Shown: positions 1 through 64,000 of the stretch, piece by piece | How positions within the stretch are numbered: position 1 is the stretch's first letter | Layout of the letters: each line of letters starts with the position of its first letter | Source of the DNA: Sulfurimonadaceae bacterium | GTDB lineage: Bacteria; Campylobacterota; Campylobacteria; Campylobacterales; Sulfurimonadaceae | Assembly (NCBI GenBank): GCA_028683835.1 | Contig: JAQUHB010000001.1 | Location: 65,060-129,059 of the forward strand | Length of the DNA: 64,000 nucleotides | Direction: 5' to 3' | The notes under the pieces: generated by a model | Told to the model about the DNA's origin: nothing | Databases searched by the model: none | Seen by the model: only the letters and a program-made list of their open reading frames with translations | Translations under genes and position numbers: made by a program

Positions 1-1
1 T

Positions 2-3000
2 ATGGACCCTGAACTTCGTGCATTTTATGAATATCAATCAACGGTATTTGAAGCTTGGGATGGTCCAGCTGCATTTTCACTCACAGATGGTCGCTATATC
101 GGTTGTGTACTTGACAGAAATGGACTTCGTCCATCAAAATATATCATAACAAAAGATGACACACTTCTAATCGCGAGTGAGTATGGTGTTATCGATATTG
201 ATGAAGATAATATCAAAGAACGTGGACGTTTAAAATCTGGACAAATGATAGGTCTAGATCTTAAATATGGAAAAGTTTTAAAAGATAAACAGATCAATGA
301 TTATTTGAAAAGTTCAAATCCATATATGAAATGGCTCAATGAGCATATGATATATCTTCAAGAGCATGTAGAAGATCAATATAAAAGCCAATGTGACTTT
401 AATTCAAATGAGCTTATCCAAAGACAAAGATATTTTAACGTAACTCAAGAGATCGTTGAACAAGTTGTTGAACCAATGATTCGTGATGGCAAAGAGGCTG
501 TTGGCTCGATGGGTGATGATACACCACTTGCAGCATTTAGCAATAAACAACGCTCTTTTACAGATTTTTTCAAACAAAAATTTGCGCAGGTAACAAATCC
601 TCCGATCGATCCTATCCGTGAAAAAGTGGTTATGAGTTTAAATACAGGATTTGGTGAAGCTCATAATATTTTAGGAGAGTTGCCATCTCATGCTCATAGA
701 TTGAAAGCAATTTCTCCTGTGATTACTTTTGAAAAATTGGAAGTTTTAAAATCTTTTGGGGATAAAAAATCTCCAAGTTATCAGGACTTTTATAAAAATG
801 CTACGTTTTCAACAGCATTTGATACAGATTTAAAATCAGCACTTGATAATCTCGTAAAAGAAGTTATTGCAAGTGTTAGTAATGATAAAGTTCGTATTAT
901 AATCCTAGATGATGCAGGACTTAATAAAACAAAACGTGTTATACCAATGGCTATGGCAATAGGACGTCTCAATCATGCTCTTTTAGAAAATAAAATAAGA
1001 CACTTAGTCTCTCTCGTTGCCGCGACATCAGAAGTTTTTGATTCACATAGTGCAGCTGTTTTAATAGGATATGGAACAAGTGCTATCTATCCGAATCTAC
1101 TATTTTCAACGGTGGCAAGTGAGCTTACAAAGTCCAAATATAGCGATATTACATGCACTGAAGCTTTAAAATCAGTTCATGGTTCTATTAATGCAGGTAT
1201 TCTTAAAATCATGTCAAAAATGGGTATAGCGACTGTCGCTTCTTACCGAAATACAGGACTTTTTGATATTATAGGTCTAGGACGTGACATCACAAATGAA
1301 TGTTTTCATGGTTCTCATGTACAAATTCCAGGTCTTAGTTATGCAGATATAGATGCAAAGTTGAAAGAAAATCATAAAGCGGCATATAATGAAGATGGGT
1401 TTAATACTATTTTTCCACTCGCAATTGGTGGATATTATAAATTTTACAATGGACAGGAATATCATGATTTTGGTCCAGATGTTATCCATGCAATTCATGC
1501 ATTTGTTAAAACTGGAGATAAAAAAGATTATGAGAAATTTAAATCTACGGTCAATAACCGTGGTTTGAAATTTATTCGTGATTTTTTTGAATTTAAATCT
1601 GATAGAGCAGCTATTGATATTTCTGAAGTTGAATCAAAAGAGAAGATTTTTAAGCGTTTTGCTTCGGCAGCGATGAGTTTAGGTTCAATCAGCCCTGAAG
1701 CACATGAAACGCTTGCAATAGCGATGAACCAGATCGGTGCGCAGTCAAATTCAGGTGAGGGTGGTGAAGATTCTGTACGTTTTGACACAAACCGTAACTC
1801 TAAGATCAAGCAGGTTGCATCTGGCCGTTTTGGTGTAACTCCGGCATACCTTCGTTCAGCTGAAGAGATTCAGATTAAAGTTGCGCAAGGTGCAAAACCT
1901 GGTGAGGGTGGACAACTTCCAGGGCATAAGGTAACTGAGCTTATTGCTCGTCTACGCCATACAATACCAGGTGTTACACTTATCTCACCTCCTCCACACC
2001 ACGATATCTATTCAATAGAGGATTTGGCACAGCTGATCTTTGACCTTAAACAAGTCAATCCAAACGCGCGTATTGCTGTGAAACTTGTTTCTACAGCAGG
2101 TGTTGGAACAATTGCTGCGGGTGTTGCTAAAGCGTACGCTGATAAAATCATTATCTCGGGTGCTGATGGTGGTACTGGTGCGGCTCCACTAACATCAATC
2201 AAATATGCAGGTAGTCCATGGGAACTAGGTCTTAGTGAAGCGCATAATGCACTTAAAGTGAATGATCTTAGACGTCTTGTAGAAGTTCAGACGGATGGCG
2301 GACTTAAAACTGGTCAAGATGTTGTTAAAGCGGCAATGCTCGGTGCTGAGAGTTATGCTTTTGGTACGGCGGTACTTACTATTGTAGGATGTAAAATGCT
2401 TCGTATCTGTCACCTCAATAAATGTTCAGTCGGCATCGCAACACAAAATCAAAAATTGCGTGAAGAGTTCTTTGAAGGACATGTGCATCAAGTGGTTAAC
2501 TATTTTACTCTTTTAGCTGAAGATGTTCGCTCTATCATGGCAAGTCTTGGATATAAAACATTAGAAGAACTTGTCGGCAGAAGCGATCTTTTAAAAGTTG
2601 TCAATGACCCTTTTGCCCAAAAATTTGATTTTTCATCTGTTTTACACAGAGTTGAAGGTATCAATACTCGTCAAGAGCCTTTTAATAAACCTTTTGACGA
2701 TAACGCTTTTGAAAAAGCTATCTTAAAAGATGTTATGCCAGCCATTAAACATCCTGATCATCCTGTTCGTATTACAAGAGAGATCCAAAATATTCATAGA
2801 AGTTTTGGAGCTCTTATCAGTGGTGAAATTGCTCAGTATTATGGAGATGCAGGACTTAAAAAAGATACTATTACCATGGAACTCTCCGGTATCGCAGGTC
2901 AAGCTTTTGGAGCATTTTTGATCAACGGTATCTCAGTATATCTTGATGGTGTTGCAAATGATTATATCGGTAAAGGTCTCCATGGTGGTAAAATAGTTAT

Positions 3001-3499
3001 TACTTCTAAAAATGAAGGAGAAGAGTTTAGTGCCGGTGGAAATACATGTTTATATGGTGCAACAAGCGGCAAACTTTATATCTCTGGAAATGTGGGTGAA
3101 CGTTTTGCGGTTCGTAACTCAGGCGCACTTGCTATTGTAGAGGGTGCAGGAGATAATGCTTGTGAGTATATGACTGGCGGTATTATTGTCATCCTTGGTG
3201 AAACAGGGATCAACTTTGGCGCTGGTATGACAGGCGGTGTGGCATTTGTTTATGATAAAAAACATGATTTTATTGAAAATGTAAATAGCGAACTTGTTGA
3301 AGCTGTGAGAATTGATACAGATGATGGAGACGAAGCAAGACATTATCTTAAACGTCTTTTAAAAGAGTATTTGGTCGAAACAGCGAGTAAAAAAGCGAGA
3401 AAAATATTAGATAATTATAGACAAGATATTAGAGATTTCTGGTTAGTTCGTCCAAAAAATCTTAAAAAATTACCGTTGAACGCTGATAAAGGAGATTAA
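2..3499 (+). CDS. gltB: glutamate synthase large subunit (5' end outside the window)
   Basis: The ORF is open to the window edge. It carries FMN / Fe-S domain motifs (SNSGEGGE, PGEGGQLPG, ISPPPHHDIYSIEDL, LNKCSVGIATQ) and a C-terminal GXGXG beta-helix region (GNVGERFAVRNSGA...GDNACEYMTGG). gltD starts 2 nt after its stop. Confidence 0.96.
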   Translation: MDPELRAFYEYQSTVFEAWDGPAAFSLTDGRYIGCVLDRNGLRPSKYIITKDDTLLIASEYGVIDIDEDNIKERGRLKSGQMIGLDLKYGKVLKDKQINDYLKSSNPYMKWLNEHMIYLQEHVEDQYKSQCDFNSNELIQRQRYFNVTQEIVEQVVEPMIRDGKEAVGSMGDDTPLAAFSNKQRSFTDFFKQKFAQVTNPPIDPIREKVVMSLNTGFGEAHNILGELPSHAHRLKAISPVITFEKLEVLKSFGDKKSPSYQDFYKNATFSTAFDTDLKSALDNLVKEVIASVSNDKVRIIILDDAGLNKTKRVIPMAMAIGRLNHALLENKIRHLVSLVAATSEVFDSHSAAVLIGYGTSAIYPNLLFSTVASELTKSKYSDITCTEALKSVHGSINAGILKIMSKMGIATVASYRNTGLFDIIGLGRDITNECFHGSHVQIPGLSYADIDAKLKENHKAAYNEDGFNTIFPLAIGGYYKFYNGQEYHDFGPDVIHAIHAFVKTGDKKDYEKFKSTVNNRGLKFIRDFFEFKSDRAAIDISEVESKEKIFKRFASAAMSLGSISPEAHETLAIAMNQIGAQSNSGEGGEDSVRFDTNRNSKIKQVASGRFGVTPAYLRSAEEIQIKVAQGAKPGEGGQLPGHKVTELIARLRHTIPGVTLISPPPHHDIYSIEDLAQLIFDLKQVNPNARIAVKLVSTAGVGTIAAGVAKAYADKIIISGADGGTGAAPLTSIKYAGSPWELGLSEAHNALKVNDLRRLVEVQTDGGLKTGQDVVKAAMLGAESYAFGTAVLTIVGCKMLRICHLNKCSVGIATQNQKLREEFFEGHVHQVVNYFTLLAEDVRSIMASLGYKTLEELVGRSDLLKVVNDPFAQKFDFSSVLHRVEGINTRQEPFNKPFDDNAFEKAILKDVMPAIKHPDHPVRITREIQNIHRSFGALISGEIAQYYGDAGLKKDTITMELSGIAGQAFGAFLINGISVYLDGVANDYIGKGLHGGKIVITSKNEGEEFSAGGNTCLYGATSGKLYISGNVGERFAVRNSGALAIVEGAGDNACEYMTGGIIVILGETGINFGAGMTGGVAFVYDKKHDFIENVNSELVEAVRIDTDDGDEARHYLKRLLKEYLVETASKKARKILDNYRQDIRDFWLVRPKNLKKLPLNADKGD

Positions 3500-3500
3500 T

Positions 3501-4886
3501 ATGCAAGAATATTTAAATATAGGACGTACAGACCCTCAAAAACGTTTGGTTGTTGAGCGCGTAAGAGATTTTAAAGAGATTTATGAAGTTTTCGATAAAG
3601 ACCGTGCGGCTTCTCAAAGCGTGCGTTGTATTCAGTGTGGCGATCCATATTGTCTCAATAAATGCCCATTGCACAACTATATTCCGCAGTGGCTTAAAAG
3701 TGTGGCTGAAAAAGATCTTAATTTTGCATTTCGTTTGGCAAATGAACCTTCTCCATTTCCAGAAGTGATGGGAAGAGTTTGTCCGCATGACAGACTTTGT
3801 GAGGGAGACTGTACGTTAAATGACGGACACGGAGCAATTACTATCGGTTCTGTTGAAACTTTTATCGTCGAAGAGGGATTTAAAAATGGTTTAAAACCAC
3901 AATTTCCTGGAATTACAACCGATAAAAAAGTAGCAATTATCGGCTCTGGACCTGCGGGACTTTCATGTGCAACTTATCTTCTTCGTTCAGGTATAGCCGT
4001 TACGATGTATGAAAGAAGTGATAGGGCAGGGGGACTTTTAACGTATGGAATACCTAATTTTAAGCTTGATAAAAAGATTATTGAACGTCGTGTAAAACTT
4101 CTTCAAGAGGCTGGTTTGGAACTTGTATTAAACACTGAAGTCGGACGTGATATCTCTTTTGAAGAGATTGCCGATAAGCATGATGCAATGTTTATAGGTA
4201 TCGGTGCAACGGTCGCTAAAAAAGCAGGAATCGCAGGAGAAAAAGCTCCAAATATTTATAAAGCGATGGATTATTTAACAAATCTTCAGCGTAAAAATTT
4301 CAAGTTAACATATGAGAAAAAATTTGATTTTAAAGATCTTGATGTTGTAGTCGTCGGTGGCGGTGATACTGCGATGGATTGTCTTCGCACTGCAAAACGT
4401 GAAGGTGCAAGAAGTGTTACATGTTTGTATCGTCGTGATGCACATAATATGCCTGGAAGCCAAAAAGAGTATAAAAATGCAATGGAAGAAGGTGTTGATT
4501 TTACATTTTGTGTCTCTCCTAAAGAGATCATTTTAAATGAAGCAGGACGTGCAATTGCAGTAGAAGTTATGAGAACTACTTTAGGTGCCAAAGATGAAAG
4601 TGGACGTCAAAAGATGGAAGAGATTAAAGGAAGTGAATACAGAGTGAGTGCCGATGTCATCATTATGTCCCTTGGTTTTGATCCTGCTACTCCATCATTC
4701 TTAGCAGAAAATGGTATTGAAACTAACTCATGGGGCGGCGTGATTATTAATGAAGAAACGCATGAAACTAAAACAGCAGGTGTCTATGCCGGAGGAGACT
4801 GTTTCCGTGGAGCTGATCTTGTAGTTACTGCTGCATTTGATGGACGTGAAGCTGCTAGAAGTATGGTTAAATCACTTCTAGGTTAG
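3501..4886 (+). CDS. gltD: glutamate synthase small subunit (NADPH)
   Basis: It has an N-terminal Cys cluster (CIQCGDPYCLNKCP...CPHDRLCEGDC) and dinucleotide folds (GSGPAGLSCA, GGGDTAMDC). It is directly coupled to gltB. Confidence 0.95.
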   Translation: MQEYLNIGRTDPQKRLVVERVRDFKEIYEVFDKDRAASQSVRCIQCGDPYCLNKCPLHNYIPQWLKSVAEKDLNFAFRLANEPSPFPEVMGRVCPHDRLCEGDCTLNDGHGAITIGSVETFIVEEGFKNGLKPQFPGITTDKKVAIIGSGPAGLSCATYLLRSGIAVTMYERSDRAGGLLTYGIPNFKLDKKIIERRVKLLQEAGLELVLNTEVGRDISFEEIADKHDAMFIGIGATVAKKAGIAGEKAPNIYKAMDYLTNLQRKNFKLTYEKKFDFKDLDVVVVGGGDTAMDCLRTAKREGARSVTCLYRRDAHNMPGSQKEYKNAMEEGVDFTFCVSPKEIILNEAGRAIAVEVMRTTLGAKDESGRQKMEEIKGSEYRVSADVIIMSLGFDPATPSFLAENGIETNSWGGVIINEETHETKTAGVYAGGDCFRGADLVVTAAFDGREAARSMVKSLLG

Positions 4887-5624
4887 ATGATAGATTTTCA
4901 CTCTTTTATCAAAGATGCCCTTGTGGCATCTCTTGAAATACAAAAAAAACTCCAACAAAATTCCCTTTCTTTATATGAAAAACATACTCTTGGTGCCGGT
5001 GGTGATATAAGTTATGGTGCTGATTTAGTAGCTGAGACAATTTATGTATCATACCTTGGAAAATATGCCAAGATCGATTCTGAAGAGTCCGGTGTGATCG
5101 GTGATGGAAAATACACTATCTATCTTGACCCTCTCGATGGAAGTGAAAACTTTAAAACGAATTTTCCTTATTATGGAGCGTCTATTGCTTTATGTTTACA
5201 AGAAAATACCGTTGTAGCAATTATTGTAAATTTTATCTCATCTGAAGTGTTTGTAAGAACAGAAAATGAGTTTTATAAAACCTATCTAAACGAGCTTGCA
5301 TTGAAGCAAAGTGTGACAGAAAATAGTTCACTCTCTTCTGTTGGAATTGTTGAAAAAGCATACGATAAGCCGCAAAAATTAGCTGTTTTAAAAGAAAATA
5401 AGTTGAAGTTTAGATCACCTGGCGCAGTTGCTCTCTCTTTGGCTTATACGCATTATGTGAATTATATGCTCTTTTTTGGTACAATTCGTGTTTATGATAT
5501 GCAAGCCGGTCTTTATATATGCAAAGATTTACATATATATCAAGATGACGAGATGACCATAATTTCAAAAGACTCTGATCTATTTGACAAATTATGTAAA
5601 TTATACAACAAGGAACACTTTTGA
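4887..5624 (+). CDS. inositol monophosphatase family protein
   Basis: IMPase-type motifs are present (DSEESG and YLDPLDGSENF). It sits upstream of accD, as I recall for C. jejuni. Confidence 0.75.
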   Translation: MIDFHSFIKDALVASLEIQKKLQQNSLSLYEKHTLGAGGDISYGADLVAETIYVSYLGKYAKIDSEESGVIGDGKYTIYLDPLDGSENFKTNFPYYGASIALCLQENTVVAIIVNFISSEVFVRTENEFYKTYLNELALKQSVTENSSLSSVGIVEKAYDKPQKLAVLKENKLKFRSPGAVALSLAYTHYVNYMLFFGTIRVYDMQAGLYICKDLHIYQDDEMTIISKDSDLFDKLCKLYNKEHF

Positions 5625-6466
5625 GTCTTTTTAACCTCTTTACTTCAAATGCAAAAAAACAGCAGGCCACAAAAAGCGAAGCTCCTGCACACTGGATAAA
5701 GTGTACTTCATGCCAGTCTCTTATGTATTATAAAGAGATTGAAAATCAAAATTATGTATGTCCTAAGTGTGGATTTCACTTAAGAATTGGTGTAAAAGAA
5801 AGAATTGCACTTTTAAGTGATGAAAATAGCTTTGTAGAATTTGATGGAAATTTAACACCTATTGATCCTCTAAACTTTGTAGATAAAATAAGTTATGCCA
5901 AACGTGTGGAAGATGCCTATGGAAAAACTGGGCGTAAATCCTCCGTTATTAGCGGTGAATGTAAAATTAATGAGCAAAGCGCACAACTAGTTGTCTTTGA
6001 TTTTTCATTTATGGGTGGATCACTTGGATCGGTAGAGGGTGAAAAAATTGTTCGTGCAGTCAATCGTGCGATCACAAAGCGCGAAGGACTGATCATTATT
6101 AGTGCTAGTGGTGGGGCAAGAATGCAAGAAAGTACATTTTCTTTGATGCAGATGAGTAAAACTTCAGCAGCACTTGCAAAACTTTCAGAACATAAACTTC
6201 CATATATTTCACTGCTTACTGATCCCACGATGGGTGGAGTGAGTGCGTCATTTGCTATGCTTGGTGACATTATTATGGCTGAACCAGGTGCACTGGTTGG
6301 TTTTGCAGGACAAAGAGTTATTAAGCAGACAATCGGTTCTGATCTTCCTGAAGGCTTTCAAAGGGCTGAGTTTTTACTCGAAAAAGGTTCAATCGATATG
6401 GTAGTAAACAGAAATGACCTGAAGCAAACTTTGTCTGATCTCTTAAAGATGTTAGTAAATAAATAA
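5621..6466 (+). CDS. accD: acetyl-CoA carboxylase carboxyltransferase beta subunit
   Basis: It has an N-terminal zinc ribbon (CTSCQSLMYYKE...CPKCG) and carboxyltransferase motifs (GGSLGSVEGEK, SGGARMQE). The TTG start overlaps the upstream stop codon. Confidence 0.93.
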   Translation: MSLFNLFTSNAKKQQATKSEAPAHWIKCTSCQSLMYYKEIENQNYVCPKCGFHLRIGVKERIALLSDENSFVEFDGNLTPIDPLNFVDKISYAKRVEDAYGKTGRKSSVISGECKINEQSAQLVVFDFSFMGGSLGSVEGEKIVRAVNRAITKREGLIIISASGGARMQESTFSLMQMSKTSAALAKLSEHKLPYISLLTDPTMGGVSASFAMLGDIIMAEPGALVGFAGQRVIKQTIGSDLPEGFQRAEFLLEKGSIDMVVNRNDLKQTLSDLLKMLVNK

Positions 6467-6467
6467 T

Positions 6468-7025
6468 ATGCAACTTTACGCACTTTGCGATCAGGAGATG
6501 TTGGATAAGCATAATCTTTCTTTGGAAGATTTTGTTTTGATAGCCAAAAAATATGATGCAGAGGTGATTCAATATCGTAATAAAACTGCAGATATCTCCT
6601 TTATAAAACAACAATTAATCATTTTAAGACAGCTTTTTGAAGGCTTTTTGATCGTGAATGATGCTTTTGAACTGAGTTCTTTTTGTGATGGTGTACATAT
6701 TGGGCAAGAAGATCTTCATAAGATTGATTCTGATGCTAAAAAAGCAATTAAGATTTTAAAAGAAGTTATAGGCAAAGATAAATTATTGGGTCTTTCCACT
6801 CATAATAAAGATGAGATTTTACAAGCAAATACACTTGATCTCAACTATATAGGTCTTGGTGCTTATAGACCAACGACAACAAAAGATGTAGATAATATCT
6901 TAGGTGAGAACTTGGATGAGATAGCTTCTTTGTCAAAACATCCTGTTGCAGCAATCGGTGGTGTACGGTTGGATGATAGTTTTAAATATGTGACTTATCA
7001 TGTCATAGGCAGTGGACTTCTGTGA
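6468..7025 (+). CDS. thiE: thiamine-phosphate synthase
   Basis: It is 185 aa with ThiE-like motifs ([34 protein letters not shown]). Confidence 0.85.
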
Positions 7026-7480
7026 ATATTGATATTATCTCTATTGCAAAAAAAGAGCGTTCGACTTATGACCCTTTGTACAAAGAATTAGAAAAAATGA
7101 TATCTCGCTTTGCAAAAGTACAAGATATTGAGCTCTTTTCTAAAGAGATTACAAAGGCTCACAATATAGGAACAGATGCCTCAAAAGCCTCTTACACAAA
7201 GGCTTTTGAACCATATGCAAACAATGGATATAGAGTTTCGTTACATCCTGATGGAAAATTAATCGACAGTTTTGAATTTAGTAAGCTTTTAGATGGTAAA
7301 ATGTCAATTCAATTTTACATAGGCGGTGCTTACGGTCTTGAAGAGGAGTTTTTAAACCGATCTGACAAGGTTATAAGTCTAGGTAAAATAACGATGAGCC
7401 ACAAAATTGCAAAAGTTGTTCTATTGGAACAGATATATAGAGGTTTTTCAATTTTATCAAACCATCCATATCATAAATAG
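7022..7480 (+). CDS. rlmH: 23S rRNA (pseudouridine1915-N3)-methyltransferase
   Basis: It is a 152-aa SPOUT-type protein ending in the typical ...[19 protein letters not shown]. The GTG start overlaps the thiE stop. Confidence 0.88.
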
Positions 7481-7491
7481 CGGGGTAGTAC

Positions 7492-7860
7492 GTGAGACAA
7501 AGCGAACTGGATTTTTTCAAAAAAATGCTTGAAGTACGTAAAGTACAAATCATAAGAAACATTACTGGTGTGCAAGAAGAGATGGGTCAACTCCGTCAAG
7601 AAGAACTGCATGACGATGCAGATTTTGCTGTAATGAGCAATAATAATCTGGTTGAAAATGCTATTAGTGAACAACAAGGCAAAGAGCTTCGTGAAATTGA
7701 AGTTTCTTTACATAAGATTACTCAAGCTGCATATGGAAAATGTGAAATGTGTGAAGAGCTTATTAGTATTCCTCGTCTTAAAGTGAAACCTCATGCAAAA
7801 TATTGCATCGACTGCCGTGAGATTGCAGAGAAACAAAACTCAAAATTAGGAAATAGATAA
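7492..7860 (+). CDS. dksA: DksA/TraR-family zinc-finger protein
   Basis: It has a coiled-coil N-terminus and a C4 finger (CEMCEELISIPRLKVKPHAKYCIDC). Synteny with rlmH and accD matches the C. jejuni dksA-like gene. Confidence 0.85.
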   Translation: MRQSELDFFKKMLEVRKVQIIRNITGVQEEMGQLRQEELHDDADFAVMSNNNLVENAISEQQGKELREIEVSLHKITQAAYGKCEMCEELISIPRLKVKPHAKYCIDCREIAEKQNSKLGNR

Positions 7861-8873
7861 TGTATATAAAGCGCTACACAATATCAGTCATCCTCTTTGT
7901 AATTTTACTTGGGTGGTATGTATATGGTTTTGTAACACAACAGAGTATTGAAATTGGATTTTTAGGCTTGAGTTTACCATCAATGCCGATTGCAGTTTTA
8001 GTTATCATTCCACTTATTTTACTTTATGTGGCAACTATTTTTCATATGGCTTTTTATTCACTTCTTGGAAGTTTTAAAGTGAGAAAATATGAAAAAGATT
8101 TAGAAAAAATGATGATTTCTGTGGGTGATGCGCTTTTATGTAAAGAAAATCGCCATTTTGAGTTTAAAACACCAAAATATAAGCAACTTGGAAAAGTGAT
8201 AGATCATGTTTCTATGATTGCAGATGCACAGATGCCATCTATCGAAGATGAAAAACTTGCAAATGTATTAAGAGTAGTAAGCAGAGTGAAAAGCGGTGAA
8301 GTTGCAGATCTTAGAAAATTCAGTTTACCAACTGACAACGAACTTATGATTCAAAATGACAAAAATCGATATGATGCGCATGAACTCTCTCCTGAAGATG
8401 TTCTCGGTAAAACTGGAAGATATTCAAAAGAGCTGTGCATACGAGCTTATGTGGATGCATCGAAGAAATCTGCGTTTTCAGTGATAGAAAAAAATAAAGA
8501 GTTCATAAATCATGAGGCTCTAAGTAATATTTTATCACGTATCAATGCAGACCAAAATCAATTAGATCTTTCAAACCAAGCGCTGATAGAGCTTATAGGT
8601 ATGTTAGAGCTAAATGAGAAAGATTACATCAGTATCTCTCAAGCTCTTTCAAAAAGTATGATTCCAGAGCAAAGAATCAAACTTTTTGAACTTTTAAGTG
8701 AAAAAGATGATGAAGCAACGGGTGCATATTTATATACATTATATGATTTGGAGATGCAATATCATGCAAATGAGATCTTGTCAAATACACAAGCGAATGA
8801 GTACCTTAACTTTAAAGCATATCGTGCTTTAAAAGAGTGCAATAGACATTATGATATTTCACTTTTTGTTTAG
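7860..8873 (+). CDS. conserved membrane protein of unknown function
   Basis: It has two N-terminal TM helices followed by a soluble helical domain. Its start overlaps the dksA stop (TAATG), suggesting translational coupling. Confidence 0.6.
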   Translation: MYIKRYTISVILFVILLGWYVYGFVTQQSIEIGFLGLSLPSMPIAVLVIIPLILLYVATIFHMAFYSLLGSFKVRKYEKDLEKMMISVGDALLCKENRHFEFKTPKYKQLGKVIDHVSMIADAQMPSIEDEKLANVLRVVSRVKSGEVADLRKFSLPTDNELMIQNDKNRYDAHELSPEDVLGKTGRYSKELCIRAYVDASKKSAFSVIEKNKEFINHEALSNILSRINADQNQLDLSNQALIELIGMLELNEKDYISISQALSKSMIPEQRIKLFELLSEKDDEATGAYLYTLYDLEMQYHANEILSNTQANEYLNFKAYRALKECNRHYDISLFV

Positions 8874-8955
8874 AGAATTTTTATCTCTAAACGCTCTCTT
8901 CTTATCTGAAATGCAGTTTATTTCAACTTCAAATAACTTTTCTGGAAAATTTTAA

Positions 8956-9912
8956 ATGCAAAAAAAATTATCGTTTGATCAACCACTTTATGTTTTAGCT
9001 CCACTCGCGGGATATACAGATCTTCCATTTCGAAGTGTTGTTAAAAAGTTTGGTGCAGACTTGACAGTGAGTGAAATGATCAGCTCAAATGCTCTTACAC
9101 ATGGTTCTGCAAAAACTCTACATATGCTTGAAAAAAGTGATAATGAAGATCCCTACTCAGTTCAAATAGCAGGTGCAGAGGCAAGTGTCATAAAAGAGGC
9201 TGTAGAGGTTTTAAATGAGCAAAGTGGCATAGATATTATAGATCTTAACTGTGGCTGTCCTGTACCTAAGATTGTGGGTCATGGAAGTGGAAGTTCACTA
9301 TTGCTCAATCTTCCGCTTATGGGTGAGATCATTAGAACTATCAAAGATACTTCTAATAAGTCTATGACAAGTGTGAAGATAAGACTTGGATATGAGAAGA
9401 AGAACCATATCGATATAGCGAAGATTGTAGAAGATAACGGTGCTGATTTTATCGCTGTTCATGGACGTACACGTGCAGGAAAATTTAAGGCTGAAGTGGA
9501 TTATGATGCTATTAGAGAGATTAAAGAAGCTATTAAGATTCCAGTAATTGCAAATGGCGATATTGATTCTTTTGAAAAAGCGCAATGGGTGCTTGAACAT
9601 ACAGGCGCAGATGGTGTGATGATAGGACGTGGAGCCGTTGGCGCACCGTGGATTTTTCATCAACTTAAATCTGGTTCAACAGAGATAGATAGGGTATTAA
9701 AACATGCAATCATCATGGAACATTTTGACAAGATGATAGATTTTTACGGTCCTCGCGGTGTTAGTATGTTTCGAAAACATACACATACCTATTCGAAAGG
9801 GTATCAGGGAGCTTCAGTGCTGAGAGATAAAGTGAATCGCATTGATGATGTGGCACAATACAGAGATGTAATCGATACGTTCTTTTTGGAGAATGAGATT
9901 GTTGCAAGATAG
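8956..9912 (+). CDS. dusB: tRNA dihydrouridine synthase
   Basis: Dus motifs are present (LAPLAGYTDLPFR, DLNCGCP, VHGRTR, VIANGDI). Confidence 0.9.
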   Translation: MQKKLSFDQPLYVLAPLAGYTDLPFRSVVKKFGADLTVSEMISSNALTHGSAKTLHMLEKSDNEDPYSVQIAGAEASVIKEAVEVLNEQSGIDIIDLNCGCPVPKIVGHGSGSSLLLNLPLMGEIIRTIKDTSNKSMTSVKIRLGYEKKNHIDIAKIVEDNGADFIAVHGRTRAGKFKAEVDYDAIREIKEAIKIPVIANGDIDSFEKAQWVLEHTGADGVMIGRGAVGAPWIFHQLKSGSTEIDRVLKHAIIMEHFDKMIDFYGPRGVSMFRKHTHTYSKGYQGASVLRDKVNRIDDVAQYRDVIDTFFLENEIVAR

Positions 9913-9924
9913 ACAGGGAAGATA

Positions 9925-11073
9925 ATGCTTGAAGCAACACAATCGATTTTAAATCTTTTAGAAGATGACATAGATGATAACGTTTTATATTACGACTATA
10001 ATATAAGACACCTGTTTTCTCTCATAAAAGAAGGTGTTCCAGAAGATGACAATAGATACCTGAGTTCATTTAGATCTTTTGAGGGCGAAGTCTTTGAAAA
10101 CTATATGTATGAGAAACTTTTAGCTTATGTTGTGGTACAAGATGAAATTGAGAAGTTTGTTCTCAAAGGACATCATCAAAGTAAAGACAAAGCACTTGCA
10201 AATACACTCTCTATTAGTGAAAAAGCGCAGATCGTTTATCGTACAAAAAGTAGAGAGATTGGTGAGTTTGATGCATTGATCTTTACTAAAACAGAGCTTT
10301 ATTTTGTAGAAATGACATTAGTCAAATCAGTACTCAAGCTTAAAAAAAGACTTAGAAAGAAAAAAGCGCTTTTGGAAACAATCTTCCCGCAGTATGTGGT
10401 CAAATCTCTCATCATTCTCAATGAAGGTGTCAGTGGTGTTAAACAGCTTCCGGACTACTGTAAAGTTTGGATCACGAAACCTTTTTCATCCCAGAAAGTT
10501 CTAGATTATCTCAAAGACCCAAAAGCTTACGACAAAAAACCAAAAAAGGTTATCGAGAGTAAAAAACTTATAGAAGCTGAAAGTTTGAGAGTTACACCTT
10601 TTAAATACTATAATATCCTCTCTTGGATTACAAAGTCTTTGCGTCAAAACAGAGGTCAACTCATCAATATGAGATTTTTAAATGAACCATTGACTCAAAG
10701 ATATCATGACCTTTATACAAAAGTTTATCTTGGGTATATGAGCGCTTCTGAGTTTAAAAAGGTTGTTTCTTTGGATATTAAAGAGGATCAGCAAGTTATC
10801 GTGGCGTTAGAAAAAAAGCATTCGGATGAGATCGTATTGACTTATTATGTTCAGTACAGCAGAAAAAAACTTGACTATATCTCTTTTAATGATGAAGGTG
10901 TTTTGAGTGTTGAGAGAAAAGATCCTTTTGGAATCACTGTGACTGAGGTTTATCATATAACTAAGATGATGGATCAAAACTATGAACTCAGTGCAAATAA
11001 TATTAAGACAATCAAAAAACTACTTTCTGAGAGTTTCAAACAATCTTTACACCAAGAGAACACTTATACTTAA
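9925..11073 (+). CDS. hypothetical protein with a possible PD-(D/E)xK (NERD-like) N-terminal module
   Basis: The ORF is long and its codon usage matches the neighbours. The pattern EGEVFENYMYEKLL ... GEFDALIF ... YFVEMTLVKS resembles a restriction-endonuclease fold. I recognise nothing in the C-terminal 230 aa. Confidence 0.55.
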   Translation: MLEATQSILNLLEDDIDDNVLYYDYNIRHLFSLIKEGVPEDDNRYLSSFRSFEGEVFENYMYEKLLAYVVVQDEIEKFVLKGHHQSKDKALANTLSISEKAQIVYRTKSREIGEFDALIFTKTELYFVEMTLVKSVLKLKKRLRKKKALLETIFPQYVVKSLIILNEGVSGVKQLPDYCKVWITKPFSSQKVLDYLKDPKAYDKKPKKVIESKKLIEAESLRVTPFKYYNILSWITKSLRQNRGQLINMRFLNEPLTQRYHDLYTKVYLGYMSASEFKKVVSLDIKEDQQVIVALEKKHSDEIVLTYYVQYSRKKLDYISFNDEGVLSVERKDPFGITVTEVYHITKMMDQNYELSANNIKTIKKLLSESFKQSLHQENTYT

Positions 11074-11096
11074 AGAGTCCTTTGCATATAAGTAAT

Positions 11097-11121
11097 TAAG
11101 CAGAGTTTTACACTCCGCTTA
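11097..11121. terminator. hairpin between convergent genes (bidirectional terminator candidate)
   Basis: TAAGCAGAGT-TTTAC-ACTCCGCTTA pairs at 9 of 10 stem positions. It lies between the stop at 11073 (+) and the stop at 11126 (-). Confidence 0.5.
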
Positions 11122-11125
11122 AACC

Positions 11126-12433
11126 CTACTTCGTAGCAAACTTATAATCTAACATCAACCAAGCAACAGTTTTGTCGTTTGTAAATCCTGTGGCATTTCC
11201 ACCTTTATAAAAGGCACCTTTGATAAGAGCTGTAAGATTGTTGATTTTAGGGATTTTATTGCCATAAGAAACATCAAACTCTGAACCTAAATCTTTCGAT
11301 GTTCCAATATTTTTTTGTGCATCAAATTTATGATAAACAGCCAACACTTTTCCAAATGTTTTCTCAGCATAACCAAGACGTACATTTGCATCATTGAGCC
11401 CCGCATTATTTGTACTTCCTAAAAATACGTCAGCCCATCCATTAAATGCATGCAGTGTAGCAAGTGGAGTCCAAAAACCAATAACAGAACTTCCCTCAGC
11501 TTTCCCAAGTGACTCGTAATTTACACCAGCTAAGAAACTATTGACATTCGCACCTAAATCTAAATTGTAGTATCTTGCATCTGCTTCTGGTTTACCACTG
11601 ATGCCCACTTTAGCACTAGCACCTGATTGTGAACGTCTCTCAAGTGATGGATCCGCTTGTTTTGCATACTCAGCGCGATAGTCAAGTTTGAGTGTACCTG
11701 CATCGATATTGCCAGTTAATGCTGCACCATAAGTATCACTGATAGAAGCTAGCATATAATCATATGCAGTTACATGCAACATGTCGTTTATTTTATAAGT
11801 AGCATGTAACAAAACAGATGAAGTATCATATGCTTCATTCGTGGAAAGACCAGTTGCTGCTGTAGAAAGAAAACTTTGATTTTTAACACCATTGACTCCA
11901 TAAACATACGCACCTAAAAGTGAAAGGTTTTCAATACTATTATCAACTAAAGCAACAGCATCAAAAGTTTGTTTCATCTGTCTCCAGTCTACAGTACCGA
12001 TAAAACGTTGATTATCAAGATTGACATCTTGACGACCTGCACGTACCAGAGTTTTATTGATTTTATAATCTATGTACGCTTGAGTAATACGCGCTTGCTG
12101 TGGATCTGCAACAATATCATATTTTGTATTACCGTCTATGGTTCCATTATAGTTTCTGTCCCCAAAATTACTTACAGCAGAACCTTCTAAAAAAGCAGAA
12201 AGTCCATCAATTTGGAAAAGATCTGCACCTACGCCTAAAGTTGTACGTGCTGTAAAAGCATTAGCAATCTCTTTACCACTGTTTTGTGCATCCACATATT
12301 CATAACGAGGACGAATCTCACCGCTGAACTTTACATTGCTAAGGATATTGATCCCATCATCTGCACTTGCGTTTACATGTATGCTTATCAGTAAACATGG
12401 TACTGCTGCCATAGAAAGTAACATTTTTTTCAT
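11126..12433 (-). CDS. outer-membrane beta-barrel porin (alginate-export-like family)
   Basis: It has a signal peptide (MKKMLLSMAAVPCLLISIHVNASA), alternating beta-strand sequence and a C-terminal aromatic end (MLDYKFATK). The motif RQDVNLDNQRFIGTVDWRQ..QTFDAV is typical of AlgE-like porins. Confidence 0.7.
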   Translation of the reverse strand: MKKMLLSMAAVPCLLISIHVNASADDGINILSNVKFSGEIRPRYEYVDAQNSGKEIANAFTARTTLGVGADLFQIDGLSAFLEGSAVSNFGDRNYNGTIDGNTKYDIVADPQQARITQAYIDYKINKTLVRAGRQDVNLDNQRFIGTVDWRQMKQTFDAVALVDNSIENLSLLGAYVYGVNGVKNQSFLSTAATGLSTNEAYDTSSVLLHATYKINDMLHVTAYDYMLASISDTYGAALTGNIDAGTLKLDYRAEYAKQADPSLERRSQSGASAKVGISGKPEADARYYNLDLGANVNSFLAGVNYESLGKAEGSSVIGFWTPLATLHAFNGWADVFLGSTNNAGLNDANVRLGYAEKTFGKVLAVYHKFDAQKNIGTSKDLGSEFDVSYGNKIPKINNLTALIKGAFYKGGNATGFTNDKTVAWLMLDYKFATK

Positions 12434-12482
12434 TTTTTATTCCTTTTTTCCTTAGTTTTACATAAACTAATTCTATGGGAAA

Positions 12483-12488
12483 AGTATA
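12483..12488 (-). promoter_or_regulatory. -10 candidate TATACT for the porin gene
   Basis: It lies within the 11-mer GATATACTTTT (minus strand, 12490-12480), which is repeated identically upstream of narK. It starts 40 nt from the palindrome centre. Confidence 0.4.
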
Positions 12489-12515
12489 TCTTCTATTGTA
12501 TTGAAGGTAATCAGT

Positions 12516-12540
12516 ATATTGATTAAATTTTAATCAATAT
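12516..12540. promoter_or_regulatory. 25-bp perfect palindrome operator candidate (porin / nasA divergent region)
   Basis: The sequence is ATATTGATTAAA-T-TTTAATCAATAT. The central 23 bp are identical to 29288-29310. Confidence 0.65.
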
Positions 12541-12545
12541 TAATC

Positions 12546-12573
12546 TTAATTTTACATTAATGAGTGCTATGAT
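12546..12573 (+). promoter_or_regulatory. nasA promoter candidate: conserved box TTAATTTTACATTAA plus extended -10 TGcTATGAT
   Basis: The 15-nt box (12546-12560) is identical to the one upstream of nirA. The extended -10 lies at 12565-12573, 27 nt before the ATG at 12601. Confidence 0.45.
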
Positions 12574-12600
12574 TTTAACATATAAATTATGAGGTGTAAG

Positions 12601-14580
12601 ATGATTAAGTCTGTTTGCGGATATTGCGGTGTCGGATGCGGTTTGGAATATGATGAGAAAAAGTTAATAGGCGATGTTACTTATCCTACGAATTTTGGAA
12701 GTGTCTGTTCTAAAGGTGTTTCAGAACTTGTCAGTATTCAAACCGAGTCAAGATTGCTTCGCCCTGTAATGCGAGAAAATATTGATGAGGAGTTGCTTAC
12801 ATGTAAGTGGGAAGATGCACTCACTCTTATAGCAAACAAGATTCAAAACAGCTCCAAAGAGAAGATAGGATTTTATCTCTCAGGTCAGCTTTTAACTGAG
12901 GATTATTACATCGCAAATAAACTTGGCAAAGGGTTTATCGGCACGGGTAATGTCGATACAAACAGCCGTACATGTATGTCAAGTGCGGTTGTAGCGTACA
13001 AAAAAAGCTTAGGTGCTGATTTTGTTCCGCTTCGTATGGATGATATTTTTAAAGCAAATTTGCTGATATTAGCGGGAGCAAATACTGCTGAGGCACATGT
13101 GGTATTTCATAACCGTATCAAAAAAGCAAAAAAAGAGGGTTTAAAAGTAGTCGTCATAGATCCAAGAGATACTGAAACGGCAAAAATTGCAGATATCTAT
13201 TTGCCCATTAAAGTGGGAGGCGATATCGATTTTTTTAATCTCATCTCAAAACGTCTCATTGATGAAGAGTTGTACGATAAAGAGTTTGTAGAAAATCATA
13301 TCAACAATTTTGAGCTTTTAAAAAATAAGTTCAAACGCGCTCCTGTGACTAAAATGCTCAAACGTACGGGTCTCTCTCAAGAGCAGTTTGATGAGTTTTT
13401 CGAACTCTATAGAAATAGTGCAAATATCATAACAGCATGGACGATGGGACTCAATCAATCGGTTCAAGGTGTAGATAAAAATCTCTCCCTTATAAACACG
13501 CATCTCTTAAGTGGCAAGATCTTTAAAGAGGGAAATGGACCGCTGAGCCTCACAGGTCAGCCAAACGCGATGGGCGGACGCGAGGTCGGAGGACTCTCGA
13601 CTATGCTTGCGGTGCATCTTGGTTTTGATAAAGAGAGTATCAAAAAAGTGAGTAAGTTTTGGAAAAGTGAGAATGTAGCGACAAGTGCAGGGCTCACTGC
13701 CACACAAATGCTCGAGGCCAATCTTGATGTGCTCATTATCTGCCACACAGACCCGATCTATCATCTTCCAAATCGAAACAAAATGGAACAGCTTATCAAG
13801 AAAATCCCTTTTGTCGTAGAGATAAACGCTTATGAAAACTCTGAAACATCCAAGTTCGTACATGTAAGGCTTCCGGCTTCTCCTTGGGGCGAAAAAGAGG
13901 GCACACAGACCAATTTGGATAGAACCATTACAAGACAAGAACGTCTTACTCGTCAGTCCATAGACTCTAAACCCGATTGGGAGATATTTCAGTTGATCGC
14001 TCAAGCTCTTGGATATAAAGAGGGTTTCAATTTTAAAAACCCAAAAGAGATATTCGAGGAGTATCAAGAGATGACAAAGTTAAACGGCTATATGGATATC
14101 CACAAAGCCGATTATGATGAACTTTATAACAATGCTTTCATTTGGGGACAGGAGATAAAAGGGTTTTTAACACCCGATAAAAAAGGGAATCTTTTTTATG
14201 TGGAAAACAAACTATTGAGTGAGAAAATCTCTTTGGAATATCCATTTATTTTACTTACAGGACGCACGCGCGACCAGTGGCACAGTGGAACAAAAACAAA
14301 TTTGCCGGCAACTCTTTTAAAGTTTAAAGAGCTGAATTTTTGTGAGATACATCCAGCTGATGCACAAAAACTTGGTATCAAAGATGGCGATGCGATAAAA
14401 GTGATCTCAAAACGAGGCGAGCTCATCACAAAAGCGCTTTTGACTGAAAATATTAATGAAAAAAATCTCTTTATTCCCATCAGTAACAGAGAAGTGAATT
14501 ATTTGACTTTGGATCTGTATGACAGCGAATCTTTAGAACCCGACTATAATCATAGTGCGGTTAAAATTTTAAAAATCTAA
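12601..14580 (+). CDS. nasA: assimilatory nitrate reductase catalytic subunit (molybdopterin oxidoreductase, NasA/NarB type)
   Basis: It has an N-terminal 4Fe-4S motif (CGYCGVGCG...VCSKG), MopB-family length and a C-terminal molybdopterin dinucleotide-binding domain. I chose the start at 12601 because it has a GAGG Shine-Dalgarno 6 nt upstream, unlike the track start at 12589. Confidence 0.88.
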   Translation: MIKSVCGYCGVGCGLEYDEKKLIGDVTYPTNFGSVCSKGVSELVSIQTESRLLRPVMRENIDEELLTCKWEDALTLIANKIQNSSKEKIGFYLSGQLLTEDYYIANKLGKGFIGTGNVDTNSRTCMSSAVVAYKKSLGADFVPLRMDDIFKANLLILAGANTAEAHVVFHNRIKKAKKEGLKVVVIDPRDTETAKIADIYLPIKVGGDIDFFNLISKRLIDEELYDKEFVENHINNFELLKNKFKRAPVTKMLKRTGLSQEQFDEFFELYRNSANIITAWTMGLNQSVQGVDKNLSLINTHLLSGKIFKEGNGPLSLTGQPNAMGGREVGGLSTMLAVHLGFDKESIKKVSKFWKSENVATSAGLTATQMLEANLDVLIICHTDPIYHLPNRNKMEQLIKKIPFVVEINAYENSETSKFVHVRLPASPWGEKEGTQTNLDRTITRQERLTRQSIDSKPDWEIFQLIAQALGYKEGFNFKNPKEIFEEYQEMTKLNGYMDIHKADYDELYNNAFIWGQEIKGFLTPDKKGNLFYVENKLLSEKISLEYPFILLTGRTRDQWHSGTKTNLPATLLKFKELNFCEIHPADAQKLGIKDGDAIKVISKRGELITKALLTENINEKNLFIPISNREVNYLTLDLYDSESLEPDYNHSAVKILKI

Positions 14581-14649
14581 AGGATAGTAATTTTCCTTTA
14601 AGAGGATTTGCTTTATACTGACTCGCAAATAAATTCAGGAGTCAGAAGT

Positions 14650-15297
14650 ATGAAGCAATATGAAACGTATAAATGTAGTGTTTGTGGAAATGAAGTGGAA
14701 GTACAATATGTGGGTGGCGGAACACTCGTGTGTTGTGGGAAGCATATGGATTGTATCACAGAAAATCTGACAGCTGTAAATCTGATGAAGGCGTTTGCAG
14801 GGGAATCTCAAGCACGAAATAAATATGAATTTTTCGGCGAACTTGCTCGTGAGGCAGGATGGCACGCCATTGCCGAACATTTTGCAGAATCGGCAATGAA
14901 TGAAAAGTATCATGCAAAAGCTGAATATGTGGCTTACAATAAGCTCGTTTACGGCATAGAGATGCATGAGACACTTAAAAATCTTGATATGGCAATTACG
15001 GGTGAAAACTATGAACATACACAGATGTATCCAAATTTTGCTACTATAGCCGAAGAGGAAGGGCATAAAGATATCGCGCGCCTTCTCAAAGCTATTGCAA
15101 AAGTGGAAGCAGAGCATGAACGTGAGTATGCAGAGCTAAAAAAACTTCTTGTAGATGAGGGATTTTTCAACTCAGATGAAGATGAATATTGGGTTTGTGA
15201 AGTGTGTGGACATGTGCATAGGGGCAAAAAACCGCCAAAGGCGTGTCCGCTTTGTAAAGTAGGGCAAGAGTATTTCAAACGTGAACATTTACATTAA
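14650..15297 (+). CDS. rrc: desulforubrerythrin (desulforedoxin + rubrerythrin four-helix bundle + rubredoxin domains)
   Basis: The N-terminal Dx-like motif is YKCSVCGNEVEV...LVCCGKHM. Di-iron ExxH motifs follow (EKYHAKAE, EAEHEREY). The C-terminal rubredoxin motif is CEVCGHVH...CPLCK. An AGGAG sits 8 nt before the ATG at 14650. The architecture matches C. jejuni Rrc as I recall it. Confidence 0.85.
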   Translation: MKQYETYKCSVCGNEVEVQYVGGGTLVCCGKHMDCITENLTAVNLMKAFAGESQARNKYEFFGELAREAGWHAIAEHFAESAMNEKYHAKAEYVAYNKLVYGIEMHETLKNLDMAITGENYEHTQMYPNFATIAEEEGHKDIARLLKAIAKVEAEHEREYAELKKLLVDEGFFNSDEDEYWVCEVCGHVHRGKKPPKACPLCKVGQEYFKREHLH

Positions 15298-15322
15298 ATA
15301 AATTTTACAAAAGGAAAGTATT

Positions 15323-15838
15323 ATGGCAAAAAGAGGAATATCGATTCTAAAAGGTATCGAAGCACAAACGGTTACTACACTTTTAAATAAAGCTTATGCA
15401 GATGAGTGGTTGGCATATTATCAGTACTTTATTGAATCTAAGGTAGTGAAGGGGATCATGAAAGACGCAGCTATTACAGAACTTACCCAGCATGCAGCAG
15501 ATGAACTTCGTCATGCAACGCTGATAAGTGGACGTATCATACAACTTGGTGGGACACCTTTGTTAAGTCCAAAAGATTGGTTTACGCATACAAACTGTGG
15601 ATATGAGGCTCCAGAGGATGCCGATGTTCTTTCAATTTTAAAACAGTCGATTAAGGGTGAACAGTGTGCTATCAGTATATATAATGGGATCTTAGATATT
15701 ACAAGAGAAAAAGATGTTATTACATATGATATGGTTTCGACTATATTGGCTGATGAGGTTGAACATGAAGAAGATCTGCAAGCACTCTATGATGATATTC
15801 ATGAATTCATAGCTGAGATCAAGAAAAATATTCAGTAA
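15323..15838 (+). CDS. ferritin-like / Dps-like (bacterioferritin-type di-iron) protein
   Basis: It is 171 aa with a four-helix-bundle pattern and E..H ligands (ADELRHAT, DEVEHEEDL). Confidence 0.75.
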   Translation: MAKRGISILKGIEAQTVTTLLNKAYADEWLAYYQYFIESKVVKGIMKDAAITELTQHAADELRHATLISGRIIQLGGTPLLSPKDWFTHTNCGYEAPEDADVLSILKQSIKGEQCAISIYNGILDITREKDVITYDMVSTILADEVEHEEDLQALYDDIHEFIAEIKKNIQ

Positions 15839-15854
15839 AGTTTCGATTTTATCT

Positions 15855-15881
15855 GTAAAGAGGCTTTTTTCACCTCTTTAC
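15855..15881. terminator. perfect 9-bp stem hairpin between convergent genes
   Basis: The sequence is GTAAAGAGG-CTTTTTTCA-CCTCTTTAC, located between the stops at 15838 (+) and 15909 (-). Confidence 0.6.
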
Positions 15882-15908
15882 ATCATGAAAAGTGTTTGGT
15901 TGTAATGT

Positions 15909-16376
15909 TTATCTAAAGTCGTTATATATATAAGCCGGTTGGTTTGGTAGCTTTTTCATTTCAGCTTCAAAAAACTGTTTCAATGTTTCTTTTTGATCTT
16001 TGTTGAGATCTGCTTCTTTATGCATTAACAGGTAACTAGTTTTTGGCATAGTGCCGTGATCTAGGAGTTGAATCGCACGTTTGAGACGTTGTGCTTTTAC
16101 TTTTGGATCCATATTTGCCCAATCTGAGAAGTTTAGCGCTTTACGTCCATCATTGATATGGTCTTCCATCATCCAAGATACTGGAGAAATATGGCTATAC
16201 CAAGGGTATTTTGTTTCATTTGAGTGACAGTCGTAGCATGAAGGTTTGAGAATATTCATAACCTTGTTATCCGCTTGAAGCGTAACTGTTTCATCTACTT
16301 TTGGATTTGTAAAATCCGGTCTAATAAACTGTATCGCAATTGCAACAGCAATGAGTGCATATAATAGTTTTATCAT
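15909..16376 (-). CDS. haem-binding-domain protein (membrane anchored)
   Basis: It has an N-terminal TM helix and a CxxCH motif in the context CYDCHSNETKYPWYSHISPVSW...GRKALNFSDW, which is typical of the Haem_bd family. Confidence 0.7.
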   Translation of the reverse strand: MIKLLYALIAVAIAIQFIRPDFTNPKVDETVTLQADNKVMNILKPSCYDCHSNETKYPWYSHISPVSWMMEDHINDGRKALNFSDWANMDPKVKAQRLKRAIQLLDHGTMPKTSYLLMHKEADLNKDQKETLKQFFEAEMKKLPNQPAYIYNDFR

Positions 16377-16442
16377 TTTTATCCTTGTAGCGTTTTAGAG
16401 GTAGAAGTTTACCGTTAAAGTTTAAACAGATAGCCATCATAT

Positions 16443-17228
16443 CTATGGATATTGAATATTTATCTCACATGTTTGGGCAGTTTTAATGACAAACTTGTAT
16501 TTTCCTTTTACTAACGGAGCTTTGATATTCCAAGGGTTGTAGCCTGTATTTACTCGTTTATTATCCAAAGTAACTATTTTCATCGACGCACAAGCTTTGT
16601 TATTTGCCTTTATAAATCCATCTTGATTGGTTTCAAAAAGTCTTACAATCTCTTTTGGATTATATTCAAATGTTGTAGTTCCTCTAACTATTTGTTTATC
16701 AAAAAGTTCACCCAAATCCTGTTTTTGAGGTGTTTTGATACTTTCTGTGTTCTTGTCATCTGTGCTTTGTTCTTTAGCTTCTTCGTTTATCTCTTCTTGG
16801 CTGATTTGAGGGGTTTTTGCAATTATGAGTTGCGCTCTATTTTCATAATCATACAAAAGTATATATCTCATTTTCAGATCATGAGTTGGTCTTGTAAACT
16901 GTGTGCTTTTGATTATCTCTTCTGTAAAAGCATCGATTTCTGGATTGTTGGCGTGTACTAAAAAATGTATATTTTTTATTTCTAGATTATCTGTAAGTGT
17001 AAATTCTATAACATTTTTATCTTTACATGTAAGCTTGTTTAATCGTTCTTGAAGTTTGATACTAGCCATTAAAACAGCATCACTATTTATCTCTTTGTTA
17101 TCTGTCATATATTTTATTTCTTCTTGAGTTAAATTGACGTTTTTATATAAAGCCTTGATGTTCTGAAGAACAAGTAGTTGTGCATGCAGAGCTGTAAAGA
17201 AAAAGATTCCTAAAATAAATATTTTCAA
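16443..17228 (-). CDS. secreted hypothetical protein (possible TonB-C-like N-terminal domain)
   Basis: It has a signal peptide (MKIFILGIFFFTALHAQ), an acidic linker and a C-terminal beta-rich domain. It sits 66 nt upstream of the haem-binding protein gene on the same strand. Confidence 0.5.
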   Translation of the reverse strand: MKIFILGIFFFTALHAQLLVLQNIKALYKNVNLTQEEIKYMTDNKEINSDAVLMASIKLQERLNKLTCKDKNVIEFTLTDNLEIKNIHFLVHANNPEIDAFTEEIIKSTQFTRPTHDLKMRYILLYDYENRAQLIIAKTPQISQEEINEEAKEQSTDDKNTESIKTPQKQDLGELFDKQIVRGTTTFEYNPKEIVRLFETNQDGFIKANNKACASMKIVTLDNKRVNTGYNPWNIKAPLVKGKYKFVIKTAQTCEINIQYP

Positions 17229-17406
17229 CTCTTTTCCTTTAATATGAAATTTTATAAGTTCAGTATCGAGATTTTACAATAAAATTAGTTTCTTGTCTCT
17301 AGTCTATTCTTCGCCATAATGCACAAACACCAAATAGAGCCAGTTTTTAAGCTCTAATAGCATCGAAAAAAGTTATAGTTTTATTACTTATATTTGGGAA
17401 ATAGAT

Positions 17407-18213
17407 ATGAAAAATTTACTTTATTTGATCTTATTGTTATTTGTAGCTTCTCTTGAAGCAAAAACGTTGATCTTTGGTGTTGTACCGCAACAAAGTCCCA
17501 TAAAGTTGATCCAAGATTGGCAACCAATAACCAATTATTTGGAAAAAGCAACAGGAGAGCGTATTGAGTTAAAAGTGGAACATTCAATTCCCGAATTTGA
17601 AAAAAAATTGTATAGCGGCGTATATGATATCGCATATATGAATCCATACCATTATGTTATAGCGAGCAAACGTCAGGGATATATAGCCGAAGTACGTGAT
17701 GAAAAAAATCTTATCGGCATTTTAGTTGTTAAAAAGAATAGTGGCTTGAGAGATGTTTCAAAGTTAGGTGCGAAAACTTTTCTTTTTCCTGCCCCAGAAG
17801 CATTTGCTGCGACACTATTGACAAAATATGAACTTCTTAAAAAATATAAAATCGATTTAGAAAAAAATAAAAACTATTTGTATGTAAACTCACATGACTC
17901 TGTATATAAAGGTATCGCACGCGATGTTGGAGATGTGGGAGGAGGGATTGAAAGAACTTTTAATGCACTAGAAGATTCTAAAAGTAAAGATATGTTGATG
18001 ATCTTATATAGAACAAAAGCATATCCCAGCCATCCATTTGCGCTCAATCCCGCACTCTCTAATGCACAAAAAGCAAAAATTACAAAAGCATTGATACAGA
18101 TGCCTCAGTCTTTAGTGTTATCGATCGATATGAAACATCTCATAAAGATCGAAGACTCAGAGTATGATGAAGTGCGGGATATCGCAGTTTCATTCCCTTC
18201 TAAAGAAGAGTAA
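17407..18213 (+). CDS. PhnD-like periplasmic substrate-binding protein (phosphate/phosphonate SBP family)
   Basis: It has a signal peptide and the family signature TLIFGVVPQQSP...YDIAYMNPYHYV. No ABC permease or ATPase gene is adjacent. Confidence 0.75.
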   Translation: MKNLLYLILLLFVASLEAKTLIFGVVPQQSPIKLIQDWQPITNYLEKATGERIELKVEHSIPEFEKKLYSGVYDIAYMNPYHYVIASKRQGYIAEVRDEKNLIGILVVKKNSGLRDVSKLGAKTFLFPAPEAFAATLLTKYELLKKYKIDLEKNKNYLYVNSHDSVYKGIARDVGDVGGGIERTFNALEDSKSKDMLMILYRTKAYPSHPFALNPALSNAQKAKITKALIQMPQSLVLSIDMKHLIKIEDSEYDEVRDIAVSFPSKEE

Positions 18214-18215
18214 AA

Positions 18216-20591
18216 ATGAGGTTACCTTTTCGTTTTCGATTTATACTCTCTTTTGTCACTATTGAGATTATATTTATTTCGCTTATTGTATTTTTTAATT
18301 TCTCTTCTCAGAAAAAACTCTCTCATTCCCTTATAGATGAAAAAATTCAAATAGGAAGTGAACTTTTTAGTCAATTAGTAAAAACTCCAATGGCAACTTC
18401 TGATCTTGCAACATTAGATAATCAAGCTGAAATTTTTACTGGACATAAAAATGTCATTGCAGTGCAAATATATAATCCACAAGATAAAATTCTTTCATAT
18501 GCAAACTCAGATTCCAAACTGAATATCAATGATTTCAATGAAACATCTCATGAAATAACAAAAGGTGAGAGAACATTTATAGTAAGCATTGTTCCAATAA
18601 AAGTTGATGATACTTTTCTTGGATATGCAAAAATTTTATTTGAACTGACTGATATTCATAAAGAGATCGAAAAAAATAAACATGTAACCTTTTTTCTGAT
18701 TCTCCTTGAGATTAGTATCAGTTTACTCATCGCATATATTATTGGTTATAAATTAACAAAAAGTTTGAATAAACTCACTTCATATGCGGCAAGTATAGCG
18801 CAAGAAGAACCAGAACAAAATATAGATTTCTCAAAAGGCGATGAAATAACAGTTCTTTCTCATACCCTGCATCTTATGGAAAAACGTATAGAAGAGCGTA
18901 ATGCAGAACTACAACTTGCGGCAAGTGTCTTTACACATGCACGCGAAGGGATTGTAATCACCGATGCAAATAACAATATAGTCAAAGTCAATCAAACTTT
19001 TACACGTCTCACCGGCTATAAAGCAGAAGAAATCATAGGTAAAAATCCTCGTTTTTTAAAATCTAATAAACAAGATTCGGCATTTTATGTTCAGATGTGG
19101 AGCTCTTTACTTGCAAAGGGATATTGGTACGGAGAAGTTTGGAATCGTCGTAAAAATGGACAAGAATATGCCGAGATGCTGACCATAAGTACAATCTTAG
19201 ATGATGAAGGAAAGGTCAAATATTTTGTAGCTTTACTCTCGGATATCACTCTAGCCAAGAAGCATGAGAGTGAACTTGAACATATCGCTCATTATGATGC
19301 TCTAACAAACATGCCTAACCGTATATTGCTTTCAGACCGTCTTTCGCTGGCATTGGTTCAAAGCCAACGACGTAGTAAATTTTTAGCTGTTGTATTTATT
19401 GATCTAGACGGTTTTAAGGTGGTCAATGATACACATGGACATAAGATCGGAGATATATTACTTATAAAATTAGCAGAGCGCATGCAAAATGCTTTACGTG
19501 AGGGCGATACCTTAGCGCGTTTGGGTGGAGATGAATTTGTTGCTATTTTAGTTGATTTAGAAACTCCTAAAGATTGTGAACCTGTTTTAAAACGCTTGCT
19601 GGCATCTGTATCAGAGCCTGTGGTGATAGAAAAAATAACTCTTTATGTTTCGGCAAGTGTGGGAGTTAGTATTGCACCTCAAGATGCTAATGAGGGTGAT
19701 CAGCTTATACGTCAGGCTGATCAGGCTATGTATCAAGCAAAACAATCTGGAAAAAATCGTTTTCATCTTTTTGATGCTAAAAAAGACAGTGCCATTGTCG
19801 CTTTGAATGAAAATTTGATTCGCATCAAAAAGGCACTGGATAATCATGAATTTGTTCTTTATTATCAACCTAAAATCAATCTTCAAACAAATGAGATTAT
19901 CGGTGTAGAAGCATTGATTCGATGGATAGATCCACAGCGAGGAATAATACCACCATTAAGATTTTTGCCTATTATTGAAAATGATCCTATGAGTATTGAT
20001 ATTGGAGAATGGGTTATTGACACAGCATTAAGTCAGATTGCAATTTGGAAAGAAGCCGGTATTACAATGGCAGTGAGCGTCAATATCGGTGCTCTACAGC
20101 TCCAACAAAAAAACTTTGTAACCCGTCTAAAAGAGCTTTTAAATGCTCATCCTGTAGTAGAACCGCATCTATTGGAACTCGAAATTTTAGAAACTAGTAT
20201 TGTGAGTGATCTTGCTAAAGTGACGAAAGTTATTGATGAATGTGTTGCTCTTGGTGTATTTTGTGCTCTTGATGATTTTGGTACAGGCTACTCTTCTCTA
20301 ACACATATTCGACATCTTCATGTAAATATGATTAAAATAGACCAGACTTTTGTTCGTGATATGCTTGTCGATGGTGATGATTTAGCCATTGTTGAAGGGG
20401 TTATTGGCTTATCCAAAGCTTTTAAACGTGACGTTATCGCAGAGGGTGTTGAAAGTAAAGAACATGGGGAAGCATTGTTAGAACTTGGATGCACATTGGC
20501 TCAAGGCTACGGCATAGCACGTCCGATGCCGGCATCTGAAATGCTACAATGGACAAAAAACTGGAGAGAGGAAAATTTTTGGAAATTATAA
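18216..20591 (+). CDS. membrane sensor HAMP-PAS-GGDEF-EAL protein
   Basis: Two TM helices flank a roughly 140-aa periplasmic region. It also has a PAS domain (GKNPRFLKS), a GGDEF motif (RLGGDEFVAIL) and EAL motifs (EALIRW, DDFGTGYSSL). Confidence 0.9.
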   Translation: MRLPFRFRFILSFVTIEIIFISLIVFFNFSSQKKLSHSLIDEKIQIGSELFSQLVKTPMATSDLATLDNQAEIFTGHKNVIAVQIYNPQDKILSYANSDSKLNINDFNETSHEITKGERTFIVSIVPIKVDDTFLGYAKILFELTDIHKEIEKNKHVTFFLILLEISISLLIAYIIGYKLTKSLNKLTSYAASIAQEEPEQNIDFSKGDEITVLSHTLHLMEKRIEERNAELQLAASVFTHAREGIVITDANNNIVKVNQTFTRLTGYKAEEIIGKNPRFLKSNKQDSAFYVQMWSSLLAKGYWYGEVWNRRKNGQEYAEMLTISTILDDEGKVKYFVALLSDITLAKKHESELEHIAHYDALTNMPNRILLSDRLSLALVQSQRRSKFLAVVFIDLDGFKVVNDTHGHKIGDILLIKLAERMQNALREGDTLARLGGDEFVAILVDLETPKDCEPVLKRLLASVSEPVVIEKITLYVSASVGVSIAPQDANEGDQLIRQADQAMYQAKQSGKNRFHLFDAKKDSAIVALNENLIRIKKALDNHEFVLYYQPKINLQTNEIIGVEALIRWIDPQRGIIPPLRFLPIIENDPMSIDIGEWVIDTALSQIAIWKEAGITMAVSVNIGALQLQQKNFVTRLKELLNAHPVVEPHLLELEILETSIVSDLAKVTKVIDECVALGVFCALDDFGTGYSSLTHIRHLHVNMIKIDQTFVRDMLVDGDDLAIVEGVIGLSKAFKRDVIAEGVESKEHGEALLELGCTLAQGYGIARPMPASEMLQWTKNWREENFWKL

Positions 20592-20666
20592 ACGGCATTT
20601 GCATCTTAGCGATACATGCACAAAGATTTTAAAAATAGACATCTAAAAAACTACAAACAGTTATAT

Positions 20667-21965
20667 CTAGGAATCTTGCATGTAAAAAGATACGCGATTT
20701 CGTCCACTGTTTTTTGCCTGATAGAGCTGTTGATCAGCAAAGTTATAAAGAGCTTCAGATAAGGTTGTTCCCTCCACAATTGCCATACCTATGGATATCG
20801 TTACATAAGGAGAAACACTGTTTTTTTCATGTTCTATATGTAGCTCTTCGATGTTTTTTCGTAATTGTTCAGCTTGTGATAATATACTTTCTAAAGATTC
20901 ATAAGCAAAGACAACACCGAATTCTTCACCGCCTAAACGAAAACAAAAGTCACTACCACGATTGAAGTGTTGTTGTATTGCTTTTGCTACTTTGATTAAT
21001 GTTTCATCTCCGTTTATATGACCATAAGTATCATTATATTGTTTAAAAAAATCAACATCAAGCATCATGAAAACAAGTTTTTTTTCCTCCCTTTTGGCTC
21101 TATTAATTTCGCGAGGAAGAATTTTATTAAAATATCTACGATTATACAAAGAAGTCATCTCATCCGTGATGGCTTGAATTTCCAACTTTTTTTTGTAATT
21201 TTCAAGTTCTGTGATATCTGTAAAAGTAACTACATATCTTGTCTCATCAAATGACTTTGCGCGAACTAAGAATATATGGTTCTGATTTGTTTGAATATTT
21301 TTCATCTTAACTTTTGCGTCGTTATGAGGCGAATCAAGCACATCCTTTATCCATGTATTATGATTATGAATAAAACCTGTTTCTTCAATAAAAAAATCAC
21401 ATATACAATTATGTTGATGTATGAAAGGAATAAACTCTTTATAAGCAAAAAAATCAAGTACATGCTGATTTGCCATAACTAATTTGACACCATCCGAAAG
21501 AATAACAAATCCATCTTGTGCATCTAAAAGTTTTTGAATATAGCTCTCATCCTCCACAGCACCAAAATTGTAAGCCTCGCCCTCATATTCGACATAATGT
21601 GCACGTATAAATACAGGATAAAGCTTGCCATTTGCCCCTTTATGAATACTGTGGAATTCAAGCTTTTGTTTTTGTTTTAAAACTTCAATAAGCGGTATTT
21701 CGTGCTGCTGTTCATTAAAATTGATATCTAAATCGCCAATGCTCATGGTGAGGAGTTGATCTTTTGTGTATCCATACTTATGAATAACCGTATCATTTAC
21801 ATAAACAAAGTGATTATCTTTATCCACTACGAAAATAAGATTATTGATATGATTGATCATGTAGCTGATAAATGTTTGCTCTCGATCTTCATGTTGGAAC
21901 TCAAGAATATCATTGATCTGTTTTGTAAAGGATTTGAGGGCTGATTCATTAAATGTTTTTTGCAT
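20667..21965 (-). CDS. PAS-domain diguanylate cyclase (GGDEF)
   Basis: It has a C-terminal GGDEF domain (RLGGEEFGVVF, NSGRNRV), an N-terminal PAS domain and a His/Cys-rich middle region. Confidence 0.85.
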   Translation of the reverse strand: MQKTFNESALKSFTKQINDILEFQHEDREQTFISYMINHINNLIFVVDKDNHFVYVNDTVIHKYGYTKDQLLTMSIGDLDINFNEQQHEIPLIEVLKQKQKLEFHSIHKGANGKLYPVFIRAHYVEYEGEAYNFGAVEDESYIQKLLDAQDGFVILSDGVKLVMANQHVLDFFAYKEFIPFIHQHNCICDFFIEETGFIHNHNTWIKDVLDSPHNDAKVKMKNIQTNQNHIFLVRAKSFDETRYVVTFTDITELENYKKKLEIQAITDEMTSLYNRRYFNKILPREINRAKREEKKLVFMMLDVDFFKQYNDTYGHINGDETLIKVAKAIQQHFNRGSDFCFRLGGEEFGVVFAYESLESILSQAEQLRKNIEELHIEHEKNSVSPYVTISIGMAIVEGTTLSEALYNFADQQLYQAKNSGRNRVSFYMQDS

Positions 21966-22084
21966 GTCAAACTCTTGATTTTAATTGAGATTTCACCACT
22001 ATTCTATCATACTGTAGCATATAAAGATAAAAAAGTTAAAAATAGATTTTTATTTGTAATTTCGATGTGTGATAAGTTTAAAAG

Positions 22085-22161
22085 TGGTGCCGGCACGAGG
22101 ATTTGAACCCCGGGCCTGCTGATTACAAATCAGCTGCTCTAGCCAACTGAGCTATGCCGGC
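22085..22161 (-). tRNA. tRNA-Thr (anticodon UGU)
   Basis: The reverse complement is GCCGGCATAGCTCAGTTGGCTAGAGCAGCTGATTTGTAATCAGCAGGCCCGGGGTTCAAATCCTCGTGCCGGCACCA. It folds as a cloverleaf with anticodon arm GCTGA-TTTGTAA-TCAGC, a GGTTCAAATCC T-loop and an encoded CCA. Confidence 0.93.
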
Positions 22162-22324
22162 ATTTTTGGCAAGGATGGAATTCTAACCAAGTATTCTTAA
22201 AGTTAGTTTTTTTTACAAACTTTTTGCTAACTTAAGAACTTATCAATTGTCAAAAAAGAGATATGAAAATTTTTCTAGTTACGTTATTATGTGTCAAAAT
22301 AAAGAGTAGAGAAAAGGATAAAGA

Positions 22325-22588
22325 ATGTTAAAAGATCTCATCTACGCAGGCATAGGCGCTGCGAGTATTTTAAAAGAAAAAGTGGAAGCGGAAGTCAAAA
22401 AGCTTGAAGATGAAGGGAAACTCAAAACAACTGATGCAAAAAGTTTTTTAGAGTCCATTGAACAAAAGGGCAAGGAAGAGGATGATAAGTTTAAAGAAAA
22501 ACTCAAATCAACTCTTAAAGAGATCATCGATGAACTAGGTCTTGCTACAAAAGCGGATTTGGAAAAACTGAGAGAGGATCTCAAATAA
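22325..22588 (+). CDS. phasin-like small coiled-coil protein
   Basis: It is 87 aa, starts MLKDLIYAGIGAASILKEK and is highly charged and helical. It lies immediately upstream of the ABC1/UbiB kinase gene. Confidence 0.6.
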   Translation: MLKDLIYAGIGAASILKEKVEAEVKKLEDEGKLKTTDAKSFLESIEQKGKEEDDKFKEKLKSTLKEIIDELGLATKADLEKLREDLK

Positions 22589-22641
22589 AAACTTTTTTCT
22601 TCTATTCGCCAAGGCGGATTTACGCTGTCTTTACTTTTTTA

Positions 22642-24129
22642 TTGACTGTTTATTTGGTGATAAAAAAGAGAGAAAGTTTTTTAGGAATAAAGCCGCTTAG
22701 TCCAAGCAAACTTAAAACAGCAATCATCTTGCTTGGCGCGAGTTTTATCAAGCTTGCTCAAGTACTTGCTACTCGTGCAGATTTTTTTACGCCTGAATAT
22801 CTTGAAGAACTTAAAGAACTTCATGATCAGCTTCCGGCGATGAGTGAAAGAGAGTTTGAGACAGTCTATCACAGGGCTTTTGAAACAGATGATTTTAAAA
22901 GTTTTGAAAAAACTCCTATTGCTTCAGCATCTATCGGTCAGGTGCATGCTGCGTATTTACAAGATGGTACTAAAGTAGCTGTCAAGCTCAGACGCTTGAT
23001 AATTGCAGACCAAGTGAAAGCCGATATAAAAATCATTAATTTTTTCAATATTCTTTTTCGCCCGCTTTTTTCGCATACGACAAAAAACTCTATCGAAGCC
23101 GTTATCTCAGAGTTTTCAAAGATGATACTACAAGAAGTGAGTCTCACCCATGAACTAGGGAACTTAGTAAAGTTTTCATCGGTATATAAAGAGAGTGGCA
23201 TCAGATTTCCTCTTGCCTATAAAGAGCTTTGCAGTGACGATGCGATTGTTATGAGCTATGAAGAGGGATTTCGTTTTGATGACAAAGAGAATATTTTTAA
23301 GTACAAAATAGATTTTAAAAAAATTATTGCTAAACTTGTAGATTTTTACACTCAGCAGATGCTTATAAAGGGATATTTTCACGCTGATCCGCATCCGGGA
23401 AATTTACTTGTGACAAAAGAGGGTGAACTCATTTTACTTGATTTTGGAATGGTGAAGACTGTACCAAACAATTCTCGTGTAGCGATCATTGAACTTATCA
23501 AAGCGGCAAACGAACAAGATTATGAGCGTTATATTGAAGCAAGTAAGAAGCTTGGAACAGTTGCGTATGAAGCTCCCACATCAGAATTAGCAGAGTTTGC
23601 ATCTAAGATGTTTGAGATATTTTCAAATGAAAATCTTACAAGTGAATCGATGCAGCAACTTGCTTTTGAAGTGATGGAATCAACGCGTGATCTGCCCTTT
23701 AAACTTCCAAGCGATGCGATCTATATTCTTCGTGTAAGTGCCATCGTGGAGGGACTTGGAACGACCTATATAGAAAATTTCAATGGAATCAAAGATATTT
23801 TACCGATTTTGCAGAAAAATATTCCAAAAGCACTTGGGGCAAAAGAGAGCATTTTAGAAACAATCATAGAGGAGATCAAAGATATCCCTTTTATTGCAAA
23901 AGATTTTAAAACGGCGATTAAAAAGATCAGTTCGGATTCCTTACATGTAGAGCTTTCAAACGATCAGCTAGACTGGATAAAGAGAGATCTCAGATCGAGT
24001 GCAAAATCTTATGCAATCTCATTTTCTTTGATGCTTGGCGGAGTTTTTATACTTTTGGCAGAGAAAGATTTAAAAGAGATTGCCATTGCAATTTTTGTCT
24101 TTGGACTTGCGAGAATTTTGTATAAATAG
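22642..24129 (+). CDS. ABC1/UbiB-family atypical kinase with C-terminal TM helices
   Basis: Family motifs are present (FIKLAQVLATRADFFTPEYLEELKELHDQLP, ASIGQVHAA, VAVKLRR, FHADPHPGNLLV, LLDFGM). The start is uncertain: TTG at 22642, TTG at 22654 or GTG at 22657, with no nearby ATG. Confidence 0.85.
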   Translation: MTVYLVIKKRESFLGIKPLSPSKLKTAIILLGASFIKLAQVLATRADFFTPEYLEELKELHDQLPAMSEREFETVYHRAFETDDFKSFEKTPIASASIGQVHAAYLQDGTKVAVKLRRLIIADQVKADIKIINFFNILFRPLFSHTTKNSIEAVISEFSKMILQEVSLTHELGNLVKFSSVYKESGIRFPLAYKELCSDDAIVMSYEEGFRFDDKENIFKYKIDFKKIIAKLVDFYTQQMLIKGYFHADPHPGNLLVTKEGELILLDFGMVKTVPNNSRVAIIELIKAANEQDYERYIEASKKLGTVAYEAPTSELAEFASKMFEIFSNENLTSESMQQLAFEVMESTRDLPFKLPSDAIYILRVSAIVEGLGTTYIENFNGIKDILPILQKNIPKALGAKESILETIIEEIKDIPFIAKDFKTAIKKISSDSLHVELSNDQLDWIKRDLRSSAKSYAISFSLMLGGVFILLAEKDLKEIAIAIFVFGLARILYK

Positions 24130-24142
24130 GTATAATCTAAGT

Positions 24143-25387
24143 ATGATAAATATTGAAAATATTGGAATCAAATCACTTATTGAAAGTTTTGATAATGCGC
24201 TTGAGCCCATTATCATTACGACGGCTTCTTTGGATGAGGGTGTAGAAATAATCTTTGCCAATGAAGCTTTCTGCCGTGAGACTTTATATGAAAAAAACGA
24301 GATCATAGGACAAAATCCAAGTATCCTTTCTGGCAGACGTACAAATTATAATCTACTCGAACAATTAAGAAAAGATCTTCAAGACGGTAAAAATTTTGTA
24401 GGGCAAAATATTAACTATAAAAAAGACGGCACTGAATATATGGCACAGTGGAGTGTCTCTCATCTCAAGGATGAGCAAAATCAAACTATAGCTTACATCT
24501 CTTTTCAAAAGATAATTACAAAATATATGAAGATAAAAAATGATAATTTCTTGCTTCAAGCTGTTGTAAAGAGCGCTCCTGGGATGATTCTTGTGACGGA
24601 TCTTGAGGCAAAGATTGTATATGCTAATGACTCTTTTTGTCAAAACGTAGGATATTCTCAGTCTGCACTTATTGGTAAACATTCAAAGCTTCTAAAATCT
24701 GGACAGCAAGATAGTAGTTTTTATAAAAATATGTGGCAGACACTTATAAAAGAGGGTGAATTTGAAGGTATTTTTGTCAATAGAAAAAAAGATGGAACTA
24801 TTTATTATGACAAAAAAAAGATAAAGACCATTAGTGATGAAAATGGAAAAAGAGCTTATTATTTCAGTGTAAGTTATGATATCACGCAAGAGAGACGAAA
24901 TAAACAGAAGATGCTCGATGAGATCTATCTTGACTCATTGACACAACAATTTAATAGAAAAAAATATGAAGAAATGATTCAGGGGAAGATAAAAGAGGGG
25001 AAAGAGTTTTCTATAATACTTATGGATATTGATTTCTTCAAAAGAGTAAATGATGACTATGGACATGATAAGGGAGATTTTATCTTAAGAGAGTTTTCAC
25101 GTCTTGTCAAAGCATTTATGATCTTTGGTAAAGATGAGCTGTTTCGATGGGGCGGCGAGGAGTTTGTCGTTCTTACAGATAGAAAAATCGAAGAAGCGAA
25201 AAACATAGCCAATGTACTTAAAAATATGATTTTTCAACATGATTTTGACGGTCTACATATAAGCGTAAGTATGGGGATAACACAGATGCAAAAAGGAAAA
25301 GATCAAACAACACTCTTTAATCTCGCTGATAAAGCTCTTTATGAAGCAAAAAAATCAGGGCGAAATAAAATAGTCGTTTATGAATAA
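24143..25387 (+). CDS. PAS-PAS-GGDEF diguanylate cyclase
   Basis: It has two PAS domains and a GGDEF domain (RWGGEEFVVL, KSGRNKIV). I preferred the ATG at 24143 over the TTG at 24080, which would overlap the upstream gene. Confidence 0.85.
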   Translation: MINIENIGIKSLIESFDNALEPIIITTASLDEGVEIIFANEAFCRETLYEKNEIIGQNPSILSGRRTNYNLLEQLRKDLQDGKNFVGQNINYKKDGTEYMAQWSVSHLKDEQNQTIAYISFQKIITKYMKIKNDNFLLQAVVKSAPGMILVTDLEAKIVYANDSFCQNVGYSQSALIGKHSKLLKSGQQDSSFYKNMWQTLIKEGEFEGIFVNRKKDGTIYYDKKKIKTISDENGKRAYYFSVSYDITQERRNKQKMLDEIYLDSLTQQFNRKKYEEMIQGKIKEGKEFSIILMDIDFFKRVNDDYGHDKGDFILREFSRLVKAFMIFGKDELFRWGGEEFVVLTDRKIEEAKNIANVLKNMIFQHDFDGLHISVSMGITQMQKGKDQTTLFNLADKALYEAKKSGRNKIVVYE

Positions 25388-26414
25388 AAAAAAGCTTATC
25401 ATTGTTGGAGCGGGTCTTAGCGGCTTGTATCTTGCATCACGTTTAGAAAAAGAGTTTGATGTGACTTTGCTCGAAGCAAGAGAACGTGTCGGCGGAAGGA
25501 TTTACTCGCAAGATGGGCACGATCTTGGTCCCTCTTGGATCTGGCCGCATCATACAGATATGCAAGCTCTCGTCAAAAGCTTAGGCTTGAAACTTTTTCG
25601 ACAATATGACAAAGGTTATGCTCTTTTTGATACACAAAACAGAGTCGAGCATTTTACCTCTCCACCATCATCCCCTTTGGCTAGAGTGGAGGGTTCTTTG
25701 TCAAAACTGATAGAAAAACTTTATACAACTCTTACAAATACGCAAATGATTTTAAACCAAGAACTCTTACATGTAGAGTATCAAAAGAGGAACATAGTCG
25801 TAACAACACAAAATAAATCTTATGAGAGTGATTATCTTATCCTTACTTTGCCGCCAAGAATTTGTGTAAAACTGACTTATAATCCACCTTTGCCACAAGC
25901 TTTAAAAGAAAAAATGCAAACCACTCAGACGTGGATGGGCAACAGCGCAAAATGTGTTGTGGAGTTTGGCTCAGCAATTTGGAGAGAACGAGGACTCAAC
26001 GGTTTTGTATTCTCAAATCAAGGGCCACTCAGTGAGATCCATGATGCTTGCACAGACTCAAAAGCTGCACTTTTTGGTTTTATGAGTCTGCACCAAAAAG
26101 ACATTTCGCACGTAAACGCGGATGATTTAAAACTTAAAGTGACAGAACAAATGGTACGGGTTTTTGGCATTGATCCAAGGGAGATACAAGCCATCTATTT
26201 TGTCGATTGGAAAGAGGAACGTTTTACTTCTGTGGCTGAAGATAAAAAGTCACTCAGTTCTCATCCAGACTATGGCATAGATGCACACCATTTTGATGGA
26301 CAACTACTTTTTAGCTCCACGGAATTTTCTCATAAAGAGGGTGGTTATCTCGAAGGTGCACTTATCAACGCCAAAAAAACAGCACAGACTCTTTTAGATT
26401 ATAAAAATCTATAA
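25380..26414 (+). CDS. flavin amine-oxidase-like FAD-dependent oxidoreductase
   Basis: It has an N-terminal dinucleotide fold (LIIVGAGLSGLYLASRL...LEARERVGGRI). Its start overlaps the upstream GGDEF gene by 8 nt. Confidence 0.75.
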   Translation: MNKKKLIIVGAGLSGLYLASRLEKEFDVTLLEARERVGGRIYSQDGHDLGPSWIWPHHTDMQALVKSLGLKLFRQYDKGYALFDTQNRVEHFTSPPSSPLARVEGSLSKLIEKLYTTLTNTQMILNQELLHVEYQKRNIVVTTQNKSYESDYLILTLPPRICVKLTYNPPLPQALKEKMQTTQTWMGNSAKCVVEFGSAIWRERGLNGFVFSNQGPLSEIHDACTDSKAALFGFMSLHQKDISHVNADDLKLKVTEQMVRVFGIDPREIQAIYFVDWKEERFTSVAEDKKSLSSHPDYGIDAHHFDGQLLFSSTEFSHKEGGYLEGALINAKKTAQTLLDYKNL

Positions 26415-26484
26415 ACTGACACAATAGTTTTACAAATTTTCTAAAAGACACGATATAATTAATTCAAATTTTCGGAGGTATAAC

Positions 26485-27303
26485 ATGAGAGTAGCTATCA
26501 CAGGAGTGAGCGGTTTTGTGGGAACTGCTTTGCAAAAAATATTTCCGGATAATGTATCTATTAATCGTCATGATGATGAAGCCATGATTATAGAAAAACT
26601 CAAAGGTGTTGAGGTAGTCATCAATCTTGCTGGAGCACCTATCATCAAAAAGTGGAATGATGCATATAAAAAAGTGCTCTATTCAAGTCGTATCGATACC
26701 ACAAGAACACTTGTAAATGCGATAAATAAGAGCGATATAAAGCAGTTTATTTCCACTTCTGCCGTTGGAATCTATCCTGATGATAAAGTGTGCGATGAAA
26801 CCACACAAGAGATAGCGTCCGATTTCTTAGGCACTTTGGCATCTGCATGGGAAGCAGAAGCGCTTGCATGTAGCAAGCCTACGACTATTCTTCGTTTTGG
26901 TGTGATCATGGGGGCAAATGGCGGCGCACTTTCACAGATGCTTCTTCCATTTCGTCTTGGTGTGGGTGGCGTGATAGGTGATGGAAAGATGATGACAAGC
27001 TGGATCGACTTAGATGATCTAATGCGGATATATGAGTTTGTGATAGAAAATAAACTTGAAGGTATTTTCAATGCTACGGCTCCACAGCCCGTTTCAAATT
27101 ATAAATTTACAAAATCATTAGGAAGCGTCTTGCATCGTCCGACGATTTTCCCTTTACCAGTTTTTGTTTTAAAACTCATCTACGGCGAAGCTTCAACCGT
27201 GCTCACAGGATCAAAAGAGATCTATCCGCGCGCTTTGATGAGTGCTGGATTTAAATTTCGTTATAACGATATCTATTCCTCTTTAAGCCATATCCTTGGC
27301 TAA
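26485..27303 (+). CDS. SDR-type epimerase-like protein (TIGR01777/YfcH-like with DUF1731-type C-terminus)
   Basis: It has an N-terminal Rossmann motif (MRVAITGVSGFVGTAL) and a C-terminal ...MSAGFKFRYNDI. A GGAGG Shine-Dalgarno precedes the start. Confidence 0.7.
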   Translation: MRVAITGVSGFVGTALQKIFPDNVSINRHDDEAMIIEKLKGVEVVINLAGAPIIKKWNDAYKKVLYSSRIDTTRTLVNAINKSDIKQFISTSAVGIYPDDKVCDETTQEIASDFLGTLASAWEAEALACSKPTTILRFGVIMGANGGALSQMLLPFRLGVGGVIGDGKMMTSWIDLDDLMRIYEFVIENKLEGIFNATAPQPVSNYKFTKSLGSVLHRPTIFPLPVFVLKLIYGEASTVLTGSKEIYPRALMSAGFKFRYNDIYSSLSHILG

Positions 27304-27313
27304 AAGAGTTTTT

Positions 27314-29227
27314 TTAAGCGAGTTGTACAAACTGTGTCAGTTCTGAAAATACAACTGCTCTGTAATCGTTTGTAAGCATCTTTTCTATCATTTGAGCGAG
27401 ATTTTCGTCCATATGTAAGCCTGCTGAGGCTATTTTTCTTATGTCTTCCGGTTTTTCTCTTTTGTTCTCATTTGTAAATCTTTCATACGCCGAGTAGGGC
27501 TCTTTCTTTGTGAATGCAAAGTAAAGTTTTCGTCCAAGTTCGAAGAGTTCGAACTCCTCATTTTTTCCTGTATTGCCTATTTTATTCAGATCGATTTCAA
27601 GCGCTATATTTTTTGCTCTGAAATATGCATTTAGTTGCATAAAAAATCCGATATATGCAGAACTGTAGTTACTCAAAACTCTGTCATGAAACTTCTCAAA
27701 ACTTTCATTTTTTAAGCGAAGTCTTTTGTATTCCAGCATCAGAGTTTCAACATAAAAACGGGCAAATCTTAAAGGTGCTGCTTTAATAACGCTGTAGCCT
27801 TCGAGTCCTTCACTTACAAGTTTTCCGCCAAGAGAGATGTGTACGCCATCCTCTGTGACTCCGCCGACTTTCGCTTTACATCCCTCAAAGCCGATATCGC
27901 CAAGTCCATGAAGCCCGCATCCTTTGACACACGCCGACCAATACATTCTCACACGTCCAGATTCTAAAGGTACTTTTTCTCCTAAGTAAGTCGCCATATC
28001 GATAGCATCCTGTTTGTTTTCTATAACACCAAATGAGCAGTGTTTTGTTCCAGCACACGCGATGAGATTGTTAAAATATGGAGTATTGATATTTTTATAT
28101 TTTTCGAAAAATGGCTCAGACAGGAGTGCGGGCACATCTTTGACTCCCAAAATATAGATATTTTGCCCCGTACTAAAACGGATTTCGCTATTGCCATAGC
28201 GCTCACTGAGTTCACTGACATGTAAGAGATCGCTTCCGCTAAATATACCCGAGGGAATAACTACATGGACGCCAAAACTTCCATCACGAAGTTGGACTTT
28301 CCCATGGTCGGCATCTGAAAAATCAAGCGCTGTCATCGTTTCACCTGCAGTTGCAAAGTCGATCTTTGCATTTTCACGTATAGCAGAAGATATTTCAGCC
28401 ATTCCAACTTCTTCGATCAAATAATTGAGACGGTTTTTATTTCTATTGTCACGAAAACCAAAGCGTTTAAAAAGATCGATGATAGACGCATAAGCGCAGG
28501 TGACCTCTTCATGTGAAGATAAGAAGATATCTGCACTTTTTGCTACCTCGCCCACTTTGCCGCCAAGATACATGTTATAGCCATAAACACCATTTTTTTG
28601 AGCGAGGATAAAACAGCAGTCATGCCCGTAAACGTTACATCTATTTGACAGTGAGCCAGAAATAGAAGTGTTAAACTTTCTAGGAAGTGCACTTATCCAC
28701 GCAGGATCGTGCAAAAACTGGCTTTGGAGTTTTTCTAAGAGAGGCTGAGATTCCAAAACATTATCAAATGCATATTTATCTAAAGGATCATTGACAATAT
28801 TTCTAAAGTTATCAACACCTGTTTGAAAAGAATCGATGCCGACTGTTTGCAAACGGCGCAGAAGTGTTGGAATATTTTCTATATCCAAATATCTAAGTTC
28901 TATCTGCGCGCGAGTAGTGATATCGATATAGTCTTGCCCAAAATCTCGTGCGACTTCGCCGATAGCTCTCGCCTGAACAGAATTCAGATGTCCACCCGCA
29001 ATACGAACTCGCATCATAAATTGTTTTGGAGTTAGACCATCTTTATCAAAGATACCAAAACATTTAAGAAAATATTTTTTATCCTCATCAGGGATGGAGT
29101 CATAACCACTTTGTGCGTATTCATCGAGTTTTGAAAATACATCCATCGGATTTTTGAGGATTTTGACTTCTTCTATTTTATTGACTTTTTTATTTCTTGC
29201 GATAAACGCTTCATGTAACTTTTGCAT
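27314..29227 (-). CDS. nirA: ferredoxin-type nitrite (sulfite) reductase hemoprotein with a C-terminal extension
   Basis: It has the siroheme / 4Fe-4S Cys motif (CAGTKHC ... CVKGCG) and a duplicated NIR_SIR fold. I chose the start at 29227 (MQKLHEAF) because GGAG lies 8 nt upstream. The track start at 29263 falls inside the conserved promoter box. Confidence 0.85.
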   Translation of the reverse strand: MQKLHEAFIARNKKVNKIEEVKILKNPMDVFSKLDEYAQSGYDSIPDEDKKYFLKCFGIFDKDGLTPKQFMMRVRIAGGHLNSVQARAIGEVARDFGQDYIDITTRAQIELRYLDIENIPTLLRRLQTVGIDSFQTGVDNFRNIVNDPLDKYAFDNVLESQPLLEKLQSQFLHDPAWISALPRKFNTSISGSLSNRCNVYGHDCCFILAQKNGVYGYNMYLGGKVGEVAKSADIFLSSHEEVTCAYASIIDLFKRFGFRDNRNKNRLNYLIEEVGMAEISSAIRENAKIDFATAGETMTALDFSDADHGKVQLRDGSFGVHVVIPSGIFSGSDLLHVSELSERYGNSEIRFSTGQNIYILGVKDVPALLSEPFFEKYKNINTPYFNNLIACAGTKHCSFGVIENKQDAIDMATYLGEKVPLESGRVRMYWSACVKGCGLHGLGDIGFEGCKAKVGGVTEDGVHISLGGKLVSEGLEGYSVIKAAPLRFARFYVETLMLEYKRLRLKNESFEKFHDRVLSNYSSAYIGFFMQLNAYFRAKNIALEIDLNKIGNTGKNEEFELFELGRKLYFAFTKKEPYSAYERFTNENKREKPEDIRKIASAGLHMDENLAQMIEKMLTNDYRAVVFSELTQFVQLA

Positions 29228-29253
29228 TATTCTTCTCCAAGTATTGTAGAGAA

Positions 29254-29282
29254 ATTTTAACATTCATTTAATGTAAAATTAA
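29254..29282 (-). promoter_or_regulatory. nirA promoter candidate: conserved box TTAATTTTACATTAA plus extended -10 TGtTAAAAT
   Basis: On the minus strand the box lies at 29282-29268 and the extended -10 at 29262-29254. The spacing to the palindrome and to the ATG matches the nasA copy. Confidence 0.45.
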
Positions 29283-29286
29283 CAAT

Positions 29287-29311
29287 TTATTGATTAAATT
29301 TTAATCAATAA
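29287..29311. promoter_or_regulatory. 25-bp perfect palindrome operator candidate (nirA / narK divergent region)
   Basis: The sequence is TTATTGATTAAA-T-TTTAATCAATAA. The central 23 bp are identical to 12517-12539. Confidence 0.65.
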
Positions 29312-29339
29312 GATGGTTATTTAAAGGAATGTTTCCTGA

Positions 29340-29345
29340 TATACT
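29340..29345 (+). promoter_or_regulatory. -10 candidate TATACT for narK
   Basis: It lies within the shared 11-mer GATATACTTTT (29338-29348), 41 nt from the palindrome centre. Confidence 0.4.
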
Positions 29346-29393
29346 TTTGATGTTCGAAAGTTTTTAATGAAAAATTAAGTTAAGGAGAATCAC

Positions 29394-30674
29394 ATGGCGG
29401 GTTTTAAAGAGTTAAAGGGACAGGGACATTGGCCGACGCTTTTGGCGGCATTTTTGTATTTTGATTTTAGTTTCATGGTGTGGACTATGCTTGGGCCACT
29501 CGCAACAGAGATAGGTGAGTCATTGGCAGCCAGTGGATTTGTGATGAGTGCTTCTGCAAAAGCGACTCTTCTATCTATTCCTATTCTCTCAGGTGCGATT
29601 CTTCGTATAGTACTTGGGTTTGGTGTTGATAAATTTGGTGCAAAAGCTACGGCTCTTGTTTCTCAAGCAGTTGTTATTGCTGTACTTTTTTATGCTTACT
29701 TTAGAGGTGAGGGGATTACATATAATGAACTCATAATGGTTGCATTTGGTCTTGGTTTTGCAGGTGCATCTTTTGCAGTTGCTCTTCCTCAAGCTGGACA
29801 GTGGTATCCGCCGAAGCTTCAAGGTGTTGTTCTTGGAATTGCAGGTGCAGGAAATATCGGTGTGGTTATCGACTTTCTTTTCGCTCCAAAGATAGCGCAG
29901 TTTTGGGGATGGCAGTCTGTATTTTTAGTTGGTGCCGTACTTTCAAGTATTATCTTTGTGACATATATGTTTATGGCAAAAAATGCTCCTCTTGAAGTGT
30001 ATACACCACGTCCTAAAAAATTAAAAGATTACGGAAAACTTTTGAAAGATAAAGATACTTGGTGGTTTAACCTTTTTTATGCCGTAAGTTTTGGTGGATT
30101 TGTTGGATTTGCCGGATATATGAAAGTTTATTTGATGGGCACATATCAAGCAGATATGAGCGCTTTTGGTTTGGACTTTTTAGATGAGAGTAACGTTAAA
30201 GTTGTTGCTGGATACTTTGGAGCTTTATGTATCTTTGCTGGTGCAGTTCTTCGTCCTGTCGGTGGAGCGATAGCAGATAAAATGGGTGGAGTAAAATCAC
30301 TTTACTTCTTTTATGGAACAGTTGCAGCGATGGCACTTTTGAGTGCTTACATCACACTTCCGTTTTATTTTGCGATCTTAGTGATGTTCTTGATTATGGC
30401 AAATCTTGGTATGGCAAACGGTGCTGTATTTCAGCTAGTACCTCAGAGATTTGGTAAAGATATCGGTATAATGACAGGCATTATCGGGGCGGCTGGTGGT
30501 CTTGGCGGATCAGCGCTTATCCAGACTTTTGGATGGAGTAAAGGTGCATTTGATGGCTACTCAGCTGGATTTACTATCTTTGCAGGTGTTGTTTTACTCG
30601 CTCTTATGGGTATCAGTTTTGTGAAAACTAGATGGAGAACTACTTGGGGTCTTCAAGCTGGCGGTAGAATTTAA
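29394..30674 (+). CDS. narK: MFS nitrate/nitrite transporter
   Basis: It is a 12-TM MFS protein with NNP-family Gly-rich motifs (GFAGASFAVALPQ, GAAGGLGG). An AGGAG Shine-Dalgarno precedes the start, and it is divergent from nirA. Confidence 0.85.
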   Translation: MAGFKELKGQGHWPTLLAAFLYFDFSFMVWTMLGPLATEIGESLAASGFVMSASAKATLLSIPILSGAILRIVLGFGVDKFGAKATALVSQAVVIAVLFYAYFRGEGITYNELIMVAFGLGFAGASFAVALPQAGQWYPPKLQGVVLGIAGAGNIGVVIDFLFAPKIAQFWGWQSVFLVGAVLSSIIFVTYMFMAKNAPLEVYTPRPKKLKDYGKLLKDKDTWWFNLFYAVSFGGFVGFAGYMKVYLMGTYQADMSAFGLDFLDESNVKVVAGYFGALCIFAGAVLRPVGGAIADKMGGVKSLYFFYGTVAAMALLSAYITLPFYFAILVMFLIMANLGMANGAVFQLVPQRFGKDIGIMTGIIGAAGGLGGSALIQTFGWSKGAFDGYSAGFTIFAGVVLLALMGISFVKTRWRTTWGLQAGGRI

Positions 30675-30680
30675 GGAGAA

Positions 30681-32318
30681 ATGATGTCACAAGCCAACAT
30701 AAAAAGTTCAGGATTTACCCTTGCAAAGGGAAAAAAACTTGTTGGTGATGACGTTTATGAAGTAAAAATGCTTGGCGATCTTACCATCGCCATAGTGTGT
30801 GATGGTGTAGGAAGTGCCTCTCATGGGCGTGAAGCAGCCTCAAGAGTTACTTCTTATCTCATCAATAACTTCAAAACGCGCCCAAAAAGCTGGAGTATTG
30901 AAAAATCTATTCTCACTTTTGTAGAATCGATCAACTCTATTCTTTATCAAGAATCACAGATCAATTATGAAGCATCAGAACTCGTTACTACTATAGCGCT
31001 TATCGTCATTGAGGGTAATCGTCTTTATGGCGTCAATGTCGGTGACAGTAGAGTCTACATGGTCAGAGAAAACGAACTGATTCAACTCTCACAAGATCAT
31101 GCGATGCAAGAGAGTGGATACGAGGGAGTTCTCACTGAGGCAATAGGAATCTCTAAAGAAGTTTCTCCATATTATTTTGAAAATATCATTCAAAAAAATG
31201 ACAAGATCTTGCTTTGTAGTGATGGGCTTTATAGTATTATGGATGATGAACGTCTAATAAGTGGCTTGCCTTTTGGTGCGCACGGCTTAGTTAAAAAAGC
31301 AAGCAAGATCATGCAACACGATTTGCCAGATGATACCACGGCGGTAGTCGTCGAGATACTTAAGGCTGATGAACTTATTATCTTAAAACAGCAAATTTTA
31401 CCGATTCCAGAAACTTTGAAAAAAGGGCAGGTGATAGACGGGTTTGTGTTAGAAGAGTCACTCATTCAAAACAATAGAACTTGGAAATGTTCTAAAAAAT
31501 CAAGAGAATATGTCATCAAATTTGCACCCTTGGAGGGAATTGATGATGAAGCAGTAATTGACCTCTACATCAAAGAAGCATGGAATGCTAAAAGACTGAG
31601 ATCCAAGTTTTTTCCAAAAGCAGTGATTCCTAAAAAACGAAGTAGCCGTTACTATATTATGCAATTTACAGGCGGTGAAGATCTTGATAGTTATCTAAAA
31701 AAACAGCAGTTAAGTATTGATGATACGATAGAACTTGCAAAGACTCTTTTAAATATGTCACAATATCTTCTCAAATTTGATCTTCTCCATGGTGACATCA
31801 AGACAAATAATGTCATGATACTAAAAGGTGAGTCGACAAAATTTAAGATCATTGATTTTGGAAGTATTACTGAGATATTTTCATCCGATTCAAGGGCAGG
31901 AACGCCAAGTTACCTTTCTCCGCAAAGATTTCAAAATGAAGCGATCAGCGAAACAACTGAGATATTTTCTATTGGTGTTTTACTCTATTTAACACTCACG
32001 AAAAAATATCCTTATGGTGAGATTGAGCCATTTCAAACTCCTGTTTTTAAAGAGGCTAAAAAACCGAGTGTCTATAATAAAAATATTCCTGCATGGCTTG
32101 ACAGTGTAATCCTTCGCGCCATTGCTATCGAAACAGAACGTAGATATGGGCACTATACAGAGATGATGGTTGAACTTCAAAATCCTCAAAAAGTGAAACC
32201 GTTTTTTCCAAAAAACAGCTCTATCATCCAAAGATCACCTTTGCTATTTTATAGAACGGCGTTTACGGTAATGTTTATACTCAATATTATTTTGATTTTT
32301 TACTGCAATACTAAATAA
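30681..32318 (+). CDS. bifunctional PP2C-type phosphatase / Ser-Thr protein kinase with C-terminal membrane anchor
   Basis: PP2C motifs lie in the N-terminal ~225 aa (CDGVGSASHG, GDSRVYMV, LLCSDGL, DDTTAVVVEI). Hanks kinase motifs follow (YVIKF, LHGDIKTNNVMI, IIDFGS, GTPSYLSPQ). A C-terminal TM helix is present (FTVMFILNIILIFYC). It starts 6 nt after the narK stop. Confidence 0.85.
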   Translation: MMSQANIKSSGFTLAKGKKLVGDDVYEVKMLGDLTIAIVCDGVGSASHGREAASRVTSYLINNFKTRPKSWSIEKSILTFVESINSILYQESQINYEASELVTTIALIVIEGNRLYGVNVGDSRVYMVRENELIQLSQDHAMQESGYEGVLTEAIGISKEVSPYYFENIIQKNDKILLCSDGLYSIMDDERLISGLPFGAHGLVKKASKIMQHDLPDDTTAVVVEILKADELIILKQQILPIPETLKKGQVIDGFVLEESLIQNNRTWKCSKKSREYVIKFAPLEGIDDEAVIDLYIKEAWNAKRLRSKFFPKAVIPKKRSSRYYIMQFTGGEDLDSYLKKQQLSIDDTIELAKTLLNMSQYLLKFDLLHGDIKTNNVMILKGESTKFKIIDFGSITEIFSSDSRAGTPSYLSPQRFQNEAISETTEIFSIGVLLYLTLTKKYPYGEIEPFQTPVFKEAKKPSVYNKNIPAWLDSVILRAIAIETERRYGHYTEMMVELQNPQKVKPFFPKNSSIIQRSPLLFYRTAFTVMFILNIILIFYCNTK

Positions 32319-32439
32319 AGTGACATTTTTGCACTATTAAACTTTTCGTAACTTCATTATAATATCTCTTATTACAAGGAGATATTATGAAAGTTGTATT
32401 TGGATTTTTAATCAACCATAAACTGGGAGGGGTAAATAG

Positions 32440-33387
32440 ATGCATATAGCAGTTTCAGCTTGTCTCTTGGGGGAGAATGTACGGTTTGACGGCGGACATA
32501 AGCGCGATGAGTTTGTGACAAAACAAATCTCAAAGTATGCTTCATTTGTCTCCTTTTGTCCGGAAGCTTTGGCATTTGGGATTCCAAGACCTTCGCTTCG
32601 CATTATTAGCGATGGTGAAAATGAGAGGATCATCTCAAATAAAACTGGGGATGATCTTACACAAGCGATGATAGATGTCTCTAAGAGCGAGATCGACAAG
32701 ATTACTCAAACTCCACTCACCGGCATCATCTTCAAATCACGATCTCCAAGCTGTGGGATGATGAGTGCTAAAAAGTATCTGCAAAATGGTTTTAACGATG
32801 GGAAAACAGATGGCATTTTTATGAAGATGTGCCGTGAGCGGTTTCCGCTTTTGCCGATGGAAGAGGAGGGCAGGCTTCAAGATGCATGGTTGAGAGAAAA
32901 CTTCATGATGCAGCTCTTTGCTTATGATTCTATAGAAAAATTAAAAGAAAATTCCTATGATATAAAATCACTTGTAAAGTTTCATACTCAAAATAAGTTT
33001 TTACTTCAGGCTAAAAATGAGAAGCTCTATCGTGAGCTTGGCAATATCGTAGGCAATCATGAGAACTTATCATTTGTGGAACTTTTTGAAGCTTACGAAC
33101 AAAAATTTAAACTTGCCATCTCGAAAAAAAGCACTATCAAAAAAAATAGAAATGTCCTTGAACATATGGCAGGGTTTTTTAAAAAAAATCTGAGCAAAGT
33201 GGAAAAAGAGGTGGTGCATGAGCATATACAAGAGTATGCAGATAAGCTCGTGCCTATCATTGTTCCACTAAGTACCATCAAGCTTTTTGCGCAAAAATAC
33301 AATACCACGTATCTGCTTGAACAGGTATTTTTAGAGCCATACCCAAAAGAGTTGGCTCTTCGTTCTGACATTGACAGTTCAAAATAA
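32440..33387 (+). CDS. ybgA: YbgA-family protein (DUF523 + DUF1722)
   Basis: The N-terminus is SACLLGENVRFDGGHK (DUF523) and the C-terminal half is helical (DUF1722-like). It sits upstream of a photolyase gene, as in the E. coli ybgA-phr operon. Confidence 0.8.
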   Translation: MHIAVSACLLGENVRFDGGHKRDEFVTKQISKYASFVSFCPEALAFGIPRPSLRIISDGENERIISNKTGDDLTQAMIDVSKSEIDKITQTPLTGIIFKSRSPSCGMMSAKKYLQNGFNDGKTDGIFMKMCRERFPLLPMEEEGRLQDAWLRENFMMQLFAYDSIEKLKENSYDIKSLVKFHTQNKFLLQAKNEKLYRELGNIVGNHENLSFVELFEAYEQKFKLAISKKSTIKKNRNVLEHMAGFFKKNLSKVEKEVVHEHIQEYADKLVPIIVPLSTIKLFAQKYNTTYLLEQVFLEPYPKELALRSDIDSSK

Positions 33388-34736
33388 TGAAACGTATTCT
33401 TTGGTTTCGACGTGATCTTAGAGTCAGCGATAACTCGCTTCTCACATTTGGCGGTGAGGTGTTACCGATCTTTATCTTTGACACGAATATTTTAGACTCT
33501 TTGGATATAAACGATAGACGAATAACCATCATTTTTAATGCAGTTGTGAAACTAAAATCTGATCTCCAAGAGATAGGACTTGATCTCAAAATCTATTATG
33601 GTAAACCCATAGAAATTTTAAAACATCTTGCGTCATTTGGATTTGATGAAGTAGTCGCAAGCGGAGATTATGATGCTTACGCAAGACAAAGGGATCTTGA
33701 GGTTTCGCAGTTTATCCATTTTAGATACTTGAGTGACACCTATATTTTTAAACCTCATGAGGTTTTAAAAGAGGATAAAACGCCCTATTTGGTGTTTACT
33801 CCTTTTTATCAAAAAGCTTTGAAAGTCTTAGAAAACAGAGAAATTTTTAAAAAAGAGATTGCCACTCATACGCTTCATACTATTTGCTATGATGGTATTT
33901 CAGGCTTTAAAAATAGTAAATGTATCCAGTTGGATTTAGAGATGAAAACTCTTGGATTTCAAAAAACAGAATTAGATCAAATCTCCTTAAAATCAAAGCT
34001 TCAAAGCTTACGCCTAAAGCTTTGTATATATAAACTTGAGAGAGATTTTTTAAGTCTTGATGCCACTTCAAACCTGAGTGTCGAACTTCGCTTTGGAACG
34101 CTTGGCATAAGAGAACTGCTTCGTTTTGTACAAGGGTTAGATGGAAGTGCGGACTTTATCCGCCAGCTAATCTTTCGCGATTTTTATGCGTATCTTCTCT
34201 TTCATTTCCCTCGCATTGAGCATGAAAACTACAAATATAGTTTTAACGGTATTGCAGATCAGCAAAAATATGAACTTTTTTGCAGTGCAAAAACGGGAGT
34301 TCCCATCATCGATGCCGCAGTCACTCAGCTCATTACAACAGGAAAGATGCACAATCGTGCTCGTATGGTCGCAGCTTCTTTTTTTACCAAAGATCTATTG
34401 CTTCCGTGGCAATGGGGAGAGAAGTTTTTTGCAAAACATCTTTTGGATTATGACAAAGCGAGCAATGTGCTTTCTTGGCAGTGGAGTGCAGGAACTGGCG
34501 TTGATCCACAACCCTACTTTAGGGTTTTCAATCCCTATTTACAGGCAAAGAGGTTTGATAAAGATACTTTTTATATTAAACAATATCTATCTCAGCTTTG
34601 TGATATAGACTTAAAAAATATTCATGATGAAGAGTGGCTTTTAAACAATAAAATATTAGAATATCCCCGTCCCATTATTAGACATCATGAGGCATCAAAA
34701 ATAGCGATAGAGAGCTTTAAACACATGGAGATCTAA
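33387..34736 (+). CDS. phrB: deoxyribodipyrimidine photolyase
   Basis: The N-terminus is ILWFRRDLRVSDN, and the FAD-binding C-terminus includes MHNRARM, SWQWSAGTGVDPQPYFRVFNP. Its start overlaps the ybgA stop (TAATG). Confidence 0.92.
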   Translation: MKRILWFRRDLRVSDNSLLTFGGEVLPIFIFDTNILDSLDINDRRITIIFNAVVKLKSDLQEIGLDLKIYYGKPIEILKHLASFGFDEVVASGDYDAYARQRDLEVSQFIHFRYLSDTYIFKPHEVLKEDKTPYLVFTPFYQKALKVLENREIFKKEIATHTLHTICYDGISGFKNSKCIQLDLEMKTLGFQKTELDQISLKSKLQSLRLKLCIYKLERDFLSLDATSNLSVELRFGTLGIRELLRFVQGLDGSADFIRQLIFRDFYAYLLFHFPRIEHENYKYSFNGIADQQKYELFCSAKTGVPIIDAAVTQLITTGKMHNRARMVAASFFTKDLLLPWQWGEKFFAKHLLDYDKASNVLSWQWSAGTGVDPQPYFRVFNPYLQAKRFDKDTFYIKQYLSQLCDIDLKNIHDEEWLLNNKILEYPRPIIRHHEASKIAIESFKHMEI

Positions 34737-34737
34737 A

Positions 34738-35376
34738 ATGCTAAATCTGCAAGATATGAGACAAGATTATAAAAAAGCTGAGCTGAGTAAAGAGAGTGTA
34801 GATGAAAGTCCGTTTGTGCAGTTTGAACAGTGGTTTGGTGATGCACAAAGATCAGAAATTTTAGAACCAAACTCTATGGTAGTAGCAACTTGCGGCAGCG
34901 ATGGCTTGCCCAATCTTCGCGCCGTTTTATTAAAAATTTTCGATGAACGCGGTTTTGTATTTTTTACTAACTATCATAGTAACAAAGCTCTTGAGATAGA
35001 GCAAAATCCAAATGTTGCGGCTGAGTTTTTATGGCTTGATTTAGAGCGGCAAGTGAGAGTGCGCGGTAGATGTGAAAAGATAAGCACCGCCGAGTCTCTG
35101 AGCTACTTTTTAAAGCGCTCACGTGAGAGTCAGTTAGGTGCTTGGGTGAGTGACCAGAACAAGATTATTAGCTCGAGAAAGATGCTCATGATGCAGATAG
35201 AGAAGATGAAAGCCAAGTTTCAAAGCGGTAATGTTCCGTTACCTGATTTTTGGGGTGGATATAGAATCATCCCACACTCTATAGAGTTTTGGCAAGGACG
35301 AGAGAGTAGACTTCATGACCGTATTTTATATACCAAAGAGGGTGAGAATTGGAAGATCAGCAGACTTGCGCCCTAA
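34738..35376 (+). CDS. pdxH: pyridoxamine 5'-phosphate oxidase
   Basis: It is 212 aa with PdxH motifs (ATCGSDGLPNLRAVLLK, EFWQGRESRLHDR). It starts 1 nt after the phrB stop. Confidence 0.92.
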   Translation: MLNLQDMRQDYKKAELSKESVDESPFVQFEQWFGDAQRSEILEPNSMVVATCGSDGLPNLRAVLLKIFDERGFVFFTNYHSNKALEIEQNPNVAAEFLWLDLERQVRVRGRCEKISTAESLSYFLKRSRESQLGAWVSDQNKIISSRKMLMMQIEKMKAKFQSGNVPLPDFWGGYRIIPHSIEFWQGRESRLHDRILYTKEGENWKISRLAP

Positions 35377-35438
35377 GGCTTACATCTAAATAAAATAGAT
35401 ACAATTTGAACGATAGATTTAACAACTATGGAGTAACA

Positions 35439-37274
35439 ATGCAGAACAATGAAACCTTAGAACTTTTAAAAAAGCATGATCTTTTAAAGATCATCGATGA
35501 TGAGCTTGATATCTATCTTGAAATCCCTCATGTCGCATATATAGAGGTCAAAAAGCCAGATAGTAAAGCGATACTTTTTACAAATGTAGTGGATAGAAAA
35601 AATGGCAAAAAGTTTGATACACCAATTCTGATGAACGTATTTTGCTCACACAAAGCGGTGGAACTTCTTATCGGTGATGGTGACAAAATCGCCGCGCGTA
35701 TCCAAGATCTCCTTCACATGAAACCGCCAAGTGGATTTATGGATAAGCTCTCTATGTTTGGAACTCTCTTTAATCTCAAATCTGTTTTTCCTAAAAAACT
35801 GAACAAAAAAGGTGAGTGCCAAGAGGTCATAAAACTCGGGATTGAGGCAAAACTCAGCGAGCTTCCAATTCTTACTACGTGGGAGCAAGATGGCGGACCT
35901 TTTATCACGATGGGGCAGGTCTATACCAAAAGTTTGGACGGCAAGATGAGCAATCTTGGGATGTATCGTTTGCAAGTGTATGACGACCATACTTTGGGAA
36001 TGCACTGGCAGATCCATAAAGATTCAAACCACTTCTTTCATGAGTACAAAAAAGCGGGCGTAAAAATGCCGGTTTCCATCGGTATCGGTGGTGATCCTAT
36101 CTATATTTGGTGTGGTCAAGCACCACTACCTATCGGTGTTTTTGAACTGCTTTTGTATGGATTTATCAAGGGTAAAAATGCACAGCTTGTGAAATCTATC
36201 ACAAACGATATTTATGTACCTCGCGATGTGGACTTTGTGATCGAAGGACTTGTAGATGTCCAAAACCTTCGCATCGAAGGGCCTTTTGGAGATCATACCG
36301 GATACTACACGCTTAAAGAGGAGTATCCTTTTATGAATGTGACCGCCATCACGCATAAAAAAGATCCGCTTTTTGCAGCAACAGTAGTAGGGAAACCGCC
36401 TTTGGAAGATAAATATATGGGACACGCCACAGAACGTATCTTTTTACCTCTTTTAAAGACTACGGCACCTGATTTACTAGACTACTATATGCCAGAAAAC
36501 GGAGTTTTTCATAATCTCATTTTGGCAAAGATAAAGACACTTTATCCAGGACATGCACAGCAGACTATGCACGCGTTTTGGGGAGTGGGGCAGATGAGTT
36601 TTGTTAAACACGCTATCTTTGTGGGAGAAGATGCACCTTCTCTTACAGAGCATGACGCAGTGACAAGATATATCCTAAACAGAATTGACCTGCATGATCT
36701 TTTTATCAGCCGTGGAGTCGTGGACGCGCTTGATCACAGCTCAAACAAGTTTGCAGTGGGTGGGAAACTGGGCATCGACTGCACTGGCGAGGAGATCAAA
36801 GAGTCCGGCATTACACATTTGAGTGATGAAGAGCTTTTACAAAAGATGCAAGAACTTTCCTTACGTGCGAAGTACCCTATGGGTGTAAAAGATTTAAAAC
36901 AGTATTACACTGACACAAAAAATCCGATTTGTCTTATCAGCGTAGAAAAAACAAGATCACAAAAAGAGCTTTTTGCTGAATTAAAACCGCTTCTTGGTCA
37001 CATCAAAATCCTTATTATCGTCGATGAAAAAGATAATTATCTTGATAATCCTTATATGCTCATTTGGCGTGTTGTAAACAACATAGATGCAACACGCGAT
37101 ATCTTTTTTGAAAAAAACAGTGTGTGTGTGGATGCAACGACAAAAAGTGAAGTAGATGGATTTATGCGAGAGTGGCCTGATGATGTTACATGTACGCAAA
37201 GTGTTTTAGAATCTTTAAAACAAAGAAAGATTATCGACATCGATGATACATTTGAGCGAAAGTTTTTACTTTAA
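35439..37274 (+). CDS. UbiD-family decarboxylase (menaquinone-biosynthesis decarboxylase type)
   Basis: UbiD motifs are present (GGPFITMGQVYT, NLGMYRLQV, HWQIHKD, GDHTGYY). It is a long (~610 aa) form, as seen in Helicobacter and Campylobacter. I chose the start at 35439, which has GGAG 5 nt upstream. Confidence 0.85.
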   Translation: MQNNETLELLKKHDLLKIIDDELDIYLEIPHVAYIEVKKPDSKAILFTNVVDRKNGKKFDTPILMNVFCSHKAVELLIGDGDKIAARIQDLLHMKPPSGFMDKLSMFGTLFNLKSVFPKKLNKKGECQEVIKLGIEAKLSELPILTTWEQDGGPFITMGQVYTKSLDGKMSNLGMYRLQVYDDHTLGMHWQIHKDSNHFFHEYKKAGVKMPVSIGIGGDPIYIWCGQAPLPIGVFELLLYGFIKGKNAQLVKSITNDIYVPRDVDFVIEGLVDVQNLRIEGPFGDHTGYYTLKEEYPFMNVTAITHKKDPLFAATVVGKPPLEDKYMGHATERIFLPLLKTTAPDLLDYYMPENGVFHNLILAKIKTLYPGHAQQTMHAFWGVGQMSFVKHAIFVGEDAPSLTEHDAVTRYILNRIDLHDLFISRGVVDALDHSSNKFAVGGKLGIDCTGEEIKESGITHLSDEELLQKMQELSLRAKYPMGVKDLKQYYTDTKNPICLISVEKTRSQKELFAELKPLLGHIKILIIVDEKDNYLDNPYMLIWRVVNNIDATRDIFFEKNSVCVDATTKSEVDGFMREWPDDVTCTQSVLESLKQRKIIDIDDTFERKFLL

Positions 37275-37303
37275 TAGCAATCCAGAAAATTAAGGAAATA
37301 AAG

Positions 37304-37753
37304 ATGAAAACATTTGAGATCAGTTCGCTTATAGATTGTAGGGTTGAAGAACTCTATGCTTTTCATCTTGATGTAAACAATCTTCCAAAGATCACTCCGC
37401 CAAATATGAAAGTCACACTTTTAAATAAGGTGGAGAAGATCTCTTTGGGAACTGAGATATACCTAAGAAATGTGCAGTATTATGTGCCAACTTACTGGAG
37501 GGTGCGCGTGGATGAAATAAGAGAGCCAAACTTGCTTGTAGATCTGGCTTTAGAGTCCCCATTTTACTATTTCAGACATCAGCATATCTTTACTCAAAAA
37601 GGAGATTTGTGTGAGCTTCGAGATGTTGTTGAGATTACCCTTCCCTTGGAATTTATGACAAAGTTTTTATATCCCTTTGTATTAAAACAGTTACAATTGA
37701 TGTTTGAATACAGACACAGTATCACAAAGAAAATATTGGAGCAAAAAAAATGA
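37304..37753 (+). CDS. SRPBCC (cyclase/dehydrase-like) ligand-binding protein
   Basis: It is 149 aa with the pattern of a START/Bet v1-like fold. It overlaps the gpx start by 4 nt. Confidence 0.6.
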   Translation: MKTFEISSLIDCRVEELYAFHLDVNNLPKITPPNMKVTLLNKVEKISLGTEIYLRNVQYYVPTYWRVRVDEIREPNLLVDLALESPFYYFRHQHIFTQKGDLCELRDVVEITLPLEFMTKFLYPFVLKQLQLMFEYRHSITKKILEQKK

Positions 37754-38226
37754 ATATTTATGATTTTAAAGTGAAAACAATCGATGCTCAAGAGATCACG
37801 CTGGAGAAGTATAAAGATAAAGTCATGCTCATTGTCAATGTAGCAAGTAAATGTGGATTTACACCTCAATATGAGGGCTTAGAAGCTTTACATGTAAAGT
37901 ATGGCGAGAAAGGTCTTGCAGTGCTTGGATTCCCATGCAACCAGTTTTTAGGACAAGAACCTGGAACTGAAGAGGAGATAAAAAATTTTTGTACACTCAA
38001 TTTTGGTGTGAAGTTTGATATGTTCTCAAAAATAGACGTAAACGGCGAGAACACTCATCCTCTTTATAAATATCTCAAAAGTGAAGCTGGAGGAGTTCTG
38101 GGAACTGAAGCGATAAAGTGGAACTTTACAAAGTTTTTAGTCGATAGAAATGGTAAAGTAATCCAACGCTATGCGCCGGCGACTACACCTCAAGAGATAG
38201 ATGAAGATATAAGAAAGTTACTTTGA
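37750..38226 (+). CDS. gpx: glutathione peroxidase (Cys type)
   Basis: Motifs are present (NVASKCGFTPQY, GFPCNQF, WNFTKFLV). Confidence 0.92.
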   Translation: MNIYDFKVKTIDAQEITLEKYKDKVMLIVNVASKCGFTPQYEGLEALHVKYGEKGLAVLGFPCNQFLGQEPGTEEEIKNFCTLNFGVKFDMFSKIDVNGENTHPLYKYLKSEAGGVLGTEAIKWNFTKFLVDRNGKVIQRYAPATTPQEIDEDIRKLL

Positions 38227-38305
38227 AAAGTACCAACTGACAAATTAAGCATACAAAAAATGTTGCTCTTTTCGTACAATAAAACAAAAAAATCAAGGTA
38301 GTTTT

Positions 38306-39244
38306 ATGAAAAGAGCAATTTTACTTTTAAATATGGGTGGACCCAATAATCTTGACGAAGTGAGTGTTTTTTTACACAATATGTTTAATGATAAAAATGT
38401 TATCAACGCACCAAAAATTATTCGTATGTTTGTGGCAAAACTCATTATTTTTATGCGCCTTCATGAGGCAAAAAGCAACTATAAAGCAATAGGTGGAAAA
38501 TCTCCGATAGGCGGATATACACAACAGCTCATCGATGCACTAAGTTTACAGGTAGATGCTACTGTTCATATGGTAATGCGCTATACTCCTCCATTTGCAA
38601 AAGATACACTGAAAAATCTTCAAGAAGTTGATGAGATCTACGCAATCCCTCTTTATCCGCATTACTCTACAACGACTACACTCTCAAGCATGGAGGATCT
38701 GCAAAACTCTATGAAACAATTAGGCATCAAAGCAAAACTTAAAACAATCGATAAATATTACAAAAATGAAAACTACAACAAAGCGATCGTCGAGAGAATA
38801 AAAGAGTCTTTGGGTGATGCGGACGCGAGTGAGTATGAACTTATATTTTCAGCCCATGGACTTCCTCAGAGAATCATCGACAAGGGTGATCTTTACCAAA
38901 GAGATATCAAGTATAATGTTTTTTATGCAAGAAAAGCTTTGATGCAAGCGGGGATAGAGTTTCACAAAACCCATCTTGCTTATCAATCCCGTCTTGGACC
39001 ATTAGAGTGGATTCGTCCTTATTTGGAAGATAAACTCAAAAGTTTAAAAAAGAAAAAAGTAATAATCTACCCGATAGCTTTTACTGTCGATAACTCAGAA
39101 ACGGAGTTTGAACTCGAAATCGAGTATCGAGAAAAAGCTGAGGAGATGGGATTTGTGGATTACAGAGTCTCAAAAGTGGTTAACAATCATCCTCTATTTG
39201 TCGAGAGCTTAAAAGAGATCTATGAGGAGTTAAAACAGTGTTAG
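38306..39244 (+). CDS. hemH: ferrochelatase
   Basis: The N-terminus is AILLLNMGGPN. The length and overall pattern (MRYTPPF, LYPHYS, FSAHGLP) fit ferrochelatase. Confidence 0.9.
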   Translation: MKRAILLLNMGGPNNLDEVSVFLHNMFNDKNVINAPKIIRMFVAKLIIFMRLHEAKSNYKAIGGKSPIGGYTQQLIDALSLQVDATVHMVMRYTPPFAKDTLKNLQEVDEIYAIPLYPHYSTTTTLSSMEDLQNSMKQLGIKAKLKTIDKYYKNENYNKAIVERIKESLGDADASEYELIFSAHGLPQRIIDKGDLYQRDIKYNVFYARKALMQAGIEFHKTHLAYQSRLGPLEWIRPYLEDKLKSLKKKKVIIYPIAFTVDNSETEFELEIEYREKAEEMGFVDYRVSKVVNNHPLFVESLKEIYEELKQC

Positions 39245-40659
39245 AATATGCAGTCGTAGGCTCAGGAGTAGGTGGATGTTCCATCGCTGCATATCTTGAC
39301 GCAAAAGGGTATAAAACTGTACTTTTTGAAAAAGATTCTAATCTTGGCGGATGCAGTTCTACATTTACTCGAAACTCTTACATGTACAACACAGGCGCTA
39401 CCACTTTGGCTGGGTATAAAGATGGGCATATCGTGAAATCTCTTTTTGACTCTATCGGCTATAAACCAAAACTCTTAGCAACGGATCCCGCAATTGTGAT
39501 TATACAAAATGGTAAAACTTCTCCAAGATACAGAGATTTGGAGAAGTTTTTAACAGTTGTAGAGCAAAACTATCCACACCCAAAAAATAGAGAGTTTTGG
39601 ACGCTTGTGTATGAATTAAACAAGAAATTTTACTCGATTGATGGATATTATTATTCAAATAGCTCTTTTTTAAAAAAAGCACTTTCGCTTTTGAGTTATA
39701 CACCCATTTTTTTGAAGTTTTTTAGATATTTTTCTGTGAATGCAAAAACTTTTTTAGATCACTTCTTTGGCGGAATAGACAAAGAGTATTTAGATTTTTT
39801 AGAGGCTCAGATTATGATCGTCGCACAGGCAAAAAGTTCTGAGATAAATTTCTTTACCTGTGCGCTTGCTCTTGGATATACCTTCAATGAAACACATTAT
39901 GTTTATGGAGGAATGGGCGCGCTTTTCGATGGAATGAGTGCAGATATGAAAGATGTGAGAGTGAACTCTGAGATTAAAAAAATAGAAAAAAAAGAGGGAT
40001 ATTACAAGCTTTACACAAAGGATGAGGTCATCGAGGCAAAGAATGTGATTTTAAACTCGACGGTGTATGCAAGTGCAAAACTTTTCGATGAAAGTTCGAT
40101 ACAAAATTACTATAAAAAATATGAAAAACTCGACAATCGTCAAAGCTCTTTTATGCTTTACGTGACGATTAAAAGTGATGTGGAATTTGCGCATCATTAT
40201 CAGATTATTCAAGATGAAAAGTTTGAAGGTAGCATCTCAAATGCACTCTTTGTTTCATTTTCAGATAAAGATGATGAGCAAATTGCGCCAAAAGGTTACT
40301 ACTCTATCACAGCTTCCATCCACACAGATGTAAGGTTTTGGCAAAAAGATGCAGATTATAAGGCAAAAAAAGAGAGATTAAAAAACTTACTGCTAGAATC
40401 TCTTATGAAAAATCTTGATATCCAAACATCTCAGATTATAGATTGTATTAGTGCAACTCCGAGTACATTTGCTAAATATATAAGCCGTTCTCAGCTTGGA
40501 GGTAATGCGATTACTATGAAAAACTTTTTACCTTTTCTGCCATCAAATGACACACCTATAAAAGGACTTTACAACGTAGGCGACACTGTCTATGCCGCGC
40601 AAGGCTGGCCTGGTGTAATGCTTGGTGTAAACAATCTCAAAAAGCTTTTACATGTATGA
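39238..40659 (+). CDS. FAD-dependent oxidoreductase of the phytoene-desaturase (CrtI) / amine-oxidase superfamily
   Basis: A GxGxxG fold lies at the extreme N-terminus (YAVVGSGVGGCSIAAYL...FEKDSNLGGC), which forces the GTG start at 39238. That start overlaps hemH by 7 nt. Confidence 0.75.
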   Translation: MLEYAVVGSGVGGCSIAAYLDAKGYKTVLFEKDSNLGGCSSTFTRNSYMYNTGATTLAGYKDGHIVKSLFDSIGYKPKLLATDPAIVIIQNGKTSPRYRDLEKFLTVVEQNYPHPKNREFWTLVYELNKKFYSIDGYYYSNSSFLKKALSLLSYTPIFLKFFRYFSVNAKTFLDHFFGGIDKEYLDFLEAQIMIVAQAKSSEINFFTCALALGYTFNETHYVYGGMGALFDGMSADMKDVRVNSEIKKIEKKEGYYKLYTKDEVIEAKNVILNSTVYASAKLFDESSIQNYYKKYEKLDNRQSSFMLYVTIKSDVEFAHHYQIIQDEKFEGSISNALFVSFSDKDDEQIAPKGYYSITASIHTDVRFWQKDADYKAKKERLKNLLLESLMKNLDIQTSQIIDCISATPSTFAKYISRSQLGGNAITMKNFLPFLPSNDTPIKGLYNVGDTVYAAQGWPGVMLGVNNLKKLLHV

Positions 40660-41662
40660 TATAGCTTTACATGTAAAGCTCAAAGACTGGCTTTATATTC
40701 TCATATTTGGACTTGTTTTTGGCTCTTTTTTATCTGCTTTGGGTTATGTGCTTTTAGAAAAAGATTGGCTCAACGGTGCTTTATATGGAGTGCTACTCGG
40801 CTTTAGTATCACTTTTTTATCTTTGGTTTTTATCTCTTTTATGAATCATTTTGTGTTACCAAAAGTGAGTCCTAAATACTGGCTCATTTTGGCGATAGTT
40901 TTCTCCTTTTTATCAGGATTTTTTGGGACACTTCTCAGTGTATTTGTAGCACAAAAAACGGGGATTGAACTCATTGCATTATTTGAAACAAGTTCGGTGG
41001 GTATTGCTGCAACTATCGGTATTTTGACCTATCTTTTAGGTGCGCTTTTATACAGATTTGTACGGATGCGAAATGAAAAAGAGTTAGTTGATGGCAACTA
41101 TATCAAAAGCAGACTCTCTTCTCTTGAGACTCAGTTAAATCCTCATTTTTTATTTAACGCACTTAACTCCATTGCTGAACTTATCCACACCGATGTGAAC
41201 AAAGCAGAAGAAGCTATACTCAAAGTCTCCTCATTTTTACGAAATACGATGAGTGAAGAAGCCCATATCAGCATAAAAAATGAGCTCTTACATGTAAGGG
41301 ATTATGTGGAACTTGAAAACATCCGTTTTACAGATAAAATTCTCTTACATGTAAACGGATCATTTCCCCCGTACAAGATCCCGAAATTTTCTATCCAGCT
41401 TTTGGTTGAAAATGCTATCAAGCATGGTTTTATACAAAAAGAGAAAAATCTAAATATCGAGATCTCTTTTGATGTGCAAAAAAAGGTACTCATAGTAAAA
41501 AATGATGGGACTCCGATGAAGAGCAATACGTTTGGAATCGGTCTTACAAATCTGAATCAAAGATTGGAACTTTTATGCAAAGGGTTTCTAGAAGTAGGTG
41601 ACAAAGAAACACCAACATTTTATATACATTTAGGAGATTGTCATGAAAATACTCGTAGTTGA
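40652..41662 (+). CDS. LytS/YehU-type sensor histidine kinase
   Basis: It has an N-terminal multi-TM region, the His_kinase signature LETQLNPHFLFNALNSI, and HATPase_c motifs (ENAIKHG, GIGLTN). It overlaps the upstream gene by 8 nt. Confidence 0.85.
   Translation: MYDIALHVKLKDWLYILIFGLVFGSFLSALGYVLLEKDWLNGALYGVLLGFSITFLSLVFISFMNHFVLPKVSPKYWLILAIVFSFLSGFFGTLLSVFVAQKTGIELIALFETSSVGIAATIGILTYLLGALLYRFVRMRNEKELVDGNYIKSRLSSLETQLNPHFLFNALNSIAELIHTDVNKAEEAILKVSSFLRNTMSEEAHISIKNELLHVRDYVELENIRFTDKILLHVNGSFPPYKIPKFSIQLLVENAIKHGFIQKEKNLNIEISFDVQKKVLIVKNDGTPMKSNTFGIGLTNLNQRLELLCKGFLEVGDKETPTFYIHLGDCHENTRS
40663..40680. repeat. 18-bp perfect palindrome AGCTTTACATGTAAAGCT (longest copy of the iterated TTACATGTAA motif)
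   Basis: Read directly from the sequence. It lies 11 nt inside the kinase ORF. A second copy, AGCTTTTACATGTATGA at 40643-40659, spans the stop/start overlap. Confidence 0.8.
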
Positions 41663-42332
41663 TGATGAACCACTTGCACGCGCTCGTGTGATACGTATGC
41701 TTACAACACTTGGATATAAAGATATTTTTGAAGCTACAAATGCGGATAAAGCCATAGCCATCGTGAGGCAAAATGAGATAGACCTTGTACTTTTAGATAT
41801 CAATATGCCAGGCGTGAGTGGCATAGAACTCGGTCATGAACTAAAATATCTTAAAAATAATATCGCGATCATCTTTCAAACAGCCTATGAAGAGCATGCG
41901 CTAGAAGCTTTTGAGATTGGAGCCGTTGGGTACTTGGTAAAGCCATTTAGCATTGATCAGCTTTCAACAACGCTCTCTCGGGTAGTCAAAGAGAGTGACT
42001 CCTCATACAAGATGATGAGTAAAAACGGTGAGCACTATTATCTTCTTAAACCTGAAGATATTTTTTATATCAAAGCAGATCTTGCAGAGGTGATACTTCG
42101 TACATCAAGTGGTTTTTCATACAGCGCTCAAAAAATATCGGATTTGGAAGATAAACTCAGCTCTTATGGTTTTATACGAATTCATCGCTCTTATCTTATC
42201 AATCCAGACAAGATAAAAGAGATGACGACAATAGAGCAGAGTAAACTAAGGTTTTCATTTTCTGGAATAAATGATGAGATAGATTCAAGCAAGGATGGAG
42301 CAAAAGAGTTTAGAAATCTTTTTTCTAACTAA
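41643..42332 (+). CDS. LytTR-family response regulator
   Basis: It has a receiver domain (KILVVDDEP...LLDINMPG...VGYLVKP) and a LytTR domain (FIRIHRSYLIN). It overlaps the kinase gene by 20 nt. Confidence 0.9.
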   Translation: MKILVVDDEPLARARVIRMLTTLGYKDIFEATNADKAIAIVRQNEIDLVLLDINMPGVSGIELGHELKYLKNNIAIIFQTAYEEHALEAFEIGAVGYLVKPFSIDQLSTTLSRVVKESDSSYKMMSKNGEHYYLLKPEDIFYIKADLAEVILRTSSGFSYSAQKISDLEDKLSSYGFIRIHRSYLINPDKIKEMTTIEQSKLRFSFSGINDEIDSSKDGAKEFRNLFSN

Positions 42333-42345
42333 ACTCTTTTAGTAT

Positions 42346-43224
42346 TTAAGCGTCATATGCATCATAAGCGATAGATGCGGCTTTTTCTTTGTAGGTCTGG
42401 AAAGGTTCTTTCTCTTGAGGTCTATTGTTTAAAATCGCATTTAGTTCATCATTGCGATCTCTTAAAATATCTTCAAACTCATTTTTATTGAGAGGTTTGT
42501 CATCTTCAAATTTATCAAGTAAGATATTACTTTGACCCGCGAGGATAAGATAACTGAGATTGCCATAATCGACCATCACAATTCTGTTAACCTGATCTAG
42601 CTGTTTTGAAAAGCGCACTTGCAAATCTTCATGTACTTCAGTTTTCGCACCAAACATCCAAGGTTTTTTAAGTGGTTTTGCACTTGAAGTTGTTGGTTTA
42701 GTTTGCGAGATGACGGCTCCCATTTTCTTTTTAAGATAAAAAACAAAACCAAGTGTCGTAAGCAATATGGCCATAACGACATAGTATCCTGTAGATATCT
42801 GTAGATCAGGTCCTGTAGGTAAAGCAGTCGTAGCAGCAGTTGTAGCATTTGGTTCTGTAGCAGCAGCTCCTTGTTTATCAAATCTCAGTCTTAAACCATA
42901 AGAATCTACAGTTCTAGAAGCTTGTACTTGCACGTCATTTGGGATAACGGCCACAATTTGTGTATAAGTTGTGATCGGACTGATAGTAAGCTCGGAGATA
43001 AATTTAGAATTTAAAGATTTTACCTTTTCAGATTCTATAGATGCACCTTCAAGCTTGATAATGATCTTACCATCGAGTGTCTGCTGGGAGATAACACCAT
43101 CATAAGGGGTGTCAAAAGTTAGCATTACATCTACTTTATCACTTCTTTCATAAACGTTGTAACTGAGTATCTTTGATGCAAAAAGCATAAAAGGGATTAA
43201 GAGTAAAAAGAGGATTTTTTTCAT
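42346..43224 (-). CDS. fliO: flagellar export protein FliO-like, with a large periplasmic N-terminal domain
   Basis: It has a signal peptide, a roughly 110-aa beta-rich periplasmic domain, a T/A-rich linker, a single TM helix (YYVVMAILLTTLGFVFYL) and a cytoplasmic tail (RIVMVDYGNLSYLILAGQSNILL). It overlaps the fliN stop. The architecture matches Helicobacter FliO as I recall it. Confidence 0.6.
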   Translation of the reverse strand: MKKILFLLLIPFMLFASKILSYNVYERSDKVDVMLTFDTPYDGVISQQTLDGKIIIKLEGASIESEKVKSLNSKFISELTISPITTYTQIVAVIPNDVQVQASRTVDSYGLRLRFDKQGAAATEPNATTAATTALPTGPDLQISTGYYVVMAILLTTLGFVFYLKKKMGAVISQTKPTTSSAKPLKKPWMFGAKTEVHEDLQVRFSKQLDQVNRIVMVDYGNLSYLILAGQSNILLDKFEDDKPLNKNEFEDILRDRNDELNAILNNRPQEKEPFQTYKEKAASIAYDAYDA

Positions 43225-43541
43225 AGTTTTTCCTTCGATAGATGGTATAAGACAGCACTGGAATTAAGCACTTCATTGATACGGATGGCAAGATTTTTTT
43301 CATAGACCATGACTTCGCCTTTACCTAAAATACGACCATTAACATAGGATTCTACACTTTCTCCGGCAGGTTTTTTCAGATCTATGACAGAGCCTTTTTC
43401 AAGTTGAAGTATGTCACGAATGGTGAGTTCTGTTTCACCAAGATCGGCGATAAACTCCACTTCCATATCTAAAAGACCCTCATAGTTCATCCATGAAAGT
43501 TCTTCTGCTTCATTAAACTCTTTCTCGCTATAGTGCGGCAT
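43221..43541 (-). CDS. fliN: flagellar motor switch protein FliN
   Basis: It is 106 aa with the SpoA/FliN signature (LGETELTIRDILQLEKGSVIDLKKPAGESVESYVNGRILGKGEVMVYEKNLAIRI). Confidence 0.9.
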   Translation of the reverse strand: MPHYSEKEFNEAEELSWMNYEGLLDMEVEFIADLGETELTIRDILQLEKGSVIDLKKPAGESVESYVNGRILGKGEVMVYEKNLAIRINEVLNSSAVLYHLSKEKL

Positions 43542-43542
43542 T

Positions 43543-43962
43543 TTATTCCTTGATTGCTATGAGTATACTGCCATTTTTTAAAGAGATTCTATTCATTCCA
43601 TCGCAGAGAAGATTGAATTTTTTCGTCTCTAAAAACAATGGAGTTTTAATGTTAAAAACTTTTGCGTTATTGCTCTCTTGAGCCAGGACTTTTGCACTTC
43701 CGACGATCATATTTGTCGTTTCAAGCAACATATCTTGAAGCGTTTTATCGTCACTTTCATCTTCAAAAAGAAAGATTCCGCAAACATCTTGTAAAAGCTC
43801 TTTTGACAAAGCGACATATACAGTATGAGATTTTTCGTTTTCAACTATCTCTATACTAGCAATAAGCATTCTCATTTTTGGAATGGTGGTTTTAAAAGTG
43901 TAGGGCTCTCTTATTTGATGTTTACAAAAATTTGTTGCCGCTTTTGTAATTATAGATAACAT
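43543..43962 (-). CDS. CheX/CheC-like protein (putative CheY-P phosphatase fold)
   Basis: It is 139 aa and contains D77-x3-E81-x2-N84-x23-P108 (DMLLETTNMIVGS...KTP). This is very close to the CheC/CheX/FliY active-site consensus D/S-x3-E-x2-N-x22-P. It ends 1 nt before the fliN start. Confidence 0.55.
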   Translation of the reverse strand: MLSIITKAATNFCKHQIREPYTFKTTIPKMRMLIASIEIVENEKSHTVYVALSKELLQDVCGIFLFEDESDDKTLQDMLLETTNMIVGSAKVLAQESNNAKVFNIKTPLFLETKKFNLLCDGMNRISLKNGSILIAIKE

Positions 43963-44098
43963 TTTTGTCCAAGTTGCAAAATTTAGTAGATTATACGTTA
44001 TACAAACCTAAAATTAAATTAATACACTCTCTAATTATACGTCTTCATAAGCTATTCTTGGGTATAATCGAGGGAAAAATTAAGCATGAAGAGAGCGT

Positions 44099-44839
44099 AT
44101 GGCCGAACTACTATTACTTGGCGGTTTTGTTGGATTTTTGTCAGGTTTTTTTGGCGTAGGCGGCGGAACTATTTTGGTTCCTTTACTACTATTTTTAAAT
44201 TATGATATGAAAACCGCGATTGGGATTTCTGTCTTACAGATGGTGTTTAGTTCCATATACGGAAGCTACTTAAATCTCAAAAAAGGCACTTTAGATTTAA
44301 AAATGGTCTCCATTATCGGCTCTGGCGGATTTATAGGAGCGCTTTTTAGTGGTTTTATAGTAGCTAATGTAGATGCAAAAATACTACAGATCATTTTTAT
44401 AAGCTTTTCTACCTTTGCCCTTTTGAGACTTTTTTTTCAAGTAAAAGAACATAAGGGTGAAAAACAAGCACAACCGATTATTCTGTTTATCATAGGTTTT
44501 TTCCTTGGAATGATTAGCATTTCGATTGGTGTGGGGGGATCTGTTTTACTTGTACCTATTTTAGTTGGATTCTTTCATGTAAGTCTAAAAAAAGCGACTT
44601 CAGCGGGGCTTTTCTTTGTTGTTTTCTCCTCTGTTTCGGGATTTATTTCACAAAGTCTTCATGGAATGATCGATTATCGTACGGGTTTGATTATAGGAAT
44701 TGCGTCGCTTGTGGGCGTATATTTTGGAGTGATGTTGAAACATTCAACTCATGAAACATTGCAACGAAAATTACTCGTCTTGTTTTATGTCGGGGTGGTC
44801 AGCTACTTGATCTATAAAACATTTTTTTTACAGGGATAA
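44099..44839 (+). CDS. TauE/SafE-family anion exporter (sulfite exporter family)
   Basis: It is a 246-aa polytopic membrane protein with duplicated GxGGG motifs ([25 protein letters not shown]). Confidence 0.8.
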
Positions 44840-44842
44840 TGA

Positions 44843-47656
44843 ATGATAAAAATATATGGTGCACGTGAAAATAATTTAAAAAATATCTCTTTGGAAATAC
44901 CGAAAAATAAGCTTGTCGTATGTACTGGCTTAAGTGGAAGCGGAAAGTCCACACTTGCGTTTGATACATTGTATGCTGAGGGACAAAGACGCTACATCGA
45001 ATCACTCTCTTCGTATGCAAGACAGTTCTTAGACCGTATTGGAAAACCTGATGTAGACAAGATAGAAGGACTTACTCCAGCTATTGCCATAGATCAAAAA
45101 ACAACTTCTAAAAATCCTCGTTCAACAGTGGGAACGATTACTGAAATTTACGATTATCTTCGTCTTTTGTATGCTCGTGTGGGTGTGCAACACTGTCATC
45201 AATGCGGCAAAAAGATCACGCAGATGAGTGCTGAGGATATCATTAACGAAGTGTTAAAACTTCCAGATGGCGCAAAAGTAGTCATTTTATCTCCCATTGC
45301 AAGAGAGAAAAAAGGCTCATTTGGGGAGATTCTAGAATCTCTTGTACAAAAAGGGTATGTCAGAGCGATGATTGATGGTGTTATGGTCAGGCTTGATGAG
45401 GAGATAGAACTTTCTAAAACTAAAAAACATACCATTAAAGTCGTTATAGACCGTCTTGTAATTAGCGATGACAACAAAGAGCGTATTGCTCAGGATGTTG
45501 AAAAAGCACTCAAACAAAGTTATGGTGAAGTTGAAATAGATATCTTAAATCATGAAGAGTTAGAACTAAAAGATGCGAGTATCCATTACAGCGAGCACAA
45601 CGCATGTTTTGACTGTAAGATCAGTTTTGATGAGCTTGAACCTCTTTCTTTTTCCTTTAATTCACCAAAAGGCGCATGCCCGGAGTGTGATGGTTTAGGT
45701 GTTCGTTATGCGCTTGATAATGACAAGATTATTGACGGTGACCTTACTATTGAAACTGGAGCTGTTAAAATCGTATATGGCTTTAACAAGGGCTACTATT
45801 TTACTTTTCTCAAAGGGTTCTGCGTAGAAAACAAGATTGATATCAAAGTTCCATTTTCTGAGCTTGAAGAGTATCAGAAAAAAGCGATTTTACACGGTGG
45901 CATAGACGAGATAACCTTCCTTTGGAAAGGTCATCCGGTAAAGCGTGTTTGGCCGGGAATAGTAAAAATCGCCTACGATATGTTCAAAGATGATAAAGAA
46001 CTTGCTGATTATATGAGTGAAAAGGTTTGTAATGTCTGCCATTCACATCGACTTAAAGCTGAAAGTTTAGCTGTAAAAGTTTCAGATCACGGTATTGCGC
46101 AAATATTGGATATGCCTATCAACAAAAGCTACGAGTGGTTTAAAAGTGAGGATAATTTTTCTCATCTGAGTGATAAAAACAGGATGATCTCTGCACCTAT
46201 TTTAAATGAGATACGTGAGAGGTTATACTTTTTATTTGACGTTGGTCTTGGATATATCACACTTGGACGAGATGCCAGAACTATCAGTGGCGGGGAAGCA
46301 CAGCGCATCCGTATTGCTTCACAGATCGGAAGCGGTTTGACGGGTGTCATGTATGTGCTTGATGAGCCGAGCATCGGACTTCATGAGAGAGATACTTTAA
46401 AACTCATTCGTACACTTCGCTCTTTGCAAGAAAAGGGCAATAGCGTGATCGTAGTCGAACACGACAAAGAAACGATTGAAAATGCCGATTACATCGTAGA
46501 TATTGGGCCTGGTGCCGGAAAGTTTGGCGGTGAGGTCGTGTTTGCGGGAACATATGAAGAGCTGAAAAAGGCTGATACTTTGACGGCTGATTATATGACG
46601 GGACGCAAAGATATCAAATACTTTTACAGACGACCGCAAGAGAAGTTCATAGAGATAAAAAATGTGACCTTGAATAATATTAACGATCTCAGCGCAAAAA
46701 TCCCGCTCAATAACTTTACTTGTATCACCGGAGTAAGCGGAAGCGGGAAAAGTTCTTTGATCCTTCAGACGCTTTTACCGACAGCCAGAGAGATACTCAA
46801 TCATGCAAGAAAAGTAAAAAAAATCGCAGGTGTCGAGATAGAGGGACTTGAACATGTAGATAAAGTGATCTATCTAGATCAAAGTCCCATCGGTCGCACT
46901 CCAAGAAGTAATCCTGCAACTTATACGGGTGTTATGGATGAGATTCGTAATCTTTTTGCAAAGACAAAAGAGGCAAATATCCGCGGATATACAAGTTCAA
47001 GATTTAGCTTTAACGTCAAAGGCGGACGTTGTGAGAAGTGTCAGGGTGAGGGCGAGATCAAGATAGAGATGCATTTTTTACCCGACATTATGGTCAAATG
47101 TGATTCATGTAAAGGGACTCGTTATAACTTCCAAACACTCGAAGTTCTTTATAAAGGGAAAAGTATCTCTGATGTTTTAAATATGAGTGTCGCCGAAGCT
47201 TTAGAGTTTTTTGATCCGATTCCAAAAATCAAGATAAAAATGCAGACGCTTTTTGATGTTGGTCTTGGTTACATCACACTTGGACAAAATGCAACAACAC
47301 TTTCAGGCGGGGAAGCACAACGTATCAAGCTTTCTAAGGAACTTAGCCGCAAAGACACAGGAAAAACACTCTATATCCTTGATGAGCCAACAACGGGATT
47401 ACATTTTGATGATGTCAACCGCTTAACAAAAGTGCTTCATAATTTCGTAGAACTTGGAAACAGTGTTCTTGTCATCGAACATAATCTTGATATGATAAAA
47501 AATGCTGATTATGTCATAGATATGGGACCTGAGGGTGGAAGCGGCGGTGGAAATATCATCGCTATGGGAACTCCAGAAGAAGTATCACAAAGCTATAAAG
47601 AGAATGGAAGCTATACGGGTGAGTATCTTGCAAAAGAGCTTAGTAGGTACAAATGA
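44843..47656 (+). CDS. uvrA: excinuclease ABC subunit A
   Basis: It is 937 aa with two ABC modules ([27 protein letters not shown] twice) and zinc-finger Cys pairs. Confidence 0.97.
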
Positions 47657-48945
47657 GAATATTTTTTTATTTTTTAATCGCTTTTTTCTTTATTGGATGT
47701 GCAAACACTGTTGAAGACGTAAAACCAGCAGAGCCACCGGTCACAGAAAAAGTGACCAAGGCTCCAGAGTTAAAACAAGTGCAAGTTGAGGAAAAAACAA
47801 AAGTTCAAGAACTCCAACCGCTAGCTATAGCAAAAGCTGAAATAACAAAAGTTGAAGCGGTAAAAATTCCAAATGTTAAGACTACGCACGCTCTGCGTGT
47901 TAAGAGTATGAAGATCAAATCAAGCCCGCTGAAATATGTTAGTAAGGATCTTTCAAAAACAGATGATATTATCTCTGAACTTCCGCAAAATTCTTCAAAC
48001 ATTAGTGAAGTTGTACAGTTTGACAATGAAAATTTTGATGAAGTTGTTGATATTTTTATCAACAACTGTAAGAGTGCGACAACACGAAAGATGTATGGTT
48101 CTCTTTGTGACAGTGCTTTACATGTAAGCGATAAAAAGGTATTTATTAAAAAGAATTTTAAACTCTATAAAATTGTAGATAATCAAAAAGACGAGGGTGT
48201 TTTAACTGGTTATTATGAGCCTGAACTTCACGGTTCTTTGACGAAGCATGATAAGTATATCTATCCAATTTATCAAAAACCTGTAAATATGGGTGTGGAA
48301 TCTGCTGTTTTGAATACTGAAACAAACAGTAGTACAATACAAAATAGTTCAAGAGCAGATTTTAATAATCTTAATAATCCTGCTTTATGTTATGTGGATA
48401 ATAAAATTGATGAGTTTTTTCTTGAAATACAAGGTTCAGGACGTGTAAATCTAGATACGAATAAAACGCTTTATGTAGGTTATAACGGTACAAATGGACA
48501 AAAATACACATCAATTGGAAAATATTTGATAGCGAAAGGATATATGAGTCAAGATCACATGTCATTACAAGATATTAAGGCGTGGGCACATAAAAATCCA
48601 GATAAAATAGATAGTGTGTTAAATCAAAATGCGAGAGTTGTCTTTTTTAAAAAAAGAGATAATACCAATGTTACGGGTTCTCTGGGTATACCTTTAACTC
48701 CCATGCGCTCGGTTGCAGTTGATAGTGCATATGTTCCGCTTGGAAGTATGCTTTTGATAGATGCACAAGATTATAAACATTCTATCAAAAATATTGTATT
48801 TGCACAAGATAGAGGTGCGGCTATTAAATCCGCAGTGCGAGCGGATCTTTTTACAGGTTATGGCAAAGAAGCACTTGCAATCGCAGGAAATCTCAAAGCA
48901 AAACTGAAAATGTGGATATTCTTGCCAAAAGTACAGATGCAATGA
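47653..48945 (+). CDS. mltA: membrane-bound lytic murein transglycosylase A (lipoprotein)
   Basis: It has a lipobox (FFIGCAN), an MltA domain (LTGYYEPELHGS, EIQGSGRV) and a 3D domain (DRGAAIKSAVRADLFTGYG). Its start overlaps the uvrA stop (ATGA). Confidence 0.85.
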   Translation: MRIFFYFLIAFFFIGCANTVEDVKPAEPPVTEKVTKAPELKQVQVEEKTKVQELQPLAIAKAEITKVEAVKIPNVKTTHALRVKSMKIKSSPLKYVSKDLSKTDDIISELPQNSSNISEVVQFDNENFDEVVDIFINNCKSATTRKMYGSLCDSALHVSDKKVFIKKNFKLYKIVDNQKDEGVLTGYYEPELHGSLTKHDKYIYPIYQKPVNMGVESAVLNTETNSSTIQNSSRADFNNLNNPALCYVDNKIDEFFLEIQGSGRVNLDTNKTLYVGYNGTNGQKYTSIGKYLIAKGYMSQDHMSLQDIKAWAHKNPDKIDSVLNQNARVVFFKKRDNTNVTGSLGIPLTPMRSVAVDSAYVPLGSMLLIDAQDYKHSIKNIVFAQDRGAAIKSAVRADLFTGYGKEALAIAGNLKAKLKMWIFLPKVQMQ

Positions 48946-49511
48946 AAAGATCACTGGAAAAGTTTAACCGTCTTGTAGAATCTCTTGAAGAGTTACCTAC
49001 AGTGGGAAAAAAATCAGCTATTCGTCTTGCGTACCATATGGTTATGAAGGATAGTTTTAATGCTATTAAACTTGCTCACGCCATAGAAAATGCGGTTGGA
49101 AGTTTGAAAAAATGTATCTCTTGCGGTGGGATGAGTGAAGATGAACTCTGCGCTATATGCAGCGATACTTCAAGAGATATAGAAGTTTTATGTATTGTTG
49201 AAAATGCAAAAGATATTTTGACTTTTGAAGAAAATGGGCTTTTTGACGGTAGATACTTTGTTCTTGATTCACTTGAACAGTTAGATATCTCACATCTTCA
49301 AGATATGGTTTCAAGTGGTGTAAGCGAGGTGATTTTTGCGCTCACGCCATCGATTCAAAATGACGCTGTTATTTTATACATCGAAGATAAACTCAGAGAT
49401 TATGATCTTCATTTTACAAAAATAGCGCAAGGTGTTCCAACAGGTGTGAGTCTTGAAAATATAGATATCCTTTCACTTACACGTGCCATGGAAGATAGAG
49501 TGCGGGTTTAG
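48942..49511 (+). CDS. recR: recombination protein RecR
   Basis: The N-terminus is LPTVGKKSAIRLAYH (HhH), followed by a C4 zinc finger (CISCGG...CAIC) and a Toprim region. I chose the start at 48942, which overlaps the mltA stop, over the track start at 48912. Confidence 0.9.
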   Translation: MKRSLEKFNRLVESLEELPTVGKKSAIRLAYHMVMKDSFNAIKLAHAIENAVGSLKKCISCGGMSEDELCAICSDTSRDIEVLCIVENAKDILTFEENGLFDGRYFVLDSLEQLDISHLQDMVSSGVSEVIFALTPSIQNDAVILYIEDKLRDYDLHFTKIAQGVPTGVSLENIDILSLTRAMEDRVRV

Positions 49512-49516
49512 AATAT

Positions 49517-49540
49517 CCTTGAGATCTCAAGGTTTATTTT
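49517..49540 (+). terminator. rho-independent terminator of recR
   Basis: A perfect 16-bp palindrome (CCTTGAGATCTCAAGG, 49517-49532) is followed by TTTATTTT. It abuts the stop of the convergent GGDEF-EAL gene. Confidence 0.7.
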
Positions 49541-51453
49541 TGAAGTAAAGCTATGAAATCCTCTTTTTTCATAGGTTTCGCAAAGTAATATCCTTGGATG
49601 ATATCGCATCCTTTCTCTTTTAAATATTCAAATTGATATTTCTTTTCAACACCCTCGGCGATCACTTTTAGTCCTAGAGATTTGCCCATCGCAAGAATAG
49701 TATTGAGGATGATCTCATCATTATTTTCATTTTCACAAATATCATCCACGAACGTTTTATCTATTTTGAGTGTGTCAATAGGAAAGCTTTTTAGATATGC
49801 CAACGAAGAATATCCCGTACCAAAATCATCAATATAGATCGATATTCCGAGATCTTTAATACTTTTGAGTGTTGCTATTGTTTTACCCACATGCTGCATC
49901 ATTATGCTTTCTGTTATTTCAATGCCTAGCTGTTTTGGATTGATTTCACTTTGTTGCATTGCATTTTTCAAATCTGTATAGAGATCCCCATTTTGAAACT
50001 GTCTGGTTGATACATTTATTGATATTTTAAGATTTTCAAAGCCAAGAAAGTTGAATTCTTTGATATCTTTTGTACTTTGTTGGATGACAAATTTACCAAG
50101 ACTAAGTATAAAACCTGTACTCTCGGCAAGTACTATAAAGATATTTGGTCCGATCATACCTTGTGTTTTGTGATTCCAACGAATAAGTGCTTCCGCACCG
50201 ATGATCATTTGTGTTTTTACATCAACCTTTGGCTGGTAGTAAAGTTCAAATTCATGGTCATAATATGCTCTTTGCATATCATTGATAAGATCTACTTCTT
50301 GATGGATCTTATTATTTAGCGATTGGGTGAAGAAACTAAAATTATCCCGTCCATCACTTTTTGCTTTGTACATAGCGATATCAGAATATTTCATAAGTTC
50401 TTTTATGTTTGTTGAATCATTAGGATAGATAGATATTCCCATACTTGCAGAGAGTCTAAGGGAATATCCTTTTATTAAGAGCTCATTTCTAAACTCTTGT
50501 AAGAGAATATTGATAATTGGAAGTATCTCGCTTGGATCTTCAAAGTTCGAGATGACTAGTATAAATTCATCGCCGCCTATTCTAGCGATAAGACTTTCTT
50601 TTGGTAAACTCGCCGTTAGTATATTTGCCACAGTTTTTAAAAGCGCATCACCTACATCGTGTCCGAGTGTGTCATTGATATTTTTAAAATGGTCAAGATC
50701 TAAAAATATAAGTGCAAATCTTTTATTATTTGTTTCAGAAAAATTTTTTATATTTTGAAGCTGTTCGTGGAGATTGATCCTATTTGGAAGACCGGTCAGC
50801 ATGTCATGCGAAGATGTATATTTTAATTCAGAATTAAGTTCATTGACTCTACTTTGAGTTGTGTTGAGATCTACACTGTGTTCTACCTGCAAGCGAATAA
50901 TATAACCCAAAACAAGAAGTTCGATGATAACAAAGACGGCATGTAAAACGACAATATCAAAGCCGCAACCATAGTTAAAGATCATGACAGGCATATCAAA
51001 AAGTGATACTTCATATAGTTGTAGATAGTTAAAGATAAGATGATGTAGAATCGTCACGGCTGCTGCAACGAGAAGAGGAACTATATCTTTATAGAGAGTT
51101 AGGATTGCCATGGCAATAAATATATAAAAATGCATCTCAATACGCCCTAAATATTGTTGTATATAAACAATGGAAAAAAGCATTAATGCAATGGCAATAA
51201 AAATCCTATAATATCTGTCCCCTTTGAGGTATTTATATAAAAAAAGCATCGGTAAAACGATTAATGCTCCGCTGAAAAAACCGTAAATGTATGTGTCATA
51301 TGCGATGGAAGTTATAAATGTAGCAATAAACCATTGAACTATAAGCAACCAAAGCATGACTTTATCCGCTTTTATATTAAAAAGATTAATACTCAACTCT
51401 GCATATTGCGGGATTGTAGGGCACTTGAAAAATGTTTTAAATGTATTATTCAT
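49534..51453 (-). CDS. polytopic membrane GGDEF-EAL protein
   Basis: It has roughly 7 N-terminal TM helices, a GGDEF motif (RIGGDEFILV) and EAL motifs (EALIRW, DDFGTGYSSL). Confidence 0.9.
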   Translation of the reverse strand: MNNTFKTFFKCPTIPQYAELSINLFNIKADKVMLWLLIVQWFIATFITSIAYDTYIYGFFSGALIVLPMLFLYKYLKGDRYYRIFIAIALMLFSIVYIQQYLGRIEMHFYIFIAMAILTLYKDIVPLLVAAAVTILHHLIFNYLQLYEVSLFDMPVMIFNYGCGFDIVVLHAVFVIIELLVLGYIIRLQVEHSVDLNTTQSRVNELNSELKYTSSHDMLTGLPNRINLHEQLQNIKNFSETNNKRFALIFLDLDHFKNINDTLGHDVGDALLKTVANILTASLPKESLIARIGGDEFILVISNFEDPSEILPIINILLQEFRNELLIKGYSLRLSASMGISIYPNDSTNIKELMKYSDIAMYKAKSDGRDNFSFFTQSLNNKIHQEVDLINDMQRAYYDHEFELYYQPKVDVKTQMIIGAEALIRWNHKTQGMIGPNIFIVLAESTGFILSLGKFVIQQSTKDIKEFNFLGFENLKISINVSTRQFQNGDLYTDLKNAMQQSEINPKQLGIEITESIMMQHVGKTIATLKSIKDLGISIYIDDFGTGYSSLAYLKSFPIDTLKIDKTFVDDICENENNDEIILNTILAMGKSLGLKVIAEGVEKKYQFEYLKEKGCDIIQGYYFAKPMKKEDFIALLQK

Positions 51454-52048
51454 GAGACACTTCTGCCTTTGTATTTTTACTTGATAACATTTGCATTATA
51501 TCCTCTGTTATCTTAGTTTTATTCAATGGATGTGTAGCATATATCTTTTTGAGTTTCAGATGCCCAGCTATATTTTCAAGAAGAAAAATGTTGTCAGTAT
51601 GATTGAGTTCTTCTTTATCTTCAAGACTTTTTGAAAAGAAGACTCCAAAGTTTCTGTCTATCTTAAATAGCTCTTTTTGGTTAAGATAAACACCTTTGAA
51701 ATCTTTATTAAAATATTTTGCAAAGAGTTTTGGAGCAGTTATTTCTAACTCTGGAGTCAGATTTATAAAATAGATATCTATTTTATCTCTGATATTATCG
51801 AATTCTTTTGATCCATATAAGTTTGCCAAGTTTTGTAATATAGGCATACAAACTTTTTCACATCCAACGTATCCAAAAAACACTAAGACGACATATTTAT
51901 CACTTTGAATATAGTTGGCTTGGATCTCTTTATCGACTGAAATAACACCCTTTGTTCTTGAACTAAAAAGGAGTGAACCTACTATGGGAACTAACAAAAA
52001 AAAAGCAAGCATCAAAATGCCTAATAGAGCTTTATATTTACTTTTCAA
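51446..52048 (-). CDS. SCO1/SenC-family thioredoxin-fold protein (membrane anchored)
   Basis: It has an N-terminal TM helix, a CxxxC motif in Sco context (FFGYVGCEKVCMPIL) and a downstream conserved His (NHTDNIFLL). Its stop overlaps the GGDEF-EAL start by 8 nt. Confidence 0.7.
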   Translation of the reverse strand: MKSKYKALLGILMLAFFLLVPIVGSLLFSSRTKGVISVDKEIQANYIQSDKYVVLVFFGYVGCEKVCMPILQNLANLYGSKEFDNIRDKIDIYFINLTPELEITAPKLFAKYFNKDFKGVYLNQKELFKIDRNFGVFFSKSLEDKEELNHTDNIFLLENIAGHLKLKKIYATHPLNKTKITEDIMQMLSSKNTKAEVSHE

Positions 52049-52713
52049 ATTGGATGATTCCGATTATCACTGAGGAATTATTATATTTAATATCTTCGGT
52101 ATAAAGGATTTCTTTTACATGTAGGACAGATTTACGTGATGTCACCATCTTATGTTCAAAAATAAGTGGCTCATGCGAAAGTTTGACCTCTTGTAATTTT
52201 TTCAAAAAAATAGATATCCCGCGTTTGGGGTGAAAACTGTTTGATAAGATCAATATTTGGCTCAATATCTTGTATTTCATAGACACCAGTATAATGTTTT
52301 TTGTCTAAAATAGTATTCATATTGAGATTATTAATACCAGAAAAGAATACAGGAATATCTTCCTTTTCTAAGAAGATTTGATTGTAGTTTTCATATACAA
52401 AAGTTAAAGCATCATCATTTGTAACATATATTAGATCAGGCGAGGCATTTGTATATTTCATATGAAGATAGTTTAAAAAATTATTTTTATATTCTTGAGT
52501 TAATTTGACTCGTTTTGTATCAAGATATTCTGTATAAAAAGTGAAATTTTTATCGCTTTTATTAAGTGTCGAGACAAAAGAGTTGTGTTGCTTCTTGGTC
52601 CATTCATATTCTTGTGAATATGAATGGAGGATAAAAACATTAACTTTTTCTGTCGCAAATACAGAAAAAACTAAGATCAAAAGAAGAGTAACAATTTTTA
52701 TAAAAAGCTCCAA
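52038..52713 (-). pseudogene. periplasmic substrate-binding-like protein, apparently split by a +1 frameshift at a T7 (plus-strand A7) run
   Basis: The 180-aa ORF (52171-52713) has a signal peptide and resembles the ABC_sub_bind type. It stops 31 nt after the homopolymer at 52204-52210. Removing one T joins it in frame to the 82-aa ORF frame, which then runs to 52038 and overlaps the Sco start. Confidence 0.45.
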
Positions 52714-52823
52714 AAAACTATGATATTCAAAGAATATATTTTATATTTTTCTTACTTAAAAGATGAAGGATAACTTCTTTTCGCTTGTGAATGATAAGCT
52801 AGCTAAAAAAGTATATTAGCCGA

Positions 52824-53636
52824 CTAGAGGAGAAAGCTTTTTTGCATGAAATCAGCAGTTGTTTTTAGATCAAACTGTTTCTCACAAAAAAGATGGTTAG
52901 CAAGAACACCTTGATATAAAAGCATATCGGCTCCATCTTTATAGTTGAGTTCTTTTTGTTTTGCCAAGAGTAAAAATGGTGTCAATTTGCCATAGATTGC
53001 ATCTGCAACATATGTAGTGTGAGAGAGAATTTCTTCTATCATGGTTTTTGGAGCAGGGTAGAGATCGTCTTTTAAACCTGCACTTGTCGTATTTACAACT
53101 AAATCATAACTCTTGCATACAAAGCTTTTCCAAGTGTCACACATAAGAGGAACTTCGCATGAAAGATCTAAATCCTTAAAATAGTTGAGTCTTTCTTCAC
53201 TTCTGTTTAAAACATTCACTTGGTAGCCATCTTGAAGAAATCGGTTTGCGAGTGCTTTTGCCGTTCCTCCAGCACCGAGAATAAGAACAGTTTTGAGTGT
53301 TCCAAAAGGCTTGATCGCTTCCATAAAGCCATCTGCATCGGTATTATAACCGATGAGTTTGCCATCTTCTAAGATGATGGTATTGACAACTCCGATAGTT
53401 GTCGCAAAACCTCTTACTTCATCACAGGCTTCATATGCTGCTTCTTTATGAGGAACGGTAATATTTGCGCCGCTAAGACCAAGAGAAAAGAAAGTATCTC
53501 GGAGTTTGGAGCCATCAGTGAGATGAACCCTTGTGTAGCATGCGTCTACATGCAGGGCTTGAAAAAGATAGTTGTGCATCAAAGGAGAACGTGAGTGTGA
53601 AACAGGATCTCCAAAAATAGCAAAGAGTTTTGGCAT
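52824..53636 (-). CDS. aroE: shikimate dehydrogenase
   Basis: Motifs are present (GDPVSHSRSPLMHN, GANITVPHKE, GAGGTAKA). Confidence 0.92.
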   Translation of the reverse strand: MPKLFAIFGDPVSHSRSPLMHNYLFQALHVDACYTRVHLTDGSKLRDTFFSLGLSGANITVPHKEAAYEACDEVRGFATTIGVVNTIILEDGKLIGYNTDADGFMEAIKPFGTLKTVLILGAGGTAKALANRFLQDGYQVNVLNRSEERLNYFKDLDLSCEVPLMCDTWKSFVCKSYDLVVNTTSAGLKDDLYPAPKTMIEEILSHTTYVADAIYGKLTPFLLLAKQKELNYKDGADMLLYQGVLANHLFCEKQFDLKTTADFMQKSFLL

Positions 53637-55039
53637 CAGTCCAGATCTTTAAGTGAACTCATAAGTGCGCCGAGTTTATTGGTCACTTCAAGATATTCAA
53701 GCTCATTGACTGAATCTGCAACGATGCCAGCACCTGCTTGAAGGATCACTTTATCAGGCTTCACCATAGCAGTACGGATAGTAATTGCACTGTCCATATT
53801 ACCATCAAATCCAAAGTAACCTATGCTTCCACTGTAAAAACCGCGTTTGAGACCTTCATACTCAGCTATGAGTTCCATAGCACGTATTTTAGGAGCACCA
53901 GTCATAGTTCCGGCAGTAAAAGTTGCCATAAAGAGATCAAACATATCTTTGTCTTCATGAAGAGTTGCGACAACGTCGGAAACGATATGCATAACGTGGG
54001 AAAAACGCTCAATATGCATCATATCTTCAACCTCTACAGTGCCTGTATGCGCGACACGTCCAACATCGTTACGTCCAAGATCAATGAGCATCAGATGTTC
54101 TGAAAGCTCTTTTGGATCAGCTAGAAGTTCAGCTTCGAGTTCTTTGTCACGCTGTTTGGTCTCGCCGCGTTTTCGTGTTCCCGCTATGGGACGAAGAAGG
54201 ATCTCGCCATCAGTGAGACGAACCATAACTTCAGGTGAACTGCCCACGATATTGAAATCTTCATACTCCATTAAAAACATATATGGTGAAGGATTTTTTG
54301 CTCGAAGAACTCGATAAAAACTAAATGGGTCGACTTGAATATTTCTTGTAAAACGGTTTGTCATAAGGATTTGAAAAACGTCACCGCTTCTTATCATCTC
54401 TTTTGATTTTTCAACCATCTCAAAAAAATGCTCTTTTGAAAATGCGAAAGAACCTTCGTCATCACCAATGTTTTCTACCATCGGAACATATTTGTAGGAG
54501 TCTTTTAAACTCTCTTCAAGTGCTTCAAATCTCTCTTGCATCTCATCTAGAACAGAGATCAAAGAGATTTTATTATTTTTATGAGAGTAAGCGACAACGA
54601 GTTTTGGTAAGATAAGATCAAGATCAGGTGTGTGGAGTTCGTCATGAAGATGATTCATACTGTTTTTGAGTTTTGGTTCAAAGACTTTAACCATATCATA
54701 ACCGATATAGCCGATAAAACCATCAACATAGCCGACGTTGAGTTCTTTACATATAGACTTATAAAGTTGTGTATCGATATGTTTATAGTATTCTTTTAAA
54801 AAAGAAAAAGGGGAGATATCACTTACCTCTTTTTCCCCTCTTGCATTTGTATAGATAGTAGCACCATCTTTGTACTGAACTCTTTCTCTATCACCTATCA
54901 TGATAAAGCTGTAGTTACCATCGCTCTGCCCAGCACTTTCAAACAAATAGCTGATCTCATCTTTAAAAATCTCTTTAAGCTTATGATAGACAGCAATCGG
55001 TGCGAACTGATCAAGTGTAAACTGTGTATGATGAATCAA
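53636..55039 (-). CDS. trpE: anthranilate synthase component I
   Basis: It has the chorismate-binding fold with TrpE-type motifs (LFES, NPSPYMFLM, PIAGTRKRG, GAPKIRAMELI, GGAIGY-like SIGYFG). Its stop overlaps the aroE start (ATGA). No amidotransferase partner is adjacent. Confidence 0.8.
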   Translation of the reverse strand: MIHHTQFTLDQFAPIAVYHKLKEIFKDEISYLFESAGQSDGNYSFIMIGDRERVQYKDGATIYTNARGEKEVSDISPFSFLKEYYKHIDTQLYKSICKELNVGYVDGFIGYIGYDMVKVFEPKLKNSMNHLHDELHTPDLDLILPKLVVAYSHKNNKISLISVLDEMQERFEALEESLKDSYKYVPMVENIGDDEGSFAFSKEHFFEMVEKSKEMIRSGDVFQILMTNRFTRNIQVDPFSFYRVLRAKNPSPYMFLMEYEDFNIVGSSPEVMVRLTDGEILLRPIAGTRKRGETKQRDKELEAELLADPKELSEHLMLIDLGRNDVGRVAHTGTVEVEDMMHIERFSHVMHIVSDVVATLHEDKDMFDLFMATFTAGTMTGAPKIRAMELIAEYEGLKRGFYSGSIGYFGFDGNMDSAITIRTAMVKPDKVILQAGAGIVADSVNELEYLEVTNKLGALMSSLKDLD

Positions 55040-55057
55040 GACAAACCCTTCGATATA

Positions 55058-55984
55058 CTATTTTTTTGTTACAAAAGCGCCAGGCACGACATCTTTACGA
55101 AGAGCTTTCAATGCTTCTCTTGCATCAGTCTCATTTTTAAATGGTCCAACGATAACTTTACTTGTTTCACCTGTTTTCACAGATTCATAAGCATATCCCA
55201 GTTTCTTAATAGATCCAAAAAGCTTGTCACTTGGAGTGATTTTTGTAAAAGATCCAACTTGAACATAGTAAGTTCCAGTTGTTGATGTTTTGCTTGCGGC
55301 TTTAGGTTCTTTAGTAGCAGAGGTTTCTTTTTTAGGGGCATCAATTTTTGTAAACAAAGATTCTTTTTTCACAGGAGCCTCTTTTTGCTCGGAAGCCTCT
55401 TTTTTCGTGATAATCTCTTTTTTTACTACTGGTTCTTTTTTAGCAACAGGTTCACTTTTTGCTACATCTCTTTGTCTTATAACATGGACATTCTCTTTGA
55501 CAACAGGAGAAGACACTTTTTCTTTAACAATTGGTGCTGCTACTTTTTCTTTAACAGGTGCAACAACTTTTTCTTTAACGGGTGCAACAACTTTTTCAGT
55601 TGCTACAGCAGGTGTTGGCGCCGCGGGAGTCACATCTTTTGATAAGCTTTCTTGTTTGAGTTTTTGAGCTATCTTGTCAAGATCATCATCACCTTTTTTA
55701 TTTTCTTGTACTATTTCTACCGGTTTAAAAAGTGGAGCATTCCCTTGTTGATCATTGTTAGCCTGTGGAACTGGTGGTTCAGGAGGAAGATTTGTTTTTG
55801 GGGCTTGTTGTGCTTGAGGAAGATTATCTGTACTGCTTGAGACAGAAGTTTTCATAATCATCACAACGACAATGAGGATAACAGCAAGTACTCCAACAGC
55901 GAGTGCAATCTTTTTGCTCGAACCCATAGAATCGCTACCTCTATTTAAGATAATGTCATTTAATTCGTTTCTTTCTTCCATCAT
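55058..55984 (-). CDS. SPOR-domain cell-division protein with TM anchor and repeat-rich linker
   Basis: It has a TM helix (IALAVGVLAVILIVVVMIM), a P/K/E/V-rich repeated linker and a C-terminal SPOR domain (YYVQVGSF...VIVGPFKNETDAREALKAL). I chose the start at 55984 (MMEERNE). Confidence 0.8.
   Translation of the reverse strand: MMEERNELNDIILNRGSDSMGSSKKIALAVGVLAVILIVVVMIMKTSVSSSTDNLPQAQQAPKTNLPPEPPVPQANNDQQGNAPLFKPVEIVQENKKGDDDLDKIAQKLKQESLSKDVTPAAPTPAVATEKVVAPVKEKVVAPVKEKVAAPIVKEKVSSPVVKENVHVIRQRDVAKSEPVAKKEPVVKKEIITKKEASEQKEAPVKKESLFTKIDAPKKETSATKEPKAASKTSTTGTYYVQVGSFTKITPSDKLFGSIKKLGYAYESVKTGETSKVIVGPFKNETDAREALKALRKDVVPGAFVTKK
55533..55597. repeat. in-frame 24-bp tandem repeat (about 2.7 units) inside the SPOR protein gene
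   Basis: The units are GGTGCTGCTACTTTTTCTTTAACA / GGTGCAACAACTTTTTCTTTAACG / GGTGCAACAACTTTTTC. They encode VKEKV(V/A)AP repeats on the minus strand. Confidence 0.8.
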
Positions 55985-55997
55985 AAATCCTTTAATG

Positions 55998-56540
55998 TCA
56001 CATATGTTTCGACCATGAAGCACCACGCTCTTTAGCGTAGAGATCATATGGCAAAGCTAAAATATTATACTCACTTGGCAATTCATCAGTTGGAAACATT
56101 TTCCACTGTTTTGGCTGTTTTGCTGCTAATTTCATAGAGATCATTTTACCAAGCTGAATAGCTTCTTGTAAAGTGGTATGTCCCTTGTGTATGTACACAT
56201 GAAGATGACCATCTGTTTTTGAAGTAAAAGCGGTAAAATTGATATATCCCTCTTCACGTAAAAGAAGTTGCGTTTTGTGGTAAAACCTTTCAGGGTCGCG
56301 ACCATTGTAATCGATTACTATATTTTCAACAATACCTTTGGCGTCAACAAGTGAATGAGCTACAGTTATTTCACCTTTGAGATGCTGATTGATTACAGAT
56401 TGTGTTAGGGTTTTATCTATTTTTTCAAACTTGTTAAAAAAAGTCCTGCCCTTAAAACTTATTTTATCTACGACACTATCACTCTTTTGCCAGTAGTGGG
56501 TTGTGACCATTTTTATAAGTTTTAAGTCCATAGCAGTCAT
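55998..56540 (-). CDS. conserved hypothetical protein (Campylobacterota-type, between glyA and the SPOR gene)
   Basis: It is 180 aa with a GAGGA Shine-Dalgarno 8 nt upstream. Its position is syntenic with a hypothetical gene downstream of glyA in C. jejuni. Confidence 0.6.
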   Translation of the reverse strand: MTAMDLKLIKMVTTHYWQKSDSVVDKISFKGRTFFNKFEKIDKTLTQSVINQHLKGEITVAHSLVDAKGIVENIVIDYNGRDPERFYHKTQLLLREEGYINFTAFTSKTDGHLHVYIHKGHTTLQEAIQLGKMISMKLAAKQPKQWKMFPTDELPSEYNILALPYDLYAKERGASWSKHM

Positions 56541-56566
56541 ATTGTATCCTCAAGTTTTTTTATTAA

Positions 56567-57814
56567 TTAATACGTTGATTGGTTATAGATCACAAAGTTT
56601 TGAGCCAATGCTTTTAGCTCTGCTTTAATCTCTGCATGACGTACCTCATTATTGATATCATCAAGAACATCAGCGATGCGGCTTGCAATGAGTTCAAATT
56701 CAGCATCTTTCATACCACGTGAGGTAAGTGCAGCACTTCCTATACGGATGCCTGAAGTGACAAACGGACTTCTTGTTTCGCCAGGAACAGTATTTTTGTT
56801 TACTGTGATACCAGCACGACCAAGAGCTGCATCAGCATCTTTACCGCTGAATTCTTTGTTGATAAAGCTAACTAGAACTAAGTGATTATCAGTTCCACCG
56901 CTTACTACGTCGTATCCTCGTTTCATCAAAACGTCAGCTAGGATAGCCGCATTTTTCTTAACTTGAATAGCATATTCTTTCCAAGCAGGTGAAAGGTTGT
57001 ACTTAAATCCAACTGCTTTTGCCGCAATTACATGGACAAGTGGTCCACCTTGAAGAGCAGGGAAAATAGCAGAATTCATTTTTTTAGCGATCTCTTCATC
57101 ATTTGTCATGATCATACCGCCGCGTGGGCCGGCAAGAGTCTTATGTGTCGTTGTTGTGACAACATCGGCATAAGGAAATGGACTTGGATGCTCACCTGCA
57201 GCAATCAAACCAGCAATATGCGCAATATCAGAAAAAAGGATTGCCCCAACAGCATCAGCGATCTCACGGAATTTTTTGAAATCGATCTCACGAGCATAAG
57301 CAGAAGCACCACAAACGATGATCTTTGGCTGTGTGATCTTTGCAATATCCATCACTCTTTCATAGTTGATACGGCCATCAAGTTCTACACCATAAGTAAA
57401 TGAGTGGTAGTTTTTACCAGAAAAACTTGGTTTACTTCCATGAGTCAAGTGACCACCATGGCTTAAATCCATACCTAAAAGTTTATCTCCGGCTTGTAAA
57501 AGTGCTGCGTAAACTGCTCCGTTTGCCTGACTTCCAGAGTGAGGCTGAACATTTGCAAATTTACATCCAAAAAGCTCACATGCTCTGTCGATTGCTAATT
57601 GCTCAACACCATCAGCATACTCACATCCGCCATAATAACGTTTACCAGGGTATCCTTCAGCATATTTGTTTGTAAAAACACTTCCCATCGCTTCCATAAC
57701 AGCAGGAAGAGTGAAGTTTTCACTTGCAATCATCTCTAAATGGTCAGTCTGACGCTCTAACTCTTTTTCACACAATTCATAGATATCATTATCGAAATCT
57801 TTTAAAAAACTCAT
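56567..57814 (-). CDS. glyA: serine hydroxymethyltransferase
   Basis: It is 415 aa with the PLP-Lys motif ([14 protein letters not shown]). Confidence 0.97.
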
Positions 57815-57838
57815 TTTTTTTCCTTTTTTTGATTTAAA

Positions 57839-59359
57839 TTATTTTTCTTCTTCGTGGTTCTCTTTTACTTCGCCATGAATAGGTTTCATAGCAGGAAAAA
57901 GAAGTACATCGCGGATAGAATGCTCATTTGTAAGTAACATTACAAGTCTGTCCATCCCTATCCCTTGACCGGCTGTTGGAGCCATTCCATAGCTTAGTGC
58001 ATTGACAAAATCTACATCCATCTCATGCGCTTCATCATCGCCTGCATCTTTTGCACTCATTTGCCCTTCAAAACGTGAAAGCTGATCTACGGGATCATTT
58101 AACTCACTAAACGCATTTGCAATTTCTCGCCCAGCGATAAAGAGTTCAAATCTTTCTGTGATCTCGGGATGCTCATCATTTCTACGAGCAAGAGGAGAGA
58201 TATCAACTGGATAGTCAGTGATGAAAGTAGGGTTGATAAGTTTTTCTTCAACAAACTCGTCAAAAAGTACACCTTGAAGCTGTCCTAGACTCATGGCAGG
58301 TTTTGCTTCAAGTTTATTGGCTCTTAAAAATTCTAGTATTTTTTCTTTATCATTGACGATATCTTGAGGAACTCCGCCGATTTCAAAAAGAGAGGTGATA
58401 AGCGGAATCTCTTTAAAATCTGCAAAATCTACTTCCATTTGACCATAAGGTAAAAGAGTAGGGAGATTGAGATGATCGAAAAGATATTTGAAATATTCTT
58501 TTGTTATTTCGATTAGATCTTTGTATGTTTTATAAGCCCAGTAAAACTCTATAGAAGTAAACTCAGGATTATGTGTTGCATCCATTCCCTCATTTCTAAA
58601 GTTACGGTTGATCTCAAACACTGCTTCAAATCCACCGACGATGAGGCGTTTGAGGTAAAGTTCAGGAGCGATTCTTAAATATCTGTCAATTCCTAGAGCA
58701 TTATGATGTGTCACAAACGGTTTTGCATTTGCACCACCGGCAATTGGATGCATCATAGGTGTTTCAACTTCCAAAAACCCTTTGTCCTCAAAAAATCTTC
58801 TTGTCAAAGAGATAATTTTTGAGCGTGTTTGGAATGTTTTTCTTACTTCAGAATCCATAATAAGATCAAGATAGCGCTGACGGTATCTGATCTCTTTGTC
58901 TGTTACACCGTGGAACTTTTCCGGAAGCGGCGAGATTGCTTTTGTTAAAAGTTTAAGTGTGTCCACATGTAAAGAAAGTTCTCCTTGATTTGTCACAAAA
59001 GGATAGCCGCTTACTTCTATGATATCTCCGACTTCAATCAGTTTTTTAAATACATCGTTATAAAAACCCTCTGGAAGATTATCACGAGAGACGTAAACTT
59101 GAAGCATTCCACTTTCATCTTCTATTTTTAAAAAACTTGCTTTTCCCATAACGCGAAAAAATTTGATACGTCCTGAAAGTGTATAGTTTCTTTTCTCATC
59201 ACGTTTGTTTTCAAGATGTTCCACATCCGAGTTGACATTTATATACTTTGATATAGTTGTATTTCTTTGTGAATGGTTTGAATATGGATTGTACCCAAGC
59301 TCTTTGAGCTGATTGGCTTTTTCTATACGTAATTGAATATATTTGTTACTAAATGGCAA
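57839..59359 (-). CDS. lysS: lysine--tRNA ligase (class II)
   Basis: It is 506 aa with an OB-fold N-terminus and class II motifs ([27 protein letters not shown]). Confidence 0.96.
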
Positions 59360-59380
59360 TGAGTTTTCCTTATAAATTTA

Positions 59381-59848
59381 TTATTGGCAATTTTTGCAGA
59401 TACCGTAGATCTGCATCGAATGGTCTGTCATTTTAAAACCGAGACTCTGTGTTATGATCTGTTGTCTTTTTTCTATCTCTTCATCTACAAACTCTGCAAT
59501 CAAACCACATTTTGTACAGATCATATGGTCATGATGTTCTTTAGCACCAAGTTCATATTTTTTTCCCTGTGCTCCAAAAGATAATGATGTGACGATATCT
59601 GACTCTTCTAAAAGAGTAAGAGTACGATAGATCGTTGCGATTCCTGTATTGAGCTGAGGGTGCTTTTCCTGAATCAGATTATAAAGAGATTCCGGAGAAA
59701 GATGCTCATCAGAGTTATATAATGTTTCTAAAATAACTTCACGCTGTATCGTAAATTTGAGATTATTTTTTTTAAGCAGATTTTTAAAATCATTGAGCAA
59801 TTTGTTGTACGCTATTGTTCTTTCTGTAAAATCTGTCGCTGTACTCAT
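59381..59848 (-). CDS. fur: ferric uptake regulator
   Basis: Fur-family motifs are present (GIATIYRTLTLLEE, HHDHMICTKCG, C-terminal CKNC). The cvpA-fur-lysS-glyA gene order matches C. jejuni. Confidence 0.85.
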   Translation of the reverse strand: MSTATDFTERTIAYNKLLNDFKNLLKKNNLKFTIQREVILETLYNSDEHLSPESLYNLIQEKHPQLNTGIATIYRTLTLLEESDIVTSLSFGAQGKKYELGAKEHHDHMICTKCGLIAEFVDEEIEKRQQIITQSLGFKMTDHSMQIYGICKNCQ

Positions 59849-59849
59849 A

Positions 59850-60458
59850 TTAATGCACTTTCTTTTTTATTTCTTCTGAGATAGTTGTTTCTACTTTCTC
59901 TTTTATACTCGTTTGTACTTTCTTTTCCACTTGCTCTTGTTTTGTCTCAACTGTTGCATTGATATCTTTTTGTATATCTCCTGTATCTATTTTCATAATG
60001 TATCCACCGGTTGTCACTAAAACAGGGAAAAGAATACTTTTATCCATAGTGGCTTGCATATTTGTTCTTACAATTTTGATATTAAAAAAAGCATATGCTA
60101 CGACAGACACAATTAAAAAGAATTTTCCTGCTCCAACTATAAAACCCATAATCTTATCTAAAGGTCCAAGTCCGCTGATATTGCTTAATTGTTTAAATGC
60201 AATACCTATGGAAACCATCATAAGCCAAAATAATCCAAGGGTAAGGACAAATCCGGTAAAAGTAAGCGCAGCTTTATTTTGAAAATGAAAGATTGCATCG
60301 CTAAGAAACGTTCCAACGGGTGTTCCAAATCTTGATGCAATAAAAACACCACCAACAATTCCTATAAGACCAAATAATTCTCTAAAAAACCCGTTAAGAA
60401 TACCTTTTAAACCAAGGAGAAGTATTATGACTCCGATTACAATATCAAAATAACTCAT
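59850..60458 (-). CDS. cvpA: CvpA-family membrane protein
   Basis: It has 4 TM helices and starts MSYFDIVIGVIILLLGLKGILNGFFRE. It sits upstream of fur. Confidence 0.85.
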   Translation of the reverse strand: MSYFDIVIGVIILLLGLKGILNGFFRELFGLIGIVGGVFIASRFGTPVGTFLSDAIFHFQNKAALTFTGFVLTLGLFWLMMVSIGIAFKQLSNISGLGPLDKIMGFIVGAGKFFLIVSVVAYAFFNIKIVRTNMQATMDKSILFPVLVTTGGYIMKIDTGDIQKDINATVETKQEQVEKKVQTSIKEKVETTISEEIKKKVH

Positions 60459-60466
60459 ATATCCAT

Positions 60467-61393
60467 TTACTCACAATCCATTTCAATTCTGTTTTTACCA
60501 TTTTTTTTAGCTTCATAAAGAGCTTTATCCGCTCTTGCTATGAAGCTATCTGGTGTGTCATTGCTCTTTAGTGATGTTATCCCAAGACTGACGGTAAGGT
60601 TTACATTGATCTCTTTGTAGATAAGCTTATTTATATCTACTATGGAAACAATTCTTTGGGCAACCTTCAAACATTCAGATCTTTGAATTCTATTTAAAAC
60701 TACAACAAATTCTTCACCGCCATACCTGTATATTTTATCGTTATCTCTAAGTGTTTTTCGGAGAATATTTGCGAGAAATATTAAAACTTTATCCCCAACA
60801 ATATGGCCATAAGTATCATTAATTATTTTAAAATCATCGATATCTATCATGTAAAGGTGAATATCCTTTGCATAACTTTTGTTGTCACATAATATTTCCA
60901 AATGTTGAGAGAGCATTCCACGATTGTAAACTTTTGTTAGGTGATCAATCTGAGTTGATTTTTCAAGTTTTTCAATTTTTTCGGTTAAATCTGAAATAAC
61001 CCTATTTGCTTTACTAACTTCATCTAGCATATGCGTTTGGATACCATGAAATTTGTTTTTTATCTGATCTACATTGATTGTTTGATTTTTAAAATCATTG
61101 ATAGTCTTTTCTTGAGTAGTAACCAGCTCTTTAAAACGTTTGTTTGTATGACTGTAATGATTTACACTCTCTTTTGCTATATCTTTAAACTCATCATTGA
61201 GAGATGATTTGAGACTTTCAAGAGCATCAGGCAGTTCAAAATCTAGTTTCGAAATAGTAGCTATAGCAGAGTGTAGGAAGTCTAAAAGCGTATCTTTTGA
61301 TATAAGATTATCTTGCCCATCAACTTTTGCTACGATATCAATATATATCTCTTCTAATATTTTTTTTGCATTAGACTTATTCATTGATTTCAA
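60467..61393 (-). CDS. diguanylate cyclase (coiled-coil N-terminus + GGDEF)
   Basis: It has a GGDEF domain (RYGGEEFVVVL, KNGKNRI). Confidence 0.85.
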   Translation of the reverse strand: MKSMNKSNAKKILEEIYIDIVAKVDGQDNLISKDTLLDFLHSAIATISKLDFELPDALESLKSSLNDEFKDIAKESVNHYSHTNKRFKELVTTQEKTINDFKNQTINVDQIKNKFHGIQTHMLDEVSKANRVISDLTEKIEKLEKSTQIDHLTKVYNRGMLSQHLEILCDNKSYAKDIHLYMIDIDDFKIINDTYGHIVGDKVLIFLANILRKTLRDNDKIYRYGGEEFVVVLNRIQRSECLKVAQRIVSIVDINKLIYKEINVNLTVSLGITSLKSNDTPDSFIARADKALYEAKKNGKNRIEMDCE

Positions 61394-61558
61394 CTTTCAA
61401 TCATTTAAATTGGCGTCATTATACATTTTTAAGTATAAAAAATATCTTTTGATACTGCATATTATTTCTGCAGAAGTTTAAATCAGAGCTAATTTAGGAA
61501 CTTTTTAGTAAAATCACATAATTTATTATAAAAATCAATGATTAATGGGGTCTAAAAG

Positions 61559-62908
61559 ATGAGTAACTGGAACCGATCAAGCTGGAGAGAAAAACCAATT
61601 TTACAGCAGCCTACATATCCAAATCAAGAGGAGTTGAAAAATGTCCTTGAAGAATTAAAAAACTATCCTCCTCTTGTTTTTGCAGGGGAAGCACGTTCAT
61701 TAAAAGAACAATTGGCAGAAGTTGCAAATGGTCGCGCTTTCTTACTCCAAGGTGGAGATTGTGCTGAGAGTTTTTCAGAGTTTCATGCACAAAACATCAG
61801 AGATACTTTTAAAGTTTTACTTCAAATGTCTGTTGTTATGACTTATGCTGGCGGACTTCCCGTAGTGAAAGTTGGTCGTTTAGGCGGTCAGTTTGCAAAA
61901 CCACGTTCAAGTGATTTTGAAACGATTGATGGTGTTACTCTTGATTCTTACCGAGGTGATATCATTAACGGTGTAGATTTTACGGCAGAAGCTCGTATTC
62001 CAGATCCTAAGAGAATGATCAAAGCATATAACCAATCAGCTGCAACATTAAACCTTTTACGTGCATTTGCATCTGGCGGTTTAGCGGACTTGCATCAGAT
62101 CCATAAATGGACTTTAGATTTCGCACAAAAGGGTGAGATCAGCCAAAAATTTGAAGATATGGCTGAAGATATCGGAAAATCTTTGAAATTTATGGAAGCA
62201 TGCGGAATTAACTCTAAAACATACAGAACTTTAAGAGAAACAGATTTTTTTACTTCACATGAAGCGCTTTTACTCCCATATGAAGAAGCGTTTACAAGAC
62301 AAGATTCTTTGACGGGCGAGTGGTATGATACATCTGCTCATATGCTTTGGATAGGTGATAGAACGCGTCAATTAGACGGCGCGCACGTAGAATATATGAG
62401 AGGAATCAAAAATCCTGTTGGCGTTAAAGCCGGTCCATCAATGGATCCGGATGATCTTGTGAGATTAGCTCAGGCACTAAATCCTGAAAATGAAGCTGGA
62501 CGTTTGAATATTATCGTGAGAATGGGTGCAGATAAAGTGGGCGATGGTATGCCTAAGCTAATCCGTGCGGTTGAGAAAGAGGGTCTTAAGGTTGTATGGA
62601 GCTGTGATCCGATGCACGGTAATACTATAAAATCATCAAATAACTTTAAAACTCGTCCTGTTGATTCTGTTCTTACAGAGATGAAACAGTTTTTTCAAGT
62701 TCATAAAGCTGAGGGAACATATGCTGGTGGTGTTCACTTGGAAATGACAGGAAAGAATGTTACTGAGTGTATCGGTGGTTCATTTGTAGTGACTGAAGAA
62801 GATTTAAGCTCTCGCTACCATACACATTGTGATCCACGTTTAAATGCTGATCAAGCACTTGAACTTGCATTTTTAATAGCAGATACGTTAAAAGACGCAC
62901 AAAAATAA
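61559..62908 (+). CDS. class II (plant-type) 3-deoxy-7-phosphoheptulonate synthase
   Basis: It is 449 aa with DAHPS class II motifs ([33 protein letters not shown]). Confidence 0.92.
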
Positions 62909-62931
62909 AAAGAGTCAAAAGACTCTTTTTT
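62909..62931. terminator. bidirectional rho-independent terminator
   Basis: AAAGAGTC-AAAA-GACTCTTT forms a perfect 8-bp stem flanked by A and T runs. It lies between the convergent DAHP synthase and pilT stops. Confidence 0.7.
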
Positions 62932-64000
62932 ATAATCCCTCTATCATCTTTATCAACTCTTCTGGACGATTCGAATAAGCAATCGCATTCTCTTTTGAAA
63001 TAATTTTCTTTCGTAAAAAATCTATAATCTCTTGAGATTGCGTTGTCATATTTGTACCTTGTTGATTTAACTGCATTTGAGAATAAAGTTGATGCACCTT
63101 GTCTTCACGAATAAGATTGGAAATTGCTGGATTTGTGACTAAAAGTTCTTGCGCTGCAATACGCCCTCCGCCGATTCTAGGAATCAAAGCCTGAGAGATA
63201 ATAGCGATAAGTGAAGTAGATATCTGAGCACGGATTTGAGGCTGTTCTTCGCCACTAAATACGTCGATAATACGGTTAATGGTTCCGGGTGCAGAGTTGG
63301 TATGCAAGGTTCCAAAGACTAAGTGACCAGTTTCTGCGGCTGTTAGTGCGGCTGAAATAGTCTCTTTATCACGCATCTCACCGATAAGGATAACATCAGG
63401 ATCTTGACGCAGGGCATATTTGAGAGCAGTATGAAATCCATTGGTATCAGTTCCGACATTTCTTTGAGAGAAGAGACATTTTTTATTTTTATGGACAAAC
63501 TCAACAGGATCTTCTACGGTGATGATATGTTTTTTCTCTGTCTCATTGATCTCGTTTAGCATCGCTGCAAGAGTCGTTGATTTACCGCTTCCCGTAGGTC
63601 CGGTAACAAGGATAAGACCTTTTTCGCGTTTGATAAGTTCTTTAAAGATCTTTTTTGCGTTAAGATCATCAAGTGAAGGTATTTCAGTTGGAATAATACG
63701 AAAAGCACAAGCGAGATCACCCATAGTTTTGTAATAGTTACAACGAAACCGACCCACATCAGGAAGCATAATCGCAAAGTCCAACTCATTAAACTCTTCA
63801 AAATCTTTCTTTTGCTTTTCTGTAAGGAGAGAATAAGCCATATCTGTGATCATGTCCCCATCAAGTTGTGGAAGATTAAGTGGAACAAGTCTTCCATCTC
63901 TTCGTATTTGAGGTTCAGCATGAGAAACTAAGTGTAAGTCAGAAGCTTTGTAAGCAACAACACTTTTTAAAAGTTTTTTTATATCTAATTTTTGAACTTC
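62930..64000 (-). CDS. pilT: type IV pilus retraction ATPase PilT (5' end just outside the window)
   Basis: It has a Walker A motif (GPTGSGKST) and other PilT-type motifs (GHLVFGTLHT, AAQELLV). The frame stays open upstream of the track's Met to position 64000, reading EVQKLDIKKLLKSVVAYKASDLHLVSHAEPQIRRDG, a typical PilT N-terminus. Confidence 0.88.
   Translation of the reverse strand, partial: EVQKLDIKKLLKSVVAYKASDLHLVSHAEPQIRRDGRLVPLNLPQLDGDMITDMAYSLLTEKQKKDFEEFNELDFAIMLPDVGRFRCNYYKTMGDLACAFRIIPTEIPSLDDLNAKKIFKELIKREKGLILVTGPTGSGKSTTLAAMLNEINETEKKHIITVEDPVEFVHKNKKCLFSQRNVGTDTNGFHTALKYALRQDPDVILIGEMRDKETISAALTAAETGHLVFGTLHTNSAPGTINRIIDVFSGEEQPQIRAQISTSLIAIISQALIPRIGGGRIAAQELLVTNPAISNLIREDKVHQLYSQMQLNQQGTNMTTQSQEIIDFLRKKIISKENAIAYSNRPEELIKMIEGL

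Follow-up and report, generated by a model that had tools for sequence, protein, structure and literature searches.

Over-representation of the palindrome TACATGTA in a Sulfurimonadaceae genome and other Campylobacterota: a word of the HIP1 and DNA-uptake-sequence type

Why should one short palindrome recur inside unrelated genes? The question is raised by a 64-kb stretch of DNA (the window; positions are counted from its first letter) from a sulfur-oxidising member of the Campylobacterota, represented by a MAG that falls in the Hydrocurvibacter group (Sulfurimonadaceae/Thiovulaceae). The word is the 8-base palindrome TACATGTA. By exact recount, the window contained 29 copies of ACATGT, 16 of TACATGTA, 14 of TTACATGTA, eight of TACATGTAA, seven of the perfect 10-mer TTACATGTAA, and two of CTTTACATGTAAAG, and a 5' T or 3' A flanked 15 of the 16 TACATGTA copies. 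The numbers of ACATGT, TACATGTA and TTACATGTAA counted by eye in the initial annotation were exact, its 16 start positions and the extension of 15 copies by a flanking T or A were reproduced, and the perfect 18-mer that it had pointed out was recovered as AGCTTTACATGTAAAGCT (Table 1).

Compared with the 16 copies observed, Markov models of orders 0, 1, 2, 3 and 4 predicted 2.19, 0.95, 1.15, 0.88 and 1.61 copies, and the observed/expected ratio at order 3, in which base and short-word composition are taken into account, was ~18. Among all 8-mers of the window TACATGTA ranked first for over-representation (z=16), and the list of 10-mers was headed by those containing it. When one mismatch or less was allowed, TTACATGTAA was present 21 times versus 3.76 +/- 1.82 in dinucleotide shuffles, none of which (0/100) reached 21. 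Shuffling of synonymous codons within genes yielded a mean of 4.3 and a maximum of 10 copies of TACATGTA in 500 shuffles, and shuffling of codon order a mean of 2.05 and a maximum of 6, giving an excess of 4- to 8-fold over codon-aware shuffles; the seven copies of TTACATGTAA compare with 0.99 and 0.12, respectively. A ratio near 1, named in the initial annotation as grounds for rejecting its claim, was obtained under neither the Markov nor the codon-aware nulls (16 copies versus 0.9-4.3).

The constraint is on the DNA, and not on protein or codon usage, because copies occur in three frames, in genes on both strands and between genes, and exceed the codon-aware expectation; the proposal of the initial annotation on this point stands. 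Coding sequence was overlapped by 15 of the 16 window copies, 14 of them lying wholly inside one gene and one (40649) across a gene junction, and two of the genes that carry them have minus-strand orientation. The reading was (L/I/V)-H-V in ten copies, x-T-C-x in four and Y-M-Y in one, in agreement with the earlier counts for T-C and Y-M-Y; the earlier count of 11 for LHV was one too high, because the copy at 52116 is intergenic. In the pooled motif-rich loci, the 57 coding copies were distributed over the frames as 28:19:10, 20 of the 77 copies were intergenic, and the density between genes was enriched ~4-fold. L-H-V was the reading of 28 of these 57 coding copies and of 10 of the 15 in the window. 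The tripeptide LHV was the most over-represented in the window (14 versus 2.8 expected); TTA-CAT-GTA, a rare codon combination expected in 5%, was used in 8 of these 14, in support of the earlier suggestion that LHV is imposed on unrelated proteins. At variable columns of UbiD, the motif substitutes the usual residues, for instance M-E-V by L-H-V and D-C by T-C, and the window copy at 37186, close to the 3' end of the UbiD-family gene, makes use of a Cys that the 80 UbiD orthologues share without exception, with Thr in place of the usual Asp/Glu. TACATGTA thus overrides synonymous-codon choice and, at tolerant positions, amino-acid choice (L-H-V, x-T-C-x, Y-M-Y).

That the word is a signal acting at the level of RNA or peptide, or follows from codon usage or amino-acid composition, is very improbable and has been largely refuted. 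About half of the coding copies do give L-H-V, and a palindrome presents the same RNA word in either gene orientation, so that strand symmetry by itself does not argue against a role in RNA. However, the three frames specify three unrelated peptides and some copies are intergenic, the excess persists in shuffles that keep protein sequence and codon composition, LHV is written in the rare codons described above, the flank preferences are mirror-symmetric as for double-stranded DNA, and one tRNA was the sole Rfam match in the window. The operator of a transcription-factor regulon was also considered and rejected, since 15 of the 16 copies overlap coding sequence, the carrier genes are functionally unrelated, and the extrapolated number is hundreds to more than 1000 per genome, versus promoter sites of a limited gene set.

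The consensus reached three bases past the core on each side, with T at -1 in 72%, a pyrimidine at -2 in 83% and C at -3 in 38% of copies. The fuller dyad consensus is YYT-TACATGTA-ARR, its commonest form being CTTTACATGTAAAG and the fuller palindromic form YYTTACATGTAARR. Likeness among copies stopped at +/-3 from the core and the flanks beyond were unrelated. Because of these unrelated flanks, and because orthologous positions differ by single substitutions, the copies are shown by alignment not to be a mobile repeat. A relation to mobile elements (MITE, REP or IS ends), whether as their remnants or as their targets, is thus barely conceivable, and this reading was largely refuted: REP and MITE termini are typically short palindromes, and some intergenic copies of one locus (L028) lie within a duplicated ~1.3-kb unit, but likeness ends three bases past the core, copies stand in frame in conserved genes whose orthologues differ by point substitutions and no indels, and no transposase or RAYT gene was found in the window. 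A REP/MITE-type repeat in the strict sense, that is, intergenic imperfect palindromes of at least 20-40 bp, was rejected as 74% of copies are genic and share nothing past +/-3.

Table 1. Copies of TACATGTA and near-copies in the window, with the state of the orthologous sites in related lineages
Feature	Position	Location	Frame	State in relatives; remarks
TACATGTA copy (TTACATGTAT)	12374..12381	minus-strand Alginate_exp-like porin gene (11126-12433)	I-H-V	perfect in window alone; lineage B TACATGAA, lineage C CACATGTA
Perfect 10-mer TTACATGTAA	12797..12806	molybdopterin oxidoreductase gene	L-T-C-K	lineage B same as window; lineage C TACATCTA
TACATGTA copy (gTACATGTAt)	12969..12976	molybdopterin oxidoreductase gene	R-T-C-M	kept in lineages B and C; sole one of 16 with neither 5' T nor 3' A
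TACATGTAA copy	13859..13867	molybdopterin oxidoreductase gene	V-H-V	lineages B and C one-off CACATGTA
Perfect 10-mer	17023..17032	minus-strand gene (16443-17228), no function assigned	L-T-C-K	kept in lineages B and C
TTACATGTA copy	23941..23949	ABC1/UbiB-like kinase gene	L-H-V	
TTACATGTA copy	25767..25775	flavin amine-oxidase gene	L-H-V	
TTACATGTA copy	37186..37194	near 3' end of UbiD-family gene	D-V-T-C-T	kept in lineage B
14-mer CTTTACATGTAAAG	37886..37899	glutathione peroxidase gene	A-L-H-V-K	kept in lineage B
TTACATGTA copy	39378..39386	CrtI-like oxidoreductase gene	Y-M-Y	kept in all relatives examined
TTACATGTA copy	40648..40656	CrtI-like gene end into LytS-type kinase gene start	L-L-H-V-stop	perfect in window only; lineage B TTGGATGTA, lineage A TTAGATGTA; 19 bp from next copy
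Perfect 18-bp palindrome AGCTTTACATGTAAAGCT	40663..40680	5' end of LytS-type kinase gene	A-L-H-V-K	in lineage A on window-like recombination tract; lineage B TGCATATA
Perfect 10-mer	41288..41297	LytS-type kinase gene	L-L-H-V-R	kept in lineages A and B
Perfect 10-mer	41345..41354	LytS-type kinase gene	L-L-H-V-N	kept in lineages A and B despite strongly diverged flanks
Perfect 10-mer	48118..48127	MltA gene	A-L-H-V-S	kept in lineage B
TTACATGTA copy	52115..52123	between SCO1/SenC (51446-52048) and 180-aa ORF (52171-52713)		sole intergenic one of 16; orthologous copy in lineage B coding, 3' end of full-length ABC_sub_bind gene
One-off relic TACATATA	54748..54755	trpE		lineage B and H. mobilis perfect TACATGTA
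One-off relic TACATGGA	57029..57036	glyA		lineage B perfect
One-off relic CACATGTA	58964..58971	lysS		lineage B and H. mobilis perfect
One-off relic TACAGGTA	38547..38554	hemH		lineages A and B perfect
One-off relic TACTTGTA	46717..46724	uvrA		lineage B perfect
One-off TACATGCA	1150..1157	gltB		lineage B perfect; lineage C CACATGTA
Two-off TATATATA	15925..15932			lineages B and C perfect TACATGTA

The comparison with related genomes proposed in the initial annotation ranked the same word first among 8-mers in several further Campylobacterota (loci L022, L025, L029, L039 with 51% GC, and L078) and second in L028, the observed/expected ratio being as high as 62 in L039. The pooled motif-rich loci (204 kb) contained 77 copies versus 3.1 expected (ratio 25), and the pooled motif-poor loci (483 kb) 5 copies versus 5.9 expected. 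The density was 250-760 copies per Mb across Hydrocurvibacter-group Sulfurimonadaceae and the other motif-rich lineages sampled. Sister lineages of the window, the cultured H. mobilis HSL3-2 among them, carried 0.3-0.8 copies per kb (0.33-0.76), and the window's own lineage was the lowest in density among its relatives, with several recent losses. Three or more further, non-adjacent lineages of Campylobacterota, of which one has a GC content of 51%, also carried the motif; motif-rich genomes were located at four or more separate places on the UbiD tree, and copies were absent from most Arcobacter, Sulfurimonas and Sulfurovum loci examined. By extrapolation a genome would contain ~600-1700 sites. 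The motif-rich DNA examined amounted to ~0.3 Mb (~330 kb) of loci, and on this basis TACATGTA is read as a genome-wide hyperabundant word, generated in situ, of the HIP1 or DNA-uptake-sequence type, one of the possibilities that had been raised for the window. It is apparently an undescribed counterpart of cyanobacterial HIP1 and DNA-uptake sequences.

Alignment of orthologous sites among close relatives (designated lineages A, B and C) showed that point substitutions both create and destroy copies (Table 1). The two-off site at 15925 differs from lineages B and C by symmetric C-to-T and G-to-A changes, and the series TTGGATGTA, TTAGATGTA, TTACATGTA at the gene junction suggests that the motif was approached in steps. 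Retention of window sites in lineage B was 10/14 versus a background of 46% (P=0.05), and that of lineage-B sites in the window 10/18 (P=0.27); between lineage B and H. mobilis it was 4/8 and 4/6 versus 15% (P=0.02 and 0.006). Per-site turnover between close relatives appears near the neutral rate, and retention in the deeper comparison above background. Losses were at least as frequent as gains among close relatives, and thus no direct sign of a drive acting now is seen in the window's lineage. In lineage A, a window-like tract of ~460 bp inside a lineage-B background delivers a perfect motif at the site that reads TGCATATA in lineage B, and this points to active short-tract recombination. 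The association of tract and motif is anecdotal: tracts making up ~11% of the sequence hold 2/8 copies (P~0.2).

Along the window, neither TACATGTA nor a 10-mer with one mismatch or less was found outside 11770-52124, and the clustering in the centre was supported by a range test (P=0.005). Confinement to the central 40 kb, as described in the initial annotation, is true of the window itself but appears only partly real, because the orthologous right block of sister lineages is populated. Perfect copies are present there in lysS, glyA, trpE and aroE, and the window retains relics in trpE, glyA and lysS, so that the supposed exclusion from conserved housekeeping blocks is not upheld; housekeeping genes (uvrA, recR, hemH, ubiD and pdxH) are situated within the central block as well. 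The left block, from gltBD to dusB, was poor in all three lineages examined (0, 1 and 0 copies).

These positions bear on the possibility that the word is bound by an abundant protein that structures the chromosome or is associated with the nucleoid, the sites being selected for collective density or spacing, which we regard as rather unlikely. The 14-bp consensus is dyad-symmetric as for a homodimer, the core is a perfectly alternating pyrimidine-purine, and hence flexible, 8-mer beside T and A runs, copies are clumped with close pairs at 19, 33, 43 and 57 bp, and the motif-poor left block is common to three lineages. Furthermore, a viral contig carries the same dyad in an operator-like or iteron-like array, indicating that the dyad can plausibly serve as a protein-binding site. 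The parS, Noc-binding, SlmA-binding and matS sites are likewise dyads of 12-16 bp, often genic and regionally uneven, but they number tens per genome, 10- to 100-fold below the extrapolated count of TACATGTA, and are not known to reshape codon or amino-acid usage. Between close relatives the sites are barely above background conservation; the right housekeeping block is filled in sister species and empty in the window, which argues against a position-specific function; and the patchy, polyphyletic spread in Campylobacterota is unusual for core chromosome organisation. Periodicity of the HIP1 type would be expected at a scale of 10-90 kb; the contiguous sequence of the window spans 64 kb, and the pattern observed in it is clumping. 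For HIP1, a periodic and conserved arrangement has been reported and a role in the nucleoid proposed (PMC5861425).

Substitution as the source of copies, together with near-neutral turnover as predicted for a purely mutational process, would also be compatible with methylation-linked repair. According to this explanation, an orphan methyltransferase acts at CATG/ACATGT, Vsr-like or methyl-directed repair turns near-cognate sequences into the word, and copies pile up as a mutational by-product. The CATG/ACATGT core is a typical target of Type II methyltransferases, and a repair-type model was reportedly put forward for HIP1 by Elhai. A second parallel is very-short-patch repair, with its excess of CCWGG and deficit of CTAG in E. 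coli, in which a DNA-level process associated with a methyltransferase site is able to alter how often words occur within genes. Its effects, however, are modest, far from reaching 10-fold, and the substrate word becomes depleted, whereas the excess of TACATGTA is 18- to 60-fold and no one-off variant was strongly depleted in motif-rich DNA, the deamination product TATATGTA/TACATATA being present at an observed/expected ratio of 0.99. CATG was observed 213 times, where the base counts of the window predict about 212, and ACATGT outside the 8-mer 13 times versus ~15-20, at or slightly below expectation. The simple form of the idea, as entertained in the initial annotation, was unsupported on these three counts, and the explanation as a whole is judged doubtful. 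Specificity extends over 12-14 bp, more than in the Type II methyltransferase sites known so far; neither a methyltransferase nor a Vsr gene was present in the sampled motif-rich DNA; and MutS1/MutL/MutH mismatch repair is not known from H. pylori and C. jejuni. In its favor, the distribution of HIP1 coincides with that of CGATCG and GATC methyltransferases, and an origin by methyl-directed repair has been proposed (PMC4390886).

As the word is neither HIP1 (GCGATCGC) nor a direct derivative, TACATGTA is not HIP1 itself. Both are octameric palindromes with optional palindromic extensions and a central sub-site of 4-6 bp typical of methyltransferases, both are mostly genic in several frames and propagated by substitution, and within a clade both are found in the majority of members but are missing from some. 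HIP1 is present at 300-2700 per Mb with ratios of 55-228 (PMC4390886), as compared with 250-760 per Mb and ~18-60 for TACATGTA in the sampled loci. As for HIP1, one palindromic octamer stands far above the other 8-mers at hundreds per Mb (in the window and five other loci), its copies dispersed over several frames and between genes with no longer repeat. The differences are that TACATGTA is unrelated in sequence and AT-rich, with the core CATG instead of GATC/CGATCG, that it belongs to another phylum, where its distribution is genus-level and polyphyletic whereas that of HIP1 is nearly phylum-wide, that sub-sites of HIP1 are recognised by cognate orphan methyltransferases, of which none was found for TACATGTA in the ~330 kb of motif-rich DNA, and that its per-site conservation in close relatives appears weak whereas HIP1 sites have been reported to be clearly conserved (PMC5861425).

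The uptake sequences of Pasteurellaceae (USS) and Neisseriaceae (DUS) are words of 9-12 bp at about 0.5-1 per kb, as compared with 0.25-0.76 per kb for TACATGTA; they too are lineage-specific, enriched between genes, and genic at tolerant frames and positions with a measurable effect on the proteome, which for TACATGTA is seen in the LHV excess and the UbiD replacements. They accumulate through point mutation coupled with biased uptake and recombination, that is, by molecular drive (PMC1939737). USS and DUS are, however, asymmetric, present in both orientations and often arranged as inverted pairs at terminators, whereas TACATGTA is palindromic and not terminator-associated, a single pair (L029 13392/13435) flanking a hairpin; this asymmetry would count against an uptake-type drive. 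A palindromic signal within the same phylum is RAATTY of C. jejuni, the target of the orphan methyltransferase CtsM, which, as summarised in 10.1101/2024.09.10.611283, is an uptake signal read only when methylated and marks self DNA in natural transformation. This degenerate 6-mer owes its frequency of about one per 60 bp mostly to base composition, whereas the TACATGTA system is a word of 10-14 bp far above compositional expectation.

On balance we lean, with somewhat less than even confidence, to the view that TACATGTA marks self DNA in the manner of HIP1 or a USS: a dimeric protein would read the tag, and a drive linked to transformation or recombination, and possibly dependent on methylation, would have multiplied it. 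The 12-14 bp dyad would be the site for a dimeric sequence-specific DNA-binding or DNA-modifying protein, and over-representation would arise from a molecular drive tied to natural transformation or homologous recombination: uptake, protection or recombination would favor fragments or alleles carrying the word, and motif-creating substitutions would spread in consequence. The drive may need methylation at the central CATG/ACATGT, for which methylated RAATTY of C. jejuni and methylated HIP1 of cyanobacteria are precedents. Gain and loss of the recognition module could account for the patchy distribution, and the drive is perhaps weak or lost in the window's lineage, given its low density and recent losses. 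A drive is expected to yield just such a combination, many copies of which each is weakly conserved. A cognate protein (methyltransferase, receptor or helix-turn-helix protein) was not found, a recognisable DNA methyltransferase gene was absent, by Pfam domain lists, from the ~330 kb of motif-rich DNA, and the description of Hydrocurvibacter makes no mention of competence. In cyanobacteria, methylation of HIP1 raises transformation up to 100-fold (10.1101/2024.09.10.611283), and the DNA-uptake machinery co-varies with HIP1 abundance (10.64898/2026.06.24.733823).

A gene for a PilT/T2SSE-type ATPase is located at 62930-63853 of the window; together with the ~460-bp motif-carrying tract, it is the sole circumstantial evidence that competent cells would favor DNA bearing the word.

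An exact recount of the window (36% G+C) reproduced the by-eye counts of the initial annotation together with all 16 start positions of the 8-bp palindrome TACATGTA. The hexamer ACATGT was present 29 times, TTACATGTA 14 times, TACATGTAA eight times, and the perfect 10-mer TTACATGTAA seven times. Against the 16 copies of TACATGTA observed, Markov models of orders 0, 1, 2, 3 and 4 gave expectations of 2.19, 0.95, 1.15, 0.88 and 1.61, respectively. When all 8-mers of the window were ranked without bias, TACATGTA took the first rank (z=16), with the words overlapping it in the next ranks, and every one of the highest-ranked 10-mers included it. Sequences matching TTACATGTAA with at most one mismatch numbered 21, as against 3.8 +/- 1.8 in dinucleotide-preserving shuffles, none of 100 of which reached this value. 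Codon-aware shuffling, which the initial annotation had named as the refuting test, left the excess of TACATGTA in place with both types of shuffle: synonymous-codon permutation within genes, which keeps the proteins unchanged, averaged 4.3 copies with at most 10 in 500 shuffles, and codon-order permutation averaged 2.05 with at most six. The corresponding expectations for the 10-mer were 0.99 and 0.12 as against seven observed. Chance or base composition as the source of the excess was thus ruled out by Markov orders 0–4, the dinucleotide shuffles and the two codon-aware shuffles. The surplus of ACATGT over the 15–20 expected was due only to copies of the longer word, and CATG stayed at the compositional level (213 versus about 212 expected by our own arithmetic from base counts).

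The palindrome overlaps coding sequence in 15 of 16 cases within a window that is 96% coding, and is read as (L/I/V)-H-V in 10 copies, as x-T-C-x in four and as Y-M-Y in one, with two of the carrier genes on the minus strand. The earlier frame tally was right for the four T-C copies and the single Y-M-Y, but its 11 LHV copies were one too many because the copy at 52116 lies between genes. Frame 0 is rare for the full 10-mer because a TAA stop would arise. Among the products of the 57 ORFs of the window, LHV is the most over-represented tripeptide (14 versus 2.8 expected), and eight of these 14 are encoded by TTA-CAT-GTA, a codon combination expected for 5% of LHV. Peptide selection for LHV was ruled out by the use of three frames, the intergenic copies and the rare codon combination, and the same observations bear out the earlier proposal that the constraint acts on DNA and imposes LHV on the proteins. 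In the UbiD alignment, motif-bearing genomes replace the usual residues at variable columns: the window carries D-V-T-C-T where others have Asp or Glu ahead of the invariant Cys, and locus L039 carries L-H-V where the other UbiD sequences have M-E-V. These replacements and the rare LHV codons indicate that the DNA word overrides synonymous-codon choice; at tolerant positions, it also overrides amino-acid choice.

The flank consensus was drawn from 69 copies in the window and six other motif-rich loci. The sequence preference reaches three bases beyond the 8-mer on either side, with T at position -1 in 72%, a pyrimidine at -2 in 83% and C at -3 in 38% (background about 17%), and becomes flat at -4. 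The consensus is YYT-TACATGTA-ARR, and its commonest form is the 14-bp CTTTACATGTAAAG. Since the flanks are unrelated past +/-3 bases, the copies are not pieces of a MITE/REP-type element, and an origin from mobile-element remnants was ruled out by this lack of a common flank and by the orthologous positions, where point substitutions are the only differences. In pooled motif-rich DNA (about 200 kb), the perfect word was found 77 times as against 3.1 expected, whereas one-off variants of the core were near expectation (ratios 0.3–1.8), indicating that recognition is sharp at all eight core positions. This census, of low power at about 200 kb, identified no depleted word of the kind that would mark VSP-like repair. 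Methylation-linked biased repair is a less likely origin of the word. The word statistics lend it no support: CATG occurs as often as expected, ACATGT counted apart from the motif equals expectation or falls slightly short of it, and no depletion of the deamination product was seen.

By protein look-up, LysS of the window (window proteins MDD2356328-377) shares a 90% cluster with its counterpart in the cultured isolate Hydrocurvibacter mobilis HSL3-2, whose genome is complete (2.24 Mb; CP147917.1) and whose genus is described in PMC12403661. Syntenic DNA from the sister lineages of this group was motif-rich in every case (Table). For a phylum scan without prior assumption, 80 loci around UbiD homologues of GTDB species representatives were analyzed, all Campylobacterota by UbiD homology, including three with non-Campylobacterota record titles. 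TACATGTA was the top 8-mer by over-representation in five of these loci (L029, L078 and the three in the Table) and ranked second in L028. In nearly all loci of Arcobacteraceae, Sulfurimonas, Sulfurovum and Sulfuricurvum, it was missing or at chance level (pooled, 5 versus 5.9 expected in 483 kb). Motif-rich genomes occupy at least four separate places in the UbiD tree, which makes the trait patchy and polyphyletic; the extended consensus is identical in all of them. Such a pattern is the expectation for gain and loss of a recognition module, not for a cause in base composition. The UbiD-family protein of the window (35406-37274) is closest to Arcobacteraceae homologues (73–77% amino acid identity) and only about 60% identical to those of Sulfurimonas, and its gene may have been horizontally replaced. 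No gene neighboring UbiD in the window was common to any of the 80 loci, and the orthologous-site tests were therefore drawn from cluster members.

Features of the palindrome in the window and its occurrence in related and distant loci
Feature or genome	Locus or window position	Identity to window	Observation
Perfect 18-bp palindrome AGCTTTACATGTAAAGCT	40663-40680		Exact recount
TACATGTA copy	40649		Spans CrtI-like gene stop to LytS-type kinase gene start
TACATGTA copy	52116		Intergenic; only such copy in window
Single-substitution relic TACATATA	54748		trpE
Single-substitution relic TACATGGA	57029		glyA
Single-substitution relic CACATGTA	58964		lysS
Window			TACATGTA 0.25 per kb
Lineage A	L082	87%	TACATGTA 0.76 per kb
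Lineage B	L203-L210, L212	87-92%	TACATGTA 0.42 per kb (L203 + L209)
Lineage B	L212		5 TACATGTA copies in 21 kb
Lineage C	L213	91%	3 TACATGTA copies in 21 kb
H. mobilis	L211	75-80%	TACATGTA 0.33 per kb
'Arcobacter sp.' MAG-3, CP093061	L022		TACATGTA top 8-mer
Sulfurospirillum UBA12182	L025		TACATGTA top 8-mer
Genome of 51% G+C	L039		TACATGTA top 8-mer; 10 copies vs 0.16 expected; 8/10 full 10-mers

Comparison of the window with lineage B (48 kb aligned, 89% identity) showed that 10 of 14 window sites are kept in lineage B, where the background for all 8-mers is 46% (P=0.05), while just 10 of 18 lineage B sites are kept in the window (P=0.27). Inside the window sites, third-codon positions were changed in three of 36 cases as against a background of 24% (P=0.015). 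Between lineage B and H. mobilis (77% identity), four of eight and four of six sites are common as against 15% (P=0.02 and 0.006). The sites are thus weakly protected in the short term and persist above expectation at depth, and a high density of sites that are individually only weakly conserved fits drive or density selection better than a site-specific function. At site 40649, lineage B has TTGGATGTA, lineage A TTAGATGTA and the window TTACATGTA, which suggests a stepwise series across the three lineages; the first step leaves the protein unaltered, and the second converts Asp to His in the penultimate codon. The window has the lowest density among its relatives and several polarized losses, a small sample which suggests that the force is perhaps weak in this lineage or has been lost from it. 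Between lineages A and B (L082 versus L203), identity is 98–99% save for short SNP-dense tracts of 200–480 bp. In lineage A, a window-like tract of about 460 bp (L082:9317-9800; window 40617-41080) is set in a lineage-B background and imports the perfect CTTACATGTAAAG at a site that reads TTTGCATATAAAG in lineage B, indicating that short-tract homologous exchange is active in the genus between lineages about 13% apart. The SNP-dense tracts hold two of eight copies in about 11% of the sequence (P~0.2).

The initial annotation had described the copies as confined to the central 40 kb. Within the window this holds, as neither TACATGTA nor any sequence within one mismatch of the 10-mer was found outside 11.8–52.1 kb (range test on copy positions, P=0.005), but the right block is populated in the sisters: perfect copies are located in lysS, glyA, trpE and aroE of lineage B and H. 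mobilis, and the window relics in trpE, glyA and lysS (Table) coincide with three of these sites. The exclusion of housekeeping blocks as a rule therefore fails for the right block, and the central block also includes uvrA, recR, hemH, ubiD, pdxH and a photolyase gene. The rule still holds for the left block (gltB to dusB), which is motif-poor with zero, one and zero copies in 12 kb in the three lineages compared; strong protein constraint would be a plausible cause. Several structural features of the region were also observed. Gene orientation switches at 49511/49534, from plus-strand until recR to minus-strand beyond, and the cumulative GC skew reverses direction near 53 kb; the change at 49500-54000 could be a replication-related switch or merely an operon-orientation effect. 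A 180-aa ORF without Pfam hit (52171-52713) stands in place of the 489-aa ABC_sub_bind gene of lineage B, and a deletion of about 840 bp relative to lineage B adjoins the sole intergenic motif copy. In lineage B (L212:16879-19059), a catalase-peroxidase gene (PF00141) is inserted between the ferritin and haem-binding genes, an insertion missing in the window (15838-15909) and in lineage C.

When eight motif-rich loci were pooled, 20 of 77 copies were intergenic by crude gene calls as against about 6% non-coding DNA, an enrichment of about fourfold, and the coding copies were distributed among frames at 28:19:10. Close pairs are commoner than the density predicts, with spacings of 19 bp and 57 bp in the window, 33 bp for two pairs inside a duplicated unit of L028, and 43 bp for one pair flanking a hairpin in L029. 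The dyad and this clumping fit a nucleoid-structuring protein, but the number of sites (about 1,000 per genome by extrapolation), their nearly neutral turnover over the short term and the patchy taxonomy do not, and such a protein is a less likely reader of the word.

The properties taken as established are altogether those of a dyad-symmetric word of 12–14 bp, generated in place by substitution, over-represented at densities like those of USS/DUS and HIP1, reshaping proteins, enriched where constraint is low, and patchy in phylogeny. The most economical reading would be a dimeric sequence-specific protein that biases allele transmission. A drive linked to transformation or recombination is tentatively favored, because the density and proteome effects match those of uptake sequences (PMC1939737), because a methylated palindrome is the uptake signal of Campylobacter jejuni in the same phylum (as summarized in 10.1101/2024.09.10.611283), and because HIP1, the closest formal analogue, has experimental and phylogenetic ties to methylation-dependent transformation (10.1101/2024.09.10.611283; 10.64898/2026.06.24.733823). 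A more specific and more doubtful possibility is that some environmental Campylobacterota carry an independent, horizontally mobile 'self-DNA tag' system, in which CTTTACATGTAAAG would be read during natural transformation by a dimeric receptor or modification enzyme, perhaps solely with a methylated CATG core; the drive would then have written about 1,000 copies per genome, altering proteins along the way. All ORFs of the motif-rich loci were screened for DNA methyltransferases with the patterns [DNS]PP[YFW] and PCQ with ENV, and the single hit (L028 14072-14818) is actually a family-2 glycosyltransferase. By ORF patterns and Pfam lists, no methyltransferase, Vsr-type or obvious receptor gene was found in about 330 kb of motif-rich DNA; the sole related gene in the window encodes a PilT/T2SSE-type ATPase (62930-63853). 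Viral contigs with CTTTACATGTAAAG mostly hold single chance copies, and L155 (seven copies), an inovirus-like and defense region of an isolate genome, contains no informative methyltransferase.

Full-text searches of the literature identified no description of TACATGTA or ACATGTA as an iterated or over-represented palindrome, nor any report of a highly iterated palindrome in Epsilonproteobacteria/Campylobacterota, including Sulfurimonas, Sulfurospirillum and Arcobacter; the HIP literature consulted for comparison concerns cyanobacteria. Highly iterated palindromes have so far been essentially a matter of one phylum, and only now, after 30 years, is their function being linked to methylation-dependent transformation. 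The AT-rich TACATGTA is similar to HIP1 in genomic behavior but unrelated in sequence. New is thus the behavior of an HIP- or uptake-sequence-type word in another phylum, one with a known precedent for a methylated palindrome controlling DNA uptake, with presumably different proteins. A self-DNA tag, if true, would make a second HIP-type system that arose independently of the cyanobacterial one, and the long-standing question of HIP-type function would become directly testable in the sequenced and cultured H. mobilis HSL3-2, at hand for methylome, pull-down and uptake work. The word provides an independent test case, and its patchiness at the level of genera makes it ideally suited to phylogenetic profiling toward the responsible protein. 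The rank of LHV as top tripeptide illustrates the strength with which a DNA-level force reshapes proteins, and adding the motif to transforming DNA provides a practical means of improving genetic tools in sulfur-oxidizing Campylobacterota.

Other words and arrays were seen alongside. The non-palindromic 8-mer TGTAAGTG, which has TGTAAG in common with the right half of the palindrome, is strongly over-represented in Sulfurimonas-type loci (L061, L041, L050) and Aliarcobacter MAGs (L008, L010). It is the top 8-mer in L061 (eight copies) and L041 (six), with 0.4 expected in about 20 kb, and all 14 of these copies are on the UbiD gene strand; it may represent a skewed word, either Chi/KOPS-like or tied to the coding strand. 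Strong avoidance of CATG was observed in L011, L061, L053, L055 and L023 (for example, 13–23 versus about 55 expected in about 20 kb), suggesting CATG-specific restriction in these genomes; the motif-rich genomes show no such avoidance. The repeated words CGCTAAAC (nine copies in L021) and GACAGCGA (12 in L038) are probably tandem or CRISPR-like arrays unrelated to the palindrome. On a viral contig of 28.5% G+C (L104:340-550; IMGVR_UViG_3300012979_000276), ACTTTACATGTAAAG occurs five times within 180 bp, with TTGACA hexamers and additional CTTTACA half-sites between the copies and a GC-rich stretch holding GCGATCGC after them, an arrangement that looks like an operator or iteron array made from the same dyad as TACATGTA.

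Follow-up and report, generated by a model that had tools for sequence, protein, structure and literature searches.

Two palindromes shared by divergent nitrate-assimilation promoters of a Sulfurimonadaceae bacterium are very probably operators of a global nitrogen regulon conserved in Campylobacterota

In a stretch of 64,000 nucleotides from a Sulfurimonadaceae bacterium, here called the window, the genes for nitrate and nitrite reduction each face a second, divergently oriented gene across an intergenic region that carries one and the same long palindrome. This raises the question of what kind of site the two promoter regions share, which genes it serves and which protein binds it. A preliminary description of this DNA had placed the copies between a porin gene and nasA and between nirA and narK, with which the gene context agrees. 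It had also reported two perfect 12-1-12 palindromes with an identical central 23 bp, which we confirmed at 12516-12540 and 29287-29311. The sites, named N-boxes here, and the genes around them are the following.

11126-12433, minus strand: outer-membrane porin gene (Opr / Alginate_exp-like), target gene facing the NasA-like gene
12516-12540, no strand assigned: N-box copy 1, ATATTGATTAAATTTTAATCAATAT, a perfect 12-1-12 dyad centred at 12528, with the conserved 17-bp core TGATTAAATTTTAATCA at 12520-12536
12601-14580, plus strand: assimilatory nitrate reductase gene (NasA-like molybdopterin oxidoreductase), target gene
14608-15297 and 15323-15838, plus strand: rubrerythrin gene followed by a Dps/ferritin gene, co-directional and after nasA
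27314-29227, minus strand: ferredoxin-nitrite reductase gene nirA, target gene facing the NarK gene
29287-29311, no strand assigned: N-box copy 2, TTATTGATTAAATTTTAATCAATAA, a perfect 12-1-12 dyad centred at 29299, with the conserved 17-bp core at 29291-29307
29394-30674, plus strand: NarK nitrate/nitrite transporter gene, target gene
30681-32318, plus strand: gene for a PP2C-phosphatase/Ser-Thr-kinase fusion, target gene after narK (the two targets together 29394-32318)

The start of nirA was corrected to the ATG behind a GGAGAAG ribosome-binding site, and with either start codon the NirA protein of the window had no identical record in an exact-sequence index. By genus the window belongs to Sulfurimonas. 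The nearest relative is the metagenome-assembled genome MJ4_bin-227 (loci L083 and L152), with an amino-acid identity of 92-97%.

The shared 23-mer, TATTGATTAAATTTTAATCAATA, is present as two exact copies (12517-12539 and 29288-29310), each embedded in a perfect 12-1-12 dyad, and exactly two matches were obtained in the window even when three mismatches were allowed. Shuffled windows contained 0.01 matches on average, and two copies appeared in none of 100 shuffles. No odd-centred perfect palindrome in the 64 kb is longer than these two dyads with their arms of 12, the next one having arms of 9. Scored with a weight matrix built from relatives, both sites reached 19.6-21.4 bits; four strand-matches of at least 18 bits were observed, which are the two sites, versus 0.07 in shuffled windows. 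A third match at 61454-61474, before a DAHP synthase gene, was discarded, as its 12.9 bits lie within chance (1.5 matches of at least 12 bits expected). Some features could nevertheless be taken to mean that the palindrome is no protein site at all and represents a chance product of AT-rich DNA, the remnant of a dispersed repeat or MITE, a cruciform or a hairpin terminator. The intergenic DNA around the boxes has a G+C content of only 21%, and the dyad, taken as single-stranded DNA, has a folding energy of -6.6 to -6.9 kcal/mol (z about -4.5). The result of the shuffles and the occurrence of only two copies in 64 kb argue against this reading. Likewise, an intrinsic terminator should have a G+C-rich stem followed by a T-run, whereas the dyad has one G-C pair per arm, the terminator scanner called none, and the flanking genes diverge from the site.

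In related genomes the dyad turned out to be an unusually symmetric form of a 17-bp box, TGnnTAAAWnnTAAnCA, which lies upstream of nirA in all 58 non-redundant related loci (18.6 bits). The TG, TAAA, TAA and CA of this box are invariant or nearly so. Position 5 of the core is T in 51 and position 13 is A in 55 of the 58 sites, position 3 being T in 29, and the invariant TG and CA stand 13 bases apart in an odd-centred dyad. The box is 79-92 bp from the nirA ATG in nearly all of these loci. This position relative to the gene start has stayed constant although the NirA proteins share only 62-94% identity, which again speaks against a site without a binding protein. Matches of at least 14 bits in the relatives are nearly all intergenic and adjoin nitrogen genes at fixed spacing; a 20-bit match inside an AMMECR1-like coding sequence in L081 is a chance occurrence. 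Both the motif and its conservation are direct observations. Conservation upstream of orthologous genes held for nirA, narK and nasA in every related locus examined, and it supports the earlier proposal of a site for a dimeric DNA-binding protein common to the nitrate-assimilation promoters. Two details of that proposal had to be revised. The paired change of the outermost base pair had been taken as a sign of selection, for which we found no support, since the positions outside the central 17-19 bp carry at most 0.3 bits in the 58 related sites. In the closest relatives the flanks are asymmetric, as exemplified by ...AATCAACT in L001, L025 and L083. The recognised unit, given before as 25 bp, is corrected to a core of 17-21 bp. 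In most species the box is merely pseudo-symmetric, and the perfect symmetry seen here accompanies its use by two divergent promoters.

The exact 19-bp core, TTGATTAAANTTTAATCAA, was scanned against 185,579 species genomes and found in at least 120 loci, at least 32 of which were counted as Campylobacterota (L103, L184 and L197 on the basis of 67-93% identity of their GlnA or Amt proteins). Among the 32 Campylobacterota matches listed, 24 adjoin amtB/glnK, glnA, nirA/narK/nasA or cysG (15 amt/glnK, 5 glnA, 3 nirA/narK/nasA and 1 cysG), and the remaining flanks comprise two genes for ABC binding proteins, one for an amine oxidase, four for porins and one other. In the nirA loci, boxes precede nirA, narK, nasA, cysG, amtB-glnK and the genes for a formate/nitrite-family transporter and an NrtA-like binding protein. 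Porin genes also follow boxes in L152, L157, L162, L167, L175 and L190. The regulon content, too, is directly observed. It bears out the expectation that sites would occur at other nitrogen-assimilation genes, the identical palindrome being found before amtB-glnK and glnA in relatives. The nitrate-specific framing of the preliminary description gave way to one of general nitrogen assimilation, as amtB-glnK or glnA are the flanking genes in 20 of the 32 Campylobacterota matches listed. Nor does a sequence with two copies in 64 kb, both intergenic and beside nitrogen genes, behave like a generic dispersed repeat, the outcome which that description had named as speaking against a regulatory site. 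Judged from these genomic contexts, the box is best understood as the operator through which nitrogen assimilation as a whole is regulated, and not as a nitrate-specific site or a dispersed repeat.

An operator of a single pathway, responding to nitrate/nitrite or NO and bound by an NsrR/Rrf2-like, NssR-like or NtcB-like protein, would be in keeping with boxes that occur in the window only at nas/nir/nar genes, and NsrR sites are odd-centred dyads as well (11-1-11). We consider such an operator highly improbable because the identical sequence precedes genes which are specific for neither nitrate nor NO, because the box is unlike the NsrR, NssR and NarL consensus sequences, and because a different element, described below, is confined to the nirA/nasA promoters. 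The NsrR/Rrf2 consensus, AAGATGCATTT-N-AAATGCATCTT, has the inner polarity TTT-N-AAA in contrast to AAA-N-TTT in the N-box, and no NO-detoxification genes of the hmp/hcp type were found among the identified box-flanking genes.

In other phyla, a nitrogen gene was near the 19-mer in one of 88 loci among the matches listed. The presence of an identical 19-mer in unrelated phyla could be counted in favour of a sequence without a binding protein, but these matches look like operators too, all 88 of those listed being intergenic. As far as computation allows, conservation and genomic association have already refuted the reading of the palindrome as a non-protein site, to which we assign next to no probability. 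In Bacteroidales, TTGATTAAANTTTAATCAA lies between divergent genes for a LexA-like protein (HTH_3 plus peptidase S24 repressor) and a Y-family polymerase (ImpB/UmuC). This is presumably a case of convergence on one sequence by a different protein and means that sequence alone does not identify the regulator.

The position of the boxes relative to the predicted promoters bears on their mode of action. In the window, a -10-like hexamer begins 40-41 bp from the dyad centre in front of each of the four divergent genes.

12565-12573, plus strand: predicted extended -10 of nasA, TGcTATGAT, hexamer 40 bp from the dyad centre
12483-12490, minus strand: predicted -10 of the porin gene, GATATACT, hexamer 40 bp from the dyad centre
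29254-29262, minus strand: predicted extended -10 of nirA, TGtTAAAAT, hexamer 40 bp from the dyad centre
29338-29345, plus strand: predicted -10 of narK, GATATACT, hexamer 41 bp from the dyad centre

In 52 of the 58 nirA loci, the box centre is followed at 39 or 40 bp by the start of a TATAAT-like hexamer (at least five of six positions), and the spacing recurs in promoters of amtB, amt2, glnA, porin and binding-protein genes from six families. This fixed spacing is itself observed, and from its conservation we infer the -10 assignments. The conserved -10 hexamers escaped a generic sigma-70 promoter scan, as it requires a -35 and none is present. A sigma-54 pattern (GG-N10-GC) was found on neither strand of either intergenic region. 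A dyad centre near -52 and the lack of a -35 in all four promoters point to a single dimeric activator for each pair of genes.

We therefore regard it as very probable that the palindromes are operators of a global nitrogen regulon conserved in Campylobacterota and are bound by a dimeric factor, with activation of the flanking promoters as the likeliest consequence. A dimeric transcription factor would bind the 17-bp core TGnnTAAAWnnTAAnCA of one symmetric box placed midway between the two divergent promoters of porin/nasA and of nirA/narK. With its centre at about -52, the box would adjoin core promoters without a -35 hexamer, and both flanking promoters would be activated when fixed nitrogen is scarce. 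The opposite arrangement, in which the box is a repressor operator and a dimer shuts both divergent promoters under nitrogen excess, with constitutive expression once it is released, appears unlikely. A perfect dyad is indeed typical of repressor operators. Furthermore, a box situated 24-54 bp before the ATG of the candidate regulator gene introduced below is probably placed over the core promoter of that gene, so that the same protein can probably repress. In more than 70 promoters of target genes, however, a gap of about 30 bp separates the end of the box from the -10 downstream, with no case of overlap, and the lack of a recognisable -35 is the usual signature of activator dependence. Repression from a site spanning -62 to -42 is also conceivable, for instance through looping or blockage of an UP element.

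A second element is shared by the intergenic regions.

12546-12560, plus strand: 15-mer TTAATTTTACATTAA, between the box and the nasA -10, centre 25 bp from the dyad centre
29268-29282, minus strand: 15-mer TTAATTTTACATTAA, between the box and the nirA -10, centre 24 bp from the dyad centre
12452-12466, plus strand: weaker copy of the 15-mer with two mismatches, in the predicted leader of the porin gene
29364-29378, minus strand: weaker copy of the 15-mer with one mismatch, in the predicted leader of narK

Five matches to the 15-mer were obtained at up to two mismatches versus 1.3 expected, and exact copies adjoin boxes in L001, L005, L006, L025, L049, L064, L083 and L152. The 15-mer or a half-box is the element restricted to nirA/nasA promoters and as such a better candidate than the box itself for pathway-specific control.

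We compared the N-box with the sites of known regulators. The TTGAT and ATCAA pentamers had been described as lying 9 bases apart, unlike those of CRP/FNR sites, which is the case in both copies, and the reported mismatch to NtcA and NssR sites holds as well, with the spacing ruling out both geometries. FNR (TTGAT-N4-ATCAA), NssR (TTAAC-N4-GTTAA) and NtcA (GTA-N8-TAC) sites are even-centred, whereas the N-box is odd-centred. CRP/FNR activator sites have their centres at -41.5 in class II and at -61.5/-71.5 in class I promoters; judged from the predicted -10 hexamers, the N-box centre would fall at about -52. NtcA, the CRP-family global nitrogen activator of cyanobacteria, binds in front of nirA, nrtP/narK, amt and glnA, the promoters of which lack a -35; its sites have 14-16 bp and are located at -41.5, in contrast to the 17 bp (TG-N13-CA) and the predicted position near -52 of the N-box. 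Cyanobacterial nirA operons are controlled by a second, pathway-specific regulator, NtcB, besides NtcA, and the second element found here resembles this arrangement. NtrC binds 17-bp dyads, TGCACC-N5-GGTGCA, that have the TG-N13-CA geometry. The N-box shares their length and the outer TG and CA but departs from the consensus in its inner bases, which are A/T. NtrC acts on -24/-12 promoters from a remote enhancer, whereas the N-box has no -24/-12 elements in its vicinity and is promoter-proximal at a fixed 40 bp. The core NtrC regulon consists of glnA, amtB and glnBK, to which nas, nir and narK are added in some lineages (PMC5343134). Epsilonproteobacterial genomes were excluded from that study by Leyn et al. 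as they had no orthologues of the target transcription factors, NtrC among them (PMC5343134).

The regulon of the MerR-family global nitrogen regulators TnrA and GlnR overlaps with that of the N-box in nasA, nasBC, nasDEF, amtB-glnK and glnA. TnrA activates from sites centred at about -49 to -51, close to the -52 deduced for the N-box. The TnrA/GlnR box of Bacillus (TGTNANAWWWTNTNACA) is likewise an interrupted inverted repeat of 17 bp that begins with TG, ends with CA and is A/T-rich in the centre, and some TnrA-binding sites of B. subtilis control a divergent pair of promoters (PMC4475385). However, TnrA requires T3, A5, T13 and A15 (TGTNA...TNACA), while the inner bases of the N-box are T5 A6 A7 A8 and T12 A13 A14. 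TnrA and GlnR are proteins of Firmicutes, and no MerR-type gene was seen in the box-bearing loci examined. Hence the resemblance is one of workings and not of membership. Fur boxes (7-1-7 or the 19-bp GATAATGATAATCATTATC) belong to iron, zinc or peroxide regulons and differ from the N-box, the half-site of which is TGATTAAA and not TGATAAT; a Fur-type regulon is contradicted by the amt, glnK, glnA, nir, nas, narK or cysG genes beside 24 of the 32 Campylobacterota matches listed.

As had been stated before, no transcription factor gene adjoins the palindromes, none being present within about 10 kb of either copy. Among the regulator genes of the window, a LytTR two-component pair (40652-42332) and a Fur-family gene (59381-59848) come nearest. 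Clustering of the neighbours of 80 nirA loci yielded only pyrH, rpoZ, spoT, tyrS, nasA, narK, the PP2C-kinase fusion and cysG, and no regulator. OmpR-type response-regulator genes upstream of nirA in L071, L072 and L074 were dismissed because they are lineage-specific and would bind direct repeats, and a PhoU gene upstream of glnA in L089, L140 and L103 reflects pstCAB-phoU synteny.

As the best candidate we tentatively propose a stand-alone NtrC/NtrX-like protein of 244 amino acids that is encoded outside the window, together with a PAS-like protein of about 233 amino acids. It combines a compact AAA+ fold with a Fis-type helix-turn-helix and has neither a GAFTGA loop nor a receiver domain. 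The family has a median length of 244 amino acids, and with the Walker A region beginning near residue 32 there is no space for a receiver domain ahead of it. A GAFTGA-like motif was present in none of 288 members. The candidate matched HTH_8 (3.7e-7) and, among PDB profiles, Fis, ZraR, NtrC and FleQ. Its AlphaFold model (pLDDT 92.9) had NtrX as the best Foldseek match, with ZraR, FleQ, PspF and NtrC1 also among the top matches (probability 1.00, TM 0.52-0.58). By these matches and this model, the protein has the AAA+ central fold and the C-terminal Fis-type helix-turn-helix of the enhancer-binding family. Activity at sigma-70 promoters has been documented for NtrC proteins that lack GAFTGA (bioRxiv 10.1101/2023.06.06.543975), and the candidate shares the NtrC-family AAA+ fold and Fis-type helix-turn-helix with the GAFTGA-less NtrC/NtrX proteins of Rhodobacter, Caulobacter and Brucella. 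It differs from NtrC by the missing receiver domain and by a PAS-like partner in place of the NtrB kinase.

The candidate gene lies beside amtB-glnK in Campylobacteraceae, Sulfurovum and Nautiliaceae, and amtB-glnK-linked copies have their own box upstream in Sulfurovum, Arcobacter and Nautiliaceae. Clusters of the Sulfurovum type read narK, nirA-nasA, candidate gene, PAS-like gene, amtB, glnK, amt2, glnK. The box before the candidate's own ATG was found in four of five distinct contexts and is absent in that of L208/L209. A subfamily of 255-266 amino acids encoded between slyD and fabD (L207, L212), with no box and no linkage to nitrogen genes, is regarded as a paralogue. No member of the candidate family is encoded in the window, and none was found within 8 kb of amtB or glnA in Sulfurimonadaceae loci.

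It comes close to an even chance that the box is bound by a protein of another family (MerR-type and TnrA/GlnR-like, Lrp/AsnC-like, LysR-type or Fur-family) and that the NtrC/NtrX-like protein has another role. Among 240 listed candidate homologues bearing an organism name none is from Sulfurimonas or Sulfuricurvum, yet both genera have the box. TnrA-activated promoters carry their site near -50, the window contains a Fur-family gene, and Fur boxes are AT-rich odd-centred dyads. The box also has the same length, 17 bp, as that of TnrA (PMC4475385). On the other hand, no gene of such a family is linked to the box-bearing loci among about 110 Campylobacterota loci, the box deviates from the TnrA consensus at the defining inner bases, and the regulon is unrelated to iron or peroxide. 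With the NtrC/NtrX-like candidate, a full picture can be drawn that we consider conceivable though rather doubtful. A phylum-wide nitrogen regulon would be run by a minimal descendant of enhancer-binding proteins (244 amino acids, no receiver domain, no GAFTGA) acting at about -52 of sigma-70 promoters, with two divergent promoters per dyad. This protein would be under the control of its co-encoded PAS-like partner and possibly of GlnK as well, much as in the NifL-NifA system, and the second element (15-mer or half-box) would add nitrate/nitrite specificity at nirA/nasA.

Sulfidic and hydrothermal habitats are dominated by Sulfurimonas, Sulfurovum, Sulfuricurvum and their relatives, which there link the fixation of carbon to the oxidation of sulfur. 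The nitrogen sensing and regulation of these bacteria is essentially undescribed, and in full-text literature we found no description of a nitrogen regulator or of such a motif in Campylobacterota. A defined operator, a usable weight matrix and a fixed promoter geometry make the nitrogen regulon readable from any genome or metagenome of the phylum, including its less obvious members, namely porins, the PP2C/kinase fusion beside narK, an amine oxidase and possibly rubrerythrin and Dps. A concrete candidate protein now makes it possible to ask directly what replaces NtrC, NtcA or TnrA in these organisms. The N-box is an incremental but real addition to the nitrogen-control systems of bacteria, and not a new principle.

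The palindrome first noticed in both divergent nitrate-assimilation promoter regions is a real feature of the window. The 23-mer common to its two copies has exactly two matches in the window at up to three mismatches; shuffled windows held a mean of 0.01 matches, and two copies occurred in 0 of 100 shuffles. The two 12-arm dyads are also the longest odd-centred perfect palindromes of the 64 kb, the next having an arm of 9. The gene calls of the preliminary description around both copies were upheld, with the NirA start reset to an ATG preceded by a GGAGAAG ribosome-binding site. Genes for DNA-binding regulators are absent from the roughly 10 kb on either side of each copy, and the window yielded only two regulator finds.

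Palindrome (box) copies, 15-mer TTAATTTTACATTAA, flanking genes and regulator finds in the window
11126-12433, minus strand: porin-like gene, divergent from nasA
12452-12466: weaker 15-mer copy, predicted porin leader
12516-12540: box copy 1, ATATTGATTAAATTTTAATCAATAT, dyad centre 12528
12546-12560, plus strand: 15-mer at nasA, 24-25 bp from box centre
12601-14580: NasA-type molybdopterin oxidoreductase, divergent from the porin-like gene
29227 (start): NirA, ferredoxin-nitrite reductase, divergent from narK
29268-29282, minus strand: 15-mer at nirA, 24-25 bp from box centre
29287-29311: box copy 2, TTATTGATTAAATTTTAATCAATAA, dyad centre 29299
29364-29378: weaker 15-mer copy, predicted narK leader
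29394-30674: NarK transporter, divergent from nirA
40652-42332: LytTR two-component pair
59381-59848: Fur-family gene

The intergenic regions measure 167 bp (porin/nasA) and 166 bp (nirA/narK). Comparison of the first with the reverse complement of the second revealed three common blocks, making the regions mirror images: the palindrome, the 15-mer at 5-6 nt from it on the nasA/nirA side, and AAAAGTATATC on the porin/narK side, which is GATATACT when read toward porin/narK.

Predicted -10-like hexamers
nasA: TATGAT, starting 40 bp from dyad centre 12528
porin: TATACT, starting 40 bp from dyad centre 12528
nirA: TAAAAT, starting 40 bp from dyad centre 29299
narK: TATACT, starting 41 bp from dyad centre 29299

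Ahead of the hexamer, the nasA and nirA promoters have an extended-10 TG. All four predicted promoters lack a -35 at its normal spacing, and neither intergenic region has a sigma-54 type -24/-12 pattern. A generic promoter scanner calls none of the four hexamers because it demands a -35; we infer the four promoter assignments.

Other genes of the window deserve mention. Genes for a rubrerythrin with a desulfoferrodoxin N-terminal domain and a Dps/ferritin follow nasA co-directionally (12601-15838; gaps of 27 and 25 nt), an order kept in the closest relative, and a single transcript from the box promoter may span the nitrate reductase gene and these peroxide and iron protection genes. A PP2C-phosphatase/Ser-Thr-kinase fusion gene lies 3' of narK (30681-32318) and follows it in many lineages (15 nirA loci), which suggests post-translational control coupled to nitrate transport; in locus L182 this gene (545-2176) has a perfect box of its own. 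The window starts (2-4886) inside gltB, the glutamate synthase large subunit gene, called by tblastn similarity to a glutamate synthase gene of locus L207 and followed by gltD; the gltB promoter is outside the window. Cyclic-di-GMP genes crowd 17407-26414, between the two nitrogen loci (GGDEF-EAL, 18216-20591; GGDEF, 20667-21965 and 24080-25387); the same stretch also encodes a PhnD-like binding protein and an ABC1 kinase, and further GGDEF genes lie at 49534-51453 and 60467-61393.

The best matches of NirA were MAG proteins (94% identity) and named Sulfurimonas proteins (70-81%), and a metagenome scan gave 80 nirA loci with NirA 61-94% identical. The footprint sample, analyzed with an iterated weight matrix, comprised 58 non-redundant loci in which nirA has its own upstream region. 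One box was found in 58 of 58, with the core TGnnTAAAWnnTAAnCA (18.6 bits) and invariant T, G ... T/A/A/A ... T/A/A. C, A; the site is conserved upstream of orthologues. It lies 79-92 bp from the nirA ATG in nearly all loci, and in 52 of the 58 a TATAAT-like hexamer (at least 5 of 6 positions) begins 39 or 40 bp from its centre. In most species the box is merely pseudo-symmetric, with the A run invariant on one side and the mirror positions variable; the dyad of the window lineage is exceptionally perfect. Beyond the central 17-19 bp the positions carry almost no information and are asymmetric in the closest relatives. The symmetric change of the outermost base pair, earlier taken as a sign of selection, is therefore no evidence of it.

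Weight-matrix matches of at least 12 bits across all nirA loci were almost exclusively intergenic. Behind them stand nirA, narK (in narK-nirA operons) and nasA, and also genes for a formate/nitrite-family transporter, the sirohaem synthase CysG, an NrtA-like binding protein and amtB-glnK. Scanning a genome collection with the 19-bp core TTGATTAAANTTTAATCAA returned at least 120 loci; by our own count 32 of the 120 listed are from Campylobacterota (Sulfurimonas, Sulfuricurvum, Sulfurovum, Nautiliaceae, Campylobacteraceae and Helicobacteraceae MAGs), three of them assigned through a GlnA or Amt protein identity of 67-93%. The 19-mer is intergenic in all 32.

Genes flanking the 19-mer at the 32 listed Campylobacterota loci
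amtB, glnK or second Amt paralogue: 15
glnA: 5
porin genes: 4
nirA, narK or nasA: 3
NMT1/NrtA-type ABC binding proteins: 2
cysG and PP2C-kinase gene: 1
secreted amine oxidase: 1
other gene: 1

The sites predicted at glnA and amtB thus exist in relatives, and the box is not a dispersed repeat, nitrogen genes flanking most of the listed Campylobacterota sites. Promoter geometry is constant across the regulon genes: about 29 nt past the 21-mer stands GATATACT, GCTATAAT, GATAAAAT or similar. The initial interpretation was correct in essence and needed widening: this nitrogen-regulon operator occurs phylum-wide, and the palindrome is the form it takes in the window.

All 88 listed 19-mer loci of other phyla are likewise intergenic, and nitrogen genes occur within 2.5 kb at just one of them. 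In about 19 Bacteroidales MAG loci (L085, L087, L088, L094, L096, L109, L130, L137, L143, L144, L154, L158 and others) the 19-mer lies between a LexA-like gene (HTH_3 and peptidase S24) and a Y-family polymerase gene (ImpB/UmuC), and this looks like an SOS-type operator sharing the 19-mer by happenstance. Five alphaproteobacterial genomes, four SAR116 and one unclassified MAG, carry it upstream of an ABC-transporter permease gene (L100, L160, L170, L195, L198).

In most lineages the nirA promoter contains a half-box, TG(C/A)(C/T)TAAAAAnTAG, that lies between box and -10, 33 bp past the start of the box. In the window lineage its place is occupied by the 15-mer, itself TTAAT-N5-ATTAA. Exact copies of the 15-mer stand by boxes of nitrate/nitrite genes at distant loci (L005 1280-1294, in L005/L006; L049 58-72; L064 3895-3909), and neither element is present in the amtB and glnA promoters compared. 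The 15-mer may be a nitrate/nitrite-specific site. The second element looks like a pathway-specific addition to the general box, comparable with NtcB, which is added to NtcA in cyanobacteria.

Across the whole phylum, a conserved, roughly dyad-symmetric 17-bp element stands in front of nitrogen-assimilation genes, its distance to a conserved -10-like hexamer being fixed at 40 bp. We infer that a dimeric protein would bind the box and activate promoters lacking a -35 from about -52. The box may instead act in repression, but it never overlaps the -10 at target genes. In the window each dyad is exactly midway between opposite-strand predicted -10 elements, and one dimer, once bound, could act on both members of each divergent pair. 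This would explain the perfect symmetry there and in L083, L119 and L152; where it serves nirA alone the box is lopsided.

No gene is consistently adjacent to nirA across the nirA loci. At amtB loci of three families (L106, L110, L148) a 244-aa NtrC/NtrX-like protein with a C-terminal Fis-type helix-turn-helix (HTH_8, 3.7e-7) is encoded. Its family is small (146 clusters at 50% identity among 1.84 billion representatives); named members are from Sulfurovum, Sulfurovaceae, Arcobacter, Nitratifractor, Campylobacteraceae and Hydrogenimonas, and none of those listed bears a Sulfurimonas or Sulfuricurvum name. The Sulfurovum-type context is narK / nirA-nasA fusion / DUF234 / regulator / ~233-aa protein / amtB / glnK / amt2 / glnK, and elsewhere regulator / ~233-aa protein / amtB / glnK. 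The fusion in such genomes (L201-L204, about 1100-5020) encodes a single ~1306-aa protein in which NirA, with its two NIR_SIR repeats, and a NasA-type molybdopterin nitrate reductase are joined. The regulator gene has a box of its own, 24-54 bp ahead of the ATG, in four of the five distinct contexts and none in the fifth. The AlphaFold model, of high confidence (pLDDT 92.9), best matches NtrX, ZraR, FleQ, PspF and NtrC1, and no family member has a GAFTGA-like loop or a receiver domain. NtrC sites have a 17-bp TG-N13-CA geometry, as in the box. GAFTGA-less NtrC proteins work at sigma-70 promoters in Rhodobacter and Caulobacter, and VpsR of Vibrio is another such precedent (bioRxiv 10.1101/2023.06.06.543975). 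The partner protein (231-238 aa) has only a weak N-terminal PAS match, and its gene always overlaps the regulator gene on the 3' side (six loci).

Partner gene sites
L106: 2016-2717
L110: 6449-7141
L201: 6716-7417
L205: 7713-8408
L208: 7719-8420
L211: 970-1686

Such a pair of a PAS protein and an enhancer-binding-protein-derived regulator beside glnK recalls NifL-NifA. Against the candidate stand the lack of Sulfurimonas and Sulfuricurvum names among the listed members, the one context with no box, and the absence of family genes from the window and from the surroundings of amtB and glnA at Sulfurimonadaceae loci; we propose this protein as the box regulator tentatively, judging the assignment possible but rather doubtful. 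A paralogous 255-266-aa subfamily lies between slyD (FKBP) and fabD in an atp-tol-pal cluster (L207 7001-7798, with an intact GENGTGKE Walker A; L212 9001-9768), with no box near these genes.

The box works like the operators of known global nitrogen regulators and belongs to none. It equals the TnrA/GlnR box in length and agrees with it in position, but the defining bases differ. NtcA sites share the biology but not the geometry, the present box being odd-centred. NtrC sites share the geometry but not the sequence, and no sigma-54 promoter accompanies the box. A comparative study of 33 proteobacterial regulators including NtrC omitted epsilonproteobacterial genomes because they were without orthologues of the target transcription factors (PMC5343134), and a full-text literature search of incomplete coverage gave no account either of the motif or of any nitrogen regulator from Campylobacterota. 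For this ecologically important group the analysis supplies a motif that can be put to use, defines a promoter architecture, outlines a regulon and offers a testable candidate regulator.

Follow-up and report, generated by a model that had tools for sequence, protein, structure and literature searches.

The window analysed here, a stretch of 64,000 nucleotides from a Sulfurimonas-like bacterium (36% G+C), contains two intergenic regions of about 170 bp each, one lying between a porin gene and nasA and the other between nirA and narK. Searches against Pfam identified the NasA-like ORF as a molybdopterin oxidoreductase with an Fe4S4 domain, the nirA product as a NIR_SIR nitrite/sulfite reductase, the NarK-like ORF as an MFS transporter and the porin ORF (11126-12433, minus strand) as an outer-membrane barrel, with a partial match to Alginate_exp. 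An exact-sequence look-up for the porin found no record among public assemblies; its orthologue in L186 has a similar layout, with the start codon 93 nt from the dyad centre, and the NasA N-terminus MIKSVCGYCG is common to L186, L012 and L017.

When one of the two regions was reverse-complemented and aligned with the other, the alignment scored 27 compared to -13.5 ± 5.9 for shuffled sequences (maximum 9 in 500 shuffles), 6.9 standard deviations over shuffled sequence. Identity is concentrated in the named elements of Table 1 (80-100%, falling to 67% in the auxiliary site and in the extended -10 of the reductase), whereas the spacers between elements are only 44% identical. A first-pass annotation of this DNA had described a whole bidirectional promoter cassette duplicated with mirrored geometry, and had suggested aligning the two regions and comparing them with those of relatives. 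All of its coordinates, for the dyads, -10 elements, box, 11-mer and start codons, were re-derived to the base, the distances from start codon to dyad centre were reproduced (73 nt for nasA, 72 nt for nirA and 95 nt for both the porin gene and narK), and the significant alignment, with blocks that are conserved in relatives, bore out the existence of two matching copies. A recent duplication is not what these copies represent, since gene pairs of other species carry the module as well: elsewhere the cassette also joins narK to cysG, narK to an Fe-S-anchor gene and nrtA to nasA. Judged by this distribution, the cassette is an ancient and widespread module with no recent duplication in the genome of the window.

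Table 1. Positions of the regulatory elements and start codons in the porin/nasA and nirA/narK intergenic regions; distances are to the centre of the dyad of the same region.
Feature	Positions	Strand	Remarks
Porin start codon ATG	12431..12433	-	95 nt from dyad 1 centre; Pfam partial Alginate_exp
Box B1, TTAGTTTTACATAAA	12452..12466	+	degenerate, 2 mismatches; inferred porin leader, ~+20; orientation of A1, 94 nt from A1
Porin-side 11-mer, GATATACTTTT	12480..12490	-	-10 TATACT at 12488-12483, 40 nt from centre
Auxiliary motif-like site, TGTATTGAAGGTAATCA	12497..12513	+	centred 23 nt porin-side of dyad 1; less well supported than the main dyad
Dyad 1, TATTGATTAAATTTTAATCAATA	12517..12539	.	17-bp core TGATTAAATTTTAATCA at 12520-12536, centre 12528; position-weight-matrix score 19.4; between porin and nasA
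Box A1, TTAATTTTACATTAA	12546..12560	+	centred +25 from dyad 1; ~-27 of inferred nasA start
nasA extended -10, TGcTATGAT	12565..12573	+	hexamer starts 40 nt from centre; TG and TA columns conserved in alignment A2
nasA ribosome-binding site GAGGTG and ATG at 12601	12591..12603	+	ATG 73 nt from centre
nirA start codon ATG at 29227	29225..29227	-	72 nt from centre; homologues align from residue 1
nirA extended -10, TGtTAAAAT	29254..29262	-	hexamer starts 40 nt from centre
Box A2, TTAATTTTACATTAA	29268..29282	-	identical to A1; centred 24 nt nirA-side of dyad 2
Dyad 2, same 23-bp palindrome	29288..29310	.	17-bp core at 29291-29307, centre 29299; between nirA and narK; conserved in L001 and L002
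Auxiliary half-site, TGGTTA...	29314..29330	+	centred 23 nt narK-side of dyad 2; one arm only fits the motif; weakly supported
narK extended -10, TGaTATACT	29337..29345	+	hexamer starts 41 nt from centre
Box B2, TTAATTTTTCATTAA	29364..29378	-	1 mismatch; inferred narK leader; orientation of A2, 96 nt from A2
narK ribosome-binding site AGGAG and ATG at 29394	29383..29396	+	ATG 95 nt from centre

At the centre of both regions lies the same perfect 23-bp palindrome (TATTGATTAAA(T)TTTAATCAATA), and the inner dyad within it, TTGATTAAATTTTAATCAA (12519-12537 and 29290-29308), occurs in the window in these two copies only, even with up to 3 mismatches allowed (0.46 expected by chance). The core motif of the family is TGnnTA-N5-TAnnCA, 17 bp in length and made up of two 6-bp arms centred one helical turn from each other. 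Of 80 related Sulfurimonadaceae loci, 56 have it upstream of nirA, and these are all of the loci where nirA heads a unit. At these 56 sites T1, G2, T5 and A6 of the first arm and T12 and A13 of the second never vary, and position 3 can be any base (T in 34, C in 13, A in 6 and G in 3); the TTGAT arm of the window is not conserved, relatives having TGTAT, TGCTT or TGTTT. The auxiliary site beside dyad 1 retains its half-sites in L186 with an altered centre (TGTATCGAAGATAATCA), and TGGTTA and TGCTTA are kept at the auxiliary half-site in L001 and L002. One further motif match in the window, at 61456 upstream of a DAHP synthase gene, was weak (matrix score 11.5) and was judged to be noise.

Promoter positions and transcription starts were inferred from -10-like hexamers. 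The nasA, nirA and narK promoters each have an extended -10 of the sigma-70 type (TGn followed by TAnnnT), and the porin promoter reads aGaTATACT, without the TG of the extended -10. The porin-side 11-mer is identical on the narK side (29338-29348, plus strand), where TATACT lies 41 nt from the centre, and an AAAAkTATA block is invariant in alignment A2. Scanning the window with consensus sigma-70 -35 and -10 elements found nothing above chance and missed the proposed promoters because they lack a -35. Sigma-70 promoters of Campylobacterota generally have no -35 element, as seen in the transcriptome maps of Helicobacter pylori and Campylobacter jejuni, and therefore an absent -35 is not on its own evidence that an activator is needed.

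The distance between motif and promoter is fixed among relatives. A TAnnnT hexamer is found 39-41 nt from the motif centre in every one of the 56 nirA promoters with the motif (background probability 0.127), and when a position-weight matrix trained on the nirA sites only was used to scan 0.96 Mb of related loci, 94 of the 99 sites scoring at least 15 had the hexamer at this distance on one side or more, and 24 had it on both. Matches that passed a spacing filter lay at nirA, narK, the Fe-S-anchor gene, nasA, nrtA, cysG, an FNT transporter gene, a COX1-like operon and one unknown gene, the remainder being a few single unnamed ORFs. Two-sided sites were more symmetric than one-sided sites (5.3 versus 4.5 of 6 arm positions, p = 0.002, phylogeny ignored), and in some genomes the single two-way site is replaced by a pair 34-36 bp apart, each of which lies +40 from the -10 that it serves. 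This comparative spacing strongly supports the earlier proposal that a single dyad, equidistant from the -10 elements in all four promoters, serves two divergent promoters at each locus.

The exact dyad of the window has at least 120 matches in metagenomes, most of them in unrelated contexts and chance-like. Others lie upstream of glnA on Campylobacterota-like metagenome contigs (L086, L122, L154, L156, L170 and L174), of amtB or amt on metagenome contigs (L106, L116, L139, L147, L159 and L184, with amt-glnK in L116 and L147), of nrtA (L166), of narK (L157 and L117), of cysG (L157), of nasA and a porin gene (L186) and of genes for porin-family outer-membrane proteins (eight loci, three of them Pfam-checked). 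The dyad-hexamer spacing of the window recurs in about 28 metagenomic promoters, belonging to glnA, amtB, nrtA, narK and porin genes, where TAnnnT starts 39-41 nt from the dyad centre and start codons are mostly 65-83 nt from it. The dyad had been tied to the nitrate genes, and it does stand in front of them, but it is not nitrate-specific, as its presence at glnA, amtB and porin genes indicates a general nitrogen regulon. From these gene contexts we consider it probable that a global nitrogen regulator uses the dyad as its operator, common to both divergent promoters, and the regulator that would bind there, centred near -52, is most likely an activator.

The 15-nt box was described in the first-pass annotation as filling the -35/spacer region of the reductase promoters. 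Identical copies are indeed found in that region, but the box is a separate paired element, whose partner copy in the transporter leader of each region had been overlooked. Box B1 is identical in L186, and box B2 in L001, L002, L003, L005, L009, L011 and others; the consensus of the box is TTAAyTTTWCATTAA, with a conserved asymmetric core, TTTWCAT. Pairs of boxes in the same orientation and 94-96 nt apart flank the dyad in at least 14 cassettes with different gene pairs, and were found only in nitrate/nitrite cassettes, the box being absent from the glnA, amtB and L157 narK promoters that were examined. The distance from the narK start to the dyad centre is 76 nt without box B and 95 nt with it, and L013 has retained box A without a reductase gene downstream. 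We suggest that the box is probably a pathway-specific operator and, from its position and spacing, that the protein bound there is probably a repressor, which may loop the approximately 95 bp between the copies. As a -35 element box A was rejected, its TTTACA lying 11 nt (nasA) or 12 nt (nirA) from the -10, too close for sigma-70. An asymmetric core such as TTTWCAT is unusual for the operator of a simple dimer.

Genes for candidate regulators were sought at several levels. Pfam searches of essentially all ORFs of the window found only a Fur-family gene, a LytTR response regulator with its kinase, and DksA, none of which is linked to the cassettes; nothing connects the Fur-family protein (gene at 59381-59848) to the dyad. 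No MerR-like, tnrA or glnR homologue was found in the window or in the conserved clusters of related loci, and no regulator gene was linked to any of the approximately 200 loci examined. When ORFs near nirA from 80 loci were clustered and representatives were read by eye, no DNA-binding protein was recognised, the clusters resembling pyrH, spoT, rpoZ, tyrS, cysG, the Fe-S anchor gene, NrtABD-type transporter genes, a PP2C-kinase and hybrid kinases. A matrix scan of all Campylobacterota-like loci for an autoregulated regulator gene found sites at assimilation, transport and porin genes only, and Rfam and tRNA scans of the window found only a tRNA-Thr.

Building on which sequence elements are present, how they and their fixed spacing are conserved and which genes follow them, we propose that a regulator would bind the palindrome as a symmetric dimer, approximately 52 bp upstream of the inferred transcription start on either side, and that under scarcity of fixed nitrogen it would most likely activate the divergent sigma-70-type promoters on both sides. 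Having a -10 or extended -10 and no -35, these promoters would lead one to the transporter (porin or narK) and the other to the reductase (nasA or nirA). One copy of the box would lie over the -35/spacer of the reductase promoter and the other at about +20 of the transporter transcript, and a pathway-specific protein at the paired boxes, probably a repressor, could loop the intervening 95 bp or so, such that full expression would require nitrogen to be limiting and, in addition, a signal related to nitrate or nitrite. A more far-reaching version, which we put forward tentatively as possible rather than likely, is a two-tier nitrogen control of free-living Campylobacterota in which the regulator at TGnnTA-N5-TAnnCA, fixed rigidly at -52, would belong to a family new to nitrogen control or be an NtrC/TyrR-like protein that has come to work with sigma-70, and from this one site could drive two divergent promoters, and in which a nitrate/nitrite-specific protein would loop both promoters and the activator site via boxes about 9 helical turns apart.

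The same regulon would be seen with the opposite sign if the dyad were the site of a nitrogen-excess repressor, resembling AmtR or Bacillus GlnR. Three of the four promoters in the window have an extended -10 (TGn) and could fire without an activator, and in many promoters of relatives a further motif-like site covers the spacer and -10 (for instance TGCCTAAAAAATAGC at nirA and TGCATAAAATTTAAGCT at amtB), from which the regulator could repress, or do both; the auxiliary site of the porin promoter in region 1 lies likewise at about -29. Bacillus subtilis GlnR represses glnRA via two operators, one near -50 and one near -25, an arrangement which the layout of the second sites resembles. We nonetheless consider a repressor unlikely, as it needs no spacing accurate to ±1 nt from a site upstream of the -35 to the -10, and such spacing is seen in about 95% of the 99 sites, in divergent lineages and at unrelated genes; moreover no main site reaches into the -10 or the inferred start, and single-site promoters occur (for example glnA in L086 and L156). 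Activation from the dyad by a nitrogen regulator also has to be set against an FNR/CRP-family site responding to oxygen or nitric oxide (compare NssR/Nss of Campylobacterota) and not to nitrogen status, a reading suggested by the TTGAT and ATCAA with which the window dyad starts and ends, which are FNR half-sites. We regard this as very improbable: the half-sites are separated by N9 and not N4 and the axis falls on a base, which is unfit for CRP-fold dimers, TTGAT gives way to other arms in relatives around the invariant T1 G2 T5 A6, the centre near -52 is off the -41.5 and -61.5 of the family, and the regulon consists of glnA, amtB and the nas genes.

A role for the box in the core promoter itself, as an odd -35, an UP-like element or an element for an alternative sigma factor, with the leader copy a relic of module history, would agree with its conserved orientation and asymmetric core, and with the position of box A in the -35/spacer region, where it holds a TTTACA resembling the -35 TTGACA. 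Replacement elements of this kind are known in the phylum, the -35 region of some H. pylori promoters being replaced by AT-rich motifs bound by HP1043 (PMC5253667). Several features make this reading improbable, namely the short gap from TTTACA to the -10, the conservation of box B, equal to that of box A though it lies downstream of the transporter -10 and has no -10-like hexamer at the corresponding distance, the retention of box A in L013 with no gene downstream, and the absence of the box from other promoters of the regulon. That the two regions are alike by accident, through recent segmental duplication or AT-richness, and without regulatory meaning, might be supposed from the low G+C content of the window and the many chance-like metagenome matches, but is scarcely credible when identity is confined to discrete blocks, when these blocks are conserved where NirA is only 60-78% identical, and also in cassettes with different gene pairs, and when the alignment stands so far above shuffled sequence. 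The preferred reading is a nitrogen-responsive activator at the dyad together with a pathway-specific protein at the boxes.

Sulfurimonas and related Campylobacterota are major chemolithoautotrophs of hydrothermal vents, sulfidic groundwater and oxygen-minimum zones; on the sensing and control of their nitrogen assimilation full-text literature searches found nothing, and the subject is essentially uncharacterised. The predicted regulon (glnA, two amt genes, glnK, nrtA, narK, nasA, nirA, cysG and several porins) is directly testable, the 23-bp dyad and the 15-nt box could serve as pulldown baits for their regulators, and the motif could be used to predict nitrogen-responsive genes in MAGs, nitrogen-regulated porins included. 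The cassette is also a clean natural case of a single symmetric site for two promoters, where sister genomes use two sites 34-36 bp apart.

Comparison with known motifs set several families aside. The H. pylori HP1043/HsrA motif consists of two direct TTTAAG repeats, 5 bp apart, over the -35, and no TTTAAG direct repeats are present in the dyad or the box (PMC5253667). The dyad has an 8-1-8 form with other inner bases than the Fur-family box (7-1-7, TGATAATnATTATCA, or 9-1-9), which precedes iron, zinc or peroxide genes, and a regulon of nitrogen assimilation; where a LysR box, usually found beside a divergent LysR gene, has T-N11-A the window dyad has A-N11-T, and no LysR gene flanks any cassette. 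Neither FNR/CRP form (TTGAT-N4-ATCAA or TGTGA-N6-TCACA) fits a dyad with N9, an axis on a base and unconserved arms.

Other systems share more of the arrangement. Control of the cyanobacterial nirA operon by NtcA and NtcB likewise has two tiers, a global site at a fixed distance from a -10 without a -35 and a nitrate/nitrite-specific element. The NtcA site itself, GTA-N8-TAC at -41.5, differs from the dyad, which in the L009 clade is TGTA-N9-TACA with an odd axis and in other clades is without GTA/TAC, and which is centred at about -52, 39-41 nt before the -10. The 15-nt box differs from the NtcB element in lying inside the core promoter and leader and not upstream, which suggests repression and not co-activation. 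The box pairs resemble the looping systems gal OE/OI, lac O1/O3 and deo, where operator pairs near-integral turns apart (here 94-96 bp, about 9 turns) bracket a promoter and activator site, although the likeness is purely positional and the box core is asymmetric.

The NtrC site (TGCACC-N5-GGTGCA) has the same 6-5-6 frame of 17 bp with arms beginning TG and ending CA, a subset of motif sites has the form TGC...GCA (such as TGCTTAATATATAAGCA), and the regulon of glnA, amtB, glnK and nas genes is that of proteobacterial NtrC. NtrC sites and TyrR boxes (TGTAAA-N6-TTTACA) are bound by the Fis-type helix-turn-helix domains of NtrC-family proteins, and TyrR and Rhodobacter NtrC act with sigma-70 polymerase. 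The dyad differs in its AT-rich arms, unlike TGCACC, in its sigma-70-type promoters and in its fixed position at -52, where NtrC binds at about -100 to -140. Reading the two intergenic regions by eye revealed no sigma-54 -24/-12 element (GG-N10-GC) between the dyads and the start codons, and the TGnTAnnnT extended -10s found there set the dyad apart from an NtrC enhancer with a sigma-54 promoter, even though the 6-5-6 frame fits.

The closest known analogue of the dyad is the single TnrA box between nasA and nasB of B. subtilis. TnrA-activated promoters have this box approximately 49-51 bp upstream of the start, close to the -52 or so inferred for the dyad, and TnrA boxes also govern amtB-glnK and other nitrogen genes, so that the logic of the two regulons is alike. 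Membership of the TnrA/GlnR box family was rejected, as the inner positions of the dyad differ from those of the B. subtilis box, TGTNANAWWWTNTNACA (PMC4475385): the dyad motif has T5 A6 and T12 A13 invariant with position 3 free, whereas the TnrA box conserves T3 and A5. The host here is moreover a Gram-negative member of the Campylobacterota, and Bacillus has no counterpart of the paired 15-nt boxes. In both bacteria, however, divergent nitrate-assimilation operons have between them a 17-bp interrupted inverted repeat that begins with TG, ends with CA and is rich in A/T at its centre, and the one TnrA box is common to the nasA and nasB operons and serves both (PMC4475385).

The two divergent intergenic regions of the window, porin/nasA and nirA/narK, are each organised around one copy of the same 19-mer, which extends to a perfect palindrome of 23 bp, TATTGATTAAA(T)TTTAATCAATA (the dyad). 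No third copy of the 19-mer was found in the 64-kb window at up to 3 mismatches (0.46 expected by chance). A first-pass annotation had described here a bidirectional promoter cassette duplicated in mirrored orientation and, when the regions were re-read, its distances for dyads, -10 elements, 15-nt box, 11-mer and start codons were all exact. Alignment of the two regions, one of them reverse-complemented, gave a score of 27, far above that of shuffled sequences (-13.5 ± 5.9, maximum 9 in 500 shuffles). Between the copies, the named blocks were 80-100% identical, except for the reductase extended -10 and an auxiliary site at 67%, against 44% for the spacers.

Features of the two promoter regions, regulators encoded in the window, and related cassettes (L numbers, related or metagenome loci)
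Feature	Position or locus	Strand	Remark
19-mer TTGATTAAATTTTAATCAA	12519-12537; 29290-29308		read directly in both regions
nasA extended -10, TGcTATGAT	12565-12573	+	hexamer starts 40 nt from centre 12528
nirA extended -10, TGtTAAAAT	29262-29254	-	hexamer starts 40 nt from centre 29299
15-nt box TTAATTTTACATTAA (box A)	12546-12560; 29282-29268	+; -	identical in both regions
Box B, TTAGTTTTACATAAA	12452-12466		missed by first-pass annotation
Box B, TTAATTTTTCATTAA	29378-29364		missed by first-pass annotation
Transporter-side 11-mer GATATACTTTT			holds TATACT; 40 and 41 nt from dyad centre
nasA start codon	12601		73 nt from centre
nirA start codon	29227		72 nt from centre
porin, narK start codons	12433; 29394		95 nt from centre
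nasA, molybdopterin oxidoreductase with Fe4S4 domain	12601-14580		Pfam
nirA, NIR_SIR reductase	27314-29227	-	Pfam
narK, MFS transporter	29394-30674		Pfam
porin, outer-membrane barrel	11126-12433	-	Pfam, partial Alginate_exp match
Fur-family protein	59381-59848	-	with the next two rows, only regulators encoded in window
LytTR response regulator and kinase	40652-42332		
DksA			
Two-site cassettes	L026 3807/3841; L031 1856/1890; L034 1995/2031; L077 4588/4622		partner Fe-S-anchor gene; nasA itself in L026
Dyad before glnA	L086, L122, L154, L156, L170, L174		
Dyad before amtB or amt	L106, L116, L139, L147, L159, L184		amt-glnK in L116, L147
Dyad before nrtA	L166		
Dyad before narK	L157, L117		
Dyad before cysG	L157		
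Dyad before OprD-, Porin_4-, Gcw_chp-type outer-membrane proteins	L088, L102, L119, L167, L187, L193, L195, L198		three Pfam-checked
Dyad before porin and nasA	L186		orthologous to window
Module joins narK and nirA	L001, L002, L009, L011, L012, L015, L016, L017, L079		
Module joins nrtA and nasA	L012, L017		
Module joins narK and cysG	L003, L005		
Module joins narK and Fe-S-anchor gene	L063		

Searching species-representative genomes with the NirA protein yielded 80 loci, all from Campylobacterales or Sulfurimonadaceae with Sulfurimonas MAGs in the majority, and the nearest of these (L001 and L002, 93-94% identity) keep the divergent narK-nirA order and carry the window's dyad at 72 nt from the nirA start codon. 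The nirA upstream regions were first read by eye, giving a recurring TG...CA element, and then with an iteratively refined weight matrix. A site was present in 56 of the 80 loci, namely every locus where nirA leads its unit; in the remainder nirA lies directly behind narK, cysG or nasA. The consensus is TGnnTA-N5-TAnnCA, invariant at T1 G2, T5 A6, T12 A13 and C16 A17 and A/T-rich at the centre, with arms that vary by clade (TGATT in the window clade, TGTAT in that of L009, and TGCTT, TGTTT or TGCAT elsewhere). All 56 sites have a TAnnnT hexamer whose first base is 39-41 nt from their centre (background probability 0.127 in the same sequences), and the nirA ATG is usually 75-76 nt from that centre. 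As judged by sequence comparison, the window dyad is one form of this 17-bp motif, which is conserved together with its distance to the -10, and with the nirA-trained matrix only the two dyads exceeded a score of 12 in the window. The motif and its spacing in relatives support and extend the earlier reading that one dyad serves two divergent promoters at each locus. Upstream of nirA in most Sulfurimonas loci (e.g. L024, L030, L032, L033), TGCCTAAAAAATAGC is conserved some 33 nt past the main site, reaching into the -10 hexamer, and looks like a second, imperfect motif copy within the promoter spacer.

Metagenome contigs searched for TTGATTAAANTTTAATCAA gave at least 120 matches, most of which look like chance occurrences in unrelated AT-rich DNA. 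Requiring a hexamer at +39 to +41 and an ORF start nearby left 27 loci among the matches listed, nearly all with nitrogen-assimilation functions. A second scan, with the nirA-trained matrix and spacing filter over 81 Sulfurimonadaceae loci (0.96 Mb), matched mainly at nirA (54), narK (23), the Fe-S-anchor gene at the head of nasA operons (13), nasA (8) and nrtA (4), and further at cysG, an FNT transporter gene and a COX1-like operon (2 each), an 871-aa protein (3) and single unnamed ORFs (3). Of the 99 sites scoring at least 15 in the 0.96 Mb, 94 were flanked by the hexamer, 24 of them on both sides. With high confidence, the dyad is predicted to be the operator of a global nitrogen regulon in the Sulfurimonadaceae-type group. 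The 871-aa protein (L009 1055-3670; also L015 and L079), with a high-scoring site, TGATTAAATTTTATACA, 75 nt before its start, is a candidate for inclusion in the regulon.

In L010 (2182-4481), L023 (~3832) and L117 (6602-8826), nasA or Fe-S-anchor operons face a divergent gene pair for a COX1-like haem-copper oxidase and a small subunit, which has its own nitrogen-regulator-type site at +40 spacing and may represent NO-reductase-like detoxification coupled to nitrate assimilation. In the window, gltB (glutamate synthase large subunit, cut by the 5' end) and gltD occupy 2-4886, their promoter lying outside.

Taking the -10 hexamer as -12 to -7 places the site centre at about -52, and in the window hexamers 40 or 41 nt to both sides of one perfectly symmetric site put the inferred starts about 104-105 bp apart. 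The motif arm centres are 11 bp apart, one helical turn, as would be expected for a helix-turn-helix dimer. The regulator bound at the dyad probably activates, because the spacing holds to ±1 nt in dozens of unrelated promoters despite wide divergence; from the dyad, an activator would touch RNA polymerase from one defined position. Repressor operators upstream of the -35 require no fixed spacing, and a regulator that purely represses, for which the ±1-nt constancy would be unnecessary, is unlikely. Repression or action both ways is possible, given that many promoters carry another motif-like site across their spacer and -10 and that the window has the auxiliary site TGTATTGAAGGTAATCA, 23 nt from the dyad on the porin side and conserved in L186. 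No -35 element was found at the proposed promoters in scans of the window, but since promoters in Campylobacterota generally lack one, this is uninformative as to activation.

Symmetry was greater in shared than in one-sided sites (5.3 versus 4.5 of 6 arm positions matching; P = 0.002, related loci being counted as independent). In four loci (L026, L031, L034, L077) the region between narK and a nasA-operon gene holds a pair of sites spaced 34-36 bp, and each site keeps the 40-nt distance to the -10 that it serves. In L157 the narK and cysG -10s have separate dyads (1461 and 1537, 76 nt apart), each at 40-41 nt; the 17-bp core is exact in both, with the full 19-mer at 1537 and one end base changed at 1461. 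The greater symmetry of shared sites and the use of paired separate sites in other genomes indicate that a site at this 40-41-nt distance is required by every promoter.

The 15-nt box, searched at up to 2 mismatches in the 80 NirA loci, gave 43 matches, 30 of them in intergenic regions of nitrate/nitrite gene cassettes and nearly always as two copies (boxes A and B) in the same orientation, flanking the dyad and 94-96 nt apart (72 nt in L047). In an alignment of 14 cassettes, invariant columns fell into five blocks only, namely the two boxes, the -10 elements of the transporter and reductase promoters, and the dyad arms. Relative to the dyad, the centre of box A is at about +25 (about -27 of the reductase promoter) and that of box B at about -70 (about +20 of the inferred transporter transcript). 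The glnA and amtB promoters lack the box, as do the narK promoter and the whole cassette of L157; narK starts 76 nt from the centre without box B versus 95 nt with it. In L013 (1600-1772) box B, -10, dyad and box A all precede narK with no reductase gene beyond box A, which may thus be needed for control of narK itself. The box was rejected as a -35 element, its TTTACA being only 11-12 nt from the -10. Its absence elsewhere in the regulon, the shifted narK start, its retention in L013 and this short distance argue that it is a distinct element. Because the boxes lie one within a core promoter and one within the other gene's leader, about nine helical turns apart, we tentatively suggest that they could be operators of a pathway-specific repressor, which might loop the DNA between them, a reading that leaves the conserved, asymmetric core TTTWCAT unexplained.

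Of the mirrored duplication originally proposed, the two mirrored copies stand, but a recent duplication in this genome is rejected. Likeness is limited to functional blocks, and both cassette types occur together in L012 and L017 (NirA only ~70% identical), from which we take the module to be old and maintained by selection.

Immediately 3' of narK lies a PP2C phosphatase-Ser/Thr protein kinase fusion (30681-32318); among 81 related loci, 18 have such a gene beside narK or nirA, a pattern suggestive of post-translational regulation of nitrate uptake. Three genes directly 3' of nasA (14608-16376), the third of them on the opposite strand, encode a rubrerythrin carrying a desulfoferrodoxin N-terminal domain, a ferritin-like protein and a Haem_bd-domain protein. 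They resemble an oxidative-stress or iron-handling cluster next to an Fe-S/molybdenum enzyme. PAS-GGDEF and GGDEF-EAL proteins are unusually dense between and around the cassettes (18216-20591, 20667-21965, 24080-25387, 49534-51453, 60467-61393). A 75-nt direct repeat (46235-46309 and 47252-47326; 80% identical, 1017 nt apart) inside a 937-aa ORF (44843-47656) could reflect duplication within a two-domain ABC-type ATPase such as UvrA, rather than a mobile repeat.

No dyad-linked regulator gene was found in the window or among the related loci checked, and no DNA-binding genes among the checked conserved gene clusters of about 200 loci. The window's Fur-family protein was rejected as the dyad binder on arm length and regulon misfit, though Fur boxes are also odd-symmetric AT-rich palindromes. 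A literature search on nitrogen regulators or the motif in Epsilonproteobacteria/Campylobacterota found nothing.

Among known systems, the dyad was rejected as an FNR/CRP site (N9 instead of N4) and as an NtcA site (N9 spacing and the -52 position), and it likewise did not fit NtrC with sigma-54, a Fur box, a LysR box or an HP1043 site; no sigma-54 promoter was seen on reading the regions. NtrC sites have the same 6-5-6, 17-bp, TG...CA frame as the motif but differ in sequence. The closest documented analogue is TnrA of B. subtilis, where a single box, the 17-bp inverted repeat TGTNANAWWWTNTNACA, is common to the divergent nasA and nasB operons and amtB-glnK is also controlled (PMC4475385). 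The TnrA/GlnR box shares the same frame, but the inner conserved positions of its consensus are not matched. The dyad module would function like a TnrA- or NtcA-type system without necessarily belonging to any of the families compared, and what appears new is a putative global nitrogen-regulator operator for two divergent promoters together with a paired pathway-specific element, neither described in this phylum.
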